In this document: positions 1 to 64,000 of the stretch, one piece after another
Layout: every line of letters begins with the position of its first letter
Numbering within the stretch: the first letter of the stretch is position 1
Assembly: GCA_963705105.1 (NCBI GenBank)
Contig: CAVPIW010000014.1
Coordinates: 96,001-160,000, forward strand
DNA from: an uncultured Nitrospiraceae bacterium
Lineage (GTDB): Bacteria > Nitrospirota > Thermodesulfovibrionia > Thermodesulfovibrionales > Dissulfurispiraceae
Direction: 5' to 3'
Length of the DNA stretch: 64,000 bases
Made by a program: the position numbers and the translations under genes
The notes under the pieces: generated by a model
Database searches by the model: none
What the model was told of the DNA's origin: nothing
The model's input: only the letters and a program-made list of their open reading frames with translations

Positions 1-849
1 GCCTCTTCGCTTGAGCGCGAAGTCGAGAGCAATGGCATATCCGGCAGGGCCTTGTCCCTTTTCCGGAAAACCATTGTCGATCATTACAAATCCATGGGCA
101 GGCCGATGCCCTGGAGGGAGACCCGCGATCCATACTACATCCTCGTCTCCGAGATCATGCTCCAGCAGACCGGAGTCGAGCGCGTCCTGAAAAAATATCA
201 ACAGTTCATCGAAGCCTTCCCCGATGTCCGCGAACTCAGAAGGGCATCTCTTCATGACGTCCTCAGGCTTTGGCAGGGCATGGGATATAACCGCCGGGCC
301 ATCGCCCTCAAGAGTGCCGCGGAAATCATCGTCATGGAGCACGACGGCCATGTCCCGTCATCTCGGGTAGAGCTCGAAAGGCTCCCGGGCATCGGGAAGG
401 CCACCGCTTCGGCTATCCTGGTCTATGCCTTCGGGCATCGCGAAGTGTTCATCGAGACGAACATCCGCAGGGTCTTCATCCACTTTTTCTTCAGCGACAG
501 GGATAACGTGCGGGACAGGGAGATTCGTCCTCTCGTGGAAAGCACCCTCGATGCCGCCAATCCCCGGGAGTGGTACTATGCGCTCATGGATTACGGGACC
601 ATGATCAGGAAGACCATAGCCGACCCGAACAGGAGGAGTGCCCATTATCGGCGTCAGTCGCCTTTTGCGGGGTCGGAGCGGCAGGTGAGGGGCCTGATCC
701 TCAGGGCTATGGTCGCGCAACAGGGGATGACAGCCCATGAACTGTTACGGACTCTGGACCTCCCGGATGAACAGGTGAGCAGGAACCTCATGAAACTGGC
801 CGAGGAGGGGTTCATCAGGGAAGAGGGGGAGAAATATGTTATCGCGTGA
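1..849 (+). CDS. mutY: Short MutY-like HhH-GPD DNA glycosylase; frame open from position 1, so start probably upstream of the window
   Basis: PWRETRDPYYILVSEIMLQQT, WQGMGYNRRA and LPGIGKATA motifs; no 4Fe-4S Cys motif; C-terminus looks helix-turn-helix-like. Confidence 0.8.
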   Translation, partial: ASSLEREVESNGISGRALSLFRKTIVDHYKSMGRPMPWRETRDPYYILVSEIMLQQTGVERVLKKYQQFIEAFPDVRELRRASLHDVLRLWQGMGYNRRAIALKSAAEIIVMEHDGHVPSSRVELERLPGIGKATASAILVYAFGHREVFIETNIRRVFIHFFFSDRDNVRDREIRPLVESTLDAANPREWYYALMDYGTMIRKTIADPNRRSAHYRRQSPFAGSERQVRGLILRAMVAQQGMTAHELLRTLDLPDEQVSRNLMKLAEEGFIREEGEKYVIA

Positions 850-861
850 AGGGAGTGATTC

Positions 862-1350
862 ATGGCTGAGAAAATGACCATACCGGAGAGGACGAGCAGG
901 GGGACCGTATCGGTCCCGGAGCGGCTGCGGTTCCTGAACGAGACGGAGCACCATGCAGTACTCGCGACGGAGTCAGGCGGGCAACCCCTGACGTCCCTCG
1001 TCGCCTATGCCCTCACCGATGACCTGAAGGGCGCCCTTTTCGTCACCCCGAAAAAGACCCGCAAGTACACGAACATCCTCGCAAACGGCAGGGTGGCGCT
1101 CCTCATCGATACGAGGACGAATACCGACAGGGCCTACCTCGAAGCCGAGGCGGTCACCATGATCGGCATGGCCCGTTCTGTCCGGAAGGGGAAGCGCCGG
1201 GACATGCTCATCGCGACATTTTTGCGGAAACATCCGCGCCTTGCCGAATTCGCGAATTCACCATCAACTGCCATCATTCTCATCGAAGCCCGCCGCTACA
1301 TCCATGTCGGCCGTTTCCAGAGCGTGTCTGAGTGGATAATAGACAATTGA
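862..1350 (+). CDS. Pyridoxamine 5'-phosphate oxidase-like (split-barrel flavin-binding) protein
   Basis: AVLAT...P.TSLVAY and TRKYTNILANGRVALLID; RBS GGGAG. Confidence 0.75.
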   Translation: MAEKMTIPERTSRGTVSVPERLRFLNETEHHAVLATESGGQPLTSLVAYALTDDLKGALFVTPKKTRKYTNILANGRVALLIDTRTNTDRAYLEAEAVTMIGMARSVRKGKRRDMLIATFLRKHPRLAEFANSPSTAIILIEARRYIHVGRFQSVSEWIIDN

Positions 1351-1884
1351 CCCTTCATCAGCATGAAAAGGCGGGGCGAAGCGCCATGAAACAGTAGACA
1401 ACAGACAGGAACCGGACGAAAAACGCACCGACGGGAAGGCTGATGTGGTGAAAAGCCTTTCCGCTAAGATACCTTGTTCGTCCCCTGACCACCCTTTGCC
1501 GTGTCTGTTGATATCAAAAGCCAGTCATGCAACAGGCGTTGAACACCCTGATATGCACACCCATACGCCCGACCGAATGGCGGGGTGAAGCGCCGAAAAG
1601 CATCGGTGCTGCGAAACCGCTGCCGTCCCGCTGAGTGTATGTAAGCAAAACTGTTGATGATACAGAGGATGAAATCTTCAACAACCAATAATAAATAATC
1701 ATGCTCGCTATCAGCGAGGCGTTGAGGCGCTTTGCCCCGCCTTTCGGCGCATCTGCCAAAATGGTCCTCATCATCGCATTGGAAAGGCTTTGACCCATAT
1801 CTGCATTCCCGGAGGCAGCGTCGCTATCAGCAAGGTATTGAGTTGTCTTGCCCGCTATTCCGGAGGGCTTATGCAACGATGAGG
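1351..1884. mobile_element. Degenerate MITE copy (L3 arm, element A, R1-like arm) with a second MITE (about 1555-1760, L2-R1) nested inside element A
   Basis: AAAAGGCGGGGCGAAGCGCC at the left; ATGCAACGATGAGG right end; element A (1433-1810) interrupted by about 200 bp with its own GGCGGGG/CCCCGCC arms. Confidence 0.8.
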
Positions 1885-1909
1885 TTAGGGTACACGTTGA
1901 AGCGTTGCG

Positions 1910-2827
1910 TCAGAAGGGGACAAAGAGCCGATGCTTTCTGACGAACTCTCTGAAGGTCCGGGCCGCCGCGGATAAGTCCTCATCCCTCGGGCTGACGAGG
2001 TAAATCTTTCTTTTCATCTTCCTGCCTGCGACATCCAGTATGTTGATGGATCCTTCCTTGACGGCCCTGAAGACCGACCATTTCGAAACACAGGAGATGC
2101 CCGTTCCTGCCTGCACCATCTGGACGATTAAATCGGGGCTTCCGAGCACCATGGCGACTGTTATGTCGCGGGCGTCGATTTTCATTGAGTGGAACAGCTT
2201 CTCTATATACTCTCTTGTGCCCGAGCCGGCTTCGGGCATAATGAAGGGCTGTGACAGCAACTGTGCCGGCAAGATGCCTTTTTTTTTCGCCAGCGCGTTG
2301 TCCTCAGAGGATATGATGACAATCTCATCTTCCGAAATTTCGTCGAAGACCAGTCGCGCACTCCTGCCCGCGTCCTCGACGGGTCCCTCGCATATGCCCA
2401 CCTCGATGTCCCCGCCGGTAATCTGCCGAATGATCGCATCCGTATTAGACACGGATAGTTCAATCGCCACATCAGGGTAATCTCTCGAAAAGCCATAGAG
2501 AATCTGGGGAAGGAGAAAGGAGGCGGCCGTCATGCTCGCGCTCGCGCGGAGAGTTCCCCTGAGCCGTTTGAGCAGGCCGTTGAGATCGTCCTCCATTGCG
2601 GCGTATCGGGCGAGAAGGTCCCTTGCGTGCCCGTAGAGAGCCGTTCCCGCGGGAGTCGGCCTGACGGTCTTGCCGGAACGAATGAAGAGCTTGGCGCCGA
2701 TCTCCTCTTCAAGCTTCCTGATGAGGTGGCTCATGGCGGACTGGGTCATAAACTTCTCCTCCGCAGCACGGGAAAAGCTCCCGTGTTCCACAACGAGACA
2801 GAATGCCCGCAGCCGGTGGTCTTCCAT
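1910..2827 (-). CDS. LysR-family transcriptional regulator (CysL/YeiE-like)
   Basis: GSFSRAAEEKFMTQSAMSHLIRKLEEEIG HTH; 305 aa; divergent from the tup genes. Confidence 0.9.
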   Translation of the reverse strand: MEDHRLRAFCLVVEHGSFSRAAEEKFMTQSAMSHLIRKLEEEIGAKLFIRSGKTVRPTPAGTALYGHARDLLARYAAMEDDLNGLLKRLRGTLRASASMTAASFLLPQILYGFSRDYPDVAIELSVSNTDAIIRQITGGDIEVGICEGPVEDAGRSARLVFDEISEDEIVIISSEDNALAKKKGILPAQLLSQPFIMPEAGSGTREYIEKLFHSMKIDARDITVAMVLGSPDLIVQMVQAGTGISCVSKWSVFRAVKEGSINILDVAGRKMKRKIYLVSPRDEDLSAAARTFREFVRKHRLFVPF

Positions 2828-2903
2828 TGTTCAGGCCCCTTTACACCCTCCCTCATTGTAAGGTTCATCTCCAGGCCTGTCAACAGTGCATTCAATGAGA
2901 AGA

Positions 2904-2927
2904 ATTCATGGTGAGCATGAATATAAT
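2904..2927 (+). promoter_or_regulatory. Palindromic operator ATTCATG-N5-CATGAAT overlapping a TATAAT -10 box upstream of tupA1
   Basis: Palindrome 2904-2922 and TATAAT 2922-2927 in the lysR/tup divergent region. Confidence 0.5.
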
Positions 2928-3053
2928 CCATTTGCTTTGTTCCGGGGCTGCATCATAATCTTGAAACATCGCCGTCTGATCGGCGGAGACCGGCTTCTGG
3001 CGATTCTCCGCGAATGCGGCGCCGCTGACATACATGCCACGGAGGGAATAATC

Positions 3054-3833
3054 ATGGCGGATCAAAAAACAAAACTAATCATTGCATCGACAACGAGCAC
3101 GCAAAACTCGGGGCTTTTCGACATCCTGCTTCCGGAGTACGGGAAATCGACGCGATACGGGATCGCCGTGGAAGTGGTAGCGGTCGGAACGGGGAAGGCG
3201 ATCAGGATGGCGAAGAAGGGCCTGGCGGACGTGCTCTTCGTCCATGATCCCTTCCGGGAGGAGAAGTTTGTCTCCGAAGGGTACGGGGTGAACAGGCGGG
3301 AGGTTATGCACAACGAATTCGTCATCATCGGCCCTGAAGACGATCCTGCCTCCGTCGGCGCTGCAAAATCGGCAGTCGAGGCCTTTGAGGATATCGCCGA
3401 CAAAGGAGCGTCATTTGTCTCCCGCAGTGACGACTCGGGGACGAACATACGGGAACTGGACATATGGGACGATACGGGCATCAATCCGAGGGGCAAGGGC
3501 TGGTATTTCGAGGCCGGCGCGAAGATGGGAGACACGCTGCTCATAGCGAACAACAAGCCGGCATACACACTGACAGACATGGGGACCTATCTGAACTACC
3601 AGGACAAGCTGGAGTTGCGGATCCTCTTCCGGGGCGATCCGATCCTCCGGAACCGGTACAGTGTCATAGCCGTCAGCCCCGAGAAATTCCCCGGTATAAG
3701 GTACCGCGAGGCGATGGATTTCATCGCCTTTGTGACGTCCCCGGAAGGCCAGAGGATCATAGGACAATACGCCAAAAACGGCGTGAACCTCTTTTATCCC
3801 GATGCCGTGCCATCGGTAATGAACACACAATAA
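3054..3833 (+). CDS. tupA: TupA-like tungstate-binding protein, copy 1, with no evident signal peptide
   Basis: ASTTSTQNSG, FVSRSDDSGT and YTLTDMGT motifs; RBS GGAGG before ATG 3054. Confidence 0.8.
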   Translation: MADQKTKLIIASTTSTQNSGLFDILLPEYGKSTRYGIAVEVVAVGTGKAIRMAKKGLADVLFVHDPFREEKFVSEGYGVNRREVMHNEFVIIGPEDDPASVGAAKSAVEAFEDIADKGASFVSRSDDSGTNIRELDIWDDTGINPRGKGWYFEAGAKMGDTLLIANNKPAYTLTDMGTYLNYQDKLELRILFRGDPILRNRYSVIAVSPEKFPGIRYREAMDFIAFVTSPEGQRIIGQYAKNGVNLFYPDAVPSVMNTQ

Positions 3834-3846
3834 AAAGGAACCATCA

Positions 3847-4671
3847 ATGAACAGAATCGTTATCATTATCGTTCTCGCATCCGTCATCTTCTGTTATGCT
3901 CCGGCCACATATGGCGCGCCGGCGGCGGAAATTATTCTCGCATCGACGACGAGCACGGAGAACTCGGGATTGTTCGGTCACATCCTGCCCCTCTTCGAGA
4001 AGAAGACGGGGATTAAGGTAAAGGTCGTGGCCCGGGGAACGGGCGCGTCGATCGAGATGGGCAAACGTGGTGACGCCGACGCAGTGTTCGTGCACGCAAA
4101 AGAACTTGAAATGAAGGCCGTCGAAGAGGGATTTTTCCTCAGCCGCCATGATGTGATGTACAACGATTTCGTCATCATCGCCCCGCCCGATGACCCGTCC
4201 AAAGTGAAGGGCCTGAAAAGCGCGGCGGAGGGCTTCAAGAGGATATCGGCAGGAACGGCGCCCTTCGTCTCGCGAGGGGACAAGTCAGGGACCCATACGA
4301 AGGAACTGGAGCTCTGGAAAAAGGCCGGCGTTGATCCGAAGGGAAATCCCTGGTACCTGGAAGTCGGTCAGGGCATGGAGAAGGCCCAGCGAATCGCGAA
4401 CGAGAAACGCGCCTACTGTCTCACTGACCGCGGCACATGGCTCGCGACGAAGGACAAGGACAAGCTGGAGATGATCATCGTCCTGGAGGGTGACCCCGTT
4501 CTCTTTAACCAGTACGGCGTGATGGCGGTGAATCCGGAGAAGCACAAACATGTGAAGTATAAAGAGGCGAAGGAGTTCGTGAACTGGATCATCTCGAAGG
4601 AGGGCCAGCAGGCCATAGCGTCCTTCAAGGACAAACTCGGCAACCAGCTCTTCTATCCAAATGCAAAATAG
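3847..4671 (+). CDS. tupA: Tungstate ABC transporter substrate-binding protein, copy 2, with signal peptide
   Basis: Hydrophobic N-terminus; ASTTSTENSG, FVSRGDKSGTH, LTDRGT. Confidence 0.9.
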   Translation: MNRIVIIIVLASVIFCYAPATYGAPAAEIILASTTSTENSGLFGHILPLFEKKTGIKVKVVARGTGASIEMGKRGDADAVFVHAKELEMKAVEEGFFLSRHDVMYNDFVIIAPPDDPSKVKGLKSAAEGFKRISAGTAPFVSRGDKSGTHTKELELWKKAGVDPKGNPWYLEVGQGMEKAQRIANEKRAYCLTDRGTWLATKDKDKLEMIIVLEGDPVLFNQYGVMAVNPEKHKHVKYKEAKEFVNWIISKEGQQAIASFKDKLGNQLFYPNAK

Positions 4672-4672
4672 A

Positions 4673-4936
4673 CCTTATCGTTGCATACGCCCTCCGGGAA
4701 GGCGGGGCAAAGGCGCCGAAAAGCCTCGGTGCTGCGAAACCTTTGCCTTCCCATGAAGACAGTGTCAGGCAGACGGTCGATGACACAAAGGATGGAATGG
4801 AATCGTGTAGGGGCCGTTCCCCGAACGGCCCGACATCAATAAAGCGGTCTGCTCGGGGAGCAGACCCTACAATGATCAATGTCGCGATCAGCGAGGCCTT
4901 GAGGCGCTTTGTCCCGCCTTTCCTGCAACTACGGGA
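4673..4936 (+). mobile_element. MITE copy (L2-R1) containing a REP doublet; TSD TAGA
   Basis: CCTTATCGTTGCA...TGCAACTACGGGA flanked by TAGA at 4669-4672 and 4937-4940. Confidence 0.9.
4807..4870. repeat. Inverted GTAG-type REP doublet (REPIN-like)
   Basis: GTAGGGGCCGTTCCCCGAACGGCCC facing GGTCTGCTCGGGGAGCAGACCCTAC. Confidence 0.8.
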
Positions 4937-5002
4937 TAGATTTATTTTTTTCCACGCGAAGTCGCAAAGAGCGCAAAGAAAGAACACAAAGGTGTCAGTG
5001 AC

Positions 5003-5710
5003 GTGAGCTCGATTTTCGAAGGCATCGGCAGGGCAGCCTCGCTCATCGTCAATCTGGACGATGAGTTGATGCAGATCATCCTCCTGTCCTTGCGCGTATC
5101 CGGCTCTGCACTTGTGATCGCAACGGTCCTGGCGATTCCGACGGCGGGACTTCTCGGGTTGAAAAGATTCCGGGGCCGTGGGGCGCTCATCAGTATATTG
5201 AACACGTTTATGGGGCTCCCTCCGGTCGTGGTGGGGCTTTTCGTCTATCTCCTGTTGTCCCGGAGCGGCCCTCTCGGTTTTCTGGCGCTGCTCTACAGCC
5301 CCACGGCCATGATCATCGCCCAGATCATCCTCTCTTTCCCCATCGTGGCGTCGCTCTGCCATACCGCCATCGTCAGTGTCGATCCCATCGTGAAACAGGC
5401 ATCGATGGCGCTTGGGGCGACGCCGTTTCAGGTCTCTCTGACCGTGATCAACGAGGCCCGCTACGGGATTATGTCGGCGGTCATCGCAGGATTCGGCAGG
5501 GTGACCGCCGAGGTAGGCGCCGTACTCATGGTCGGCGGCAACATCGCTGGTTTCACGAGGGTCATGACGACGACTATAGCGCTTGAGACCGACAAGGGCA
5601 ACTTCGAGCTCGCCCTCGCGCTCGGCATAATCCTTCTTACCCTCTCTCTGGCGATCAACCTCGTCCTGCGTTTCATACAGAAAAAGGGAACCCTGAGGGC
5701 TGAAGCATGA
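5003..5710 (+). CDS. tupB: Tungstate ABC transporter permease
   Basis: NTFMGLPPVVVGL, GPLG, EVGAVLMVGGNIAGFTRVMTT. Confidence 0.9.
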   Translation: MSSIFEGIGRAASLIVNLDDELMQIILLSLRVSGSALVIATVLAIPTAGLLGLKRFRGRGALISILNTFMGLPPVVVGLFVYLLLSRSGPLGFLALLYSPTAMIIAQIILSFPIVASLCHTAIVSVDPIVKQASMALGATPFQVSLTVINEARYGIMSAVIAGFGRVTAEVGAVLMVGGNIAGFTRVMTTTIALETDKGNFELALALGIILLTLSLAINLVLRFIQKKGTLRAEA

Positions 5711-6357
5711 ACCTCCGGCTGGAAGCTGAAGGGCTTTGCAAGAGCTACAACGGAAAACCCGTGCTTGCCGACTGCTCCTTTGTCCTCCGGGAAGGAAGGA
5801 CATACGCTTTGATGGGGCCGAACGGGTGCGGCAAGTCGACGCTCTTCCGCATCTGCGCCCTCATCGAGGAGCCGGACAGTGGCCGTGTGCGATATCTTTC
5901 AGGGGACGAGACTCTGGGTCACGACATGTCCCTGAGAAGAAAGATAACGCTTGTGCTCCCCAAAATCGGCGTCTTCAACACATCGGTCTGCAAGAACGTA
6001 GCATACGGTCTCAGGGTCCGCGGTGTCACGAGGGGAGAGACGGCCGGGCGTGTGCAAAAGGCCCTCGAGTTTGTGCGGCTCACCCACAAGAAGGACCAGA
6101 ACGCACTGACCCTTTCGAGCGGTGAGACCCAGCGGCTCGGCATTGCCAGGGCGATCGCGTTCGAACCTTCGGTGCTCTTCCTCGACGAACCGACAGCCTT
6201 CGTCGACGAAAAAAGCAAGGTGCTGATCGAAGAGATCATTCATGGAATCAGGAGGGCCGGCAACGCCCTGGTGGTCATCACCACCCATAACAGGGACCAG
6301 GCGGAGCGGCTCTCGGACTCGGTCCTGATGATGGCCGGCGGCAGGGTCCTCGCCTGA
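5707..6357 (+). CDS. tupC: Tungstate ABC transporter ATPase
   Basis: Walker A GPNGCGKST, LSSGE signature, LFLDEPT. Confidence 0.85.
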   Translation: MNLRLEAEGLCKSYNGKPVLADCSFVLREGRTYALMGPNGCGKSTLFRICALIEEPDSGRVRYLSGDETLGHDMSLRRKITLVLPKIGVFNTSVCKNVAYGLRVRGVTRGETAGRVQKALEFVRLTHKKDQNALTLSSGETQRLGIARAIAFEPSVLFLDEPTAFVDEKSKVLIEEIIHGIRRAGNALVVITTHNRDQAERLSDSVLMMAGGRVLA

Positions 6358-6542
6358 GCCGTCCGCCGCCGCAGGCACGGGAACCATCCCGGACTTGAAA
6401 TGTTTCCACAATCCATGTATATTGATAAGTCGGCAAACCGGAGGCGGGTGCCGCCCTGTCATGTCTCTGACCGCCGTTGAACAGGCTGTGCAAAGCCGGT
6501 TTCCGGAGGTCCGCGACGGGATCATACACGGAGGTTCATGAA

Positions 6543-6962
6543 ATGAAAAGGTTTGTCATTCTTCTGATAGCAGGGGTGCTTGTTCTCTCCTTCATCACCA
6601 TAGAGGAGATGTCGGCGACAGACGGGCGGTGGAAACTGATCGACAGCTCGAAAATGGGAAAACAGTTTTACGATACCGAGAGCATCATGTATACGTCCCC
6701 GAGCATGGTCAAGGTGTGGATCAGGGTGGAAGTGACGGAGGGATTCTGGGAGATGATGGGCGTGCGGTCCGACAGGGCGCTCTGGGAGATTGACTGCCAG
6801 AACAGGCTGTACAGGACGCTTCAGCGTGATTCCGTCAAAAAGGACGGGACGTCGGCAGTCACGAAAGAGCCTTCCGTCTGGGAGGACATCCCGCCGGAGT
6901 CGAACCCCGAATTTCTCATGGATACGCTCTGCAAGCAGTCTCCGAAGAAGAAAGCACGTTAG
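6543..6962 (+). CDS. Exported hypothetical protein (surface-adhesin-E-like)
   Basis: Signal peptide; FYDTESI, VKVW, EIDC and W..IPPES patterns; RBS GGAGG. Confidence 0.6.
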   Translation: MKRFVILLIAGVLVLSFITIEEMSATDGRWKLIDSSKMGKQFYDTESIMYTSPSMVKVWIRVEVTEGFWEMMGVRSDRALWEIDCQNRLYRTLQRDSVKKDGTSAVTKEPSVWEDIPPESNPEFLMDTLCKQSPKKKAR

Positions 6963-7107
6963 TCTTGCCGTAAATAATCAAGAAAATGTCCCAGCCCCTA
7001 TACAGTGGGGTGTCTTTTCATATATACTAATCAGTAAGCTTTTGAAGCTTTGCGTCTCCGGGGTCATGAAAAAGCTCTGGGGATTTTTTTTTAGGAGGGT
7101 ACGGACA

Positions 7108-7452
7108 ATGGGAACAAAGATTTACGTGGGCAACATCTCATTCAACGCCTCAGAGGATGATCTCAAAGATCTCTTCTCCCAGTACGGAGATGTTGAATCG
7201 GCGAGAATCATCACCGATGCGCAGACAGGAAGAAACAGGGGGTTTGGATTCGTCGAGATGTCATCGAAGGAAGACGCCCAGAAAGCCATTACAGCACTCA
7301 ATGGATCGGTCTTCATGGAACGGACCCTGACCGTCTCTGAAGCGCGGCCGCAGCAACCCCGGGAAGGAAGGGGCGGTTTTGGCGGCAGGCGCAGTGGTGG
7401 CGGAGGCGGAGGCGGGTTCGGCAGAGGGAGGTCGGAGAGAGGAAGGAGGTAG
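7108..7452 (+). CDS. RRM (RNP-1) RNA-binding protein with Gly/Arg-rich tail
   Basis: KIYVGNI (RNP2) and RGFGFVEM (RNP1); RBS AGGAGG. Confidence 0.92.
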   Translation: MGTKIYVGNISFNASEDDLKDLFSQYGDVESARIITDAQTGRNRGFGFVEMSSKEDAQKAITALNGSVFMERTLTVSEARPQQPREGRGGFGGRRSGGGGGGGFGRGRSERGRR

Positions 7453-7458
7453 CCATCA

Positions 7459-7650
7459 TTGGAGGTCAAAGTTCAGGGCAATGACGTTGAGAGAGCCCTT
7501 AAATCACTGAAGAACAGGCTTCAGAAGGAAGGGCTCTTCAAGGAGATCAAGAAAAAGAAGTACTATGAGAAGCCTTCTGTCAAGAAGAAACGGAAGAAGG
7601 TTGAAGCGCGCAGAAAGAGGATGAAAGCCCTCCGCTCGAGACCGAGGTAG
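7459..7650 (+). CDS. rpsU: 30S ribosomal protein S21
   Basis: ERALKSLK...EIKKKKYYEKPSVKKKRK; RBS AGGAGG; TTG start. Confidence 0.9.
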   Translation: MEVKVQGNDVERALKSLKNRLQKEGLFKEIKKKKYYEKPSVKKKRKKVEARRKRMKALRSRPR

Positions 7651-7764
7651 CTCGGGGTTCCCCTCTTCGCTCTCTCTGAGACACTGACTCCCGTTTGCCG
7701 GCGGCGACTTTTTCGGTTATAGTTGTAATCACGAAAGTACGACTATAAAAGGAGGCGGCCGGTC

Positions 7765-8793
7765 ATGAAAGCAATGGTCTTGGAGAGGCTCCACGATCTC
7801 ACAAGGGAGCGGAATCCGCTGCGACTGGCGGATCTCCCCGTTCCCGAGCCTGCAAAGGGTGAAATTCTTGTAAAAGTGACGGCTTGCGGCGTCTGCCACA
7901 CCGAAATCGACGAGATCGAGGGGAGGACGCCGCCATCGCTGTTTCCCATCGTTCCGGGACACCAGATCGTCGGGACCGTCGAACGTCCCGGGATGCACTC
8001 CGAAAAGTTCAGCATCGGCGACAGGGTAGGCATCGGATGGATCAGTTCGTCCTGCGGCGCCTGTTCTTTCTGCCATGGCGGCGACGAGAACCTCTGCGAG
8101 CATTTCCGGGCCACCGGCAGGGACAGACACGGCGGGTACTGCCAGTACACCACTGTCGACGAAACATTTGCATTCCCGATCCCCCGTGAATTGTCCGACA
8201 GTGAGGCGGCCCCGCTTCTCTGCGCCGGTGCGATCGGTTATCGCTCCCTCAGGCTGTCGGGGCTCCGCGACGGTCTGATCCTCGGCCTCATCGGCTTCGG
8301 CGCCTCTGCTCACATCGTCCTGCACATCGTCAGATATCTCTATCCCAAAGCCTCCGTCTTCGTCTTCGCCCGGTCACCCGGTGAGCGCGCATTCGCCGGG
8401 GAACTCGGCGCATCCTGGACGGGCGACTTTGGGGAAGACCCGCCGGCGAAAATCCACTGTGCCATCGATACGACGCCGGTGTGGATGCCCGTTGTCGAAG
8501 GACTGAAGCACCTGGAAAGGGGAGGCAGGCTCGTCATCAACGCGATCAGAAAGGAAGAGACGGACAAAAAAGCCCTCCTGGACTTGGATTATGCACGGCA
8601 CCTCTGGATGGAGAAGGAGATCAAGAGCGTCGCGAACGTCGCCAGGAGGGATATCGGCGAATTCCTGGATCTTGCGGCAAAGGCCGGGATCAGGCCGGAA
8701 GTGCAGGAGTTCCCCCTCGAAGACGCGAACAGGGCGCTCCTGGAGCTGAAGGAACGCAGGATCAGGGGCGCAAAGGTGCTCAGGATCGAGTGA
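7765..8793 (+). CDS. Zinc-dependent alcohol dehydrogenase family protein
   Basis: CGVCHTE, PGHQIVG, CGACSFC...NLC, GFGASAH. Confidence 0.9.
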   Translation: MKAMVLERLHDLTRERNPLRLADLPVPEPAKGEILVKVTACGVCHTEIDEIEGRTPPSLFPIVPGHQIVGTVERPGMHSEKFSIGDRVGIGWISSSCGACSFCHGGDENLCEHFRATGRDRHGGYCQYTTVDETFAFPIPRELSDSEAAPLLCAGAIGYRSLRLSGLRDGLILGLIGFGASAHIVLHIVRYLYPKASVFVFARSPGERAFAGELGASWTGDFGEDPPAKIHCAIDTTPVWMPVVEGLKHLERGGRLVINAIRKEETDKKALLDLDYARHLWMEKEIKSVANVARRDIGEFLDLAAKAGIRPEVQEFPLEDANRALLELKERRIRGAKVLRIE

Positions 8794-8806
8794 GAAAGGA
8801 GGGCTC

Positions 8807-10057
8807 ATGAGAAGGTTGCTGATTTGGATGATGGTCCCTGTGGCTGCTTTGTTCCTGGGTGGTGACTGCGCATCGGCCACGGTCTGCGTCGATTGCCATG
8901 CCAAGGTGACGCCCCGCATCGTCGATGATTGGCAGATGAGCAGCCACAGGAGGAGCGCCGTCGACTGCGTCGTCTGTCACGGCGACGACCACCTTACGGA
9001 GCAGGATATCTCCGAAGCAAAGATCCCGACCATCGATATCTGCGCAGCATGCCATGAAAAACAGGTTCTCCAGTTTAAAAGCGGCAAGCATGCCCGCGCC
9101 TGGGCGGCGATGAAGGCGTTGCCGGCGGCTCACTGGCAACCCATGGCGCTCAGGGAAGGAGAAAAGGGATGCGCCGGCTGTCACAGGATCGGCATCAAGC
9201 CGGAAGCGGATATCAGGGCGATGCAGAAAGCCGGGATGGTCTATGGGAGGTCATCCTGCGACTCCTGCCATACGCGACATCTCTTTTCCGTTGAAGAGGC
9301 CCGTCAGCCCCAGTCATGCCAGACCTGCCACAGGGGAGCGGATCACCCCCAATGGGAGATGTACTCCGGTTCCAGGCACGGCGTCCGTTTCCTGCTGAAG
9401 CAAACGGGGACAATTCCCGAAAGGGCGGCCGCACCGACCTGCCGGACCTGTCATATGCATGATGGGGACCATGCCGTCAGGGCGGCCTGGGGCTTTCTCG
9501 GCGTCCGCCTCCCTCTCCCGGAAGACAAACAGTGGGCGGCGGACGGGGCGACGATTCTGCAGGGGCTGGGTGTCCTCGATCGGGAGGGGAAGCCGGCGGC
9601 GCGGCTCGAAGTCGTGAAGTCCGCGGACGTGGCACGCCTATCCCACGAGGAATGGCTGAAGGACCGGGAAAAGATGATACATGCCTGCAGCCAATGCCAT
9701 TCGAAGCATTTTGCCGCAGGTGAACTCGCCAGGGGGGACATGATGATCCGGGAGGCTGACCGGCTCATGGCCGAGGCGATCCGTATCGTCGGCGACCTAT
9801 ACAGGGACGGGATTCTCCGAAAACCGGACAGCTACTCACAGCCCTTCCCCGATCTGCTCGCGTTTCACGATGCGCCGACGACGATCGAACAGAAACTCTT
9901 TCTCATGTTCTACGAACACCGCATGAGGGCCTTCCAGGGGACTTTCCACTCCAATCCAGACTATGCGCTCTGGTACGGCTGGAGCGGTATGCAGCGCGAT
10001 CTCGCGGAGATCAGGGAGCGGGCGGCCGAACTGAGGGAAAAGGCGGCAAAGAAATAG
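8807..10057 (+). CDS. Periplasmic octaheme cytochrome c, HAO/epsilon-HAO-like family
   Basis: Signal peptide; 8 CxxCH motifs; CHTRH.FS, DHPQWEMY..S.HG, HSNPDY. Confidence 0.85.
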   Translation: MRRLLIWMMVPVAALFLGGDCASATVCVDCHAKVTPRIVDDWQMSSHRRSAVDCVVCHGDDHLTEQDISEAKIPTIDICAACHEKQVLQFKSGKHARAWAAMKALPAAHWQPMALREGEKGCAGCHRIGIKPEADIRAMQKAGMVYGRSSCDSCHTRHLFSVEEARQPQSCQTCHRGADHPQWEMYSGSRHGVRFLLKQTGTIPERAAAPTCRTCHMHDGDHAVRAAWGFLGVRLPLPEDKQWAADGATILQGLGVLDREGKPAARLEVVKSADVARLSHEEWLKDREKMIHACSQCHSKHFAAGELARGDMMIREADRLMAEAIRIVGDLYRDGILRKPDSYSQPFPDLLAFHDAPTTIEQKLFLMFYEHRMRAFQGTFHSNPDYALWYGWSGMQRDLAEIRERAAELREKAAKK

Positions 10058-10061
10058 GGGT

Positions 10062-10970
10062 TTAAGGCGGGCACTTGCTGCAGACGGAGGTGAACAGGGA
10101 CGTGGAGAGGTAGCGGTCTCCGCGGTCGGGCAGGATGACGACGATGCAGCCTTCCCTGAGTTCGCTCGACTTGCGGATGGCGACGTGCATCGCCGCGCCG
10201 CTCGACATGCCGACGAAGATGCCTTCCTGCAATGCCAGCTTCCGTGTCGTATCGAAGGCCTCGTCGTCGTTGACGATGGCGCGCTCGTCGAGGAGATCGG
10301 GATCGAATATCTTCGGGACGATCGACTCGCTCATGTTTTTCAATCCCTGGATGCGGTGGCCCATGACGGGTTCGACACCGACGATCGTGATGTCCCTGTT
10401 GAACTCCTTGAGCCTCCTTGCCATGCCCATGAGGGTGCCCGTCGTTCCCATCCCTGCAACAAGATGAGTGATCCGGCCCTTTGTCTGCTCGATGATCTCC
10501 CGTCCCGTCGTCTCGTAATGTGCCTGCGCATTGACGACATTGTCGAACTGGTTCGGCATGAAGTAGCGGTCGGGGTCTTCGGCGAGAATGGCGTAAGCCA
10601 GCCGGATGGCGCCGTCTGTCCCCTCGTTCGCCGGGCTCAGGATGAGCTCCGCGCCGAAGGCCTCGAGGACGCGCCGCCGCTCGATGCTGACGCAGGCGGG
10701 CATGGTCAGTTTCACGCGGTACCGTTTCGCCGAGGCGACCATGGCGAGGCCTATCCCCGTATTGCCGGACGTCGCCTCGAGGATGATCTTGTCCCTCGTG
10801 AGTTTCCCCTCTTTTTCAGCTGCCTCGATCATGAAGAGGGCGATCCGGTCCTTGATGGATCCGCCGGGGTTGTTCCCCTCGAGTTTTGCGTATAGCCTGA
10901 CCTTCGGATTGGGATTGATGCTCTCGATCGAAACGATGGGCGTGTTGCCTATGCATTCAATGATGCTCAT
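10062..10970 (-). CDS. cysM: Cysteine synthase (PLP-dependent, CysM/CysK)
   Basis: KLEGNNPGGSIKDR, EATSGNTG, GTTGT, DRGDRYLST. Confidence 0.88.
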   Translation of the reverse strand: MSIIECIGNTPIVSIESINPNPKVRLYAKLEGNNPGGSIKDRIALFMIEAAEKEGKLTRDKIILEATSGNTGIGLAMVASAKRYRVKLTMPACVSIERRRVLEAFGAELILSPANEGTDGAIRLAYAILAEDPDRYFMPNQFDNVVNAQAHYETTGREIIEQTKGRITHLVAGMGTTGTLMGMARRLKEFNRDITIVGVEPVMGHRIQGLKNMSESIVPKIFDPDLLDERAIVNDDEAFDTTRKLALQEGIFVGMSSGAAMHVAIRKSSELREGCIVVILPDRGDRYLSTSLFTSVCSKCPP

Positions 10971-10981
10971 GCTCTATTATA

Positions 10982-11253
10982 CCTTATCGTTGCAATAGGT
11001 CTCCGTAAAGGCGGGGTGTATGCGCCGAAAACCTTGCTGCGGCGACACCAGTATCAAAAGGAAAGATGAACTGTAAGCCAATGGTCGATGATACAAAGAG
11101 TAGAATCCTGTAGGGGCCGTTCCCCGAACGGCCCGACATCGATGACGCTATTTCAGGCCGACGGCTGAAAAAGGTGAACTTTTTACTGACACTCACACTG
11201 TCACTGACACTGTATTTGAGGCGCTTCGCCCCGCCCTCTTATGCACTGGAAGA
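10982..11253 (+). mobile_element. MITE copy (L1, REP, R2); right end degenerate
   Basis: CCTTATCGTTGCA start; REP at about 11110-11134; ACTGAC/ACTCAC tract; CGCCCCGCC..ATGCAC end; no TSD match. Confidence 0.88.
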
Positions 11254-11291
11254 TTGTCACCCTTCGGGAAGCAACGGGGTATCAAAACAGA

Positions 11292-11858
11292 CTATATTTT
11301 TTTGAAAAAGATCAGCCAGACCAGCAGCAGAATGAAGAAGACAAAGGAGATCGCCTCTCCCGCGACGATGAAAAAGACGATCCTCCTGCCCGACGGGCTC
11401 ATCTTCAGCCACATTCTGTCAAGGAACCATTTCCACAGCCGGCTCCGGAGGCTGTTCTTACTCGATGTCACGATGTAATCGCCGGCACTCTTCAACCAGA
11501 GATTGATCTCCCTCTTGTCTTCAGGAGTCGGTTCCCGGTTTCCGTCTTCCGTATAATTCAGAACCGATCCTTCTGCCGAGGACAGGATCTCCATCGTGAT
11601 AATCCTCATCGTTTCAGCTTCGAGGCGGACGGTGACCACCCCGTCCTGTTCCCGGTGCCCGACTGTTCCGTTATAAGTGACCTCCTCCTCGGAACGGTCA
11701 TACTTCACCTTAAGCGCAAAGGCGCCCGTCTCCGCAGTGCGTGCAAATTCGAGGACGGCCCACTGGGGATTGAGCCTGAACCACGTGTCGAGGTCATGGA
11801 AAAAAGCAAAGACCTGCTCCCGCGGAAGAGGCAGGTAGAGATGACAGGAATAGCCCAT
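11292..11858 (-). CDS. Hypothetical membrane protein (SRPBCC-like N-terminus, C-terminal TM helix)
   Basis: PREQVFAFFHDLDTWFRLNP; hydrophobic C-terminus; coupled to the upstream USP. Confidence 0.6.
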   Translation of the reverse strand: MGYSCHLYLPLPREQVFAFFHDLDTWFRLNPQWAVLEFARTAETGAFALKVKYDRSEEEVTYNGTVGHREQDGVVTVRLEAETMRIITMEILSSAEGSVLNYTEDGNREPTPEDKREINLWLKSAGDYIVTSSKNSLRSRLWKWFLDRMWLKMSPSGRRIVFFIVAGEAISFVFFILLLVWLIFFKKI

Positions 11859-12310
11859 CAGGGCCTGACGAACAGGACGGGCACGGTGATACGCCTGAAA
11901 ACCTTCTCGGGCAGATTGACGGACTCGAAGCGCTCTCTCCAGGACTTCAGCACTTTCGATCCGAGGATGACGATGTCATAACCGCCGTCAGCGGCCACGT
12001 CCGCGATGACCTCCTCGGGGGCGCCGTGGCGCATCTCTGTCACGACGCGGACATCGCGGCGGGAGGCCTTTTCGGTGAAACGGCCAAGCGCCTCCTCGCC
12101 CTCGCGCCTGAGGGAACTTTCGAGGTGCTCCCGGCACTCATCGCGGTTGACCGCATAGATCTCGTTGGTGAATTTCTTGAGGAACGGGTCGATGACATAG
12201 AGGGCGGTGAGTCCGGCGCCGCAGCAGAGCGCGAGGGTGAGAGCATATTCCTCGGCCCTGGCGGTATGCGGTTCGCCGTCTGTGCAGAGAAGGATCTTCC
12301 GGATGTCCAT
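11858..12310 (-). CDS. Universal stress protein
   Basis: KILLCTDG, G.PEEVI, DIVILGS. Confidence 0.88.
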   Translation of the reverse strand: MDIRKILLCTDGEPHTARAEEYALTLALCCGAGLTALYVIDPFLKKFTNEIYAVNRDECREHLESSLRREGEEALGRFTEKASRRDVRVVTEMRHGAPEEVIADVAADGGYDIVILGSKVLKSWRERFESVNLPEKVFRRITVPVLFVRP

Positions 12311-12322
12311 AGTCTAATAAGA

Positions 12323-12513
12323 CCTTCCCGTTGCGTGAAAAGGCGGGACAAAGTGCCTCAAAGCCTTGCTAATAGCGAGCATGATCATTTGAAATGGGAC
12401 ATTGGGTATTTCACCCTCTGTGTCATCAACCGTCGGCCTTACATGATCCGCATGGGAAGGCAAAGGTTTCGCAGCACCAAGGCTTTTCGGCATCTTCGCC
12501 CCGCCTTTCCGGA
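12323..12513 (-). mobile_element. MITE copy (L2-R1), long end truncated
   Basis: CCTTCCCGTTGCG end; interior matches the 4673 copy without the REP doublet. Confidence 0.85.
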
Positions 12514-12532
12514 TGTCCATCACTAATAATAC

Positions 12533-12568
12533 AAAAAGGGGGCGCCTTGATGAAACCCGCGCCCCCTT
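12533..12568 (-). terminator. Probable intrinsic terminator after the YeiH gene
   Basis: AAGGGGGCGC/GCGCCCCCTT stem followed by a T-run on the minus strand. Confidence 0.55.
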
Positions 12569-12582
12569 CGCTGTGCCGATGA

Positions 12583-13905
12583 TTACTTAACTTTGAAGAC
12601 TTCTTCGCCGATGGCCATGATGACGGCTGCCGAGAGGACCGCCTTCATGATCGCCGATATGAATCCTATCATGAAGGCCTTTCCGCCGGCCTTCTTTAGG
12701 TCGTCAAAGGCTATGTTCAGTCCGACGCCCGCGAAGCCGATGGCGAAAAAGATCTTCAGGAGGTCTTTCCCGAGGATATCTGCATGGGCCTTGGAGAAGA
12801 CGCCGAGCTCATTCAGCGTGACCATAGCGAAGAACCCGAGGATGAAGATGGGGAATTTCTCCCTGATCACCTGGAGGGCGTTGATCTTCTGGGTCTGCTC
12901 ACCGGCGGCCGCAGCCGGCTTCACCACGTAGAAATATATTGCCCAGATCACGATGATGGGGATGAAGCCCACCCGCACGATGTTGATGATGTTCGCCGTC
13001 AGCAGCGACTCATGACCGTACCACGTGGCTGCTGCGACGAGCTGCGCCGTATTGAGGATGGCCGTGCCGCACCATGCCCCGAATACGGGCTGGCTCATGC
13101 CGAGGGCCTTTCCGATATAAGGGAATGTGAAGAGGCAGAGCGTGCCGAAGAGGAGGATCGTGCCGATGGCATAGAAGAAGTCTCTCGGCTTCGCATTGAC
13201 CACGGGAGCGGCGGCGACGGCGGCGGAAACGCCGCAGACACCGACACCGGCGCCCATGACTCCCGCAAGGCCCTCATCGACTTTCGCCCTCCTGCCCCAG
13301 AACGAGATGAGGACCTGGGTGCCGAGAACGAAGGCGACGACGAGAATAAGACCGATGACGCCGACCTTGAGCACGTTCGACCACATGTAGTAAGCGCCGA
13401 GGATGACGATGCCCGGTTTGATGATGGGACGCGCCGCGATCGTCCCTGCCTGGAAGATTTTGGGGATGCCGATGGTGTTTCTCACCAGCATGCCGCCCAG
13501 CAGGAGCATCGCCACATAGGTGAGCTGGAACTGGTTCACCCGTTCGCCGAAGGTGAACCAGAAGGGCACCTCCTTCTGCTGGTACACCACATTGTACTCG
13601 TCCTTTTTCAGGGCATAGGGCTTCTTCGGTTTCTCCTTTTCAAGCCCCAGCTCGAAGAGCGTCAGGGAGCCCTTGTAGGCGTCTTCCTTGAGCTTCATGT
13701 ATTCGTCATAGGGGACGATAGGCTTCGCCAGTTCCTTATAGGGTTTAAGGATCGTTGTCGCCTCTTTGTATCCCACCTGGTTTGCATGCATGGTCTGGTC
13801 CCACTGGAGGGCCAGCCACCCGAGAATCATACAAAGGATAAGCCCCGGGAGCATCTTGGGCAAACCCTTGAGACTGTAATCTACACCTATTCCGCCGCCG
13901 GCCAT
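12583..13905 (-). CDS. YeiH/UPF0324 (putative sulfate exporter) family membrane protein with a long extra loop after TM1
   Basis: GVCGVSAAVAAAP, FGAWCGTAI.NTAQ, FP.FILGF, AIGFAGVGL. Confidence 0.85.
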   Translation of the reverse strand: MAGGGIGVDYSLKGLPKMLPGLILCMILGWLALQWDQTMHANQVGYKEATTILKPYKELAKPIVPYDEYMKLKEDAYKGSLTLFELGLEKEKPKKPYALKKDEYNVVYQQKEVPFWFTFGERVNQFQLTYVAMLLLGGMLVRNTIGIPKIFQAGTIAARPIIKPGIVILGAYYMWSNVLKVGVIGLILVVAFVLGTQVLISFWGRRAKVDEGLAGVMGAGVGVCGVSAAVAAAPVVNAKPRDFFYAIGTILLFGTLCLFTFPYIGKALGMSQPVFGAWCGTAILNTAQLVAAATWYGHESLLTANIINIVRVGFIPIIVIWAIYFYVVKPAAAAGEQTQKINALQVIREKFPIFILGFFAMVTLNELGVFSKAHADILGKDLLKIFFAIGFAGVGLNIAFDDLKKAGGKAFMIGFISAIMKAVLSAAVIMAIGEEVFKVK

Positions 13906-13925
13906 GTCAAACCCCCTTTGTATCT

Positions 13926-14084
13926 CTAAAAGAAAAGCGCCTTGTAGAATTTGGGACCGATGATCCCGCTCAGCACGAGGATGACGGTGATCGTCGAGAT
14001 GATGAGTACGACGACGTCCTCTTTCCGCTCAGCAGAAAAGGTCTTCTCCGCCCGTTCCTGCCATTCCCTGTTCTCTTCCGCCAT
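13926..14084 (-). CDS. 52-aa single-pass membrane protein (absent from the ORF track)
   Basis: RBS AAAGGAGG; MAEENREWQERAEKTFSAERKEDVVVLIISTITVILVLSGIIGPKFYKALFF. Confidence 0.75.
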   Translation of the reverse strand: MAEENREWQERAEKTFSAERKEDVVVLIISTITVILVLSGIIGPKFYKALFF

Positions 14085-14150
14085 GATCTTCCTCCTTTTA
14101 TCGGATGACGGGGCAGGTCAGTCCCGCCCCGTCATAAATAAGCCGTTCTA

Positions 14151-14630
14151 TTACTGGGTCGGGAATTTGTTTGTCTTCCACTCAGGGATACCGTCCCTGT
14201 ACCAGTAGAGATTCTTGTAGCCGAGGTGCTGCAGCATCAGGGCCGTCGCCGGTGACCTCCAGCAAAGCACGCCGTTGCAGTAAAGCACGATTGTGTCCTC
14301 TTTCTTATACTGGCTTGCCAGACTCTCATCGGCGAGGAGATGATCCGCCAGGAGCCACTTGGCGCCGACGATGCGCTCCTGCTCATACTGCTCTTTCACC
14401 CTGTTGTCGAGGAGCACGAAACTCTTCTTCGTGTCCATCCACTTCTTCAGTTCCTTGCCGGTGATGACCTTGACGCCGGGGATGGACGTGGGGAGCTCCT
14501 TCTTGGCTGCGGCCATGTCCTTCCATTCCTTGATCTTGTCGATAACTGCCGGGGGCCACGCGGCATAGGCCGACAGGACCAAACCGAGCACGAACAAACC
14601 TGTGATGCTAAGCGTGATAATCCTTTTCAT
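14151..14630 (-). CDS. Periplasmic rhodanese-domain protein
   Basis: Signal peptide; LLDNR...ERIVGA, YCNGVLCWRS, YWYRDGIPEW. Confidence 0.88.
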   Translation of the reverse strand: MKRIITLSITGLFVLGLVLSAYAAWPPAVIDKIKEWKDMAAAKKELPTSIPGVKVITGKELKKWMDTKKSFVLLDNRVKEQYEQERIVGAKWLLADHLLADESLASQYKKEDTIVLYCNGVLCWRSPATALMLQHLGYKNLYWYRDGIPEWKTNKFPTQ

Positions 14631-14654
14631 TTTCTCCTCCTGATTCATGTTTTT

Positions 14655-15074
14655 CTATTTCACCACCACGACCGGACAACTTGCCCATTCGACAAGCCGC
14701 GACGTGACGCTTCCCATGACAAGCTTCTTCGCCCCGTGCTTCCCGTGGGAGGCGACGATGATCTCATCGACCTTTTCCCGCTTCGCTATTTCGAGGATCG
14801 TTTCGGCCGGGGTCCCCGTCTCGATGAACCCCTTCGCTTCGAGACCGGCAGCCTTGAATTTGTCCAGTGCTGCAGCCATAATGCCCCTTGCCTCCTTCAT
14901 GACAAGGTCGGTGATCGTCGAGCAGTCGACCTCGCTGAGTCCTATGGGACACCAGTCTTCGGCGACATTGACGACGACGATCTCAGCCCCATCCCTCTCT
15001 GCCGTTTCGATGGCCCTGGCTACGGCCTTGTCGGCATCCGCCGATCCGTCTGTTGCCACCAGAATCTTCTTCAT
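14655..15074 (-). CDS. Universal stress protein
   Basis: KKILVATDGS, G.PAETI, MGSVTSRLV...CPVVVVK. Confidence 0.92.
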   Translation of the reverse strand: MKKILVATDGSADADKAVARAIETAERDGAEIVVVNVAEDWCPIGLSEVDCSTITDLVMKEARGIMAAALDKFKAAGLEAKGFIETGTPAETILEIAKREKVDEIIVASHGKHGAKKLVMGSVTSRLVEWASCPVVVVK

Positions 15075-15119
15075 CCAATCCTCCTGTGCCGTGAAATCGG
15101 GACTAACGGATTTCTTAAA

Positions 15120-15135
15120 AGCAATGGCTGTGCCA
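15120..15135 (-). promoter_or_regulatory. Sigma54 -24/-12 promoter
   Basis: TGGCACAGCCATTGCT on the minus strand, an exact TGGCAC-N5-TTGCW match. Confidence 0.85.
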
Positions 15136-15187
15136 AAAAGAAGAGGGTAGTATTATCAGATAGTTGGATGGGGCTGCTGATCATTGT

Positions 15188-15236
15188 GTTCCCGGCAGGG
15201 AACGGGGGCAAGGCCGGAATGTTCCCGAGCGGGAAC
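15188..15236. promoter_or_regulatory. Paired enhancer (bEBP) sites
   Basis: Two GTTCCC-N4-GGGAAC palindromes (15188-15203, 15221-15236) with 33-bp periodicity, upstream of the sigma54 promoter. Confidence 0.65.
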
Positions 15237-16601
15237 TTACTCGATCCCGTACTCCTTAAGTTTCTTCCAGAGCACTTTTCTGCTTATGCCGAGCATGCGG
15301 GCGGCTTCGAGCTTCCTCCCCCCTGTTTCGTCGAGCGCCTTCATGATCCGCTGCTTTTCGAAGCACCGGATGCTCGATTCGAGGGGAAGGTCCCCGGCAA
15401 GACAGGGGCCGGCGGTGGTAGTCTCAACAGACTTTCCTATCTCGTCGGGAAGGTGTGACGGGTCGATGACGCCGTCTTTGCAGAAGATGACGGCCCGCTC
15501 AATGGCATGCTTCAGTTCCCGCACATTGCCGGGGTAGACGTAGGAGAGGAGCGCGTCGTAGGCGTTCTTCGATACGGTGATCCCGCCCTTGCGGAACTTC
15601 TCCCCGAAGAATTTCAGGAAGTGGTCGATGAAATAGGGGATGTCTTCCCTGCGCTCCCGGAGGGGAGGCAGGACGATGGGGACGATGTTGATGCGGTAAA
15701 AGAGATCGCTGCGGAATGTGCCCGCCTCCACGCACTCCTTGAGGTTCTTGCTCGTCGCATAGATGCCCCGGACATCAACCCTGACGGTGACGTTGCTCCC
15801 AAGGCGGGTTATCGCCTGGTCCTCGATCACACGGAGCAGTTTCGGCTGGAGAGACAGGGGGATGTCAGCGATCTCGTCGAAGAAGATGCTGCCTTCGTCG
15901 GCAAACTCAAACTTGCCTTTTCTCGACTCTGTCGCCCCCGTGAAGGCGCCCTTTTCCGACCCGAAGAGCTCCGATTCGAAGAGGTTCTCGGGGATGGCTG
16001 CACAGTTGATCTTGACGAACTGCTTTCCGCTCCTGCCGCTTAGCCCGTGGATGGCGTTGGCGACGAGCTCCTTTCCCGTGCCGCTTTCGCCGAGGATCAG
16101 GACGGGCACGTCCGTCCCGGCAACAGCCGCGATGCGGTCGAAGACGTCCATGATCGTCGGGCTGACGCCGATCATGTTCTGGAACCCCCGTGTCTCCTTC
16201 AGGGTTTCCCGCAGATAGGCGACCTCGTCTTCGAGCTTCTGGAACTTGAAGAACCGTTCGACGGAGATCAGGAGCTCCTCGTTGGTGAACGGCTTGGCCA
16301 GGTAATCGAAGGCGCCGTCCCTGATCGCCTCGACAGCGCCCCTGATATCGGCGTATCCCGTGATGATGATGACGCCGCTTTTTGCCGCCGTTTCACGTGC
16401 TTTCTTCAGGATCTCTATGCCGTCCCGGTACGGCAGCCGCAGGTCGGTGATAATCAGGTCGAACATGCCCGTCTCGACCTGCCTCATCCCCTCGTTGCCA
16501 TCGACGGCAAGGGTGACGTCAAAACCCTCGGAGATGAGAAAATGCCTCATCCCCACCCTCATGATGGGGTCGTCTTCGACGATGAGAATCTTCCTCTTCA
16601 T
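15237..16601 (-). CDS. NtrC-family sigma54 response regulator
   Basis: REC domain, GESGTGKE, GAFTGA, YPGNVREL, C-terminal HTH. Confidence 0.95.
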   Translation of the reverse strand: MKRKILIVEDDPIMRVGMRHFLISEGFDVTLAVDGNEGMRQVETGMFDLIITDLRLPYRDGIEILKKARETAAKSGVIIITGYADIRGAVEAIRDGAFDYLAKPFTNEELLISVERFFKFQKLEDEVAYLRETLKETRGFQNMIGVSPTIMDVFDRIAAVAGTDVPVLILGESGTGKELVANAIHGLSGRSGKQFVKINCAAIPENLFESELFGSEKGAFTGATESRKGKFEFADEGSIFFDEIADIPLSLQPKLLRVIEDQAITRLGSNVTVRVDVRGIYATSKNLKECVEAGTFRSDLFYRINIVPIVLPPLRERREDIPYFIDHFLKFFGEKFRKGGITVSKNAYDALLSYVYPGNVRELKHAIERAVIFCKDGVIDPSHLPDEIGKSVETTTAGPCLAGDLPLESSIRCFEKQRIMKALDETGGRKLEAARMLGISRKVLWKKLKEYGIE

Positions 16602-18204
16602 GCTGTCCCGCCGCAGGGCAGCCGGATGGTGAATGTCGTTCCCTGCCCCGACGTCTCCACATCGATCTTCCCCTTGTGCTGCTCGATGATCGACCGGCTG
16701 ACGGTGAGTCCGAGCCCCGTGCCCTCACCGACCTCTTTCGTGGTGAAGAAAGGATCGAAGATCCTCCGCGCCACCTCGGGCTGTATACCCCTGCCGGTGT
16801 CCTCGAAAGCGATATAGCACCAGTCTGCGGCATTCCAGGTCCTGACGGTCAGGACGCCCTCGCCCTCCATGGACTGGACGGCGTTGATGATCAGGTTTAG
16901 GAAGACCTGTTCGAGCTTGTTCGAGTCCACCATGACATCGGGCAAATCAGGCTGGAAGTCCTTCGCCAGCCTGATGCCCTTTTGCGCTATCGTGAATTCC
17001 GAGAACTGCAGCACATTGTCAGCGATCTCATTGAGGGAGCCCCGTGCGATGCTGAGCGGGGTGTTCTTCGAGAAGTCGAGGAGCTGCCTCACGATGCCCT
17101 GGATGCGGTTGAACCCCGAGGTGATGACCTCGATGTGTTCCCGTCTCGTCTCCTCATCCATCGGGGTTTTCATGAGATTGTCGAAACAGAGCCTGATCCC
17201 GCCGAGGGGGTTGTTGATCTCGTGGGCCACGCCGGCCGACAACTGACCCAGGGATGCAAGCTTCTCCGTCTGCATCATCTGCTTTTCCAGTTCTGCAGAC
17301 TGCTTCAGCTTCTCCTGGGCGTCGAGGAGGTGTCTTGAAAGGACGTTGAAGGATTCGGTGACATCGCCGATCTCGTCGCTGCGCCCGCTCGGGATATCCC
17401 TGCCGAGGGGTTCCGTCCCGTTCGCGATGCCCCTGAATATGTCGGAGAGGTTGTTCAGCGGTCTCGATACAAGCTGTCTGAAAGTCCCGAAGAGGGCCAG
17501 AAAGAGGACGCCGAGGGTGATGCTGCCGAAGAGGAACGCATCGATGGCCACCTTGCGCACCTGGGCAAGGGCGACGTCGAGGGGAATGGAGACAGAGTCG
17601 AGGCCGATGACCGTGCCGACCTGCCAGTGAAATCCGCTGTCGGAGCCGTACATCTTGATCAGTTCGGCAGGAGCGTCCGACGGTTTGCCGTGACACTGCA
17701 GGCAGCTTTGCTCCATAAAGATCGGCCGGAGCCGGATAAGGTAGCGCTTGCCGTCATCGAGGGTCTCGACGCCGTTCCAGGTGGTCAGGTTGCTGAATTG
17801 ACGGAAGTGGTCGATCATCTTGAGGTGGAAGGTGTCGGCCCTGTTCTTCAGGTTCCGCGGATTGTCGGAAACCCTTTTATAGGTGTAATCCGTGAGCTCC
17901 CTGTTGAACCGGTCCATGACCTTGAGGCTGACGTGGGTCGTCGACATCGCCTCGACGATGAACTGGCCCTCGGCATTGAGATTCTTCAGGGTCTCGAAGA
18001 TCGCCGGCCGGAGTGTTTCCCTGACATAGCCGCCGATGGACCTCACCTGCGTCATGATGATGACGGTCTTCTCCTCAGCCTCCTTGATGACCTGGGACTT
18101 CAGGTAATGGTAGAGGATAGTCGAGAAGAACCCGCAGAACAGGAGCAGGATCACGCCGACGGCGAGGCTGAACTTGAGGCCGAGACCGGATTTTTTAGCT
18201 TCAT
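16598..18204 (-). CDS. Sensor histidine kinase with periplasmic heme c (DUF3365-like) and HAMP domains; start uncertain (probable 1-nt loss in T6 at 18191-18196)
   Basis: CLQCH, AHEINNP, FTTKEVGEGTGLGL. Confidence 0.88.
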
Positions 18205-18321
18205 TATTTATTTTATCACATCGACGAACTCGCAGAAAGCCCGCCACGGCCGCCGGCGAATCCGGTGTTTCGGGACGGTTTCTTTTAACGTCAACATGAC
18301 GTGACTGCCGCAGTCCGTCAA

Positions 18322-18383
18322 CTCTTCAGTTGCGTGGTGAAAAGGTGATTCCGCCTTTCCGGAAGACCTTTGCAGCAATAGGG
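18322..18383 (-). mobile_element. 62-bp mini-MITE; TSD TCAA
   Basis: CTCTTCAGTTGCG...CCGCCTTTCCGG...TGCAGCAATAGGG flanked by TCAA. Confidence 0.7.
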
Positions 18384-18463
18384 TCAACATGCAAATTTCC
18401 ATTGACAACTGACGAATTAGTACCTATACTCATGATATTAACAGACTCTTTGACGGAGGGACG

Positions 18464-20601
18464 ATGAACAGCGAATGGAAGACCGGTGTGTTCGTATTGT
18501 TGTGTCTCTTGTTTTCCTTGTCGCCCGCTTCTTCATCATGCGCCGACCCTCTCGACAGTTGGTATTCGAGGAACCCTCTCCCCAGAGGAAACGATCTTCG
18601 GGCCGTCGCTTACGGCAACAACACATTTGTTGCCGTCGGATGTCCCGGACCGATCCTGACGTCACCTGACGGCGTCACATGGACCATCAGGCCGACGGCT
18701 ACCGACCATTGTCTCTCCGGCGTCACTTACGGCAACAACATGTTTGTTGCAGTGGGAAGGGACAACGCAGAAGGTTATGATGTCATCCTCACATCTCACG
18801 ACGGAATCAAATGGACCCGCCGGCCCACAGGGAACCGGCATATTCTAAATGGAATCACCTATGGCAATGGTACATTCGTGGCCGTCGGTGAGGAAAACAA
18901 CGGCTTGGGTCATGTTGGCCCTGGCGTAATCATGACGTCACCCGACGGCGTCACATGGACCATCAGGTCTGATGGGGTTGCTCATGGACTCCGCGGAGTC
19001 ACTTTTGGCAATGGTGCCTTCGTGGCCGTTGGCTTGTTCTACTCGATCTTTACTTCACACGATGGTGTCATCTGGACAAGCAGATCTTCAGGATTGAGCG
19101 GAAGCAGTGAGTTTCACGATATCGCTTACGGAAACGCCACTTTTGTGGCTATAAGTGATTCGGCTATCATGACGTCGGCCGACGGCATTATCTGGACGAA
19201 GTCTCCTGGAACTAACCTCGTTACACTCCGTGGCGTCACATATGGCAACAATGGATTTGTAGCGGTGGGTGATCAGATCACGGCAGCAGCTCGCCGCGTA
19301 ATAATGACAATGACATCGACTGATGGGGTCACCTGGACCAGCCAAACCTTGGGCGATGCTGATGCTGTTGGTCTTTATATAAGTCTTTCCGCAATCACTT
19401 ACGGCAATGGCATATTCGTGGCCGTTGGACCCGGCACAATTCTGACGTCGCCTGATGGCATTTCATGGAACAACAGGTCTTTGGGGGTTGCCCCCTTGCT
19501 TAAAGGAATTACCTGCGGCAACGAACCTATTCCTGGCTGTTGGAGATTCCGGCACAATCCTCACTTCGCCCGACGGCATCAACTGGGCACTCAGACCGTC
19601 GGGAACGTCTCATCACCTGAACGCTGTGACCTATGGCAATAACCTGTTCGTGGTTGTCGGAAATTCCGGTACTATTCTGATATCGTCTAACGGCATTGAC
19701 TGGACAATTATTGCGTCTTCGGTCCCTCCTTCCCAGCCTCACGCAGTGACCTATGGGAACAACCTATTCGTAATCGTTGGAGACTTCGGTACTATTTTCA
19801 CGTCCCCTGACGGTGTCAGCTGGACCCGGAGATTGTCGGGAACGTCTCACAACCTGAATGCTGTGACACATGGCAACAACCTATTCGTGGTTGTCGGAGA
19901 TTCCGGTACTATTCTCACGTCATCCGACGGCATCAGCTGGACGACCAGATCCTCATGGGATCGCAATGCCGCTCTCCGGTGCCACTTTCGGCAACGGTCT
20001 GTTCCTCGCCATTCAAGGTGGCATAATACTGACCTCATCTGACGGCATCGTCTGGGATAGGCATTTCCCCGGCGTTTTTGGTGTAACAGCCCATCTGGAC
20101 GTGACATACGGCAGCGGCACATTTGTCGCGGTTGGTACAGAAGCGCCCTTCATGCTTCCGCACTATCAGATCTTGACCTCCACCGACGGGATTGCCTGGA
20201 CAAGCAGGGCTATCGGGGATGGCGTACTTAGCGGAATTGCGTATGGGAACGGAACATTCGTGACGGTGGGATGGAACGGCACAATTAAGCAGTCAGGTAG
20301 TCTTTGCTCCGCTACCCTTGATCCGAACCTGTCCATACATGTTCCCAATCTTATTTTCGCCGGAACTCCCTTCCGGGCCGATTTGGCCTACGTGCCGGAC
20401 ACCCTTACCTTTGACCTGGTCGATTACGGGCTCCTTACGGACACGTCGGCTTATGAAGGATGTACACCGGCTACACTGTCAGACACCTTTCTTTTGCATA
20501 TCCCAAACATCATGTTCAGAGGGGCCTCTTACCGGCTCGATCTGCAATACACTCAACAGGGGACTTCCTTCGTCTACACCAATCTGGGCGTCAATTACTG
20601 A
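18464..20601 (+). CDS. Secreted tandem-repeat (beta-propeller-like) protein split by two +1 frameshifts (about 19523 and 19956)
   Basis: Signal peptide; about 13 repeats of TYGNxxFVAVG...ILTSxDGxxW continuing across three frames; duplicated LHIPN C-terminal module. Confidence 0.75.
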
Positions 20602-20679
20602 TGTGTCAACCGTGAGTTGCATGAAAGCACAGGGCGCAGACATTGCATGCTGTTACTATTGATATCTCCAGCTGCCGCC

Positions 20680-20896
20680 GTCCACGCTCCGCTTCACGGA
20701 TATGGCCTTCGGGAGGGGCTTCTTCGTTGCCGTGAACGACGAGAAGATTTATTCGTCAACCGACGGCGTCGCGTGGTCCGAATCTCCGACACCGAACAAA
20801 CCCTGTTCTCCCGGGCCTGGCGCGCGGGTGTTTTTTGCCAACAACACGTTCATAACACTCTGCGGGCAACGCATACTCCAGTCGAACCCGCTGTAA
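20680..20896 (+). pseudogene. Relic of the same repeat-protein family
   Basis: MAFGRGFFVAV...IYSSTDGVAW...ILQSNPL with no clear start. Confidence 0.45.
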
Positions 20897-20997
20897 ACCA
20901 TCGGAATTGCGATTGAGCGTCCCTGGGGCAGAGAACGCAGGGACGCTCTGTTCCTCCCTCAAGGGGGAATCCCCTTTTTCTTTCGCTGACGGCGTAA

Positions 20998-21273
20998 CCC
21001 TGTCGTTGCATAGAAGGGCGGGGCGAAACGCTCTGAAATATAGTGTCAGTGACAGTGTGAGTGTCAGCAAAAAGTTCACCTTTTTCAGCCGTCGGCCTGA
21101 AATAGCTTCATCGATGTCGGGCCGTTCGGGGAACGGTCCCTACAGGATTCCACTCCTTGCGTGATCGACCATTGGCTTGAAAGGCTGTCTTCTGTGAGGG
21201 TTACGGTGTCGCCGCAGCAAGGTTTTCGGCGCATACGCCCCGCCCTTCCCGGGAGTGTATTGCAGCGATAAGA
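20998..21273 (-). mobile_element. MITE copy (L1, REP, R2); TSD GTAA
   Basis: CCCTGTCGTTGCA / TGCAGCGATAAGA ends flanked by GTAA. Confidence 0.9.
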
Positions 21274-21385
21274 GTAATCCACTCCGAAATTCCCTGGAAT
21301 TGGCTTTTATGAACGCCAAGTGGTAACATATTTCCTCATATTTCTTCTTTTTATCAACTCCTAAAATAGGATATACTTTAAAGAT

Positions 21386-22642
21386 ATGGCACACATCATT
21401 CCTTTCAGAGGCACCCTCTACGACGCCGCGAAGGTGTCCGGAGATGACGTTATCGCGCCTCCCTACGACATCGTGACCCCTGCGCACAGGGACGAGCTTT
21501 ACCGCAAGAGCCCCTTCAATATCATCCGCGTTGACGCAGGTATAGACATGCCCGGCGACAACGAGACCCATAACAGGTACACCCGCGCGCGGGAGTCCCT
21601 CGACACGTGGATCGAAAAGGGCGTGCTCGTCACCGATGAAAGCCCGTCCATTTATGCCTACGAGTCTGAATACGAAGTCCGGGGAGCGAAACACACCCTC
21701 AGGGGTTTCCTCGCCCTTGTCAGGATCGAAGACCTCGGCAAGGGGGTCTATCCCCATGAGGCGACACACTCGAAACCGAAGGTCGACCGTCTCAATGTCA
21801 TGCGTTTCTGCCTGGGCAACATCAGTCCCATCTATGCGTTATACAACAGCAGGCATCGCGTCGCCTCGAAAATTCTCGGGGAAGCCTGCCGTCAGCCCCA
21901 TCTGTCCGCGCACGATCAGAACGGGTCCGTGCACAGGATCGCCCCCGTTTCCGACGAATACCGGATCAGTTCGATCCGGGAGGAGCTTCTCGACAAGCCC
22001 GTCTTTATCGCCGACGGACACCACCGCTACGAGGTCGCCCTGGAATTCAAGAGGGAGATGGAGAAGAAGGAGGGGAAGGAGAATGCCTCCTTCCGCCCCT
22101 GGAACTATGTCCTCATGTTCCTCGCGAATATGGCAGACGACGGCATTACCATCCTGCCGACTCACCGGCTGGTCAGGAGTCCGGTGAAGAAAGAGGCCGT
22201 CCTTGAACGCCTTGCCTCAGACTTCACTATCGTGCGGCAAGGCATGGACAGGGATATCACGAGCACACTCGCCGGAGCGGGCAGGAACACCTTCGGCCTC
22301 TGTCTGACCGGTGAGGATTGCTGGTATGCGCTGACGTATACGGGAAAAGATCTCGACGACGTCGACCCGGCCCTGCGGAACCTCGACGTGACTCTCCTCC
22401 ACGAGCTCATCCTGAAGCGGGACCTGGGGATTACGGATGTGTCCTACGAGATGGATGTCCGGGAGTCCGTCAGCCGGGTGCGCGCCGGGGAATATGATGC
22501 CGCTTTCTACCTCAACCCGACGGGTGTCGATGACGTGGAGCGTGTCGCCCTCTCCGGCGTCCGCATGCCGCCCAAATCGACGTACTTTTATCCAAAACTT
22601 CTGACGGGCATGGTCATGTACAGTTTCAGGCACCAATTCTAA
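21386..22642 (+). CDS. DUF1015 family protein
   Basis: APPYDI, PHEAT, IADGHHRYE, ILPTHR, MPPKSTYFYPKLLTG. Confidence 0.9.
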   Translation: MAHIIPFRGTLYDAAKVSGDDVIAPPYDIVTPAHRDELYRKSPFNIIRVDAGIDMPGDNETHNRYTRARESLDTWIEKGVLVTDESPSIYAYESEYEVRGAKHTLRGFLALVRIEDLGKGVYPHEATHSKPKVDRLNVMRFCLGNISPIYALYNSRHRVASKILGEACRQPHLSAHDQNGSVHRIAPVSDEYRISSIREELLDKPVFIADGHHRYEVALEFKREMEKKEGKENASFRPWNYVLMFLANMADDGITILPTHRLVRSPVKKEAVLERLASDFTIVRQGMDRDITSTLAGAGRNTFGLCLTGEDCWYALTYTGKDLDDVDPALRNLDVTLLHELILKRDLGITDVSYEMDVRESVSRVRAGEYDAAFYLNPTGVDDVERVALSGVRMPPKSTYFYPKLLTGMVMYSFRHQF

Positions 22643-22648
22643 GGAAAA

Positions 22649-23742
<1,094 letters not shown>

Positions 23743-23744
23743 AC

Positions 23745-24983
23745 ATGATCAGGAAGAATGAAACATCCGCCGCGACGATGGACATCCTCGGGAAACTCGC
23801 GATCCAGGAGGTCCCGATCAAGGGCAAGCGGGTTTTCATACGGGCGGACTTCAACGTGCCTCTCGACGACAACATGATGATTACCGATGACCGGCGCATC
23901 CGCTCGACCCTTCCCACCATCAACTATGCCATAGACGAGGGGGCGAAGGTGATCCTCGCCTCCCATTTCGGCAGACCGAAGGGAAAACCCGTCCCCCGGT
24001 ACAGCCTCGCTCCCGTGGGAAAACGGCTCCAGAGGCTTCTCAACAAGGAAGTGATCTTTGCGCCGGACTGCATCGGTCCGCAGGTCGAGAACCTTGTCGC
24101 CCGGATGAAGGACGGCGACGTCATGCTCCTGGAGAACCTCCGGTACCATATCGAAGAGGAGCAGAATGACGAGAGCTTCGCCCGCTCCCTCGCGAAACTC
24201 GCAGACGTTTTCGTTAACGATGCCTTCGGCGCATCGCACCGGGCCCACGCATCCATCGTCGGCATAACGAAGTTCCTTCCCGCCGCCGCGGGATTCCTCA
24301 TGAAAAAGGAGATCGAGTACCTCAAGGGCGCCGTTGACAATCCCGTCCGGCCTTTCGTTGCCATCCTTGGCGGTGCGAAGGTCTCCGGAAAGATCGGCGT
24401 CCTCGAACACCTCGTCGACAGGGTGGACAAGGTCATCGTCGGCGGAGGCATGGCTTACACCTTCATCAAGGCCCAGGAGTACGAGATCGGAGAGTCTCTC
24501 GTCGAGACTGACATGCTGGACCTGGCAAATCGGATCATGAAGCAGCTCAAGCAGAAGGGCGTCAAGTTCTATCTGCCTGTCGACTGTGTCGTGTCGCAGA
24601 TGATCGAACCGGGTGCGGAAACGAAACTCGTGACGACCCAGGAAATTCCGAAGGGCTGGAAGGCACTCGACATCGGGCCGGCGTCGGTGAAGCTCTTTTC
24701 GGAAGCGATCCAGGATGCAAAGACCATACTCTGGAACGGCCCGATGGGCGTCTTCGAGATCGATGCCTTTTCGAGGGGCACTTTCGCCATCGCCCATTCC
24801 GTTTCCGACGCATACGCGATGACGATCGTCGGCGGCGGCGACACCGATTTCGCCGTCCACCGCGCCGGGGTCAGCGATGCCATCAGCTTTATTTCCACCG
24901 GTGGTGGAGCGTCCCTGCAGCTGCTCGAGGGCAAGGACCTCCCCGGCCTCGTCTCCCTGAGCGACAGGAAGGCGGAGGAGTGA
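23745..24983 (+). CDS. pgk: Phosphoglycerate kinase
   Basis: RADFNVP, NDAFGASHRAHAS, WNGPMGVFE, ISTGGGASL. Confidence 0.97.
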   Translation: MIRKNETSAATMDILGKLAIQEVPIKGKRVFIRADFNVPLDDNMMITDDRRIRSTLPTINYAIDEGAKVILASHFGRPKGKPVPRYSLAPVGKRLQRLLNKEVIFAPDCIGPQVENLVARMKDGDVMLLENLRYHIEEEQNDESFARSLAKLADVFVNDAFGASHRAHASIVGITKFLPAAAGFLMKKEIEYLKGAVDNPVRPFVAILGGAKVSGKIGVLEHLVDRVDKVIVGGGMAYTFIKAQEYEIGESLVETDMLDLANRIMKQLKQKGVKFYLPVDCVVSQMIEPGAETKLVTTQEIPKGWKALDIGPASVKLFSEAIQDAKTILWNGPMGVFEIDAFSRGTFAIAHSVSDAYAMTIVGGGDTDFAVHRAGVSDAISFISTGGGASLQLLEGKDLPGLVSLSDRKAEE

Positions 24984-25069
24984 AAAGCAGTATCAGTGCG
25001 AGTGTGAGTGAAAGGAGTTTTTTTTCAAAACGAAAATCATCTCACGCAAGGCCGCAAAGAGGCCGGCGC

Positions 25070-25972
25070 CTAATAGAATGACAGGGGCGCCGAGTCGGTG
25101 ATGACCTGCTCTTCCCGTTCGATGGCCGAACGGAGGTATTTCGGAAGAGCCATCATGCCGGCATGAGTCTCAGCGTCGTAGAACCGGAGATTGTCGCCGA
25201 TGCCTTCAAGCCGCTGAGAGATCTCTTCCCGTGGCAGCAGGAGGGGATCTTTGTCCCCCGATGCGAGGACGAACCCCCAGGGCGTGAAGAAGGACGGGAC
25301 GTTGACCGTATAGGGCCGGACGACGGGAAAGACCTGGCTGATGGTGTGCGTTATCGCCGCGAAGGTCCGGAGGTTGTGCACGGCCGTCGACGTCGCCTGC
25401 GTCACCATGACGCCTCCTTCGGCCAGGGAGCGGGAGACCATCTCGTAAAACTCCCTTGTATAGAGCATGAGGGCGGGACCTTCATCAAAGGGCTCTGGCA
25501 GATCGATGATGATGACGTCGAAACCTTCCGCCGTCTCGATATATTTGCGTGCATCATCATAAACGATGGTCACGCGGCTGTCATTGAGCGCACCCTGGTG
25601 CCAGTCGGGGAGATACTGCCCGCAGACCTCGACGGCTTCCCTGTCAAGGTCCACCATGACGACGGACCGGACCTGCGGGTGTCGCAGCACTTCGCGGACC
25701 GATGCCCCCTCTCCTCCCCCTGCAACGAGGACCCGTGCCGGTGAACCATGGAGGACGAGGGCGGGATGGACCAGCGCTTCGTGGTAAATGAACTCGTCGG
25801 CCTCCGACGACTGTATCTTGCCATCGAGCACGAGGCACTTCCCGTAACTGCCAGTCCGTATGATCTCTATGCGCTGGAAGGGAGATCGTCCCGAATAGAG
25901 TATCTCCCTGAGTGAATGGAAGGCGCCTTCGTCATCGGTCGTCTGCTCAAGAAACCATCTGGAGTGCAGCAT
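25070..25972 (-). CDS. speE: Polyamine aminopropyltransferase (spermidine synthase)
   Basis: LVLDGKIQS..DEFIYHE, GGGEG, FDVIIIDL. Confidence 0.93.
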   Translation of the reverse strand: MLHSRWFLEQTTDDEGAFHSLREILYSGRSPFQRIEIIRTGSYGKCLVLDGKIQSSEADEFIYHEALVHPALVLHGSPARVLVAGGGEGASVREVLRHPQVRSVVMVDLDREAVEVCGQYLPDWHQGALNDSRVTIVYDDARKYIETAEGFDVIIIDLPEPFDEGPALMLYTREFYEMVSRSLAEGGVMVTQATSTAVHNLRTFAAITHTISQVFPVVRPYTVNVPSFFTPWGFVLASGDKDPLLLPREEISQRLEGIGDNLRFYDAETHAGMMALPKYLRSAIEREEQVITDSAPLSFY

Positions 25973-26354
25973 CGGTAACCTTGTGAGGAAGTTTCTCGTT
26001 CCTGTAGGAAAGGATGCCCCGCTTCATCTCGACGATGGAAGGATTCCTGCTCTCGAACAGCTGGATGAGGAAGTGGGCGGCAACTTCCGGCTTGATGAGG
26101 TCACCACAGGTGAAGATGTCGACGGCGGCATAGCCGTATTCGGGCCAGGTGTGGACGGACAGGTGTGATTCGGCGATGACCACCATGCCGCTGATGCCGA
26201 AGGGATTGAATTCGTGAAACGATACGTCGATGATCGTCGCCTTGGCCTCCTTCGCCGCCGCAACGAGTGCTTCTTTGACTCTGGTAAGGCTCTTGAGAAT
26301 CTCAGGATTACAGTCCCTCAATTCCACTAAAAGATGGGTACCTAAAGCATGCAA
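25947..26354 (-). CDS. speD: S-adenosylmethionine decarboxylase proenzyme
   Basis: IAESHLSVHTWPEYGYAAVDIFTCG. Confidence 0.95.
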   Translation of the reverse strand: MHALGTHLLVELRDCNPEILKSLTRVKEALVAAAKEAKATIIDVSFHEFNPFGISGMVVIAESHLSVHTWPEYGYAAVDIFTCGDLIKPEVAAHFLIQLFESRNPSIVEMKRGILSYRNEKLPHKVTDAALQMVS

Positions 26355-26583
26355 TTCTCCACCCCCCTTTTAACAGAGAATTGAAGGAGCGATTGCCCCT
26401 CAAGCTTCTAATCATACAGAAACCCGGACTTTTCTGTCAAGGAAATGATTGAACCACGATGGTCGCATGGCCCTCCGGAACAGGCGGGGCGAAGATGCCG
26501 CCATAAGAGTCATTACGTCATTAAATTATCGAGTCACTGAGTCGCTATTGATCCCTGCGTTATGAATGAAATGACCCACATTC

Positions 26584-26608
26584 TGTCACTCCCGCTTGCC
26601 GGGAGTCC
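26584..26608 (+). repeat. REP-like hairpin (TGTCA-type)
   Basis: TGTCACTCCCGCTTGCCGGGAGTCC; single copy in the window. Confidence 0.4.
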
Positions 26609-26620
26609 TTCCCAAAGAAA

Positions 26621-26901
26621 CCTTATCGTTGCAATACACTCCCGGGAAAGGCGGGGCTGGGGTGAATGCGCCGAAAACCTTGCTGCGGCGACACCTATAT
26701 CAAAACGACAGATGAACTATACGCCAATGGTCGATGACACAAAGAGTGGAATCCTGTAGGGGCCGTTCCCCGAACGGCCCGACATCGATGAAGCTATTTC
26801 AGGCCGACGGCTGAAAGAGGTGAACTTTTTGCTGACACTCACACTGTCACTGACACTGTATTTCAGAGCGCTTCGCCCCGCCTTTTTATGCAACTGAAAG
26901 G
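26621..26901 (+). mobile_element. MITE copy (L1, REP, R2); TSD GAAA
   Basis: CCTTATCGTTGCA / TGCAACTGAAAGG flanked by GAAA. Confidence 0.92.
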
Positions 26902-27039
26902 GAAAGATTCCGGACAAGCCGAAGGACATTACGATCGCATCTTTCAATATATCTCCGGAGTCATTGGTGTGGCCGGCAACCGACAGCCGTGGAATAAAGC
27001 ATCGGGTCGACGATCGCCTGTCCACAATCCGGGAGGACC

Positions 27040-27666
27040 TTACGGGCACGGTCCCGGGGCATGACCGGCATTGTAAACGATACCCCCCGCCTCGACATAT
27101 GCGCGGAGCACTGAAACGGCTTCATCGCGAAGCACGTCGCGGACGACATCGATCCGCCGCGATCTGAGTTCCGCAGCCCAGTCGTGCAGTTTCGGTCCCT
27201 CGTCGAATCCTATTGCCCTTGCATCCTCGTCCCTGGCCCCGCAGATGAGACGGCTCACGCCCGCCCATGGGATAGCGCCGAAGCACATGGCGCAGGGTTC
27301 CGCCGAGGAGACGAGGTCAAACCGGAGACTGCCGCCGTCCCCGATGTCGTACCGGCCCAGTATCTTCTGGGCAAGGGACAGGGCGATGATCTCGGCATGA
27401 AGGATGGAGCAGTTCGATGACACGACGAGGTTCACACCCGGCGCAATGAGCCGACCCTCGCTATCGAACACCCCGGCACCGAAGGGCCCTCCCGTTCCCC
27501 GCTCAACGTTATGCCGGGCCATGTCGATGACGAGGCGCATGCGGTCCTCGACGGCCGGAAATACAGGGCTGCACGTGGACAGGAACTCCCCCATCCATCC
27601 CGGCAGCCCTATGCTTACCGTCGGGAAAGACACCATTCTTTTCATCGGTATACCATACTTGTCCAA
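27040..27666 (-). CDS. Nucleoside/guanine deaminase family protein (start uncertain)
   Basis: GGPFGA, HAE, EPCAMC. Confidence 0.88.
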   Translation of the reverse strand: MDKYGIPMKRMVSFPTVSIGLPGWMGEFLSTCSPVFPAVEDRMRLVIDMARHNVERGTGGPFGAGVFDSEGRLIAPGVNLVVSSNCSILHAEIIALSLAQKILGRYDIGDGGSLRFDLVSSAEPCAMCFGAIPWAGVSRLICGARDEDARAIGFDEGPKLHDWAAELRSRRIDVVRDVLRDEAVSVLRAYVEAGGIVYNAGHAPGPCP

Positions 27667-27973
27667 AATAGCTTACAGCCAGACCTTGTAAACGAGGATA
27701 GGGTGTGGTTTCTGAAGCATAATTCACGGTTGCCTTGCACGAAAAGACGGTGCAAAACGCTCTAAAAACAGTGTCAGTGTCAGTGTGAGTGTCCGTAAAA
27801 GGTTAATTTTGTTTGATCGTTGGTCTGCAATGGTCTGTACGGGAAGGCAGAGGTTTCGCAGCACCGATGCTTTTCGGCGCATTCGCCCCGTCTTTCCTGA
27901 GATCTCATTGCGGTGATAAGGGTTTAGTATGCGAAGGAATCATGCCCTATCCTCGATTCACATTATTTTGGAC
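27660..27973. mobile_element. Palindromic element E carrying one MITE (27727-27921, L2-R2, minus orientation)
   Basis: GTCCAAAATA..CGAGGATAGGG / CCCTATCCTCG..TATTTTGGAC arms; near-identical to the corresponding parts of 47167-47698. Confidence 0.8.
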
Positions 27974-27987
27974 GCCGAAACATGCCG

Positions 27988-29028
27988 TCAGAACACCGTC
28001 CATTGCTGGGGGAGAAAGAGGCGCTCGTAGGTCATGAGGGCGAAGCTGTCCGTCATGCCGGCGATGAAGTCGCAGACCGCCCTGTGCCTCTCGGGGCTGC
28101 GCAGGGGCAGACCGCCGGGGATCGCCTCGTCGTCATGGTCGAGGAAAAAGGCATAGATCGCCTTCAGGATGCCCATGGCCTTGGTGAACTCGCCCCTGAT
28201 CGTATCGCCCTCGTAGACCCGCTCGAAGAGGAAATCCCTGAGGAGATACACGGCATGGGAGACATCGGCGCTCATGTCGATCCTGGCAAGGCCGGCGCCG
28301 GCCGTAGTCCCGACGACATCCCTCACCATGGTGTCGATTCTCCGCGCGTGAGAATCACCGACGGTCCTGATGACCTCTTTCGGGACATCGGACTTCCTGA
28401 TGACGCCGGCCCGTATGGCATCGTCAAGGTCATGATTCACGTAGGCGATCAGGTCCGACAGGCGGACAAGGGCGCCCTCGAGAGTCGACGGCCCTTCGCC
28501 TGCCCGGCCGGAGACGGCGGCGCCCTTCCTTCCCTTCGAATGCTTGACGATGCCGTCACGCACCTCCGCCGTGAGGTTCAGGCCCTTTCCGTCCTTTTCG
28601 AGCAGATCGACGACCCGCAGGCTTTGGTGGTAATGGTCGAAACCGCCCGGGTGGAGCTCCCGCAAAATCGCCTCTCCTGCATGGCCGAAAGGGGTGTGTC
28701 CGAGGTCGTGGCCGAGGGCGATCGCCTCGACGAGGTCTTCGTTGAGCCGCAAGGCACGGGCGATGGTCCTGCCGATCTGGGCCACCTCGAGCACATGGGT
28801 CAGCCGAGTCCGGTAATGATCTCCCTTCGGCGCCAGGAACACCTGCGTTTTGTGCTTCAGCCTCCGGAAGGCCTTCGAGTGGATGATCCGGTCCCGGTCC
28901 CGCTGAAAACAGGTGCGGATGTCATCGTCCCTTTCCGGCCTGAGCCTTCCCCTGCTCTGTGAACTCAGGCAAGCCTTCTTGTGGAGAGTGGTCCTCTCGA
29001 TCTCCTCGGTCCGTTCGCGGATGGTCAT
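27988..29028 (-). CDS. dgt: dGTP triphosphohydrolase-like HD protein
   Basis: [49 protein letters not shown]. Confidence 0.92.
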
Positions 29029-30440
29029 GCTGAACGAGGGGTGAGGGCGGCGACGAGGGCACCGGTGAGCAGGCCGATTTCATCATCCTGCACGGTCCTT
29101 GCATCGATGATGAGGGCCTCCTCGCGGATGCGGGCGATGACGGGCGGGATCCCCCGGCGGAGGCGCTCTTCGATGGCGTGAGCAGACAGATGTGCCGATC
29201 TGACAGAGACCGCAAACGTCCTGAATTCGATCTCCGGGAGGGCGCCCCCCCCTGACTGGGACGTCTCGGCGACGACGGCGACGGTCACACCCTCTCCGGC
29301 AGCGCCGGCAAGACCGCTCCTGAGAAGGCGGGCGATCCTCTGCGCCCTTTTTCTGATCACCGCGGGGTCCTGAAAGATCATGTGGAGGGTGGGAATGGCG
29401 CCCCGGGCCGTCTCGTCGTCGAGATATTTCATGAGCGTCGCCTCAAAGGCCGCTAATGTGAGCTTGTCGATCCGGACGGCCCTCATGAGGGGATTGCGGG
29501 CGATCCTCTCGATGAGCTCCGACTTGCCGGCGATGACTCCGCCCTGTGGCCCGCCGAGGAGCTTGTCGCCGCTGAAGGTGACGATGTCCGCTCCGGCCTT
29601 GACGACCTCCTGCACCGTCGTCTCGATCGTGATGCCCGCAGGCCGGAAGTCGGTGAGGCAGCCGCTGCCGAGGTCGAACATGACGGGGAGGGAGCTTTTC
29701 TTCCCGAGGGTCACCATCTCGGCGACAGACACCTCCTCGGTGAACCCGATGATCCTGAAGTTCGACTGGTGGACCTTCAGGAGGAGGGCCGTCTGCTCGC
29801 CGATGGCCCGTTCATAGTCGAACAGGTGGGTCCTGTTCGTCGTTCCCACTTCCCGCAGGATGGCGCCGCTGGCGCTCATGACGTCGGGAATTCTAAAGGC
29901 GCCGCCGATCTCGACAAGCTCTCCCCGCGAGACGACGACCTCCCTGCCCCGGGCGAGCGTGTTGAGGCAGACAAGGACCGCCGCGGCGTTGTTGTTGACG
30001 ATCAGCCCGTCCTCGGCGCCGGTGATGTCCCGTATGAGGCGCTGGATATGGCTGTAGCGCTTTCCGCGCCTGCCCCTGCCGAGGTCGTATTCGAGATTCG
30101 AATAGGATGACGCGATCTCGCAGACATGATCGAGCACATCCCGGGACAGGAGGGAGCGCCCCAGATTGGTGTGGATGACGACACCCGTCCCGTTGATGAC
30201 CCGTCTCAGGCTGAACGCGGACAGGCGGGCGGCGCGGGATTCGATCTCGGCCTCAAAATGACCGGTGTCAATATCCGTCGCCCCGCCATCCAGTATCAGC
30301 CTGCGCTTTTCCTCTATGACCTCGCGGATCGCCTGCAGGACGTAGCGGCGCGGGAAAGTCCGCTGCCAGGCCAGGCCTTTCACGGATTTGAGCACTTCAT
30401 CGACAGCAGGCAGCGACGCGAGGATCTTTTGCTTGTCCAT
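29025..30440 (-). CDS. selA: L-seryl-tRNA(Sec) selenium transferase
   Basis: [41 protein letters not shown]. Confidence 0.96.
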
Positions 30441-30651
30441 ATTCTCCTTCCGGTCCCGGTCGTTCATCCCGGCATTGGGGCCGAAAAAAACAGCCTGCCG
30501 GAAACTGTCCGGGAGCTTTTCAAACGCAGAGGGTTTGTATTATTATACATACTCTATTGAAACCATCAAGAATTTTCTTTGAAGATATCTTGCTGGAAAT
30601 CCTTGCAGAACAACCGGGGAATCAGTGCGCCCCGCAGCGGAGGTTTGTTTT

Positions 30652-31788
30652 ATGAAACGTTATCTTTTAGCCCCTGGCCCGACGCCTGTGCCGCCGGAGG
30701 TGCTCCTCTCGATGGCCATGCCGATCATCCACCACCGTTCGGCGGACTTCGTCCCGATCCTCGACTCGGCGAAGAAGGGGCTCCAGTGGCTGTACCAGAC
30801 CAAAAACGACGTCCTGATTCTTTCCTCCACAGGCACCGGCGGTATGGTCGGATCGGTCAACAACTTCTTCAATCCCGGTGATACCGTGCTCGTCATAAAC
30901 GGGGGAAAATTCGGAGAGCGGTGGACGAAGATCTCTCAGGCATACGGCCTCAACGTGATCGAGATCCCCGTCGAGTGGGGCTATGCCGTCAAAACCGGGC
31001 AGATCGAAGAGGCCCTGAAAGGCAACGCGCAGATCAAGGGCGTCCTTATCCAGGCCACCGAGACGTCAACGGGCGTTACCCACGACATCGAAGCCATCGG
31101 AAAGATTGTCCGTAACTATGACGACACCCTCTTCATCGTTGATGCCATCAGCGCCCTCGTGGCCCATGACCTGCGCACCGATGAGTGGGGCGTCGATATC
31201 ATGGTCGGCGGGTCCCAGAAGGGAGTCATGTTGCCGCCCGGGCTCGCCTTTGCGAGCGTGAGCGAGAAGGCCTGGAAGCGGAATGCGACGTCCAGGATGC
31301 CGCGGTTTTACTTCAACTTCAAGAAAGAGCGCGAGAGCCTCGCCAAGAATCAGACGAACTATACATCCGCTGTCAGCCTCATCATCGGCCTTAACGAGGC
31401 GATCAAGATGCTCCAGGCCGAGGGACTGGAAAACGTGTTCAAACGCCATGCCCTTCTCGCCAGCGCCACGCGGGAAGCGGTGAAGGCGATCGGCCTGAAT
31501 CTCTATGCGAAGGAACGGCCGAGCAACTCCGTGACGGCCATCGAGGCCCCTGCGGGGGTCGACGGCCAGGAGATCTACAAGACCCTCCGGGAGCGGTACG
31601 GTGTGACAGGCGCGGGAGGCCAGGACAAGGCGAAGGGGAAGATATTCAGGCTTGCCCACCTGGGCTATTCCGGTCCCTTCGACGTCATCACGGGCATTGC
31701 GGCCCTTGAGATGGTACTGAAGAGTCTCGGCTACCCGGTGAAGCTCGGGACGGGTGTCGGTGCCGCCCAAGAGCTGTTGATGAAATAA
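30652..31788 (+). CDS. Class V PLP aminotransferase (alanine-glyoxylate/serine-pyruvate type)
   Basis: PGPTPVP, ETSTG, VDAIS, GSQKGVMLPPGL. Confidence 0.9.
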   Translation: MKRYLLAPGPTPVPPEVLLSMAMPIIHHRSADFVPILDSAKKGLQWLYQTKNDVLILSSTGTGGMVGSVNNFFNPGDTVLVINGGKFGERWTKISQAYGLNVIEIPVEWGYAVKTGQIEEALKGNAQIKGVLIQATETSTGVTHDIEAIGKIVRNYDDTLFIVDAISALVAHDLRTDEWGVDIMVGGSQKGVMLPPGLAFASVSEKAWKRNATSRMPRFYFNFKKERESLAKNQTNYTSAVSLIIGLNEAIKMLQAEGLENVFKRHALLASATREAVKAIGLNLYAKERPSNSVTAIEAPAGVDGQEIYKTLRERYGVTGAGGQDKAKGKIFRLAHLGYSGPFDVITGIAALEMVLKSLGYPVKLGTGVGAAQELLMK

Positions 31789-31806
31789 TCGAGGAGGAGG
31801 GAGTAC

Positions 31807-34742
<2,936 letters not shown>

Positions 34743-34772
34743 CTTCCTTGTTTCATTTTACATTGGTCCTCC

Positions 34773-34940
34773 GGGAAGGCTGATATGGTTCAAAGCCTTT
34801 CCAATGCGATGATGAGACATCTCAAGGTGTTCAGCGCCTGTTGCCTGACGGTCTTCTGGTATCGATCGACACGGCAAGGTGGGGTCTGGGGATGAATAAG
34901 GTATCTTAGAGGAAAGGCTTTTCACCACATCAGCCTTCCC
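34773..34940 (-). repeat. Stand-alone element A (168 bp, about 30-bp imperfect terminal IRs)
   Basis: GGGAAGGCTGATATGGTTCAAAGCCTTTCC / GGAAAGGCTTTTCACCACATCAGCCTTCCC; no MITE TIRs around it. Confidence 0.85.
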
Positions 34941-35009
34941 GCCCGCGTGTTCGTGGCCTTGTTCTGACTGTCGACCGGGAACTGAAGACTGAAGGTGTGG
35001 GTATGAGTT

Positions 35010-35724
35010 ATGACACGCATGGCTCATCTGTTCAGTGAGTTCCTAAACCTTTTCCTGCCGTCCCGTTGTCCCGTTTGTCAGGGTCGCTCGGACAGGCACG
35101 CCATCAACCCCATCTGTTCAACCTGCTGGGAGACGATCGGACCGTACCGGGGGAGCGCCTGCAGGCGCTGCGGTCTGCCGACGATTTCGGAGGCCACACT
35201 GTCCTGCGCATCCTGTGTGCGGGATGAACCTCCGTACTCCGTCGTGCTGTGCTACGGCATCTATGAGGGGGTGCTGCGTGAGGCCATCCATGCCTTCAAG
35301 TTCCGCGGTGTCAAAAGGCTCGCCCGCCCCCTCGGTCGCCTCATGTCGGGCCTCCCTGTCCCGGAAGCCGATGCCGTCTTGCCGGTCCCGCTTCACCCGG
35401 CCCGCCTGCGCGAAAGGGAATTCAATCAGTCAGCGCTGCTTGGCCGGCGAATCGCACTGCAGACGGGCATCCCCCTCATGCTCGGCGCCCTCGAAAAGGT
35501 GAGGGAGACGGTCCCCCAGACGGATGTCCCGGGAAAAGAAAGGGCGAAGAATGTCCGCAAGGCATTCCGGGCAACGGAGAAGGTGGCGGGGAAACGAATC
35601 GTTCTTGTCGATGACGTGATCACGACGGGCGCGACGACGAAAGAGTGTGCCGCGACGCTCCGCAGCGCCGGCGCGATCCGAGGTGGTCGTCGTCGCCCTC
35701 GCCCGGTCGATGCCGAAGATATAG
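35010..35724 (+). CDS. comF: ComF family protein; +1 frameshift near 35676
   Basis: CxxC pairs, PVPLH..R, VLVDDVITTGAT; canonical VVVVALAR ending in the shifted frame. Confidence 0.85.
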
Positions 35725-36111
35725 ACCCTGTCGCCCGGACAACTCGATAGCACGAGGGCGCCGTCTATCACATCCTGTCCCCGGGCAATGGAGAACTCTC
35801 AGCTGCTCACTGACAATCGAGTCAAGTTCCGCAATGATGTTATCCACAAGGGCAGGATCCCAGGCCGGGTACTCATGATGATGCCAATTCTTCAAGGTCC
35901 TGTAAGTAAGACCCGTCTTTTGGTTCCAAGAAGCGCGCCCTTCTTCGCTTGACTACCTTGCCCCCTTCCGTTATTATTTGAAAAAGACTGTCGGCAGTTA
36001 AACTATGGTATTGCCGCCGCGCTGCGCCTATCACTGACAAGTCGTTGGAGCGAACTGCACTGTACGTACCCCTGAAAGATATTGGAAGGTGATCTTGGGA
36101 CGTTTCATCGC

Positions 36112-36933
36112 ATGACTGAGCGCGTAAAATACAAATCCGTTACGGGGAAGACGTACTCCCTTTTCGCCGGGTATCCCTCGACGGAACGTTACTACGAGAC
36201 GGTCCGGGAAATTGTGGATAGCCTGGCGGCACTATGCCCGGACCGGAGCAGGCTCCTGGCCCATATTCAAAGGGCAGGCGGCGTCAGGAACGCCTTCAGG
36301 AGCCTGACAGGCCGCACTGTCAACAGGGCACTCATTGCGGAAATACGAAACAGGGTCGGTGATGCCCTTTCACCCTTCACAAGCGGTGTCGAAGAACATC
36401 TGCGGGGGCTCTCCCTTCAGCAGAGACTCGACGAGACGGTGCGCACGAAGGAGGAACAGTATCACCTCTTCATGATCGAAATCGAACTTGTCAACCTCAT
36501 CCACAGAGATGCTTTCAGGAAGTGTGACTACAAAATCGCTCTCCTTCCCCACTGCCTGCGCGACTTCAGGCCCCAATGCCGGTCAGCCCCCGGAGACATC
36601 GAATGCACGTGCAGGGGCTGCACCGACGACTGCTTCATCAATCTCGGCAGCCTGCTGCTGAGGAAGTTCAACATCCATCCCTACATATCCATAACCATAG
36701 ATCAGCAGAGGCTCCTGAAGGGGCTCAAGGCGGAGCACCCCGGCATTGGCGCCCTGGGCATCGCCTGCGTGCCCGAACTTGCCAGAGGCATGAGATTATG
36801 CATGAAACTGGCCATCCCTCCCGTCGGCATACCCCTCGACGCCAACCGCTGCGCCAGATGGATGAAAAAGGCCGAGGACACATCATTCAGCCTGGAGGAA
36901 CTGGAGGGGCTGCTGGTCGATGATCGGCCGTAA
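36112..36933 (+). CDS. DUF116 domain protein
   Basis: LLPHCLR, C..C..C, GIACVPEL, GIPL...C. Confidence 0.8.
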   Translation: MTERVKYKSVTGKTYSLFAGYPSTERYYETVREIVDSLAALCPDRSRLLAHIQRAGGVRNAFRSLTGRTVNRALIAEIRNRVGDALSPFTSGVEEHLRGLSLQQRLDETVRTKEEQYHLFMIEIELVNLIHRDAFRKCDYKIALLPHCLRDFRPQCRSAPGDIECTCRGCTDDCFINLGSLLLRKFNIHPYISITIDQQRLLKGLKAEHPGIGALGIACVPELARGMRLCMKLAIPPVGIPLDANRCARWMKKAEDTSFSLEELEGLLVDDRP

Positions 36934-37143
36934 AGTGCGAGCCGAATGCAAGTCGTATTCCCGAGTATCGGGGGTGCGTCTTCGTGAGGAGGGGGCTAAT
37001 CCGGCAGCACGAGGTCGCACCTTATAATGCCGCCAGCCTGCGTGCACGCCATAATGTCTCCTGCCCGCTGCCGGCGTTTGCGGCGGTGTCTATAGCATAA
37101 CACCAGGCGTCCCTGACATCCGCAAGGTATTTTTATAACCCTG

Positions 37144-38086
37144 TCAGTGCCCCGGCGTACTCCTCGTCACGGTGTAGCAGTCGAGATCGTCGGCGAAGAC
37201 AACGGGACCTTTGTACTGTTCGGAGATGAACCGGAGGGTCTCCTTTTCCCTTCCCAAGGTCCTCAGCATGCGGTGAGACAAGACCAGCTTCTTCACCTCT
37301 GCGGCGGTCGCTGATCCTGCCGATCACCGACGGCGGCATGTGGAGGTCCCTGGCGAGTCCCCCGGTCCCTTCCGGAATGGCGTTGTGGGCGAAGAAGAGA
37401 TCGGCGTTTTTCGCGATATCCACGAGGACCTTGTTGTTGCCGCTCGTGTCACCGCTGAAGGCGAGCACGACGTCGCCCATCTCAAAGCGGAGGGCGATGG
37501 ACGGCACAGGCCCGTGTTCCGAAGGCAGGGCGAAGACCGTCATCCCGTCCCCGCTGAAGACCTGCGTCATCTTTTCCCCTGGCAGGGAAAGATCCTGCGG
37601 CTTCAGGGCATAGCTCGTTTCGCCGCCCGTGAGATAATCCCCCAGGTACCGGTAAAGCCCGCGCTTCCCGTCGAAGAGAAGCCTGACGAATTCAGTCGTC
37701 GGCGGGTAGAAGTCATTGCCCGCAGGTCCCAGCACAGGAAGGGGCTGCGTTCGCTTCACGAAATAGGATGATTTGACGAGGACCGGCAGGTCCGCGGCAT
37801 GGTCCACGTGAAGGTGGGTCAGGAAAACCACATCGAGATCGGCGATCCGCGCGTCCATGTCGCCGAAGTAATTGGCGCTCCCGCTGCCCGCGTCGATGAG
37901 CGCCCTTGCCCTGCCGTCCTGCCAGACAATGTAGCTCGACGAAGCGCGCCGGTCTTCGATCTCGGGGCCTCCTGAGCCGAGCACCTGGACCTCGATCCCT
38001 TTGCCCGTGCAACGGGCTGCAAGGGCCTGAGTTGTCAAGAGGGCCACGAGCAAGACAACAAGCACGGCACACAGAACTCTGATCAT
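37144..38086 (-). CDS. Exported MBL-fold (RNase Z/arylsulfatase-like) hydrolase; +1 frameshift near 37312
   Basis: VLGSGGP, THLHVDH, FSGDT; KKLVLSHRM in the shifted frame. Confidence 0.85.
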
Positions 38087-38121
38087 AATCTCCTCCTTGC
38101 CGATAATAAGACTTTCATAGT

Positions 38122-38538
38122 TCATCCGGCGGGATCCACCCAGTTGCCGATTGCCCCCTCGACAAATGTCCTGATCACCGGCAAATCCGCTTCCGCCCAG
38201 TCAAGAACCGGCAGATCTTCCGGTGCAAGCCATACAGACGCTGCGTGCTCATGGAGGACGATCTCGCCGGACCTGATTGAGCAGACAAAGGGGTAGAGTG
38301 TCACCGTAAAGGTTTGATAACTGTGCGTACTCGGCGGAAGCGCGCGTATGATATCGACGCCGACTCCCACCTCCTCGTTCAGTTCACGATGCAGGCAGTC
38401 TTCCGGAGTTTCACCGGGATGGATCTTGCCGCCGGGAAATTCCCATTTGAGGGGCAGGTTCCCGTCGGCGCCGCGCTGCGTTGCGAGCACCTTCCCCTCC
38501 CGCTGAATGATTGCACAGGCGACATGTAAATGCTTCAT
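38122..38538 (-). CDS. Nudix hydrolase, MutT/NudG-like
   Basis: [34 protein letters not shown]. Confidence 0.9.
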
Positions 38539-38634
38539 AAACCTTGTCGCTGCAACAGGACCTCCGGAAAGGTATAGTCATATCACAGAGGTTCCTGCAT
38601 GATGATCGGCGAAGGTTTCACCGTACCCTGCAGT

Positions 38635-39156
38635 TTACAGAAAACCGTTGAACTTTATTTTCCCGAAGTCCAGGCGCTCCCGATCAACGGGCCTCTTTGT
38701 CTCGGCAGGATAGCCGATGCTGATGATCGACAGGACCCTCAGGTGCCCTGGAATGCCGAGGAGTCCCCGGACATACGCTTCCGCGCTCTCCTCTTTCGAA
38801 TGCTCCCTCTTTCTGATCTGAATCCAGCAGCTGCCCATCCCCAGGGCGTGTGCGGTCAGATGCGCGACGACGGAAGCAATGGCGCAATCCTCCACCCAGA
38901 CGTCGGACTTCGTCTCGTCCCCGCAAACCACGATGCCCAGCGCAGCATCCCTGAGGAAACCGGACCCATGCTCCTTTGCACGGGAGAGCTTCGCCAAGAG
39001 GGCTGGTTCATCGACAAAAACGAACGTCCAGGGACTGAAGCCCCGTGACGAGGGACACCGAAGAAGCGCCTCCTTCAGAACCTCCAGGTGCTCCGCCGTG
39101 ACGGCCTTTTTCTGATATTGCCTGATGCTGCGCCGTGTCCTCAGTATCTCAATCAT
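38635..39156 (-). CDS. Nitroreductase family protein
   Basis: RRSIRQY, PSSRG..PW.F, GMGSCW, IGYP. Confidence 0.92.
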   Translation of the reverse strand: MIEILRTRRSIRQYQKKAVTAEHLEVLKEALLRCPSSRGFSPWTFVFVDEPALLAKLSRAKEHGSGFLRDAALGIVVCGDETKSDVWVEDCAIASVVAHLTAHALGMGSCWIQIRKREHSKEESAEAYVRGLLGIPGHLRVLSIISIGYPAETKRPVDRERLDFGKIKFNGFL

Positions 39157-39368
39157 AGTTCGCCCTCCATGATCGTGACAAGCTGTTCTCTTCGGATGAC
39201 CCTGCGCCGGCGGCTCCCTCCCGGGGGTCCACTGACAGCCCGGCCTGAAAGAATAATGTATTACAGTCCCCGGAGAAACTTCAACTGGAATCCTTCAACA
39301 ACTCACCGGCAGATGTGTCCGCCCTTTGCAGGCCGGCGCCGGAGTTCCCTCCACGCGACCGAATCCCG

Positions 39369-39377
39369 TGCTATAAT
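39369..39377 (+). promoter_or_regulatory. Extended -10 promoter for the thiolase operon
   Basis: TGCTATAAT. Confidence 0.5.
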
Positions 39378-39397
39378 CTACTTAAAAGATATCACAA

Positions 39398-39605
39398 CCT
39401 TGAAATTGCATGGAAAGGCGGTGCGAAACGCCTCAAAGCCTTGCTGAAGGCGACGATGATCATTGTCAGGTTCGTCTCTCAGGGTCCCATTCTTCGTGTC
39501 ACCGACCATCGCTTGTAACGTCTTCCGCGACGATACAGGTGTCGCCGCATCAAGGTTTTCGGCGCATACACCCCGCCTTTCCAGAGGACGCATGCAACGA
39601 TAGTG
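39398..39605 (-). mobile_element. MITE copy (L1-R1); TSD ACAA/ACAG
   Basis: CCTTGAAATTGCA / TGCAACGATAGTG ends; long internal inverted repeat. Confidence 0.88.
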
Positions 39606-39638
39606 ACAGTTCAAAGAGAATGGGCATGGAGACAAGAA

Positions 39639-40793
39639 ATGGCTGAAGATATTGTTTTGGCGGGCGCGGTGAGGACACCCGCAGGGAAGTTTGGCCGTTC
39701 GCTGAAAGACATCCCGGCACCGCGCCTCGGCGCGCTCGTGGTCGCAGAGGCGTTGAAAAGGGCCGGTGTCGGGCCGGCGGAGGTCGAACAGGTCATCATG
39801 GGCAATGCGGTCGGGGCCGGCCTCGGCCAGAACCCGGCACGCCAGGCTGCGGTCATGTCGGGCATCCCCTGCGATGTGGCGTCATTCACGCTGAACGAAG
39901 TCTGCGGCTCTGCCATGAAGGCCGTCATGGTCGCCGCCCAGATGATCAGGGCCGGCGATTACCGCGTCATCGTCGCGGGAGGAATGGAGAGCATGAGCGG
40001 CGCGCCTCACCTCATGAGAGGCCTGCGCTGGGGGGTGAAACTCGGGTCCGTCTGCTCCGACGATGCCATGCTGAGCGACGGAATCAGGGAAACCTTTAAC
40101 GGTTATCACATGGGGATAACGGGCGAGAGGGTGGCGGAAAAATACGGCGTCACCAGGGCGGAGGCGGACGCATTCGCCTTCTCGAGCCATATGAAGGCCT
40201 TCGCTGCCACGAAAGAGGGGTCATTTCGGGACGAGATCCTTCCGGTGGGGGCATTGGCGGAGGACGAGTGCATCCGCGGCGACACGACACCGGAAAAGCT
40301 CGCCGCGCTCAGGCCTGTTTTCCGGGAGGGAGGCATCCTGACGGCCGGCAACAGCTCCCAGCTGAGCGACGGCGCCGCTGCTGTCGTTGTGATGTCTGCG
40401 GGACGGGCCCGGGAACTCGGGGTGACCCCTTTGGCCCGCATCATCGGGTTCGCTGATGGGGGCGTTAAGCCGGAGGACGTGATGGAAGCGCCGATTCCCG
40501 CGGTCAGAAAGTTATTGAAGAACACCGGCCTCGTCATCGGAGATTTCGACCTTGTCGAGCACAACGAGGCTTATGCTCCCGCATCCATCGTCGTCGCGCG
40601 GGAATTGGGCATCCCTCCCGAAAGGCTCAATGTTCACGGCGGTGCCGTCGCCCTCGGACATCCCATCGGCTGCAGCGGCGCCCGCATCCTCGTCACCTTG
40701 ATTTACGCTCTCAGGAACAGGGGGTTGAGCAGGGGACTGGCCACGGTCTGCATCGGCGGCGGCACGGCAACGGCCATGGCCATCGAGCGATGA
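39639..40793 (+). CDS. Acetyl-CoA C-acetyltransferase (thiolase)
   Basis: NEVCGS, EHNEAY, GHPIGCSG, CIGGG. Confidence 0.95.
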   Translation: MAEDIVLAGAVRTPAGKFGRSLKDIPAPRLGALVVAEALKRAGVGPAEVEQVIMGNAVGAGLGQNPARQAAVMSGIPCDVASFTLNEVCGSAMKAVMVAAQMIRAGDYRVIVAGGMESMSGAPHLMRGLRWGVKLGSVCSDDAMLSDGIRETFNGYHMGITGERVAEKYGVTRAEADAFAFSSHMKAFAATKEGSFRDEILPVGALAEDECIRGDTTPEKLAALRPVFREGGILTAGNSSQLSDGAAAVVVMSAGRARELGVTPLARIIGFADGGVKPEDVMEAPIPAVRKLLKNTGLVIGDFDLVEHNEAYAPASIVVARELGIPPERLNVHGGAVALGHPIGCSGARILVTLIYALRNRGLSRGLATVCIGGGTATAMAIER

Positions 40794-41965
40794 GCGCCTT
40801 CTATTCGGAGCACCAGAGAGAGGTGCTGGATACGCTCTTTCCGGCCGGGACGGATCACCACGATTTTCTCGCCTCCCTCGGGGAGTTTGCGGCCAGGGAG
40901 ATCATGCCCGGAGCGCAAAAGATTGACAAAGACGGCGCATTTCCGGAAGACCGGTACGACAGGGTAGTGGAGAGGGGTTTGTTCGGTCTGTCCCTCCCCA
41001 GGGCATACGGCGGATCGGGGATGCCCTTCCCCGTCTATACGGCTGCGCTGGAGATGCTCGCGAAGGCCTGCGCAAACACGGCGCTCCGGGTGTCGGTCCA
41101 GGGAATGGTCGCCGAGGGTATTGTGATGCATGGCACGGCGGAGCAGAAGCAGGCCCTCCTGGTGGACCGGGGATGCGCAAAGGGCGCGGGCAAGCTCGCC
41201 TTCGCCCTCACCGAGCCCTGCTGCGGTTCCGACGCGAAGGCACTGAGGACAAAAGCGGAGCTCACGGGCGGACGGTATGTTGTTGACGGCACGAAGACAC
41301 TCATAACGAATGCCCTCGACGCGCAGTTCTTCCTCGTATTTGCAGGAACGGAGAGGGGCATCTCCGCTCTTCTCGTGCCTGCGGATACCCCCGGATGCAC
41401 GGTGACGAAAGATATGCCGAAACTCGGGTTCAGGGGAAACAGTCTCTCATCGATCCGGTTTGAGCGCTGCGAGGTCCCGTCGGATTGCCTCCTCGGAGAA
41501 GAGGGAAAGGGACTGGAGTACGCCAAGGAGATCCTCAACGCGGGACGGATTACCATCGCCGCGATTGCCGTCGGGATCGCCCAAGCTGCCTTCGACAAGG
41601 CGCGTCGGTACAGCTCGGGAAGAAAAGCCTTCGGGGAGCCCATCGCCGGCTTCCAGCTCATACAGGAGAAGCTCGCCGACATGGTCACGGATATCAGGGC
41701 TGCAAGGCTTCTCACATATTACGCCGCGTGCCGCAGGGAGAAGGGTCTGCCTGTCGCTGCAGAAGCGGCCCAGGCGAAGCTCTTCGCCTCGGAAGCGGCA
41801 TTGAGGGTGTGCGATCGGGCTTTACAGGTCCACGGCGGATACGGATATGTCGACGCCTACGACATCCACAGACACTGGAGAGACGCGAGGCTCCTGACGA
41901 TCGGGGAAGGGACATCGGAGATGCTGAGAATCCTCATTGCTCATCGCGCACTCAGGGAGGAATAG
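40790..41965 (+). CDS. Acyl-CoA dehydrogenase
   Basis: FALTEP..GSD, GTKTLITN, QVHGGYGY, IGEGTSE. Confidence 0.93.
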   Translation: MSAFYSEHQREVLDTLFPAGTDHHDFLASLGEFAAREIMPGAQKIDKDGAFPEDRYDRVVERGLFGLSLPRAYGGSGMPFPVYTAALEMLAKACANTALRVSVQGMVAEGIVMHGTAEQKQALLVDRGCAKGAGKLAFALTEPCCGSDAKALRTKAELTGGRYVVDGTKTLITNALDAQFFLVFAGTERGISALLVPADTPGCTVTKDMPKLGFRGNSLSSIRFERCEVPSDCLLGEEGKGLEYAKEILNAGRITIAAIAVGIAQAAFDKARRYSSGRKAFGEPIAGFQLIQEKLADMVTDIRAARLLTYYAACRREKGLPVAAEAAQAKLFASEAALRVCDRALQVHGGYGYVDAYDIHRHWRDARLLTIGEGTSEMLRILIAHRALREE

Positions 41966-41971
41966 ACAGCC

Positions 41972-42820
41972 ATGGAGATAAGCCGGATTGCGGTGATCGG
42001 ATCGGGGACCATGGGAGGCGGCATCGCCCAGGTTGCATCGCAGAGCGGGTACGAGGTCATCTTGAGCGATGTGAGCGATGATTTCGTTCGGAAGGGTTTC
42101 GCCCGCATCCGGGAGCGGCTTGAACAGAGGGTGAATCAGGGAAAGTTTAAAGCCGCCGAGGCGGAGAAGGCCCTCTCCCGCATCAGACCCGTCGGCCGTC
42201 TCGAGGAGTGCGGAGAGGCCGATCTTGTAATCGAGGCCGTCGTCGAACGGGAGGAGACGAAGAGGGATATCTTCCGGCAGCTCGATGCCCTCTGTCCGGA
42301 CCGGACGATCTTTACATCCAACACCTCGTCATTGTCCATCACCCGCCTGAGCCAGACATTCAGGCGGCCGGAACGCTTCGCGGGCATGCACTTCATGAAC
42401 CCTGCCTTTGTCATGCCTCTCCTGGAGGTCGTCCGGGGACATCGTACGTCGGGGGAGACAATTGCAGCGATAACCCGTGTGGGTGAGAGCATGGGGAAAA
42501 AGGTCGTCGTCGTCGAGGACTCGCCGGGCTTCGTGACGAGCCGCGTACTGCTGCACATGATCAACGATGCCGTATTCTGTCTGCACGAGGGGGTGGCGTC
42601 GCGTGAAGCCATCGACACCGTCATGAGGCTCGGAGCGCACCACCCCATGGGACCCCTGGAACTTGCGGATTTCATGGGCCTTGACATCTGCCTCGCCATC
42701 CTCGGAGTCCTCCATGCCGAGCTGGGTGAAAAATACAGGCCCTGCCTGCTCCTGCGGCGGATGGTTGAGGCAGGTAAGCTCGGCAGGAAAAGCGGGGAAG
42801 GGTTCTATGAGTACCGGTGA
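41972..42820 (+). CDS. hbd: 3-hydroxybutyryl-CoA dehydrogenase
   Basis: GSGTMGGGIA, SNTSSLSIT, GMHFMNP, HPMGPL. Confidence 0.92.
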   Translation: MEISRIAVIGSGTMGGGIAQVASQSGYEVILSDVSDDFVRKGFARIRERLEQRVNQGKFKAAEAEKALSRIRPVGRLEECGEADLVIEAVVEREETKRDIFRQLDALCPDRTIFTSNTSSLSITRLSQTFRRPERFAGMHFMNPAFVMPLLEVVRGHRTSGETIAAITRVGESMGKKVVVVEDSPGFVTSRVLLHMINDAVFCLHEGVASREAIDTVMRLGAHHPMGPLELADFMGLDICLAILGVLHAELGEKYRPCLLLRRMVEAGKLGRKSGEGFYEYR

Positions 42821-43580
42821 GTCTATCATGGTCGAAAGACAGGGGCCCGTCTGCACGATCACCTTGAACAGGGACAGGGGGATGAACCTGCTCGGCACGG
42901 AGTCGCTCCAGATGCTGTCTCATACCTTCGCAACGGCGGCGGAAGACCGGCAGGTGCGTGCCGTTGTCATCACGGGGCGCGGAAACTTCAGCGCCGGTGC
43001 CGATATCAGGGAAATGAAGGACATGAGCGTGGAGCAGGCCGGTGCCTTCGCACGCCTCGGTCAGGGCGTGTTCAACATGATCGAACGCATGGATAAGGCG
43101 GTCATAGCGGCCGTCACCGGATACGCCCTCGGGGGAGGATGTGAGCTTGCCCTCGCCTGCGACATCCGCATATGCGACGAGAGCGCGCGGTTCGGCCAGA
43201 TCGAGCTGAGCCTCGGTCTCATTCCCGGTTTCGGCGGAACACAGCGACTCGCCAGGATTGTGGGCCATGGCAGGGCCATGGAAATGATGCTGACGGGACG
43301 CATGGTCGGAGCACAGGAGGCAGGATCTATCGGCCTTGTCGGCACGGTGGTCCCCCTGGGGGATGCGCTGAAGGCAGCCATGGAAATCGCGCAGACGATC
43401 GCGGGGAAAAGCCCCGTCGGCGTGGCCATGGTCAAGAGAATCGCAAGAGAATCCTCTCCGCTCGAGAAGGGGCTGGCAATCGAGGCCGAGTCATTCATGA
43501 AGTGCTTCGGATACGAGGACCACAGGGAAGGCATCCGTGCATTTCTCGAAAAGAGACCGCCCGTCTTCAGGGGGGAGTAA
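42807..43580 (+). CDS. crt: Enoyl-CoA hydratase (crotonase)
   Basis: FSAGADI, ALGGGCELA, GQIE..LGLIPGFGGTQRL. Confidence 0.9.
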   Translation: MSTGESIMVERQGPVCTITLNRDRGMNLLGTESLQMLSHTFATAAEDRQVRAVVITGRGNFSAGADIREMKDMSVEQAGAFARLGQGVFNMIERMDKAVIAAVTGYALGGGCELALACDIRICDESARFGQIELSLGLIPGFGGTQRLARIVGHGRAMEMMLTGRMVGAQEAGSIGLVGTVVPLGDALKAAMEIAQTIAGKSPVGVAMVKRIARESSPLEKGLAIEAESFMKCFGYEDHREGIRAFLEKRPPVFRGE

Positions 43581-43581
43581 A

Positions 43582-43901
43582 GCTTATCGTCATAGGAAAG
43601 TAGGGGCGAAGCGCCTAAAAGCCTTCTCATTGCAACGCTGACTCCGGGAAGGCAGATACGGTCAAGGCCTTTCCAATGCGATGATGAGACTTCTCCGGCG
43701 TTAAGCGCCGGTTGCCTGACGGGCTCTTGTCATCGGACGACACGGCAAAGGGTGGTCTGGTGATGTATAGGGTATCTTAGCGGAAAGGCTTTTACCACAT
43801 CAGCCTTCCCGTCGGTGTGTTTATCGTCCGGTTTCCGTCTTTGCCTGCTGTCTATTGTCGCCTTCGCCCCGCCTTTTCGGACGGCGTAGTCAACGATGAG
43901 G
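43582..43901 (-). mobile_element. MITE copy (L3, element A 43646-43810, R1-like); TSD TAAA/TGAA
   Basis: GCTTATCGTCATA / GTCAACGATGAGG ends. Confidence 0.82.
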
Positions 43902-43910
43902 TGAAGAGGG

Positions 43911-44915
43911 TCAGGCCCGTGGCTTTTGCTTCTCCCTGATCTCATGGATGGCGTCGACGTGTCCCATGACGACAAGGGTGGCGTCCTCCGTCAGCACCGT
44001 CTTCTTAGGAGGGTTGAAGGTGTAGGAACCGTCGCGGTTGTTTTTCATTGCCACAAGGGTAACACCCTCGATATCGGCGATTCCCGCCTCAGCGATGCTC
44101 CTGTCGACCAGAGGCGACCCCGGCGGCACGTCGATGTCCTCCACCCGTATGGTCCTGTCCTTCGCCCTGAGCATGACATCGAGAAACGTGACGACCGAGG
44201 GCCTCACCATTTCCGAGACCATCCTCATGCCGCCGATGAAGTCGGGCAGGACAACGCTGTCCGCCCCGGCCATCCGGATCTTCTCCTCCGACTCCTCCTC
44301 GATTGCCTTGGAAATGACCCGCACAGAAGGAGCCAGCCTCTTGGCGGTAATGACGACGAAGAGGTTCTCAGCGTCCGTTTCGAGGGACGAGATGAGCCCT
44401 CTGGCGCGTTCGATTCCTGCCTGGAGCAGGACCGCATCGCGCGTCGCCCGGCCCTCCACGCAAAGTATACCGCGACCCATGAGGTCCCTGATCCTGTCCG
44501 GGCTGTTTTCGATGACCACGAAGTCCCTCCTGATCTTCACCAGTTCCTCGATGACGGACATGCCTGTCCGGTCGGCCCCGCAGACGATGTAGTGTCCCGA
44601 GAGACCGCTTATCCTGCTGTTCATTCTCTTCCTCCTCAAAACATCCGTCAGCTCGCCCTCCACGATGAACGCGGTGACGACGGAAATGCCATAGATGAGC
44701 ACCGCCGACCCGGCCAGGATGAGGACGATCGTGAATACCCGCGCCTGGTCTGACAGCGGGCGCACCTCCATATATCCCACGGATGCGATGGTAATGATCG
44801 TCATATACAGGGCGTCGACAATGGTCCATTCGTCAAGGGACCAGTAGCCGATCGAGCCCGCGAGGATGACCACGGTCAGGGCGATCAGTATGCCGACGAC
44901 TCGTCTGTAGAGCAT
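43911..44915 (-). CDS. Potassium channel protein (2TM pore + TrkA-N/C)
   Basis: ALYMTIITIASVGY pore (non-canonical SVGYM filter); HYIVCG RCK domain. Confidence 0.88.
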   Translation of the reverse strand: MLYRRVVGILIALTVVILAGSIGYWSLDEWTIVDALYMTIITIASVGYMEVRPLSDQARVFTIVLILAGSAVLIYGISVVTAFIVEGELTDVLRRKRMNSRISGLSGHYIVCGADRTGMSVIEELVKIRRDFVVIENSPDRIRDLMGRGILCVEGRATRDAVLLQAGIERARGLISSLETDAENLFVVITAKRLAPSVRVISKAIEEESEEKIRMAGADSVVLPDFIGGMRMVSEMVRPSVVTFLDVMLRAKDRTIRVEDIDVPPGSPLVDRSIAEAGIADIEGVTLVAMKNNRDGSYTFNPPKKTVLTEDATLVVMGHVDAIHEIREKQKPRA

Positions 44916-45018
44916 GTGAGCAGGCTCTCCTTCCTCTTCGTATAGGCTTCCATCATACCTTATCGGGGCGGTTGTCCACAATAATAGCGCCTCTGTCAGA
45001 ATATCCGTGGACCACCCC

Positions 45019-45135
45019 TGTCCGAAATATCTTGCAGCGAGACCTTGAAAGCGAGGATTGGGTGTGCACGTGAGAAGAGGGAGTTTATTTTGCGAAGAAA
45101 GCATGCCCAACCCTCGTGTCATGTTATTTTGGACA
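45019..45135. repeat. Palindromic element E with no MITE insert
   Basis: TGTCCGAAATA..CGAGGATTGGG / CCCAACCCTCG..TATTTTGGACA. Confidence 0.75.
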
Positions 45136-45279
45136 CCAATGTCCATGGGCCCATCCTCCTGTCGGTTGCACACTTCGGTCAGGGCGAAGCGTCTCAAAGA
45201 AATGCCTCAATGACCTGATGACGTCCATTGAGGCATCTTCGCTCCGTCTTTCCGAAGGCGATGCGTGGAGATGTTCTGT

Positions 45280-45313
45280 ATGTCATAATGACATAGAAAT
45301 GTCATTATGACAT
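45280..45313. promoter_or_regulatory. Tandem palindromic operator
   Basis: ATGTCATAATGACAT (45280-45294) and ATGTCATTATGACAT (45299-45313). Confidence 0.6.
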
Positions 45314-45429
45314 ACCATTTTGACATTCCCCCCTTGTCCCTTCCATTCGTGAAGCTTGCAACCATATGTATTTTAATGATTTCTGGGGATACCGCCAACG
45401 GGCATGGATCTTGTTAGGTTTTATTATCC

Positions 45430-45813
45430 GTGACAACGAAAACAATACTCATCGCCGAAGATGACCGCCTGAGCCGCGACCTGCTGAAGGAAGCTTTCCG
45501 CGCTTTTGCAGGGCATTGCGCGGTCCGCGTTGCCGGAGACGGCAGCGAGGCTCTCGATATCTTCGGGGCTGCGCGCATCGATGTTCTCCTCACGGACCTC
45601 ATCATGCCCGTCATGGATGGCTTCGAGCTGATCGCAATGGTCAGGGCGAGAGACCGGAGCATCCCGATTTATGTCATGACGAGTTGCTGTATCGACCTGG
45701 CACAGGAACGGCTGAAAGGGCAGGATATCTCCGGCTATTTCCCGAAACCGTACGACGTTCTTGAGATGATCTCCCTGATCACCGGATCCCCCCTTGCCGA
45801 AAGATTGTTTTGA
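45430..45813 (+). CDS. Stand-alone response regulator receiver
   Basis: ILIAEDD, LLTDLIMPVMDG, KPY. Confidence 0.85.
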   Translation: MTTKTILIAEDDRLSRDLLKEAFRAFAGHCAVRVAGDGSEALDIFGAARIDVLLTDLIMPVMDGFELIAMVRARDRSIPIYVMTSCCIDLAQERLKGQDISGYFPKPYDVLEMISLITGSPLAERLF

Positions 45814-45942
45814 TCACTATGGAAGGAAAACCGAAGGGGCAACAGCGCCATGAAACAGGCTCCGGCCTCGCGGCGGCAGTCTTCGGTATGCGACGAAATG
45901 GCAATGATTAAGAAGGCAAATAAACAAAAAAGCGGTAAGACA

Positions 45943-46221
45943 ATGACCGACGAGAAGACGCCCGAGCAACTCTGGCGGGAGGTCATGGCGCAACAGCAGA
46001 CTGTCATCGTTCGGCGGATCGTCACGGCCGTCGAGAGCTGCCTCATCGACCTTAATACGGTCCCATCGGAGACGGAAAGAGAGAAGATCTGGCGCATCTG
46101 CAGCAAGCTGGTCGGGTATGACCCGATCAGCAGGGGAGTCAGGACCTCGGCCCTGGACATCTGGAACCGCGTCTATCATGGCGAGTACGGCCCCGCGCCG
46201 GACGACAGAGACCGGCGATAA
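45943..46221 (+). CDS. Hypothetical protein
   Basis: ORF with plausible composition; no motif recognised. Confidence 0.45.
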   Translation: MTDEKTPEQLWREVMAQQQTVIVRRIVTAVESCLIDLNTVPSETEREKIWRICSKLVGYDPISRGVRTSALDIWNRVYHGEYGPAPDDRDRR

Positions 46222-46257
46222 GGCGGCGGTGGGCTGCCAGGCAGTCGCCCCAATCCC

Positions 46258-47112
46258 TTAGAGCTTTTCGGTCTTAAAGGTATTGCACTGGGCGATGTTG
46301 CCCGTCTCTATCCCCCGCCTGAACCATTGGACGCGCTGTGCCGATGTGCCGTGAGTGAAGGAATCGGGAGAGACATAACCGCGGGACTGCTTCTGGAGAC
46401 GGTCATCTCCGATGCTGCTCGCCGCATTGAGGGCCTCCTCGATATCTCCCTGCTCAATGATGTTTCGCGCTTTATGGGCATGGTTTGCCCATACGCCTGC
46501 GAGACAGTCTGCCTGCAGTTCAAGCATCACGGACAGCCTGTTCGCATTTGCCTGGGATGTCCTGCTTTTCATGGCATTGACCTTTTCCGTCACGCCGAGC
46601 AGCGTCTGGACGTGATGACCGACCTCATGGGCGATCACATAGGCCTGGGCGAAATCGCCGGGCGCCCTGAAACGGTTCTTCAGGTCACTGTAAAAACGGA
46701 GATCAATGTACACCTTCTGATCACCGGGGCAGTAGAAGGGTCCGACGGCGCTCTCGGCAAACCCGCATGCCGACTGGACGGCGCCGCTGAACAGAACGAG
46801 CTTCGGCTCCCTGTATGTCTTCCCCATTTGTTTGAAGATACCCTGCCAGGCGTCCTCGGTGTCGGCGAGGACCACAGAGACGAACTCGGCTAAACGATCT
46901 TCCTCGGGGGATGTTCTTCGCTGGGCCTGGTCAGGTGCAACCTGCGTGGGAGGGCCGCCCGATCTCAACAGTATCGAGGGGTCGACTCCGAAGAACAGTG
47001 CGATCAGCACGATAATGACGGTGCCGATGCCACCGCCAAGCATGCCCCGGGAGACACCCATCCCCCGGCGGTCTTCAACGTTGTCACTCCTTCTGCCGTC
47101 TTCCCAGCGCAT
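46258..47112 (-). CDS. Neutral zinc metallopeptidase (YpfJ-like)
   Basis: RRSDNVEDRRG, GPFYCPGD, AHEVGHHVQ, ELQADC, SFTHGTS. Confidence 0.92.
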   Translation of the reverse strand: MRWEDGRRSDNVEDRRGMGVSRGMLGGGIGTVIIVLIALFFGVDPSILLRSGGPPTQVAPDQAQRRTSPEEDRLAEFVSVVLADTEDAWQGIFKQMGKTYREPKLVLFSGAVQSACGFAESAVGPFYCPGDQKVYIDLRFYSDLKNRFRAPGDFAQAYVIAHEVGHHVQTLLGVTEKVNAMKSRTSQANANRLSVMLELQADCLAGVWANHAHKARNIIEQGDIEEALNAASSIGDDRLQKQSRGYVSPDSFTHGTSAQRVQWFRRGIETGNIAQCNTFKTEKL

Positions 47113-47166
47113 CATCCACCTCCTGAGGAATTCCACTATTCTTATTCTTCTATATCTTACCACCCC

Positions 47167-47698
47167 TGTCCAAAATATTTTGCAGCCGGACTTTGAAAAC
47201 GAGGATAGGGTGTGGTTTCTGAAGCAAAATTCACGGTTGCCTTGTACGAAAAGACGGTGCAAAACGCTCCGAAAAACAGTGTCAGTGTCAGTGTGAGTGT
47301 CCGTAAAAGGTTAATTTTGTTTGATCGTTGGTCTGCAATGGTCTGTACGGGAAGGCAGAGGTTTCGCAGCACCGATGCTTTTCGGCGCATTCGCCCGGTC
47401 TTTCCTGAGATCTCATTGCAGTGATAAGGGTTTACCTTATCGTTGCAATGCGCGCCCGGGAAAGGCGGGGCGTATGCGCCGAAAACCTTGCTGCGGCGAC
47501 ACCTGTATCAAAACGAAAGATGAATTATACGCTAATGGTCGATGACACAAAGAGTGAAATCCTGAAACACGAAGATGACGAGGCGTATCGTCGCCTTCAG
47601 CAAGGCTTTGAGGCGTTTCGCCCCGCCTTTCAATGAAACTATAGGGTTTATTTTGCGAAGAAAACATGCCCTATCCTCGTATTGCGTTATTTTGGACA
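47167..47698. mobile_element. Element E carrying two MITEs: 47234-47429 (L2-R2) and 47435-47646 (L1-R1, TSD TTTA)
   Basis: TTTA at 47431-47434 and 47647-47650; single TTTA at the equivalent site of the 27660 copy. Confidence 0.9.
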
Positions 47699-47764
47699 CC
47701 TGGATCTTACATCACTCCCGTCCGCTATAACTTGCAGGCAATCCTTTCGAACGATGTCGCACGT

Positions 47765-49864
47765 CTACTCCGCCAGTATCCATATCGGGTTCGTCATGCA
47801 CCGGAAGAGCGCCTCGCCCGTTTTCGGGTCAATACGCGAAGAACCCTCCATGCGAAGGTACGACGGACCGGACGGCCATTTCGTGAATGCAAATGTCGTT
47901 GATCCGTTGAATGCGCCGGCCTGCCTGCAAAGCACCGGGAGACCTACGACGCCGGATAGGTCCTCTTCTCCCTCAGCCGTTCCCCGAAGGAGTCGCATCT
48001 CCCCGATGCGGCCGAACTCCGCCGTGCTGCACCATTCGATGAGCAGCTCTAACCTTTCCCCTGCTTTCAGACTGAGGGTGTCTCCAAACCTGCAAACCCC
48101 GTCCTGTCCCTTTTTCCTGATCGAGAAGAGAACGACAGGCCCGTCGGTCAGCAGAGTTCGGCCTGTTTTCAAGGCATCGAGCAGCATCGGCTCCTTAAGG
48201 CCCTCGCGGTTCTTTCCTGGCAGGTGTGCAAGGGTACGCACCTTGCCGAAGGCGTTGTCGTAAAGGTAATGGATCAGGAAAGCCGGGTGGGGACGAAAAG
48301 AGCAGTTGAAGTCCATGTGCGCATCCGAACCGGCGAGGATGAAGTACTTTGTCAGTTCCCTCGTCCTTTCATAGTCCCGCAACGGCGGAAGCAGCAATCT
48401 TTCGACCCAGTGATTGAGCACACCCTCTTCGAGTTCCCCCGCCCAGGGAGACCGTCTCTTACATTTCTTCATTATATCAAATGGATCGAGATATTCTCTG
48501 TCAATGGATGATTCGGTTTTGCACCCAAAGAGGACCTTTTCATTGAACACCTGAAGACCCCGGAAGACTTCCTTATACCGGGGCTTGGAAGCAACGGCGT
48601 AATCCTCATCCTTCCAGACATACCCCTCCGAGGAGGGGTGCGCGGCGTAGACAAAGCCCCCCCTCTCACGGCAACCTTCGAGGAGATGTTCGAGCACCTC
48701 TTCCAGGGGAAAGGTCCCGAATCCGGCGGGGTGAGTGTCCTCGATGAACGGGTTGTTGAAAGACAGGAGATGCAGGCCCAGGAGATATTGCCTGACCGTG
48801 ACCTCCTCGGCGGCAACGAGCAGGACATCAGGGTATCGGTCATTCGTCCCGCTGACGGCCTTTTGGTATGAGAGCCATCTGTTGCCCACATCCTCTTCTT
48901 CAGGCGTCTTCGGGTGACTCAGACAATAGGAATGATCCGTGACGGTCACCCAGGAAAGGCCGGTGGCCCGCGCCACCTCGGCCGTCATGGAGAGGGGCCC
49001 CCCATATTCGTAGGGATTGTCGGTGAAATCGGAGTGGTAGTGCGTATCCCCGTAATACCACTCATCGACGATGGGCAGGTTGCTGTCCGGCACGAGGGTG
49101 TGAAGGACAAAGTGCCTCCGTCTTCCCCAGCCGAGGATGCCCGTTGTGAAATCGATGACAACGGCATACTTTACATACCTCGTCTTGCCATAACCGGGAT
49201 AGTTACCCTGGATAACAGAGAGTTTCGCCCTGTCGATCAGGATCACCCGGTACCAGGGATCGGTCCTGACGGTTTCATGTCTTCTGCCGTCATCGAACCT
49301 CAGGACGGCCGGTCTTCCGTCCTCTTCGACATCCCGTCCGTCACTGTCATAAACCCTGATGATGCCGCCGGCCGGTATCGGTTCGGGCATGATGTCCGGA
49401 TCAGCCCCGTAGGCATGCAGAGAGACAGACGCGAATCTGACCGATTCCGCCTCGACATCCTTGAGATACACGATGACGGGAAGATATTCAGAGTTTTTTT
49501 CCAGCCGGTATGGCGCGTCGACGACGAGGTCCATGGCAGAGGTATTCGGCTGCTTCGTCGCCTTCCTGCGCAGAAACTCGTATTCGAATGAGTCTTCTCT
49601 CAGTTCAATCCGGGGCTCTTTTATAATCGCCTCCCCGCTGTGCGCATCCCGCACGGTGAGGGCATAAACCCCCTTGGGCATCTGATCAAACTCGATGTAG
49701 CACAGGCCGTCCCGCTCCTTCAGCAGACTGCTGTTTTCCGCAAAAAACTGAATGATCCTGTTCGTGCCCTTCCTCCGGAGCTCAATGACCACGGGTTTCC
49801 AGTAGCGACCGATTTCCTTCCTGCTGACCCCGAACAGGAGCCGTATCACGCCGTTCTTTCCCAT
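47765..49864 (-). CDS. Large protein with PHP-like (CehA/McbA-type) metallohydrolase domain
   Basis: YGDTHYHS, VTDH, AAHP, GSDAH, GRTLLTDGP, TNPIW. Confidence 0.7.
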   Translation of the reverse strand: MGKNGVIRLLFGVSRKEIGRYWKPVVIELRRKGTNRIIQFFAENSSLLKERDGLCYIEFDQMPKGVYALTVRDAHSGEAIIKEPRIELREDSFEYEFLRRKATKQPNTSAMDLVVDAPYRLEKNSEYLPVIVYLKDVEAESVRFASVSLHAYGADPDIMPEPIPAGGIIRVYDSDGRDVEEDGRPAVLRFDDGRRHETVRTDPWYRVILIDRAKLSVIQGNYPGYGKTRYVKYAVVIDFTTGILGWGRRRHFVLHTLVPDSNLPIVDEWYYGDTHYHSDFTDNPYEYGGPLSMTAEVARATGLSWVTVTDHSYCLSHPKTPEEEDVGNRWLSYQKAVSGTNDRYPDVLLVAAEEVTVRQYLLGLHLLSFNNPFIEDTHPAGFGTFPLEEVLEHLLEGCRERGGFVYAAHPSSEGYVWKDEDYAVASKPRYKEVFRGLQVFNEKVLFGCKTESSIDREYLDPFDIMKKCKRRSPWAGELEEGVLNHWVERLLLPPLRDYERTRELTKYFILAGSDAHMDFNCSFRPHPAFLIHYLYDNAFGKVRTLAHLPGKNREGLKEPMLLDALKTGRTLLTDGPVVLFSIRKKGQDGVCRFGDTLSLKAGERLELLIEWCSTAEFGRIGEMRLLRGTAEGEEDLSGVVGLPVLCRQAGAFNGSTTFAFTKWPSGPSYLRMEGSSRIDPKTGEALFRCMTNPIWILAE

Positions 49865-50072
49865 AGTGTTCCTCCGCTCACCTGATGACTGATGGAAAGA
49901 AGATTTGCCCGTCATCCCTATAGCCTTGCTCAGGCCGGGCTTCAGTGTCCTACTCAAAATATAGGGGAAAACAGGGAAGATGTCCACATGTTTCGTCATG
50001 AAGAACCACCACTGACGTTCGCCGCAAGCTTTCCATCAGGACAATCGTTTTTATCGCTTCGGGCGGATTTTA

Positions 50073-50261
50073 CCGTATCGTTGCATAGGCCCGACAGAAA
50101 GGCGGGGTGTAGGCGTCGAAAACCTTGATGCGGCGACACCATAAACGTCACAGAAGATAAGGTTTCAAGCTGATGTCTGAAAAAGTGATCCCTTTACTGA
50201 CACTCACACTGTCACTGACACTGTCTTTCAGAGGCGCTTCGCCCCGCATCTTCACGCAAGG
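50073..50261 (+). mobile_element. MITE copy (L1-R2); TSD TTTA
   Basis: CCGTATCGTTGCA start; shortened right end; flanked by TTTA. Confidence 0.85.
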
Positions 50262-50262
50262 T

Positions 50263-50774
50263 TTATGCTGACGGTGAGGGGCGGCGCCGGAAATGAACAA
50301 CGAACACCATCAGCAGGACAGTCACCGCCAAAAGAAACAGGATCAATCCTGCGACGAACAAGGGGGGGAAAAGCGCGGGGGCTGCAACTGATTAGCCCGA
50401 ACAACCAGCCAATGGACAAAGCAAAGAAAGGCTGTCAGCAGCGCCGAGAGATACATGCCGTGACCGTGGATGAAGGCAAATGTTTCGTCTCTTCGCTCGG
50501 GAGCGAGCCAGTATTCACGGTTCGGCAGACTGAAATATCGCGGCGGGACGAAGCGCACAGAACTGAGACCAAGCGCCAGAAGAAGCGGCACGGCCACCGT
50601 GATGAACAACATGAGTCCAAGATAGGCGGTCCGCGGCATGAAACCGTCAGGCCTTCCGGAGGCGGCGAAGTGGGATGCCACGACGGGCGGAAGCGACCGG
50701 CCGGACAGCAGTATGAAGACAGCCGCGATCGCCAGCAGCACAACAAGAGCAGGGAATGAGGATGAACGATTCAT
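50263..50774 (-). CDS. DUF1648-like membrane protein; probable 1-nt loss in G7 at 50362-50368
   Basis: LPPVVASHF...G.PDGF and PNREYW; last TM helix lies in the shifted frame. Confidence 0.75.
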
Positions 50775-50825
50775 AAAACCTCTATCGCCTTCTCGAAGCC
50801 GCTCAGGGTTCGGAGCATATGAACG

Positions 50826-51914
50826 TCAGGCCTTCCTGCTCAGAACGGCAAAATAGCCGTAACACGGATCCGGTATGATACATTCATAGATCGACCTTTT
50901 CTCTTCGACAAACTCATCAACTGCAGTCTTTGCGCCGGTGGAGAAGAAGTCATAATCATCGACGATTATTACGGCTCCTCTTTGGGTTACACGATGGAGA
51001 AAGTCCAGAGCGACCTTTATCGGTTCGTAGAAATCGAAATCCACATAGGCGAAGCATACCTCCCCGGGCATGTCCTTATCCTCATGAATCAGCTGTTCAA
51101 TGAACCCTTTATGAATGACGTACCTCGACGTGGGAAAAGATACGGCATTCAAGCGGCCCCGGACCATATCCTCGGGAAAGGACATTGTTCCGGCATAGGC
51201 TTCAATGCTCCCCAAGCAAAACATATCGTCTTTTAACTGGTCCTTGTCAGAAGGTTTAGGCAGTCCTTCAAAGGAATCAAACAGGTGAAGGCGCTTGCTG
51301 TGGTATGGCGCTATTTCATTGGCTATCAACGCGGAAGTCTCTCCCTGAGCCACACCGAATTCGCAGACATCGCCGGGCGTATCTTTGCATTTGCACAACG
51401 CCTGCACGATAAAGTACGCTTCCGATGGCGGTGTCCCCAGGAGCCGGGCGAGCAATTTGGGCCGAATTTCATTGGGAACTATGAGTTCATCACTACCGTT
51501 GAAACATTGCTCATACTCTGCCGCGAGTTTCACGAAGTCTTCAAAACGCACTTCCGGAGTCGCTGTCCTGCTCATGGAGTGCCTGATCTGGTAGCTGAGA
51601 GCTTCCAGGAGGTACACGGCGTTTTCAAAGCACACGCCCGGCGACGCCGTCCTGTTCGCGGAACGCCTCAGCTCATAGCCGCGCTCTTCAAGCGCCTTCT
51701 TAATCGCATTCTTTACAATTCTTATCGGGGTTTCTTTCCAGGACGTGGGACGTACCCCGAGTCGTCTCAGCTCATAGCTAAAAGCTCCTATGAGGTTCAC
51801 GACGTTTTCAAAGCGCACCGGCACATCCGGCGAAGCCGTCCCGCTCATGGAACGTCTTATCTCATAGCCAAGAGCTTCCAGTGCTCTTATAATTGCATTC
51901 TTCACAATTCTCAT
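50826..51914 (-). CDS. TylF/MycF-family O-methyltransferase with repeated N-terminus
   Basis: GDVCEFGV..G, LFDSFEGLP, YVDFDFYE, IIVDDY. Confidence 0.88.
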   Translation of the reverse strand: MRIVKNAIIRALEALGYEIRRSMSGTASPDVPVRFENVVNLIGAFSYELRRLGVRPTSWKETPIRIVKNAIKKALEERGYELRRSANRTASPGVCFENAVYLLEALSYQIRHSMSRTATPEVRFEDFVKLAAEYEQCFNGSDELIVPNEIRPKLLARLLGTPPSEAYFIVQALCKCKDTPGDVCEFGVAQGETSALIANEIAPYHSKRLHLFDSFEGLPKPSDKDQLKDDMFCLGSIEAYAGTMSFPEDMVRGRLNAVSFPTSRYVIHKGFIEQLIHEDKDMPGEVCFAYVDFDFYEPIKVALDFLHRVTQRGAVIIVDDYDFFSTGAKTAVDEFVEEKRSIYECIIPDPCYGYFAVLSRKA

Positions 51915-52072
51915 CGGGTTTCCTTGAAATCATATTTCTGCTGCCGATGGTCTTTTACAACATCTTAGCCGAAAAAAGGGGGGCCGTCAAGAAAATCATC
52001 CGGAAATTAGAGGGCTTTCGGCATAGAGTCGTGTCCTTCCATCGTCTGCCCTGCTCTATTCGAATGGTAAAT

Positions 52073-52726
52073 TCAGGGCGTGAACCGACCCAGGACCTTG
52101 CCCTGACCGCTTTTTTCCATGCGAAAAATGATGATTTCTCCCGACGAAGGAAACACACCGGTCAGGGCCGTGATATTTACTTGATGAGTCACAAATATTA
52201 CCGCTTCCTGCCGATGAAAGGTCGAGAGAAAAGCGCGCATTTTCCCGGTTTGTTCCGGCTCCCTGGCCGGTTCATGAAAAAAGGAGTTAAGGGCCGGCAG
52301 CTCTTCCACAGGTCCAAGTCCCAGGAGGCGGGCGGTTTCCAGGCAGCGGCACCACTGGCTGGAATAGACCAGAGCCTCCCTGATTCCCCGGGCACGAAAA
52401 AAGTCGCCGATCCGGCGGGACTGGATGCGGCCCTTTTCAGAAAGATTGCGCTGTGTGGAACAGTCTTGCAGCGTGAACCCCGGCGGATCACCCGTGCCCG
52501 GCGCGTTGGCGTGCCGGACAAGAGCCACGGCATCTCCCTTTTGGAGTGCCTGCCAGGTCTTTTCAGGGGATTGTGATGCCGAAGCGCTCACGCCGCCGAT
52601 TAAAAGCAGCACGAGGAAATATCCAGCAAAGAATGTTGCTGAAAGACAAATCGGTGCAGGTCGGGCGGAATACACAGAACGCATTTTTAATCGCACTACA
52701 AAGCTCATGGCATCTATCTTTCCCAT
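52073..52726 (-). CDS. Histidine phosphatase family protein (start uncertain)
   Basis: LVRHA, DCSTQRNLS, SSQWCRCLETA, VTHQVNI. Confidence 0.82.
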   Translation of the reverse strand: MGKIDAMSFVVRLKMRSVYSARPAPICLSATFFAGYFLVLLLIGGVSASASQSPEKTWQALQKGDAVALVRHANAPGTGDPPGFTLQDCSTQRNLSEKGRIQSRRIGDFFRARGIREALVYSSQWCRCLETARLLGLGPVEELPALNSFFHEPAREPEQTGKMRAFLSTFHRQEAVIFVTHQVNITALTGVFPSSGEIIIFRMEKSGQGKVLGRFTP

Positions 52727-53190
52727 TCCCCGATTTTATCAAAAACTATACCCGGCATGCCATGACAGGCCTTCCCGTTAGTACAGAGATACTCGATCTG
52801 TCCGAACCGTTCGCCTATGCCGGAAAAGACAACCATGATCGTGCCGGCCCTGTCATTTGTGTTGACGGCGACAATTACATTCTCAATTTCGTCAACAGGC
52901 GCTCTGTTGGATGGAACACCTTCAATAATCAAATATCCGTCAACGAGATTTATCGGTGTCAGCAGTCCGGAATCCTTCAATAGCCTTTTGAAATTCCGGC
53001 TACCCAATAACTTTGATAAAGACCGGCGGATTTCCGGCAGGGCAAAGAAATTGGTCTCAGGTTTGGTGGTGTAATCAAGAGGATACTTATTCGCCCATTT
53101 CTCCAAATGTTTATATTTGCCCTCGGCAAAGGCGGTGCTGCTGCAGCAAAGCACAAAAAGGAGAGGAAGCATCATGCGCAGACGTTTCAT
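52714..53190 (-). CDS. Exported hypothetical protein
   Basis: Signal peptide MKRLRMMLPLLFVL...AFA; low GC. Confidence 0.55.
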   Translation of the reverse strand: MKRLRMMLPLLFVLCCSSTAFAEGKYKHLEKWANKYPLDYTTKPETNFFALPEIRRSLSKLLGSRNFKRLLKDSGLLTPINLVDGYLIIEGVPSNRAPVDEIENVIVAVNTNDRAGTIMVVFSGIGERFGQIEYLCTNGKACHGMPGIVFDKIGEWER

Positions 53191-53530
53191 ATTCATGTTC
53201 CCACAATTAATTTCCAGCAATGCCCCATCTCCGGGCGGTCGAAAGCTTTATTCATAATCATAAAAGAAATGAGAGGGACCGTCAAGGAAAATGCCCCAAA
53301 ATATGAAGACTTTCGTCACCGGGAAGCTGTTTTATATTCTCTTTTACCGAAATATTGACGAATTGGCGAAAGCATATGAACGCAGGCGGGCTGCGGAGAC
53401 ATGTTGTGCGCGACTCATTTTTTCGACGGTTGACTTCAAAATGCTACGGGGATTCAGTGCGTTATGAGGGCTCCAGGAGAGTTTGGCACTTCGGCCGCGA
53501 CTATGTCGGATCATCGCAGGCAGAACTTGA

Positions 53531-53726
53531 CCTTATCGTTGCAATACACTCCCGGGAAAGGCGGGGCGTATGCGCCGAAAACCTTGCTGCGGCGACTCCG
53601 TAACCCTCACAGAAGACGACCTTTCAAGCCTATGGTCGAAAAAGTGAGCTTTATTACTGACACTCACACTGACACGGACACTGTTTTTCAGAGCGCTTCG
53701 CCCCGCCTTTCAATGCAACGACAACA
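53531..53726 (+). mobile_element. MITE copy (L1-R2); TSD TTGA
   Basis: CCTTATCGTTGCA / TGCAACGACAACA flanked by TTGA. Confidence 0.92.
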
Positions 53727-53730
53727 TTGA

Positions 53731-53746
53731 TGTTCCACGTGGAACA
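53731..53746. promoter_or_regulatory. parS site
   Basis: TGTTCCACGTGGAACA perfect palindrome matching the chromosomal parS consensus. Confidence 0.85.
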
Positions 53747-53957
53747 TCAAAGGACCGCACCCACCAGGCATGTATCGAATCGATTTCTCATCCTTACGTT
53801 CTTTGCGATTTTGCGTGAGACTGAAGGCGCTGCTTTGTGATTCATTCCTAAATGCGCTGCAGAAAAGTTTTTCCTCTGCCCGCCGATAATGTATATAAAC
53901 CTTAACGTTATCGCAGTCAGAACAAAGAGAAGCAACCCTGCTCGGAGGAAGTTTTTC

Positions 53958-55649
53958 ATGAAAAGAACATCTGCTCATAATAGAATTGCCCGGCTGTTTC
54001 CCGGCCTGTATATCATCACGATTATCCTGCTTCTGTCGGCATGCCTGCCCCGCTCCCTCGGGGCAAGCAGTGATCCCATGGTTGAGATCGTTGTCTCAAA
54101 GGGCGATGCTCTCATCAAAATCGCCCGGAGCTATCTCGATGTTCCGTCAGGCTGGAAAGAGGTCGCCCGGATCAATCAACTGCGCAATCCCCACCTTCTA
54201 TACCCCGGCCAGCGGCTCCTCGTCCCCGCCAGGCTCCTCCGTGGCACGCCCATGAGCGGCACACTGACCAACGTGAAAGGTCATGTTGAGATGCGGCTGG
54301 GTAACAGCGACACATGGCAACCCACAACTGCGAACGAACGGATTCCTGAAGGGAGCTTCATCAGGACCGGGCAGGATAGCGCCGCAGAGATCACCTTTGA
54401 CAACGGGGAAAAACTGTCGATGCGGGAACTGACCCATGTTGGCCTGGAGACCTCCCGCGATAAAGGGGATATCCTGACTTTCCGGAGATTTTTCCTCGGT
54501 AGCGGCAAGGTCGTCGACAGGGTCATGAAAGCTACGGGCAAGGAGAACCGTACGGAGATCAGGACCCCCTCGGCAACCTGCGCCGTCAGAGGGACGGTTT
54601 TCCGGGGTTCCGTCGACGCGGGGCAGACGTCACGCTTCGAGGTTCTCGACGGCTCTGTCGACATCATGACCGGTCGCCAAAAGATACCGGTTGCACAAGG
54701 CGAAGGAATCATCGTGAGGAAGGGTGAGTACCCGGACCGGCCGATTATGCTCCTGCCGCCGCCGGTGTTAATGGAGAAGAGGGACATGTTCAAAGCTCTC
54801 CCCCTCCATCTCGTTTTCAGACAGGTGGACGGCGCGGTGGGCTACCGGCTCGTCGTGTCGAGGGCCGGGGCCGGTCAGGCCGTGGCGGCCGAGAAAATGG
54901 CCGGTCCTGATGCCTCTTTCAAAGTAGACGGCATTGACGACGGAACGTACACCATAGAAAGCAGCAGTATCGACGAAATCGGTCTTGAGGGTCTGCCTTC
55001 GGAACCGGTGCCGATCAAGGTGAGGGTAAACCCCGTTCCTCCCTACGTCGAATCGCCGGCAGCCGGGGCTGAGTACGCCCCCGGAAAGCTGACCGCACGG
55101 TGGCTCAATGTCTCCAATGCCGCCGCCTATCGCTTTCAGATAGCGGAGGACCCGGCATTCCGGAAGATCATCGAAGACCGGGGACCGGTACGCGGCACCT
55201 CGCACGTGCCGGGCAATCTCGAACCCGGGAACTACCATTTCAGGGTCTGCTCGGTCGCAAAGGACGGGTACGAAGGGGCCTGGTCCGACCCCGTACAATT
55301 CACCATACTCCCGCCTCCCCCGGCGCCGTCCATCGATCCGCCGGAGACGGACGGGCGGACGATCAGGCTGCGCTGGCAGCGCCTCCCCGACAGGATCACG
55401 TACCACTTTCAAATGTCGCGCCATGAGGACTTCAGCGTCGTCATCATGGACGAACGTATCTCCGAGCCGGAAATTTCCTTTGTGCGGCCTGAAGAGGCGG
55501 GAACATACTTCGTGAGGACCAGCGCGATAGCCCCAGGGGACAATGAAGGCAGCTTTTCGAGTCCCCAGTCCTTCATCGTCGAGAGGAAGCCCTACGCGAT
55601 TTACGGCATCCTGGGGGCACTTTTCATCCTCCTCCTGACGGCGCTCTGA
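53958..55649 (+). CDS. LysM-FecR-FnIII-like protein with C-terminal TM anchor (possible lipobox LSAC)
   Basis: VSKGDALIKIA...INQLRNPHLLYPGQRL; IRTPSATCAVRGT.F; beta-sandwich repeats. Confidence 0.85.
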   Translation: MKRTSAHNRIARLFPGLYIITIILLLSACLPRSLGASSDPMVEIVVSKGDALIKIARSYLDVPSGWKEVARINQLRNPHLLYPGQRLLVPARLLRGTPMSGTLTNVKGHVEMRLGNSDTWQPTTANERIPEGSFIRTGQDSAAEITFDNGEKLSMRELTHVGLETSRDKGDILTFRRFFLGSGKVVDRVMKATGKENRTEIRTPSATCAVRGTVFRGSVDAGQTSRFEVLDGSVDIMTGRQKIPVAQGEGIIVRKGEYPDRPIMLLPPPVLMEKRDMFKALPLHLVFRQVDGAVGYRLVVSRAGAGQAVAAEKMAGPDASFKVDGIDDGTYTIESSSIDEIGLEGLPSEPVPIKVRVNPVPPYVESPAAGAEYAPGKLTARWLNVSNAAAYRFQIAEDPAFRKIIEDRGPVRGTSHVPGNLEPGNYHFRVCSVAKDGYEGAWSDPVQFTILPPPPAPSIDPPETDGRTIRLRWQRLPDRITYHFQMSRHEDFSVVIMDERISEPEISFVRPEEAGTYFVRTSAIAPGDNEGSFSSPQSFIVERKPYAIYGILGALFILLLTAL

Positions 55650-55673
55650 TCCGGCACAGCCTTGCTCTGAACC

Positions 55674-58289
55674 ATGACACCGCCCCCCCTTTTCAGGGTC
55701 ATCCTTCGCCACTCCCTCCTCCTCTTCCTGGGAGCGGCGATGATCCTCTCTCTGGAGTATGTCGGGATGTTCGAGGGGGCGGACAATTACCTCCACGATC
55801 TCTCCTTCCGGGTGAGAGGCACCGTCGTCGCCAATGACAACATCATCATTGTCGCCATAGACGAGCAGACGCTTGAAAAACTCGGCAGGTGGCCTCTCAA
55901 CAGAAGACATTATGCCACGCTGTTGGATCGCACGAGGGAAGCCAGAGTCGTCGCGTTCGATATAATCATGGCCGAACCGACAGGGGATGACATCATTTTC
56001 GAAGAGGCGATGCGGGGCCACGGACATGTGGTCCTGCCGGCACATCTCGACGACGGGCTCGGCTTCCGTAATCCTGCCGGTACCCTGGCTTCTTACAGGG
56101 CGGGCCATGTCCATGTCGAGCAGGGCGTTGACGGTGTCGTCCGGAAGGTGTTTCACCGGCTTAAAAGCGGCAGCGCCTCTCTGCCCTCCTTCTCGCTGGC
56201 GATTCTCGAAACAGTGGACGGAAGCGCACCGGCAACGGAACGTCCACAGGCGAGCCCTTCCTCCGGACATCCTGCCGTTGTGCAGGACGAGGCCATGCAT
56301 ATCAATTTCTACGGTCCCGAGGGAACGTTCCGTACTGTCTCATTTGCCGATGTCATCGATGGAACATACCGTTCCGCCCTGTTTCGCGGCAAGATCGTTT
56401 TCGTCGGCGTGACGGCTGCAGGGCTGGAAGACAAGGTTCTCACGCCATTCACCCAGAACAGAGACCGCATGTCCGGCGTTGAAGTCCATGCTACCTGTCT
56501 CAGCAATCTGCTGCATCAGGACTTCACCCGTGTCCTGCCGGACCGGCTTCGGCTTGTCACTGCCTTGTTTCTCTCCGCCGGAGCCCTCTTTCTCTTCATA
56601 CGACTTGACGAGAAGAGGGCCGTCGCACTGTTGATGGCCGGTCTCGCGACAGTGACTTTCCTGACATTCTTCCTTTTCTCATCGCCGGGCATTTGGGCGA
56701 ACCCGTCTTTGCTGTTTGCGTCTTTTTCCTTCATGTTTCTCGTCGCCTACATCGTGCGGATCGAGAGGGTCGGCCAGTTGCTTTTCTTCGCAAGGGCCGA
56801 ATGGGAGGCAACGTTCAATGACATCAGCGACGCCATCGTCGTCCACGACAGGGACTTCACGATCATCCGCGCCAACAGGGCGGCAGTCCCGTTCATTGAG
56901 GGTGCGCAAAGTGAGACCTGGAAAGCGCGGTTCCGCGGGTTTGGCGGCGGATACCGGGATTCGGCCGATGAAAAGCACCTGCGTCAGGCGAAACCTGCGT
57001 CGGTTGAGGTCTTTGAACCGTCACTCGGCAGATTTCTTGAGATAACGACGATCCCGAGGCTCGACGAACATCACCGGTTCGCAGGCATGATACACCTGAT
57101 CAGGGATGTAACGGAACGGATAGAGGCCGAAAATCAGATACGCACTCATCTGGAGCGACTCCGAGTTCTCCGCACCATCGATCACGCGATCACATCGAGT
57201 CTCGACCTGCAGGTGACACTCAATGTGCTTCTCCACGAGGTCGTCTCCCATCTCCACGTCGACGCCGCTGTCGTGTTGCTCTGCGGGGCCGATGGGGGCT
57301 CACCGGAATTCGCAGCCGGCAGGAGTAGAAACGGCACCATGATGCCGGAGCGGAAAGAGATGACTGCAAATGGACTGTCCCGGGAAGTGGTGCGGTCGAT
57401 GAAGCCACTTGTCATACCCGACCTCGGCGGCAACGCCCCGGCATCTTTCCGCGCCGCCCGAGCAGGAGACTTCCGCGCCTATTTCGGCATGCCCCTCGTC
57501 GTCAAGAGTCAGCTCAGGGGTGTCCTGGAGCTGTATCACCGCACCCCCTTCGATCCCGATGCATCCTGGGTAGATTTTCTCGCAGCGCTGACGGGCCAGG
57601 CAGCGATAGCCATCGACAATGCGCTGATGTTCAAAGACCTCCAGCTCTCACGCGAAGAAATCGTCAAAGCGTACGACGCCACCATCGAGGGATGGTCACG
57701 GGCGATGGATGTCAGGGACAGCGATACGGAGGGACATTCCAGAAGGGTAGCGGATATGACGGTTGCACTGGGCAGGGCGATGTCCGTCCCCGAGGACCAG
57801 CTCGTTCATTACCGGCGCGGCGCCCTCCTCCATGACATCGGAAAGCTCGGTGTTCCCGACAGCATTTTGAGGAAAGAGGGGCCGCTCACCGACGAAGAGA
57901 GGGAACTCATGAAAGCACATCCCGTCATCTCTTATGAAATGCTGTCTCCGATTGCTTTCCTGAGACCAGCCCTCGATATCCCGCATTGTCACCATGAGCG
58001 ATGGGACGGCAAGGGTTATCCGAGGGGCCTGAAGGGTTGTGAAATCCCGCTTTCGGCAAGGATATTCGCCGTTGTGGATATCTGGGACGCCATCTGCTCC
58101 GAGCGGCCGTATAGTCCTGCCTGGTCCAGAGAGCAGGCACTGGCTCACATTCACTCCCTCTCGGGCAGTCACCTCGATGCTTCGGTGGTTGCGGTTTTTC
58201 TGAAGATGCAGGACGATGACAGCCGGGCGCCGGAACATTCAGCTCGGGCGGCTCACGACGACATCGTTCATCCTGCCGGGATTACATGA
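55674..58289 (+). CDS. CHASE2-PAS-GAF-HD-GYP cyclic di-GMP phosphodiesterase
   Basis: IVAIDEQTL..LGRWP, DGVVR, MSGVEVHA, LHDIGK, HHERWDGKGYP. Confidence 0.92.
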   Translation: MTPPPLFRVILRHSLLLFLGAAMILSLEYVGMFEGADNYLHDLSFRVRGTVVANDNIIIVAIDEQTLEKLGRWPLNRRHYATLLDRTREARVVAFDIIMAEPTGDDIIFEEAMRGHGHVVLPAHLDDGLGFRNPAGTLASYRAGHVHVEQGVDGVVRKVFHRLKSGSASLPSFSLAILETVDGSAPATERPQASPSSGHPAVVQDEAMHINFYGPEGTFRTVSFADVIDGTYRSALFRGKIVFVGVTAAGLEDKVLTPFTQNRDRMSGVEVHATCLSNLLHQDFTRVLPDRLRLVTALFLSAGALFLFIRLDEKRAVALLMAGLATVTFLTFFLFSSPGIWANPSLLFASFSFMFLVAYIVRIERVGQLLFFARAEWEATFNDISDAIVVHDRDFTIIRANRAAVPFIEGAQSETWKARFRGFGGGYRDSADEKHLRQAKPASVEVFEPSLGRFLEITTIPRLDEHHRFAGMIHLIRDVTERIEAENQIRTHLERLRVLRTIDHAITSSLDLQVTLNVLLHEVVSHLHVDAAVVLLCGADGGSPEFAAGRSRNGTMMPERKEMTANGLSREVVRSMKPLVIPDLGGNAPASFRAARAGDFRAYFGMPLVVKSQLRGVLELYHRTPFDPDASWVDFLAALTGQAAIAIDNALMFKDLQLSREEIVKAYDATIEGWSRAMDVRDSDTEGHSRRVADMTVALGRAMSVPEDQLVHYRRGALLHDIGKLGVPDSILRKEGPLTDEERELMKAHPVISYEMLSPIAFLRPALDIPHCHHERWDGKGYPRGLKGCEIPLSARIFAVVDIWDAICSERPYSPAWSREQALAHIHSLSGSHLDASVVAVFLKMQDDDSRAPEHSARAAHDDIVHPAGIT

Positions 58290-58306
58290 CGGGCTGAGGA
58301 TGAAAA

Positions 58307-58322
58307 TGTTCCACGTGGAACA
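58307..58322. promoter_or_regulatory. parS site
   Basis: TGTTCCACGTGGAACA. Confidence 0.85.
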
Positions 58323-58358
58323 TCCATCCCCCAAAGCGGACAGTCCATGATGAATCAA

Positions 58359-58724
58359 CCTTATCGTTGCATACGCTTTCCGGAAAGGCGGGGCGTATGC
58401 GCCACTGAACAGTAGACAATAGGCAGTAATCAGTAGTCGGAAAAAGGCCGCGACCAACTGACGGGGAGGCTGATGTGGTGAAAAACCTTTCCGCTAAGAT
58501 ACCTTATCTGTCCCAGATCACCCTTTGCCGTGTCTGTCGATACCAAATGCCCGTGAGGCAACGGGCATTGAACGCCTTGAGATGTCTCATCATCGCATTG
58601 GAAAGGCTTTGAACCATATCTGCCTTCCCGGAGGAAGCAGTAGTGACACCGACACTGACACTCACACTGTCACTGACACTGTATTTCAGAGCGCTTCGCC
58701 CCGCCTTTTCATGCAACGACAGGG
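58359..58724 (+). mobile_element. MITE copy (L3, element A 58463-58629, R2); TSD TCAA
   Basis: CCTTATCGTTGCA / TGCAACGACAGGG flanked by TCAA. Confidence 0.93.
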
Positions 58725-58972
58725 TCAAGTGCCGAGTTGATGAAGTTGAATGGGTTGAAGAATCTGACTGAGGTGAATACCGACGCTGTCATGAACACTA
58801 TTTACAATAGATTGACTCCATGCACTCACATCATTACGAAAACAGACGCTGCCGCTTTTCTTTGCGCTCTTTGCGGTTCAGCGCGAGACGGCCTTGAGAT
58901 ATTTTCCTTTCACCGGCATGACCATTGTTGTGCCGAGGCGGTTCGTGCATTCTTCCATATAAAAAGTGATGC

Positions 58973-59056
58973 CTAATTCATGAAAGCGATAGCGAAGGAC
59001 GCCATGGCACCGATGAAACACACTGCACTGAGCGAGTATGAAATGATGGTTTTCAT
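58973..59056 (-). CDS. 27-aa hydrophobic peptide
   Basis: RBS AGAGGAGG; MKTIISYSLSAVCFIGAMASFAIAFMN; upstream sigma54 motif. Confidence 0.6.
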   Translation of the reverse strand: MKTIISYSLSAVCFIGAMASFAIAFMN

Positions 59057-59119
59057 TGTGTCCTCCTCTTTGTCGGCCCGTTGTCCATGCCCATCGTCAT
59101 GGCTGATGTCATCAATAAA

Positions 59120-59135
59120 TGCAATGACGATGCCA
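59120..59135 (-). promoter_or_regulatory. Sigma54 -24/-12 promoter
   Basis: TGGCATCGTCATTGCA on the minus strand. Confidence 0.7.
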
Positions 59136-59276
59136 CCTTTTATCTCTTTGATTTTATTGTGTTTCAAGATTGGCCTTTTGGTATGGATTCGCCGATACTA
59201 TGGAATATTTCCATAGAGCATGGGTTTGCACCCCCTGTCATGGGCAAGTTTCTTGGCTATCCTTCACGTGAATAAA

Positions 59277-59643
59277 CCTTATCGTTGCATAGGCTTTCCG
59301 GAAAGGCGGGGCGTATGCGCCACTGAACAGTAGACAATAGGCAGTAATCAGTAGTCGGAAAAAGGCCGCGACCAACTGATGGGGAGGCTGATGTGGTGAA
59401 AAACCTTTCCGCTAAGATACCTTATCTGTCCCCAGACCACCCTTTGCCGTGTCTGTCGATACCAAATGCCCGTGAGGCAACGGGCATTGAACGCCTTGAG
59501 ATGTCTCATCATCGCATTGGAAAGGCTTTGAACCATATCTGCCTTCCCGGAGGAAGCAGTAGTGACACCGACACTGACACTCACACTGTCACTGACACTG
59601 TATTTCAGAGCGCTTCGCCCCGCCTTTTCATGCAACTGGAAGG
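59277..59643 (+). mobile_element. MITE copy (L3, element A 59381-59548, R2); TSD TAAA
   Basis: CCTTATCGTTGCA / TGCAACTGGAAGG flanked by TAAA; nearly identical to the 58359 copy. Confidence 0.93.
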
Positions 59644-59685
59644 TAAACTGTACATGAGACCGCAGCTCTTATGGTAAAATAACAT

Positions 59686-60291
59686 ATGCGTATTGCAAAG
59701 GCTGAACCGCCCACCTATCAGGACCCCCGAAAACGCTCTTCCCCTGACATGTCTCAGGGAGACGCCCCCCGGGGCGTCAGGGAATCGTTTGACTCGGTGC
59801 TGCGGAAGTTGTCGGAAAGCGAAAACGGGGACGACAGGAAGTTCGCCTCGTCTCTCCGCAAGGTGCTGGATCACGAAGGGATTCGCTACGTATCGAACGA
59901 TGCCGGCAAGGGTGAAGGACGGTATGGTATTCTCGGGTCTACGGCGAAGCAATTCGGTTACGGCGGCAGCATGCAGGACATATCGGCTGAACAGGCCGTC
60001 GCCATCTACCGGAAACTCTGGGACAAGTCCGGAGCCGCTTCATTATCCGACCCCTTGGCCATTGCCCACTTCGACACATACGTGAATTCGCCCTCGGCCG
60101 CAGCAAGATTCCTCAAGCAATCCGGCGGGGATGCGTCCGAATACCTGGAGCTGCGTGAGGTCCGGTACAGGCGGCTGGCCACAACCAAGCCCGCGCGGTT
60201 CTCGAAATACCTCAAAGGATGGCTCAACCGCCTCGCGGCCCTCAGGCAGACCGTCTTCGCGGGCGGTCCTGACAAGCCCCGGTCCGGTTAG
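59686..60291 (+). CDS. Glycosyl hydrolase 108-like (lysozyme-like) protein
   Basis: VLDHEG, RYGI, A.AIYRKLW, HFDTYVNS, KYLKGWLNRL. Confidence 0.75.
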   Translation: MRIAKAEPPTYQDPRKRSSPDMSQGDAPRGVRESFDSVLRKLSESENGDDRKFASSLRKVLDHEGIRYVSNDAGKGEGRYGILGSTAKQFGYGGSMQDISAEQAVAIYRKLWDKSGAASLSDPLAIAHFDTYVNSPSAAARFLKQSGGDASEYLELREVRYRRLATTKPARFSKYLKGWLNRLAALRQTVFAGGPDKPRSG

Positions 60292-60319
60292 CCGGACCCC
60301 CGGTTCTCCACTCATTTCA

Positions 60320-60372
60320 CCTTATCGTTGCAACACACTCTCAGGAAAGGCGGGGTGTATGCAACTACGGGG
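60320..60372 (+). mobile_element. 53-bp mini-MITE; TSD TTCA
   Basis: CCTTATCGTTGCA...AAAGGCGGGGTGTATGCAACTACGGGG flanked by TTCA. Confidence 0.9.
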
Positions 60373-60392
60373 TTCACTGACACTACACTATT

Positions 60393-60770
60393 TCACCGGC
60401 CCATGTACCGCTCGTAGGAACGGTTGAACCTGTCGGCAAGCGTGGGGTCCCTTGGTTCGGGACCCCTCAGGTTGAGTTCCATCCGTATCCTTCCGTCGGC
60501 CTGCCTCGATACGAATATCTCCGCTTCCGTCGTCCCCTTTCGTCCGATGATCGTCCCCGTGTCCCTGTTGGCCGACAGGATCTCTATCCCGGCGTCATCG
60601 GCGGCCCTAAGGGCACTGTCCCAGACTCGATCGAAAGAGCTTGGCGGGGGGTAATACACACCGGCGGGCACCGGTTCATACACGACGCAGGCATATGTCT
60701 GTGTGACGATGACGACCGCGAGAGCCAGCCTCAGGGCGGCCCAAAAACTCTTATTCCCTGACAAACTCAT
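60393..60770 (-). CDS. Putative lipoprotein
   Basis: Signal with TYAC lipobox-like site; FDRVWDSALRA. Confidence 0.65.
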   Translation of the reverse strand: MSLSGNKSFWAALRLALAVVIVTQTYACVVYEPVPAGVYYPPPSSFDRVWDSALRAADDAGIEILSANRDTGTIIGRKGTTEAEIFVSRQADGRIRMELNLRGPEPRDPTLADRFNRSYERYMGR

Positions 60771-63316
60771 CTACGGCCTCCTCCCCCGCCTCCGCGTGAT
60801 GCGCCTCCTCCGCCACCGCCCCTGAAGGAACCTCCGCTGGGAGCGCCGCCACCCCTGAAGGAGGAACCCCCGCTGGGAGCGCTTCCCCTGAAGGAACCAC
60901 CGGAAGAGGGACTGCTCCTGAAACTCCCGCCAGACGAACGATCAGCCCGGGAGCCTCCCCACTGCGGCATGCCGCCCGGGAATGTCCCGCCGAAAGAACC
61001 CCGGCCCGTCGAAAAGCTCCTCTCCCTGTCGATTCCCCGGGTTCGTGCGGAGAAGTCTCTCTCGAGACCGGGGCGGACACTGTTGAACCGTGACCGGTCT
61101 ATCTGCTCCGCCCGGGACCAGCGGTTGCTGTTGTCGCGCTGCTCCCATCCCCTGTCGGTCCTCCGGTAGACACCCCCGTCGCGGCCGGCATAGACGTTGT
61201 TCTCACTGAACCGGCTGCCCCTTGATGTCTGATCGAATCTCTGTCCTGTCGTGCCGCGGGACGTTTGACCCGTTCCCCTTTCAAAAGGTGTTCTCTGGGT
61301 TCCTTCAAAGCGCCGGTCCGTCGGTCTTGCCGCTCTGGTGTTAGTACCGGTATCGCGGGTCCCTCTCACCGACCTGTCGACGCCGGGGAACTGCCGGCCG
61401 CCGGAGACATATCCGGACCGGCTGAATCCCGAGGCCTGCCTGTTCCACTGGTGTGTCCCCGGCCTGTTGTACACGTTATACGGATGGGCATAGTGACGTG
61501 ATCCGCTCCCTGTGTGCCCGTAATACCTGCCGTAATAATTCTTGTAGTACGGATGATGATAATATCCAACGTGCCCGTAGCCATACCATGGATACCACCA
61601 GCCGCCCCATCCCCACCAGGGAGAGCTGATGACACCGAGGGAAAAACCGAAGAACGCGCCGGAGTAAAAACCGGCGCCGAACCCCCAGTAACCGTAGGGC
61701 TGATAATACCACGGATACAAGCCCCAGGTGAGGGGCGCCGGGTAGTAGTATGAGCCGACCCATCCCGGATACGCATATCCGGTGCCGAAAACAACGCTAC
61801 CCCCGTAGACATAGGATCCGACATAGCCCGGAGTGTAGCCGACATGGACGACTTCCGGCGTCGAGTCATAGATGTAGACGTATTTGACATTGTACACGGG
61901 GCTGTCGGGCGGTATCCTGTCCACCTCCTCCGGTCTGTAGTCGGAAACGACCCAGGGACCGTCAGGGGAGTCCGCCGCAAACCAGACCGCCCTGTGGCAG
62001 GCGTAATATTTGCCGCTTATCTTGAGCACCTGGTAGCTCGTATTCACCGCATATTCAATATCCGTTCCGCCGATCCGCTCAAATTTGGGCGTTCCGTCAT
62101 ATGTGACGTCGAGACGCGCATCAGCACGCTTGATCGCCGCGGTCTGAGGGATCTGGGCATCCGCCACCGCCTCATCGGCCTGTTTCGTGTCGGCGATGAA
62201 GGTGAGCACATAGCCCTTCTCGGACGAAGGCGGGATCTGGTAGAACGTCGCCGGCAGCTTCTGGGAAGCAACGTATGTCCACGGTCCCTCGCTGAGCGAC
62301 TGACTCCTGTACCACCGGCCGGCGAGAACGACATAGTACTGCCGGGACTTTACGTCATAGAAGACGTCCCTGTCGGTGTTGTTCATATAGAGCAGGTCCG
62401 TTCCCGAAACGACGGAGTACTGCGGTTCACCGTCGGAAACGATCAGCTCTGACGGTTCCGTGGCGACGATGACTGCCGGGATGGCGCCGGCTTCTTTCTG
62501 AGAGGTCGTCGTCGCCTGTTCGGCATCCTCAGGCTCCGCGACGCGACGGGCAGCGCGGGCAATGGAAACCGGCGGGCTGGCGACCCTTTCCCAGGCGCCT
62601 TTGATGTCCGCCGTCTTATACCACACTGCGGAACTCTTCAGGTAGTAGGCCTTCTCTCCCGGTTCGTAAAGCATGACGTAGGGCGTATTGACGACCCGCT
62701 GAATGTCCGTCCCCTCGACATCCCTCAGGATCGGCTTGCCGTTGACAACGATGAGAGCAGAGGGGGTCGACGCAAAGAGGATCTTCGGCGGGTCGTTGTT
62801 GATTTTATCGGCCGACGCCTTTTCCCGCTCTATCGACGCCGTCATCGCGACAAAACGGTCCTGTGACATCGACATCGCGGCACCCGATGCCATCTGGTTC
62901 ACGAGGGACTGAGCGAGATCCTTGTCCTGCTCTGCCGCCTCCTTCGAGTAACGCAGATTTTCGATCTTCACGTCGGCGAATTCCACCGTCCTCTCGTCAC
63001 GGTCCGTCGCGATGCGCGCCGAAAACCAGACGACGCCGAAGATCGGCTCCTTTTCACCCTTCCTGAGAATCGCTATGGCCGACCGGGCGTTGACTTTGTC
63101 GGCCTTGAACATCTCGAGCTGAGGCTGGTAAATCGTCACCTTGCCATTCTTTGAATGGACCTCCCGCGGCCAGTTCCAGTCAGCCCCGGCCGTTCCGTAC
63201 CCTGCGCATACGAAGACGGCTGTCATGGCGATTGCGACAGCCCACCACCCGGCAAGCCCCGACACCTTCTTCCCTCTGAACCGGATCTTCATCGTACCCT
63301 CCCCGGCGGGGGACAT
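60767..63316 (-). CDS. Large exported protein with Tyr/Gly/Trp-rich segment and Gly/Arg/Ser-rich tail
   Basis: Signal peptide; IYQPQ, YYVVLAGRWYRS, NNVYAGRDG.VYR. Confidence 0.75.
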   Translation of the reverse strand: MSPAGEGTMKIRFRGKKVSGLAGWWAVAIAMTAVFVCAGYGTAGADWNWPREVHSKNGKVTIYQPQLEMFKADKVNARSAIAILRKGEKEPIFGVVWFSARIATDRDERTVEFADVKIENLRYSKEAAEQDKDLAQSLVNQMASGAAMSMSQDRFVAMTASIEREKASADKINNDPPKILFASTPSALIVVNGKPILRDVEGTDIQRVVNTPYVMLYEPGEKAYYLKSSAVWYKTADIKGAWERVASPPVSIARAARRVAEPEDAEQATTTSQKEAGAIPAVIVATEPSELIVSDGEPQYSVVSGTDLLYMNNTDRDVFYDVKSRQYYVVLAGRWYRSQSLSEGPWTYVASQKLPATFYQIPPSSEKGYVLTFIADTKQADEAVADAQIPQTAAIKRADARLDVTYDGTPKFERIGGTDIEYAVNTSYQVLKISGKYYACHRAVWFAADSPDGPWVVSDYRPEEVDRIPPDSPVYNVKYVYIYDSTPEVVHVGYTPGYVGSYVYGGSVVFGTGYAYPGWVGSYYYPAPLTWGLYPWYYQPYGYWGFGAGFYSGAFFGFSLGVISSPWWGWGGWWYPWYGYGHVGYYHHPYYKNYYGRYYGHTGSGSRHYAHPYNVYNRPGTHQWNRQASGFSRSGYVSGGRQFPGVDRSVRGTRDTGTNTRAARPTDRRFEGTQRTPFERGTGQTSRGTTGQRFDQTSRGSRFSENNVYAGRDGGVYRRTDRGWEQRDNSNRWSRAEQIDRSRFNSVRPGLERDFSARTRGIDRERSFSTGRGSFGGTFPGGMPQWGGSRADRSSGGSFRSSPSSGGSFRGSAPSGGSSFRGGGAPSGGSFRGGGGGGASRGGGGGGRR

Positions 63317-63595
63317 TCCTCCGCTCCGATCGGATTAGTAGCTACTAAATTATAGACAATATAAGGGGGAAAAAGTTTAAATTCCGCAGCCTGGCGACGC
63401 GAGGCGGCGGTACCATATTTTTCCCGCGGGGCCGACCGATGATACAGGGCGGCATGGTATGAAAAAAATGAAGATATGGACTGTTCTTTTTGGGGTCGTG
63501 ATGGTTTTGGCAGCCGTCGGCGCCGCCAGCAGGAGCTCTATCTCTTCATCCTGCAGTAAAGTCGCCGCAGTCTGCGTCAGTGAGAGGAATACTTC

Positions 63596-63620
63596 GGGCC
63601 GTTCGGGGAACGGCCCCTAC
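63596..63620 (-). repeat. Stand-alone GTAG REP
   Basis: Reverse complement of GTAGGGGCCGTTCCCCGAACGGCCC. Confidence 0.8.
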
Positions 63621-63632
63621 AGATCAACAAGG

Positions 63633-64000
63633 TTACTTCTGCTCCCCTCCGTATAATTCCTTGACCTTCACCCTGTCAGGAGAGCCGTCGGGGCGGAGAG
63701 GCATTTTTTCGACGAACTGGACGTACTGGGGCTTTTTGTAGCTGGCGATCTTCGACGCCACGAACTTGGCCAGGTCCGCGGCGTTCAAGTCCGTCCCCGC
63801 CCTTAGCGTGCAGACAGCCTTGATCCCTTCCTTCCACTTCGGGTCCGGCACACCGATCACCACGCATTTATCGACGGCCGGGTGCTGGAGTATCGCATTC
63901 TCCACTTCGGCGGGATAGACGTTCTCTCCTCCGGGCTTGATAAGCTCTTTTTCCGCCTTGCGCCCGGCATACCAGAGGAAGCCGTCCCCGTCGAGCCTCC
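63633..64000 (-). CDS. AMP-binding acyl-CoA synthetase, C-terminal part (runs off the window)
   Basis: ELIKPGGENVYPAEVENAILQHPAV, IGVPDPKW.E, ASYKKP. Confidence 0.88.
   Translation of the reverse strand, partial: RLDGDGFLWYAGRKAEKELIKPGGENVYPAEVENAILQHPAVDKCVVIGVPDPKWKEGIKAVCTLRAGTDLNAADLAKFVASKIASYKKPQYVQFVEKMPLRPDGSPDRVKVKELYGGEQK

Follow-up and report, generated by a model that had tools for sequence, protein, structure and literature searches.

Copies of the repeat family in the window

The window (the whole stretch of 64,000 nucleotides analysed, from an uncultured Nitrospiraceae bacterium) contains a family of short elements inserted in intergenic DNA, often directly at a stop codon (Table 1). 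The arms named in the preliminary description are present in all 15 copies that it listed, paired as in the table, and therefore all six combinations of its three left and two right arms do occur in the window, although with some corrections. Arm motifs matched nine times for R2, seven for L1, five for L2 and six for R1, where shuffled sequence would give 0-0.01 matches. The L3 word CAGTAGACAA is found at 1392, 58410 and 59328, but this 10-mer alone is not beyond chance, because three matches were reached in 22 of 100 shuffles.

The corrections concern single copies. The L3-R1 combination at 1351 stands, but the R1 at 1705 belongs to the nested element (1556-1766), and the outer element (1351-1884) has its own right arm, a degenerate R1 at 1821-1845 with three mismatches. 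At 43582 the arms are L3-like and R1-like, but diverged, and neither search pattern matched. Both L2-R2 copies carry the expected arms, but they are 99% identical and repeat Z surrounds each of them; they therefore count as a single event, duplicated by hitch-hiking. Counted by eye, perfect 4-bp duplications flank 8 of the 15 copies (those with a duplication in Table 1), so that the intact duplications attributed to most of them amount to a bare majority.

Table 1. Elements and associated repeats in the window, with positions counted from its first nucleotide.
Position	Strand	Arm pair	Structure	Duplication or flanks	Remarks
1351..1884	+	L3-R1	Long element: left end, L3 (GTAGACA-type short repeats), A module, nested element, A-right, degenerate R1b-like arm, right end	Flanks TTGA / TTAG	Adjoins stop codon of ORF 862-1350
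1556..1766	+	L2-R1	L2-R1b type, outer termini degenerate		Nested within A module of 1351 (basis includes the uninterrupted 58359 and 59277); inner copy previously placed at about 1555
4673..4936	+	L2-R1	L2-R1b with extra H hairpin block	Duplication TAGA	Duplication includes stop codon of ORF 3847-4671
10982..11253	+	L1-R2	Long form: M1 v1, X-box, M2, H hairpin, second X-box, R2	Perfect duplication absent
12323..12529	-	L2-R1	L2-R1b, left terminus degenerate
20998..21273	-	L1-R2	Long form, M1 haplotype v2	Duplication TTAC	Previously described as a hybrid
26621..26901	+	L1-R2	Long form	Duplication GAAA (26617-26620, 26902-26905)
27727..27922	-	L2-R2	L2-R2		Nested in repeat Z copy (27652-27976); 99% identity to 47234
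39398..39603	-	L1-R1	L1-R1a, long-hairpin type; left terminus truncated
43582..43901	-	L3-R1	A-class; L3-like and R1-like arms, diverged	Flanks TAAA / TGAA	Adjoins stop codon of ORF 42663-43580
45011..45137			Repeat Z (a second small element with inverted repeats), copy without insertion		Paralogous "empty" reference for insertions at 27652-27976 and 47159-47700
47234..47430	-	L2-R2	L2-R2		Nested in repeat Z copy (47159-47700); duplicate of 27727
47435..47646	+	L1-R1	L1-R1a	Duplication TTTA
50073..50261	+	L1-R2	Short form	Duplication TTTA
53531..53726	+	L1-R2	Short form, M1 v2	Duplication TTGA
58359..58724	+	L3-R2	L3-A-R2	Duplication TCAA
59277..59643	+	L3-R2	L3-A-R2	Duplication TAAA	97-99% identity to 58359, 919 bp away
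60320..60375	+		Micro-derivative: left terminal repeat joined directly to right terminus	TTCA at either side

Ends, target sites and interior

The elements end in asymmetric inverted repeats (CCTTATCGTTGCA...GGCGGGG). The long left terminal repeat of each copy consists of CCTTATCGTTGCA, a spacer of 15-16 nt and GGAAAGGCGGGG, and the right one is shorter, with a spacer of 6 nt. Every class has this left repeat and, inverted, its counterpart on the right, the left end being the more constant of the two across the family. The exact end pattern matched 158 times in the genome and its reversed control not once. Insertion duplicates 4 bp of the form T-W-W-A, perfectly in 62 of the 101 elements with two recognised termini, whereas shuffled flanks gave 7.3 on average and 19 at most; no duplications of 5, 6 or 8 bp were found among elements with recognised termini. 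By every structural test, these are true and ordinary MITEs.

Exact insertion sites are polymorphic for the presence of an element. For 26621, a contig of run X4, from another metagenome, has a precise empty site that retains one GAAA, aligning from 26612 to 26902 with GAA between, so that exactly the whole element is missing. Contigs of runs X2 and X3 lack the 12323 element, skipping 12297-12506 with a junction ambiguous by 14 nt, and the exact ends of 47435 are fixed by paralogous empty sites in two other copies of repeat Z (at about 27919 and 45080). That hybrids moved as hybrids is supported by their own duplications and, for one of them, by the precisely vacant site in a second sample.

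Inside the elements, short blocks follow one another (left arm, M1, X-box, M2, an optional hairpin or A module, and right arm) with conserved boxes lying between them, and three of the arm types are arrays of 6-8-nt repeats. Several of the "modules" go back to nested insertion or to deletion between repeats within the element: in alignment, the short L1-R2 form is the long one minus the stretch between the two X-boxes, and a composite like 1351, with a nested element at the equal position, is also found at C7:320022-320661. Elements fold far above shuffled sequences (z -4.7 and -4.2); copy 47435 forms a single long hairpin, and in copy 53531 pairing is confined to the terminal repeats. The elements are non-coding and have no transposase gene; long ORFs that begin inside them either read through the A module or are host genes.

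Abundance and distribution

We found 355 paired elements genome-wide, with a median of 220 bp and some classes reaching about 380-640 bp. End matches number 1,012 (E<0.1), and the 771 related loci add up to 148,889 bp, or 3.5% of the genome, which is nevertheless assembled in 19 contigs. Decayed and truncated copies are numerous, as are micro-forms resembling 60320, and the H hairpin is found at 80 loci in varied contexts. The family was not found in the 40 relatives searched, nor its end pattern in any of 400 other genomes of the phylum; among the genomes searched, it is restricted to the source genome. A canonical L1-R1a element is also present on an independent metagenome contig.

No parent transposase or autonomous element with these ends was found in the assembly, and we therefore infer that the copies are mobilised in trans. 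Orphan MITEs are known, an autonomous partner being usual but not required for MITE status. Elements of the IS1380 family have termini beginning with CC and a duplication of 4-5 bp. The ends of our elements (CCTTATCG...) and their 4-bp duplication agree with these features, which we take to be IS1380 family traits. However, the best match in the genome to the IS1380-type transposase model NF033539 scored 20.7 bits, below its cut-off of 180, and the matches to this model were rejected as the cognate transposase, as they lie in a 1953-bp IS that is unrelated and has different ends. The genome also has four Y1_Tnp genes, which may relate to the H hairpin nested in some copies, the only part with a REP-like look, and not to the whole elements.

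Exchange of blocks between copies

Three left and two right arms are not the full set, since there are at least four left and at least three right types genome-wide. Among the 297 typed elements (out of 355 paired), L1 is joined to R1a in 122, to R2 in 96 and to R1b in none; L2 to R1b in 35, to R2 in 9 and to R1a in 1; L3 to R2 in 7, to R1b in 5 and to R1a in 3; and L4 to R2 in 14, to R1b in 4 and to R1a in 1. The single L2-R1a call proved on inspection to be two adjacent elements and was discarded. This leaves 10 real combinations out of 12, whereas a tree without exchange permits a maximum of 4+3-1 = 6. Several classes carry perfect duplications where termini were found: L1-R2 (31/61), L3-R2 (3/5), L3-R1b (2/4) and L4-R2 (4/9).

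The 25-nt inner block M1 exists as two haplotypes, v1 and v2, that differ at 12-14 of the 25 nucleotides. Both are found with every right-end class considered (v1/v2 of 65/45 with R1a, 12/6 with long R2 and 16/19 with short R2), a distribution that fits independence (chi-square 2.70, df 2, p 0.26), and within L1-R1a a strong association with v1/v2 is limited to the block itself. Common polymorphisms of the left 100 nt are likewise loosely tied to the right class, with values of Cramer's V of 0.01-0.40, mostly <0.3, rising to 0.5-0.77 near the junction. Linkage decays with distance within architectures: in L1-R1a, mean r2 is 0.167 for sites 1-5 nt apart and 0.026 for sites >100 nt apart, and the corresponding values for the short R2 cluster are 0.146 and 0.024, with P values that assume independent site pairs. 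Without CpG-transition sites and pairs closer than 15 nt, the decay is from 0.130 to 0.027 and from 0.125 to 0.023, respectively. Compatibility of neighbouring sites exceeds that of permutations (0 of 1000 as high). Given the excess of arm combinations, the independence of M1 and the decay of linkage, exchange between copies is supported; copies have swapped inner blocks.

Clonal descent is strong alongside exchange. Among the R1 variants, the choice is absolute: L1 takes only R1a and L2 only R1b (L1 with R1b in 0 of 297 and no real L2-R1a; Fisher p 9e-36 on curated counts). The nearest neighbour is at least 97% identical for 32 of the 122 L1-R1a and 14 of the 35 L2-R1b elements, showing recent bursts in these two classes, and the right arm is slightly differentiated by M1 type (between minus within 0.0069; 0 of 1000 permutations). 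Diversity within and between classes is near-equal (Fst-like values of 0.05-0.12), which would also be expected from a star-like burst. CpG transitions account for 15 of the 76 sites that are informative in L1-R1a and for 15 of the 100 in the short R2 cluster; as many common single-site polymorphisms are of this type and could have recurred, four-gamete counts at single sites are weak evidence on their own. Thus, the preliminary description of a recombining population instead of clonal subfamilies goes halfway: purely clonal descent does not account for the arm combinations, M1 haplotypes and linkage decay, but the clonal structure is strong too. In alignment, copy 20998 does join a left interior of the 53531 type to the long right interior of 10982 and 26621, but it can equally be read as an undeleted ancestor of the short form.

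Origin of the mosaic interiors

It seems likely that we are looking at a MITE family mobilised in trans, whose blocks were re-assorted by exchange, deletion and nesting to give hybrids that were then amplified. A transposase supplied in trans would move copies into T-W-W-A sites, duplicating 4 bp. The data show the ends, the duplication, the empty site, the copy numbers, the re-assortment of blocks and the decay of linkage. For the molecular route of exchange, we infer that homology-dependent exchange at the conserved boxes could re-assort the blocks, either by ectopic gene conversion or by template switching while DNA is repaired or replicated. Internal direct repeats, such as the two X-boxes, would recombine with loss of the DNA between them, which shortens the long L1-R2 form; and other small repeats (the H hairpin and the inner element) inserted within copies, together with carriage inside repeat Z, would account for further variants. 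The resulting hybrids would afterwards multiply through ordinary transposition.

That each architecture arose once and was then copied as an ordinary clonal subfamily, with no exchange and with recurrent mutation behind the shared polymorphisms, is rather improbable. Four classes do contain 262 of the 297 typed elements, and the absolute L/R1 pairing, the near-identical bursts, the CpG transitions among common variants, a short form that is a simple and potentially recurrent X-box deletion, and the possible ancestry of 20998 all fit it. However, this explanation is already strained: recurrent point mutation or deletion cannot place two haplotypes as different as v1 and v2 with both R1a and long R2, the arm combinations exceed what a tree allows, and the decay of linkage survives the removal of CpG sites. 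It is also improbable that the transposase takes an alternative or neighbouring right end, so that a foreign right part is mobilised and later shrinks by deletion, although much in the ends would suit it: they are asymmetric with a more constant left side, R2 is found with four different left arms, there are composites of 301-640 bp with an outer left and an outer right end (one with TGAA on both sides), and CC termini with a 4-bp duplication resemble the IS1380 family. Misrecognition of ends in the IS1380 family (PMC9330008), as reported for ISPme1 and ISEcp1, also speaks for it. Against it, no IS1380-type transposase in the genome reaches the cut-off, the assignment to that family is tentative, and it explains neither how the inner M1 block was re-assorted nor why linkage decays within one architecture.

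We regard it as very unlikely that the hybrids are assembly chimeras joining halves of different copies within the repeat. The source of the assembly was apparently an environmental sample, stretches of up to about 45 nt are identical between copies, and the evidence for hybrid junctions comes from one assembly, because the Logan contigs (four runs) break at every copy. However, the major architectures are each found at many loci with their own flanks, private substitutions and often their own 4-bp duplication; elements of about 200-380 bp with unique flanks, only 19 contigs despite so many repeat loci, the L1-R1a element on an independent contig and the X4 empty site all argue for correct assembly. 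Just as hard to credit is that the modules are functional RNA or protein-binding cassettes combined by the host for regulation and not selfish DNA. Strong folding, arms whose repeat arrays could bind protein and the many copies directly after stop codons would be in keeping with this, but any long inverted repeat folds strongly, orientation to flanking genes is unbiased (69/68/58/47 of 242), Rfam gave no match to the elements even at E<=1, promoter-like or terminator-like sites are not in excess within them, decayed, truncated and micro copies abound, and the family was found neither in the 40 relatives nor in the 400 genomes of the phylum.

A bolder version of the re-assorted, trans-mobilised family is doubtful: the approximately 450 copies would form a freely recombining population of non-coding parasites, with blocks 30-60 nt apart near linkage equilibrium, exchange coupled to transposition and arms acting as alternative binding arrays. 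Template switching in gap repair or copying, or the use of the ends of neighbouring copies, could couple the two processes, and the CAGTG, GTAGACA and AGTCATT units of the arms might be binding arrays that tune the mobilisation of each copy. If true, this would be a natural system, in a bacterium that is uncultured, for measuring how selfish elements exchange sequence ectopically and how selection acts among them.

Comparison with known repeat families

Modular MITE-like repeats are already known (BOX, BIME and Correia), and the window family is a variation on known bacterial repeat families and no new kind of system. The suggestion of an undescribed system was therefore not sustained, these being structurally ordinary MITEs and modular interspersed repeats having been described before (PMC3049150, PMC3184786). 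BOX elements of Streptococcus pneumoniae and S. suis are also small, interspersed and modular, with inverted repeats at their termini and duplicated target sites; their size differs from strain to strain, one may be inserted in another, and those of S. suis place alternative end modules (boxA/C or boxE/F) around one inner module, with an optional boxD (Croucher et al. 2011, PMC3049150). BOX variation lies chiefly in the tandem copy number of boxB, whereas our elements have alternative, non-tandem blocks. Re-assortment and linkage decay between copies set the window family apart, and the likeness to BOX is one of modular organisation only, with no sequence relationship expected.

Correia subtypes are reportedly combinations of two variants per end, with or without an internal deletion, as said of the work of Liu et al. 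2002 and Siddique et al. 2011; these end-variant subtypes would be the nearest published analogue of pairing a left type with a right type. Correia elements have TA flanks or target duplications and a 26-bp terminal repeat. The window elements differ in their 4-bp T-W-W-A duplication and unrelated ends, and nothing comparable to the promoters and IHF site of Correia elements was seen in them. Correia elements (CREE/NEMIS, Neisseria) are described as high-copy bacterial MITEs with recognised subtypes (PMC10969869) and sizes of about 104-157 bp (PMC3184786). An identification with Correia was rejected on the duplication and on the absence of the family outside the source genome among the genomes searched.

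For REPINs, as here, a short mobile repeat is studied as a population of copies evolving within one genome, but they are REP doublets moved by RAYTs, another element type, and the abstract of that study mentions no modules exchanged between copies (Bertels and Rainey 2011, PMC3116915). BIMEs, as far as the cited passages go, are intergenic mosaics of a few motif types in varying combinations, with hundreds of copies (PMC3333891, PMC3184786). REP units, which are short palindromes rich in G+C and associated with Y1 (RAYT) transposases, lack both terminal inverted repeats and a target duplication, whereas the long terminal inverted repeats and 4-bp duplication of the window elements led us to reject a REP/BIME identity. 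Chimeric non-autonomous DNA transposons of eukaryotes arise by abortive gap repair or template switching. They are alike in having mosaic interiors between fixed ends, with junctions at short homologies, but are eukaryotic, unlike our bacterial family.

The family is an unusually clear case, and a good case study, of bacterial MITE copies exchanging internal blocks. M1 haplotypes are independent of the right end, yet matched arms never cross between the two palindromic subfamilies, a contrast that offers a testable handle on the homology needed for ectopic exchange and on arm pairing in mobility. About 3.5% of the genome is thus one small-repeat family that no annotation pipeline will name, and as its copies at gene ends create spurious long ORFs, recognising it improves the annotation of the source genome.

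Structure, target sites and mobility

The elements are MITEs. Their left end consists of CCTTATCGTTGCA, a spacer of 15-16 nt and GGAAAGGCGGGG, and the right end is the inverted partner of the left one with a spacer of 6 nt. Since this asymmetry is kept in all classes, the orientation of the elements is well defined. Perfect 4-bp flanking duplications were found in 62 of the 101 elements with both termini recognized (mean 7.3 and maximum 19 for shuffled flanks), with the target consensus T-W-W-A, and none of these 101 elements had duplications of 5, 6 or 8 bp. Mobility is borne out in three ways. A contig of X4 (X2, X3 and X4 are other metagenome runs) joins window positions 26612 and 26902 with three letters between them, the precise empty site of copy 26621 (copies are named by their start in the window) with a single GAAA. 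The segment 12297-12506 is absent from contigs of X2 and X3, and two further copies of repeat Z, a second, separate inverted-repeat element, provide paralogous empty sites for copy 47435. Hybrid elements carry perfect duplications of their own in 31/61 L1-R2, 3/5 L3-R2, 2/4 L3-R1b and 4/9 L4-R2 copies with termini found; the preliminary description had credited most hybrids with an intact duplication, which by eye is perfect in 8 of the 15 copies that it listed.

No bias in orientation relative to the flanking genes was detected, the four classes comprising 69, 68, 58 and 47 of 242 elements. Rfam has no match to the elements at the gathering score, nor one at E ≤ 1, and scanning them for promoters and terminators revealed no excess. 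Three MITE copies have the upstream ORF's stop codon inside the duplicated tetranucleotide (TTGA, TAGA, TAAA).

Abundance and distribution

A profile search with the ends gave 1,012 matches in the genome (E < 0.1), which form 355 inward-facing pairs (median 220 bp) and leave 302 ends unpaired. BLAST with seven copies from the window recovered 771 loci that together make up 3.5% of the genome (148,889 bp of 4.23 Mb). The element was not found in 40 related genomes, four of which gave weak matches to the CAGTG-repeat part alone, and the end pattern, which is matched exactly at 158 places in this genome, did not occur in 400 others of the phylum. A loose version of the pattern gave 25 single matches among wider genome contigs, all in unrelated taxa, which we read as chance. 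The organism itself is represented in roughly 14 studies. The metagenome scan retrieved a single contig; it comes from a relative, 92.5% identical over 1,171 bp, and carries a complete L1-R1a copy. At the orthologous site (C5:551100-551480 of this genome versus locus L045:1-225), the left part is the same in this genome; the right part differs from that of the relative, with a variant hairpin and the right end missing by truncation. There are also micro-derivatives, ~45-60 bp long, that consist of the left terminal repeat joined straight to the right terminus, some of them with a 4-bp duplication.

Arms and internal blocks

We could orient and type 297 of the 355 paired elements, the other 58 being excluded because of an unclassified arm or an unrecognizable core.

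Pairings of left and right arms in the 297 typed elements
Left arm	R1a	R1b	R2
L1	122	0	96
L2	1	35	9
L3	3	5	7
L4	1	4	14

The lone L2-R1a call proved on inspection to be a full L2-R1b element adjoining a truncated L1-R1a copy, so the real combinations are 10 of 12. The inverted-repeat partner of L1 is R1a and that of L2 is R1b; L1-R1a and L2-R1b are homologous end to end, and each folds as one long hairpin. Arrays of 6-8-nt units (CAGTG, GTAGACA, AGTCATT) make up R2, L3 and L4 and take the place of one strand of this long stem. A scheme with only two end types, in which L3-R1 is the reverse complement of L1-R2, is ruled out by the spacers, 15-16 nt on the left and 6 nt on the right throughout, and L3 and L4 are thus true left arms.

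The other blocks are M1, the X-box, M2, an optional H hairpin and an A module of ~190 bp. Near-full A modules number 96 in the genome and just 35 of them lie within the paired set, hence the true arm diversity exceeds that in the table of pairings. The H hairpin is a small unit in its own right, 21 nt of G+C-rich sequence (GGGCCGTTC CCC GAACGGCCC) between conserved flanks; its 80 loci across the genome include MITEs as well as other contexts. It resembles a REP; the genome has four Y1_Tnp genes.

The preliminary description had reported three left and two right arms in all six combinations, a table that we reproduced by reading all 15 listed copies. Its motifs are where it had placed them, with 9 matches for R2, 7 for L1, 5 for L2 and 6 for R1 in the window (0 to 0.01 expected from shuffles), and the L3 word was located as well. 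Alignment A1 also bears out the join in copy 20998 between a 53531-type left interior and the long right interior of 10982 and 26621. Individual copies required amendment. Copy 1351 extends to 1884 and encloses a nested element (1556-1766), which another composite has in the same position, and the outer element's own right arm is a degenerate R1 at 1821-1845. Copy 43582 stands as L3-R1, but both its arms have diverged. Copies 27727 and 47234 are a single duplicate rather than two events, copied as passengers of repeat Z (~125 bp, with ends like GGTGTCCAAAATA), which appears to have transposed while carrying the L2-R2 element. The short L1-R2 form corresponds to the long one without the stretch between two X-boxes (alignment A1). 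Given these nested insertions and deletion products, some of the "modules" are something other than exchanged cassettes.

Locations of features in the window and in the genome (C2, C5 and so on are contigs of the assembly, L001 and so on are loci)
Feature	Location	Remark
L3 word	window 1392, 58410, 59328	
Stop codon in duplicated tetranucleotide	window 1348-1350, 4669-4671, 43578-43580	
H hairpin	window 4795-4845, 11098-11148, 26744-26794	
Repeat Z	window 45011-45137	uninterrupted
Repeat Z	window 27652-27976, 47159-47700	with nested MITEs
Micro-derivatives	window 60320-60375; C11:63951, C2:53827, C9:282078 and others	
Y1_Tnp genes	C5:264943, C7:292773, C5:339860, C6:957998	
1,953-bp IS in a MITE copy	C10:240800-243141	
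ISL3-family element in a MITE copy	C6:856577-858251	L001
A-module read-through frame	C9:59293-60435	L055
A-module read-through frame	C9:340031-341158	L058
A-module read-through frame	C6:768541-769398	L049
~47-nt coding repeat	window 18594-20016	seven copies
ORFs containing the coding repeat	window 18464-19642, 19455-20042	

Re-assortment of internal blocks

Blocks have been re-assorted between copies. Four left and three right types would yield at most six combinations if there had been neither exchange nor repeated origin, and 10 were seen. Block M1, whose two haplotypes, v1 and v2, differ at 12-14 of 25 positions, provides the clearest example. The v1/v2 counts are 65/45 with R1a, 12/6 with long R2 and 16/19 with short R2 (55 further copies are ambiguous), which fits independence of haplotype and right-end class (chi-square 2.70, df 2, p = 0.26). 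The short R2 form could arise repeatedly via deletion; v1 and v2, however, each occur with both R1a and long R2, four combinations that lie beyond repeated deletion.

Within L1-R1a, the M1 haplotype is strongly associated with its own block alone; the association is weaker for a few sites around the M2/M3a region (V 0.4-0.8) and slight for the terminal repeats. Common variants of the left 100 nt have similar frequencies in L1-R1a and L1-R2 (Cramer's V 0.01-0.40, mostly <0.3), and association with the right class reaches 0.5-0.77 solely beside the junction. Linkage decays with distance: over all sites, mean r2 falls from 0.167 (1-5 nt) to 0.026 (>100 nt) in L1-R1a and from 0.146 to 0.024 in the short R2 cluster; without CpG transitions, for pairs at least 15 nt apart, the values go from 0.130 (15-30 nt) to 0.027 (>100 nt) and from 0.125 to 0.023, respectively. 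The compatibility of neighboring sites exceeds that in 1000 of 1000 permutations of site order. Single-site four-gamete fractions are confounded by possibly hypermutable CpG sites, and for this reason we rely on block haplotypes and on the CpG-free decay. The difference in diversity within versus between classes is significant but tiny, and a star-like burst would equally give it, so we gave it no weight. Copies less than 10 kb apart are not significantly more similar (82.8% identity versus 80.9% for the rest, p = 0.086). The hybrid junctions are known from one assembly, the four public runs consisting of short contigs that break at each copy.

Exchange would take place at the conserved boxes that separate the blocks, via ectopic gene conversion or template switching. 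A variant of this idea is that the transposase at times takes a foreign right end, as has been reported for IS1380-family elements (PMC9330008); the constancy of the left end and the promiscuity of R2 agree with this, but the behavior of the inner block is left unexplained. The population also has clonal structure. L1-R1b and L2-R1a are absent (Fisher p = 9e-36, curated counts), which may reflect too little homology between the centers of the two subfamilies or selection for matched arms. A nearest neighbor of at least 97% identity exists for 32/122 L1-R1a, 14/35 L2-R1b and 0/96 L1-R2 copies; the two palindromic classes have undergone recent bursts, and the lack of such neighbors in L1-R2 indicates that the R2-bearing classes are older. 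Within L1-R1a, the two M1 types remain slightly different in their right arms. Thus, support for the recombining modular population that had been proposed is partial: block re-assortment and linkage decay speak for recombination, while the clonal structure, together with the nested insertions and deletions behind some modules, limits it.

Modular or mosaic interspersed repeats are already established. The subtypes of Correia elements are combinations of two variants of each end. BOX elements are modular repeats whose end modules come in alternative forms in S. suis (PMC3049150), BIMEs are mosaic interspersed repeats (PMC3184786; PMC3333891), subtypes of Correia elements are recognized (PMC10969869), and the evolution of REPINs within a genome has been studied (PMC3116915). 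In a limited literature search, we found published reports neither of MITEs in this phylum nor of exchange between bacterial MITE copies. The suggestion of an undescribed system is unsupported; this is a new MITE family whose mosaic history is unusually legible.

Search for a parent transposon

This assembly yielded no autonomous element with such ends. From their ends and duplication length, the MITEs may be linked to the IS1380 family; no IS1380-type transposase in the genome reached the family cut-off. Pairs of solo ends within 6 kb of each other have only MITE pieces in common. The parent candidates were an ISL3 element and a 1,953-bp IS that sit in MITE copies, other insertion sequences with different ends, and host genes, among them one with an HD domain. 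DDE_Tnp_1 elements have different ends, the 150 words that look like termini but lack the GGCGGGG core are chance matches or micro-derivatives, and the ORFs beside solo ends are host genes or A-module read-through.

Insertion sequences have landed in MITE copies. One of 1,953 bp, inside an R2 arm, codes for a 565-aa DDE_Tnp_1 transposase, has a 3-bp duplication and is present in four full copies and one partial copy; an ISL3-family element is inserted in another MITE copy. Some open frames (286-381 codons, none matching Pfam) start as A-module read-through and could pass in annotation for a multi-copy protein family.

A possibly strain-variable coding repeat

The window also contains a coding repeat of ~47 nt, with copies spaced 117-355 nt apart within two ORFs. 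Almost all of 18313-20716 is without contig cover in runs X2-X4 and its flanks are covered, so these ORFs may code for a strain-variable repeat protein.

What the first reader, a model, noticed from the sequence alone, without database searches (positions are those of the whole stretch)
1351..60372. Dense MITE family with 13-bp TIRs and 4-bp TNNA-biased target duplications
Seen: about 19 intergenic copies (about 4 kb, roughly 6% of the window) with ends CC-N5-GTTGCA...TGCAAC-N5-GG and a sub-terminal AAAGGCGGGGCG inverted repeat. The spacer between TIR and sub-terminal repeat is longer at one end than the other. Exact 4-bp flanking duplications: TAGA (4673), TCAA (18322), GTAA (20998), AAAA (22649), GAAA (26621), TTTA (47435), TTTA (50073), TTGA (53531), TCAA (58359), TAAA (59277), TTCA (60320). 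Two more match 3 of 4 bases (39398, 43582). Several targets overlap stop codons. Knowledge: TIR plus TSD implies a DDE transposase, and CC termini with 4-5 bp duplications fit the IS1380 family. Inference: an unannotated non-autonomous family mobilised in trans, since no transposase is in the window.
Basis: partly seen in the sequence, partly recalled or inferred. Interest (0 to 1): 0.85.

Follow-up and report, generated by a model that had tools for sequence, protein, structure and literature searches.

The report
IS1380-type miniature transposon in Nitrospirota
Hundreds of copies of a roughly 200-base non-coding jumping element fill about 3-4% of this sediment bacterium's genome; its ends and 4-base insertion scars match one group of IS1380 insertion sequences found in related bacteria, which likely supplied the enzyme that moved it, so it is a well-supported but ordinary kind of miniature transposon.

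Summary
Confirmed. All 11 claimed 4-bp duplications are exact; the window holds 18 two-ended copies plus fragments. Genome-wide, 128 of 253 paired copies have exact 4-bp duplications against 13.9±3.5 by permutation, target T-W-W-A; paralogous empty sites carry one 4-mer. Load is 2.8-4.0%. No IS1380 gene or remnant was found in this assembly, and a seemingly autonomous 2.3-kb copy is an IS1634 nested inside a MITE. One IS1380 clade from 10 of 390 class genomes has the MITE's terminal repeats, the same left/right asymmetry and TWWA-type 4-bp duplications; 17 other IS1380 elements and 11 resident IS types do not. Related ~205-bp MITEs occur in at least three families of the class. The host is Dissulfurispiraceae-like, Nitrospirota. 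The scan saw this family before in this genome as an orphan MITE (e1-2511816, e1-2511826) and IS1380-type MITEs in other genomes. Verdict: new member of a known kind; partner inferred, not shown.

The parts
1351..1884 (-). Composite MITE copy (534 bp) with a nested inner copy; flanks TTGA/TTAG; left 4-mer holds the stop codon of ORF 862-1350
4673..4936 (+). MITE copy, 264 bp, exact duplication TAGA, overlapping the stop codon of ORF 3847-4671
10982..11254 (+). MITE copy, 273 bp, decayed right end, no duplication
12323..12542 (-). MITE copy with damaged long-spacer end, no duplication
18322..18383 (-). Minimal 62-bp derivative, exact duplication TCAA
20998..21273 (-). MITE copy, 276 bp, exact duplication GTAA
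22649..22712 (+). Minimal 64-bp derivative, exact duplication AAAA
26455..26543 (+). Fragment: long-spacer end only
26621..26901 (+). MITE copy, 281 bp, exact duplication GAAA; inserted in a hairpin repeat whose other copies show one GAAA
27727..27922 (-). Old MITE copy (196 bp, TTCA/TTTA) carried inside a second repeat family
34742..34976 (.). Internal fragment of a long subfamily, no ends
39398..39605 (-). MITE copy, 208 bp, ACAA/ACAG (3 of 4)
43582..43901 (-). MITE copy, 320 bp, TAAA/TGAA (3 of 4); left 4-mer holds the stop codon of ORF ending at 43580
45158..45253 (+). Decayed fragment
47234..47430 (-). Old MITE copy (197 bp, TTCA/TTTA) inside the second repeat family
47435..47646 (+). Canonical 212-bp copy, exact duplication TTTA; 98% identical twin at another locus; empty paralogous sites show one TTTA; predicted long hairpin (z -4.7)
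50073..50261 (+). MITE copy, 189 bp, shortened right TIR, exact duplication TTTA
53531..53726 (+). MITE copy, 196 bp (second right-arm type), exact duplication TTGA
58359..58724 (+). Long copy, 366 bp, exact duplication TCAA
59277..59643 (+). Long copy, 367 bp, 97-98% identical to the 58359 copy, exact duplication TAAA
60320..60372 (+). Minimal 53-bp derivative, exact duplication TTCA

Best explanation
[quoted passage not shown] Shown: TIRs, 4-bp duplications, empty sites, recent spread, arm-swapped subfamilies, matching ends in the IS1380 clade. Inferred: the IS1380-clade transposase binds the two 13-14-nt TIRs, cuts the target with a 4-nt stagger and repair makes the duplication; the IS was lost recently, or lies in an assembly gap; recombination between copies at shared internal blocks made the mosaic subfamilies, and deletion between the two arms made the 50-70-bp minimal forms; selection removed insertions in genes and spared those at stop codons.
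For: Duplications: 128 of 253 exact versus 13.9±3.5. Empty sites: 28 copies sit in other repeats; 20 of 28 best paralogues align without a gap at the junction and 14 of those 20 show the identical 4-mer once. Recent spread: 42 of 43 pairs at 97% or more identity have unrelated flanks; 30 of the 37 copies in them keep an exact duplication; duplications decay with age, 51 of 65 versus 5 of 30. Partner: P0001 scores 240.7 bits on NF033539, cut-off 180. With ends found without the TIR motif (CC termini required), 3 of 3 clade elements score +2.5 to +21.7 bits on the MITE end matrices and 17 of 17 other IS1380 elements score -3.1 to -27.9. Nine clade copies (six elements): exact 4-bp duplication in 5 of 9, at least 3 of 4 in 8 of 9, nearly all T-W-W-A-like; in 5 of 5 elements with unlike ends the left end fits the short-spacer matrix better and the right end the long-spacer matrix. 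One clade left end matches a MITE arm in register at 25 of 39 positions beyond the TIR (shuffles mean 16.5, max 22 of 60). G360 holds both a clade IS and related MITEs; its IS left end and a MITE of G358 (same family) share a one-base change at TIR position 10. Eleven resident IS types score at most 2.9 bits.
Against: No clade gene or remnant in G000, which is 99.4% complete and resolves other multi-copy IS, although copies 99% identical at unrelated sites exist. Only 1 (G360) of the genomes with related MITEs (G000, G004, G124, G125, G126, G358, G359, G360) had a clade IS at E 1e-60. No IS was found with the sub-terminal repeat or the MITE interior. The 25-of-39 match is the best of 80 comparisons (next best 20). 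Six of the nine clade copies had their ends picked with the TIR motif or a matrix of clade ends, so only the three are independent of it. No orthologous empty site was obtained. In G124, G126 and G358 the two TIR types sit on the opposite spacers (by eye), which is unexplained.
Confidence: 0.8

Rival explanations
1. The MITE is moved by a transposase that is resident in this genome (IS1634, IS1182, IS4, ISH3/IS701-like or other), not by IS1380.
For: The genome holds at least 15 DDE_Tnp_1 matches and no IS1380; copies spread recently. A single-copy IS1182-like element at C14:214737 has a 4-bp flank repeat TCAA and a GTTGC-like core, by eye. An IS1634 lies inside a MITE at C10:240792-243138 with outer TTAT/TTAT.
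Against: Ends of 11 resident IS types score at most 2.9 bits against 9-22 for most clade ends (the IS1182-like element was not among the 11 and was compared by eye only: different first bases, core one base out of register). The IS1634 has its own ends 339 and 56 bp inside the MITE, and four other copies lack MITE ends; its duplications look 5 bp long.
Confidence: 0.08
2. The transposase is no longer needed: copies now spread or are homogenised by recombination, gene conversion or as passengers of other repeats, and the duplications are old scars.
For: At least 21 genome hits span a second repeat family that carries an old copy as a passenger. Subfamilies are mosaics of at least four left arms and two right arms. 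No partner gene found.
Against: The most similar copies have unrelated flanks and the freshest duplications; conversion alone would not give fresh TIR-flush 4-bp duplications in several host repeats.
Confidence: 0.07
3. The repeat is a domesticated structured RNA or regulatory element (terminator, RNase III site) and its sequence is kept by host selection.
For: The 212-nt copy folds into a long hairpin, -80.7 kcal/mol, z -4.7; the inner arms are the best-conserved parts, 0.98-0.99; 5 of 18 consensus pairs show two-sided changes across lineages; copies pile up at stop codons.
Against: Covariation term only -0.08; inverted arms pair by construction. No orientation bias to flanking genes (52 same, 53 opposite), equal density in convergent, divergent and tandem gaps (2.5-2.6 per 10 kb). 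No Rfam match in the window; no promoter- or terminator-like site in 47200-47800.
Confidence: 0.05

Closest known systems
Type II prokaryotic MITEs (Correia/CREE, ERIC, RUP, QMITE1/2, Chunjie; Minnick 2024, PMC10969869, parts 1-2 of 6 read plus passages)
   Same: Under 500 bp, TIRs, target duplications that decay with age, intergenic, hairpin-forming, nested clusters, similarity to the partner IS confined mostly to the TIRs.
   Different: Partner here is an IS1380 clade (the review's main text has 0 occurrences of IS1380). GC-rich rather than AT-rich. Load 2.8-4.0% against 'up to 2%' quoted in PMC9330008 and PMC3281130 (passages). Asymmetric sub-terminal inverted repeat.
IS1380 family insertion sequences (NF033539, PF13701; IS1247, ISEcp1, ISPme1 in PMC3281130 and PMC9330008, passages); closest is the unnamed clade of P0001
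   Same: CC termini, 13-14-nt TIR consensus, left/right asymmetry, 4-bp T-W-W-A-like duplication.
   Different: No transposase; about 200 bp instead of 1.52-1.66 kb; has a sub-terminal repeat and about 65-bp imperfect arms that the IS ends lack; IS1247 is listed with a 5-bp duplication (PMC3281130 Table 2, passage).
Pneumococcal BOX elements (Delihas 2011, PMC3184786, passages)
   Same: Non-autonomous repeat thought to be moved by an IS transposase in trans; found in nested clusters (PMC10969869). Modular build of BOX is recalled.
   Different: Unrelated sequence and host; partner named there is ISStso1, whose family I did not check.
piggyBac transposons (IS1380 used as outgroup in PMC10813416, passages)
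   Same: 4-bp TTAA-like target; short TIR plus asymmetrically spaced sub-terminal inverted repeat (piggyBac end layout is recalled, not read).
   Different: No PF13843 match over cut-off in the genome; target is degenerate; the clade IS ends lack the sub-terminal repeat, so the likeness is probably not inherited.

Membership tests
Prokaryotic MITE | Short (under 500 bp), multi-copy | tested here: met
   253 paired copies of 60-400 bp, mode 211-213; 850 ends
Prokaryotic MITE | Terminal inverted repeats | tested here: met
   13-14-nt TIRs at both ends
Prokaryotic MITE | Target-site duplication | tested here: met
   128 of 253 exact 4-bp vs 13.9±3.5; 14 of 20 gap-free paralogous empty sites show the 4-mer once
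Prokaryotic MITE | No transposase of its own; mostly intergenic | tested here: met
   Too short for a transposase; only 2 of 253 copies are spanned by a frame open 80 codons on both sides. A crude caller covered 51 of 253 by more than half; these were not checked one by one
Prokaryotic MITE | Mobilised in trans by an autonomous IS with like ends | tested here: inconclusive
   Matching IS clade found in other genomes, none in this assembly; movement not assayed
IS1380 family (features recalled from ISfinder tables, not read here) | Single DDE transposase ORF matching NF033539/PF13701 | tested here: not met
   None in the element or the genome; met by the candidate partner P0001
IS1380 family (features recalled from ISfinder tables, not read here) | CC termini | tested here: met
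   C at positions 1-2 in 89-94% of ends
IS1380 family (features recalled from ISfinder tables, not read here) | 4-5-bp target duplication | tested here: met
   4 bp; clade IS 4 bp in 5 of 9 copies
IS1380 family (features recalled from ISfinder tables, not read here) | TIRs shared with a family member | tested here: met
   3 of 3 clade elements positive, 17 of 17 other IS1380 negative on MITE end matrices
IS1380 family (features recalled from ISfinder tables, not read here) | Length about 1.5-2 kb | tested here: not met
   About 200 bp; filed as an IS1380-type MITE, not as an IS1380 member
IS1634-derived MITE | Ends and duplication length shared with resident IS1634 | tested here: not met
   End scores -10.5 to 2.9 bits; IS1634 nested inside a copy with its own ends
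piggyBac-like element | piggyBac transposase (PF13843) | tested here: not met
   No match over cut-off
Known structured RNA family | Rfam match at gathering score | tested here: not met
   0 matches in the window
Prokaryotic MITE | Transposition shown experimentally | not testable with these tools
   Needs a trap or mating-out assay

The most novel reading that the evidence does not exclude
One old MITE lineage has persisted across at least three families and two orders of Thermodesulfovibrionia with a conserved length near 205 bp, living off transient visits of an IS1380 clade; it evolved its own asymmetric sub-terminal repeats and symmetric inner arms, absent from the IS, that make it a better transposase substrate than the IS itself (a piggyBac-like end layout reached by a parasite of a parasite), and it renews itself by swapping arms between subfamilies.
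Probability: 0.3. Interest if true: 0.55.

Novelty: new member of a known kind. Interest (0 to 1): 0.36.

Why it matters
It gives an orphan MITE family a named candidate partner and a ready test pair: intact IS1380-clade transposase genes and a 53-212-bp substrate series with and without inner arms. That would test whether sub-terminal repeats raise transposition by an IS1380 enzyme, a family related to piggyBac whose end requirements are little studied (own knowledge). The load (2.8-4.0%) is above the 2% quoted in two papers, and related elements cross genus and family lines, whereas a RefSeq census reports 97.4% of MITE clusters within genera (10.1101/2024.01.18.576219, abstract and passages). 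An IS1380-MITE link was not found in print in searches (listings; passages of six of the listed papers), but this scan has noted such MITEs in many other genomes, so the kind is common.

Tried and rejected
Long TIR pairs as autonomous elements: 19 pairs over 600 bp were read; 18 are mis-paired ends around ordinary genes and one (C10:240792-243138) is an IS1634 nested in a MITE. IS1380 in the own genome: none by PF13701, NF033539, tblastn with P0001 (best E 4.9) or a clade HMM on six frames. Exact-pattern scans: 8 viral and 14 GTDB loci were all chance hits; the long-spacer pattern gave 0 metagenome hits; the short-spacer pattern gave 12, of which 1 (L049) is a true copy, 88.8% identical, at a locus that is also filled in G000, so no empty site. 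An exact pattern found nothing in 60 relatives; allowing 2 mismatches found the related families. Contigs of 4 runs from 4 studies cover the window and hold many MITE ends with other flanks, but none of the 15 joints listed (173 more not shown) is a clean skip of one copy; one run may be the source sample; inconclusive. No RNA holder listed. Clade IS in plasmids: none at E 1e-50; in viral contigs one relative at 49% without matching ends. Left ends of the four G171 IS copies were not located. Co-orientation of neighbours: 130 of 236, p 0.13; link to gene strand 123 of 253; to GC skew 107 of 253, p 0.017, weak and one of several tests. In-frame gene fusions: 2 of 253, neither with a duplication; length+4 is a multiple of 3 in 118 of 253, driven by the 212-bp mode. 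Class-wide BLAST with the window copy hit 3 of 389 other genomes, only G004 convincingly; at most two candidates per genome were scored. The Chloroflexota label of e1-2511816 is rejected: a window dGTPase is 98% identical to a protein named Dissulfurispiraceae and every named hit is Nitrospirota (one gene). Two reviews on IS families were not held.
Full report
Setting. The window is G000:C14:96001-160000 of a 4.23-Mb, 19-contig assembly, 99.4% complete. A window dGTPase is 98% identical to a protein named Dissulfurispiraceae bacterium, and all named hits are Nitrospirota, so the host is a Thermodesulfovibrionales-type bacterium by one gene. Runs that hold the stretch are mostly sediment metagenomes.

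Observation. Eighteen two-ended copies (4,278 bp) lie in the window; 11 of 18 have exact 4-bp duplications at the coordinates and with the 4-mers given, 4 match 3 of 4, and 3 match worse. Genome-wide, an end scan gives 850 ends against 5 in a shuffled genome, with spacers of 4 nt (361) or 13-14 nt (409). Of 289 adjacent end pairs, I kept the 253 under 480 bp that join one long-spacer and one short-spacer end; 128 have an exact 4-bp duplication against 13.9±3.5 when flanks are permuted, with 5, 5 and 0 at 3, 5 and 6 bp, and the target is T-W-W-A. The footprint is 119 kb (2.8%) with 157 plain copies as queries and 168 kb (4.0%) with all copies, which pulls in nested repeats.

Insertion is shown without relatives. 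Twenty-eight copies sit inside other repeats; for 20 the best paralogue aligns without a gap across the junction, and 14 of those 20 carry the identical 4-mer once, including window copy 47435; copy 26621 shows the same. Forty-two of 43 pairs at 97% or more identity have unrelated flanks, up to 99.6% identity, and duplications are kept in 51 of 65 young copies against 5 of 30 old ones. Orthologous empty sites were not obtained.

Anatomy. The main form is 211-213 bp (104 copies within 80% of one centre): TIR, spacer, sub-terminal repeat and a further imperfect arm, about 65 bp in all at each end, so that a transcript is predicted to fold as one long hairpin (z -4.7). The inner arms are better conserved (0.98-0.99) than the terminal 20 nt (0.80-0.91), which partly agrees with e1-2511826. 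Subfamilies are mosaics: left arm types combine with two right arm types (108, 71, 35, 3, 2, 8, 5 copies), and five of these seven combinations include copies with exact duplications, so recombinants likely went on transposing. Minimal 53-64-bp forms keep exact duplications. Copies show no bias for gap type or gene direction but overlap stop codons in 26 of 128 cases against 10.4 expected (crude gene calls); selection against promoter insertions could give this as well as targeting.

Search for the partner. No IS1380 gene or remnant was found in the assembly. The one long TIR pair with a transposase and an outer duplication is an IS1634 (387 bits) inserted into a MITE, with its own ends. Eleven resident IS types score at most 2.9 bits on the MITE end matrices. 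In the class, PF13701 hits 116 of 390 genomes. Of 54 loci given to an end finder that required only CC termini and mutual similarity, 20 passed its filter: the 3 clade elements score +2.5 to +21.7 bits and the 17 others -3.1 to -27.9. Across nine clade copies of six elements (1,518-1,655 bp), 5 have exact 4-bp duplications and 8 match at least 3 of 4, nearly all T-W-W-A-like; in all five elements with unlike ends, the left end fits the short-spacer end and the right end the long-spacer end (six of the nine were located with the motif or a clade matrix). The G120 left end also matches one MITE arm at 25 of 39 positions beyond the TIR, above 60 shuffles (max 22), but as the best of 80 comparisons. 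The IS ends lack the sub-terminal repeat.

Relatives. A two-mismatch pattern matched 56 of 390 class genomes, mostly once and often by chance, against 361 places in G000. Read-out of the multi-hit genomes gave related elements of 203-236 bp with the same layout: G004 (same family), G124 and G126 (another family; 4-bp duplications TTAA, TTTA, TCGA, TTTA; 30 and 13 BLAST matches), G358-G360 (another order; TTAA). They align end to end at 59% mean column identity. BLAST links G000 to G004 (E 3.5e-6) and G126 to G360 (E 5.7e-6) but not G000 to G124, so one common origin is likely but not shown. The two TIR types are swapped relative to the spacers in G124, G126 and G358 (by eye), which I cannot explain. 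Only G360 among these genomes had a clade IS; fragmented assemblies often lose IS copies.

Mechanism. Most likely (0.8) an IS1380-clade DDE transposase acted in trans on the two TIRs, inserting at T-W-W-A with a 4-nt stagger; the IS has since been lost or is unassembled. The end match, duplications and empty sites are shown; binding, catalysis and the fate of the IS are inferred. Rivals are a resident transposase (0.08), spread without a transposase (0.07; true for the passenger copies in the second repeat family) and a host-selected RNA (0.05; covariation term -0.08; no Rfam hit).

Comparison and novelty. It meets the MITE criteria of Minnick 2024 (PMC10969869, parts 1-2 of 6 and passages) as a type II element. 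It works like an IS1380 derivative but is not an IS1380 member, since it has no transposase; the family's defining features are recalled, as two reviews were not held. Searches and passages of PMC3184786, PMC10813416, PMC9330008, PMC3281130, PMC3542288 and 10.1101/2024.01.18.576219 showed no IS1380-derived MITE and none in this class; ISfinder and the preprint's sequence supplements were not seen and may hold it. The scan reported this family twice in this genome as an orphan (one shares words with my copy) and has 404 notes with the words IS1380 and MITE in at least 271 genomes (unchecked). Leads from those notes (co-orientation, in-frame insertion) did not hold here. Verdict: real, well supported, a new member of a known kind; the partner clade and the cross-family spread are what this report adds. 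Interest 0.36.

Noticed in passing
window ~27655-27976 and ~47161-47703: A second repeat family of about 320 bp, with CA...TG-type ends that resemble by eye the ends of the genome's IS4 (C12:145183-146456) and a longer flank duplication (about 7-11 bp by eye), carries an old copy of the MITE inside it; 21 genome hits span it. The 47-kb copy was hit again by the fresh MITE 47435-47646.
   Followed up: partly
G000:C10:240792-243138 (L007): A 1,953-bp IS1634 is inserted inside a MITE copy, giving a false 'autonomous element' with outer TTAT/TTAT; another IS1634 copy abuts a MITE end at C6:934050.
   Followed up: yes
window ~26585-26930: A third, REP-like hairpin repeat hosts the 26621 copy; 19 blast hits span its empty form. 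Possibly the hairpin repeat targeted by the IS110/IS1111 elements in earlier notes e1-7898245 and e1-7898248 (not checked).
   Followed up: partly
window 18464-20601: A protein with about 11 tandem ~40-residue repeats (BNR/beta-propeller-like by recall) appears split over two overlapping-frame ORFs, 18464-19642 and one running to 20601; similar repeat genes occur at C6:1058669.
   Followed up: no
G000:C14:214737-216275: Single IS1182-like element with 4-bp TCAA flanks, next to an IS21-like end and in a sequence resembling an integron attC site (by eye).
   Followed up: partly
G000:C3 and C1: Contigs C3 (9 kb, 67% GC) and C1 (5 kb, 45% GC) hold no MITE ends and differ in GC from the rest (56-58%); possible contamination or mobile DNA.
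   Followed up: no
L074, L075, L104 versus window copies: The two TIR types sit on opposite spacers in G124/G126/G358 compared with G000/G004 although the interiors align collinearly; unexplained.
   Followed up: partly
window 3847-6357: A MITE copy splits a tungstate/molybdate-type ABC transporter operon (label from sequence recall) exactly at the stop codon of the binding-protein gene.
   Followed up: no
G000 whole genome: Rich IS load: IS256 (18 repeat intervals), three IS3-like types, IS481, ISL3, IS110, IS4, ISH3/IS701-like and several IS1634 (family labels from sequence recall except where an HMM is cited).
   Followed up: partly
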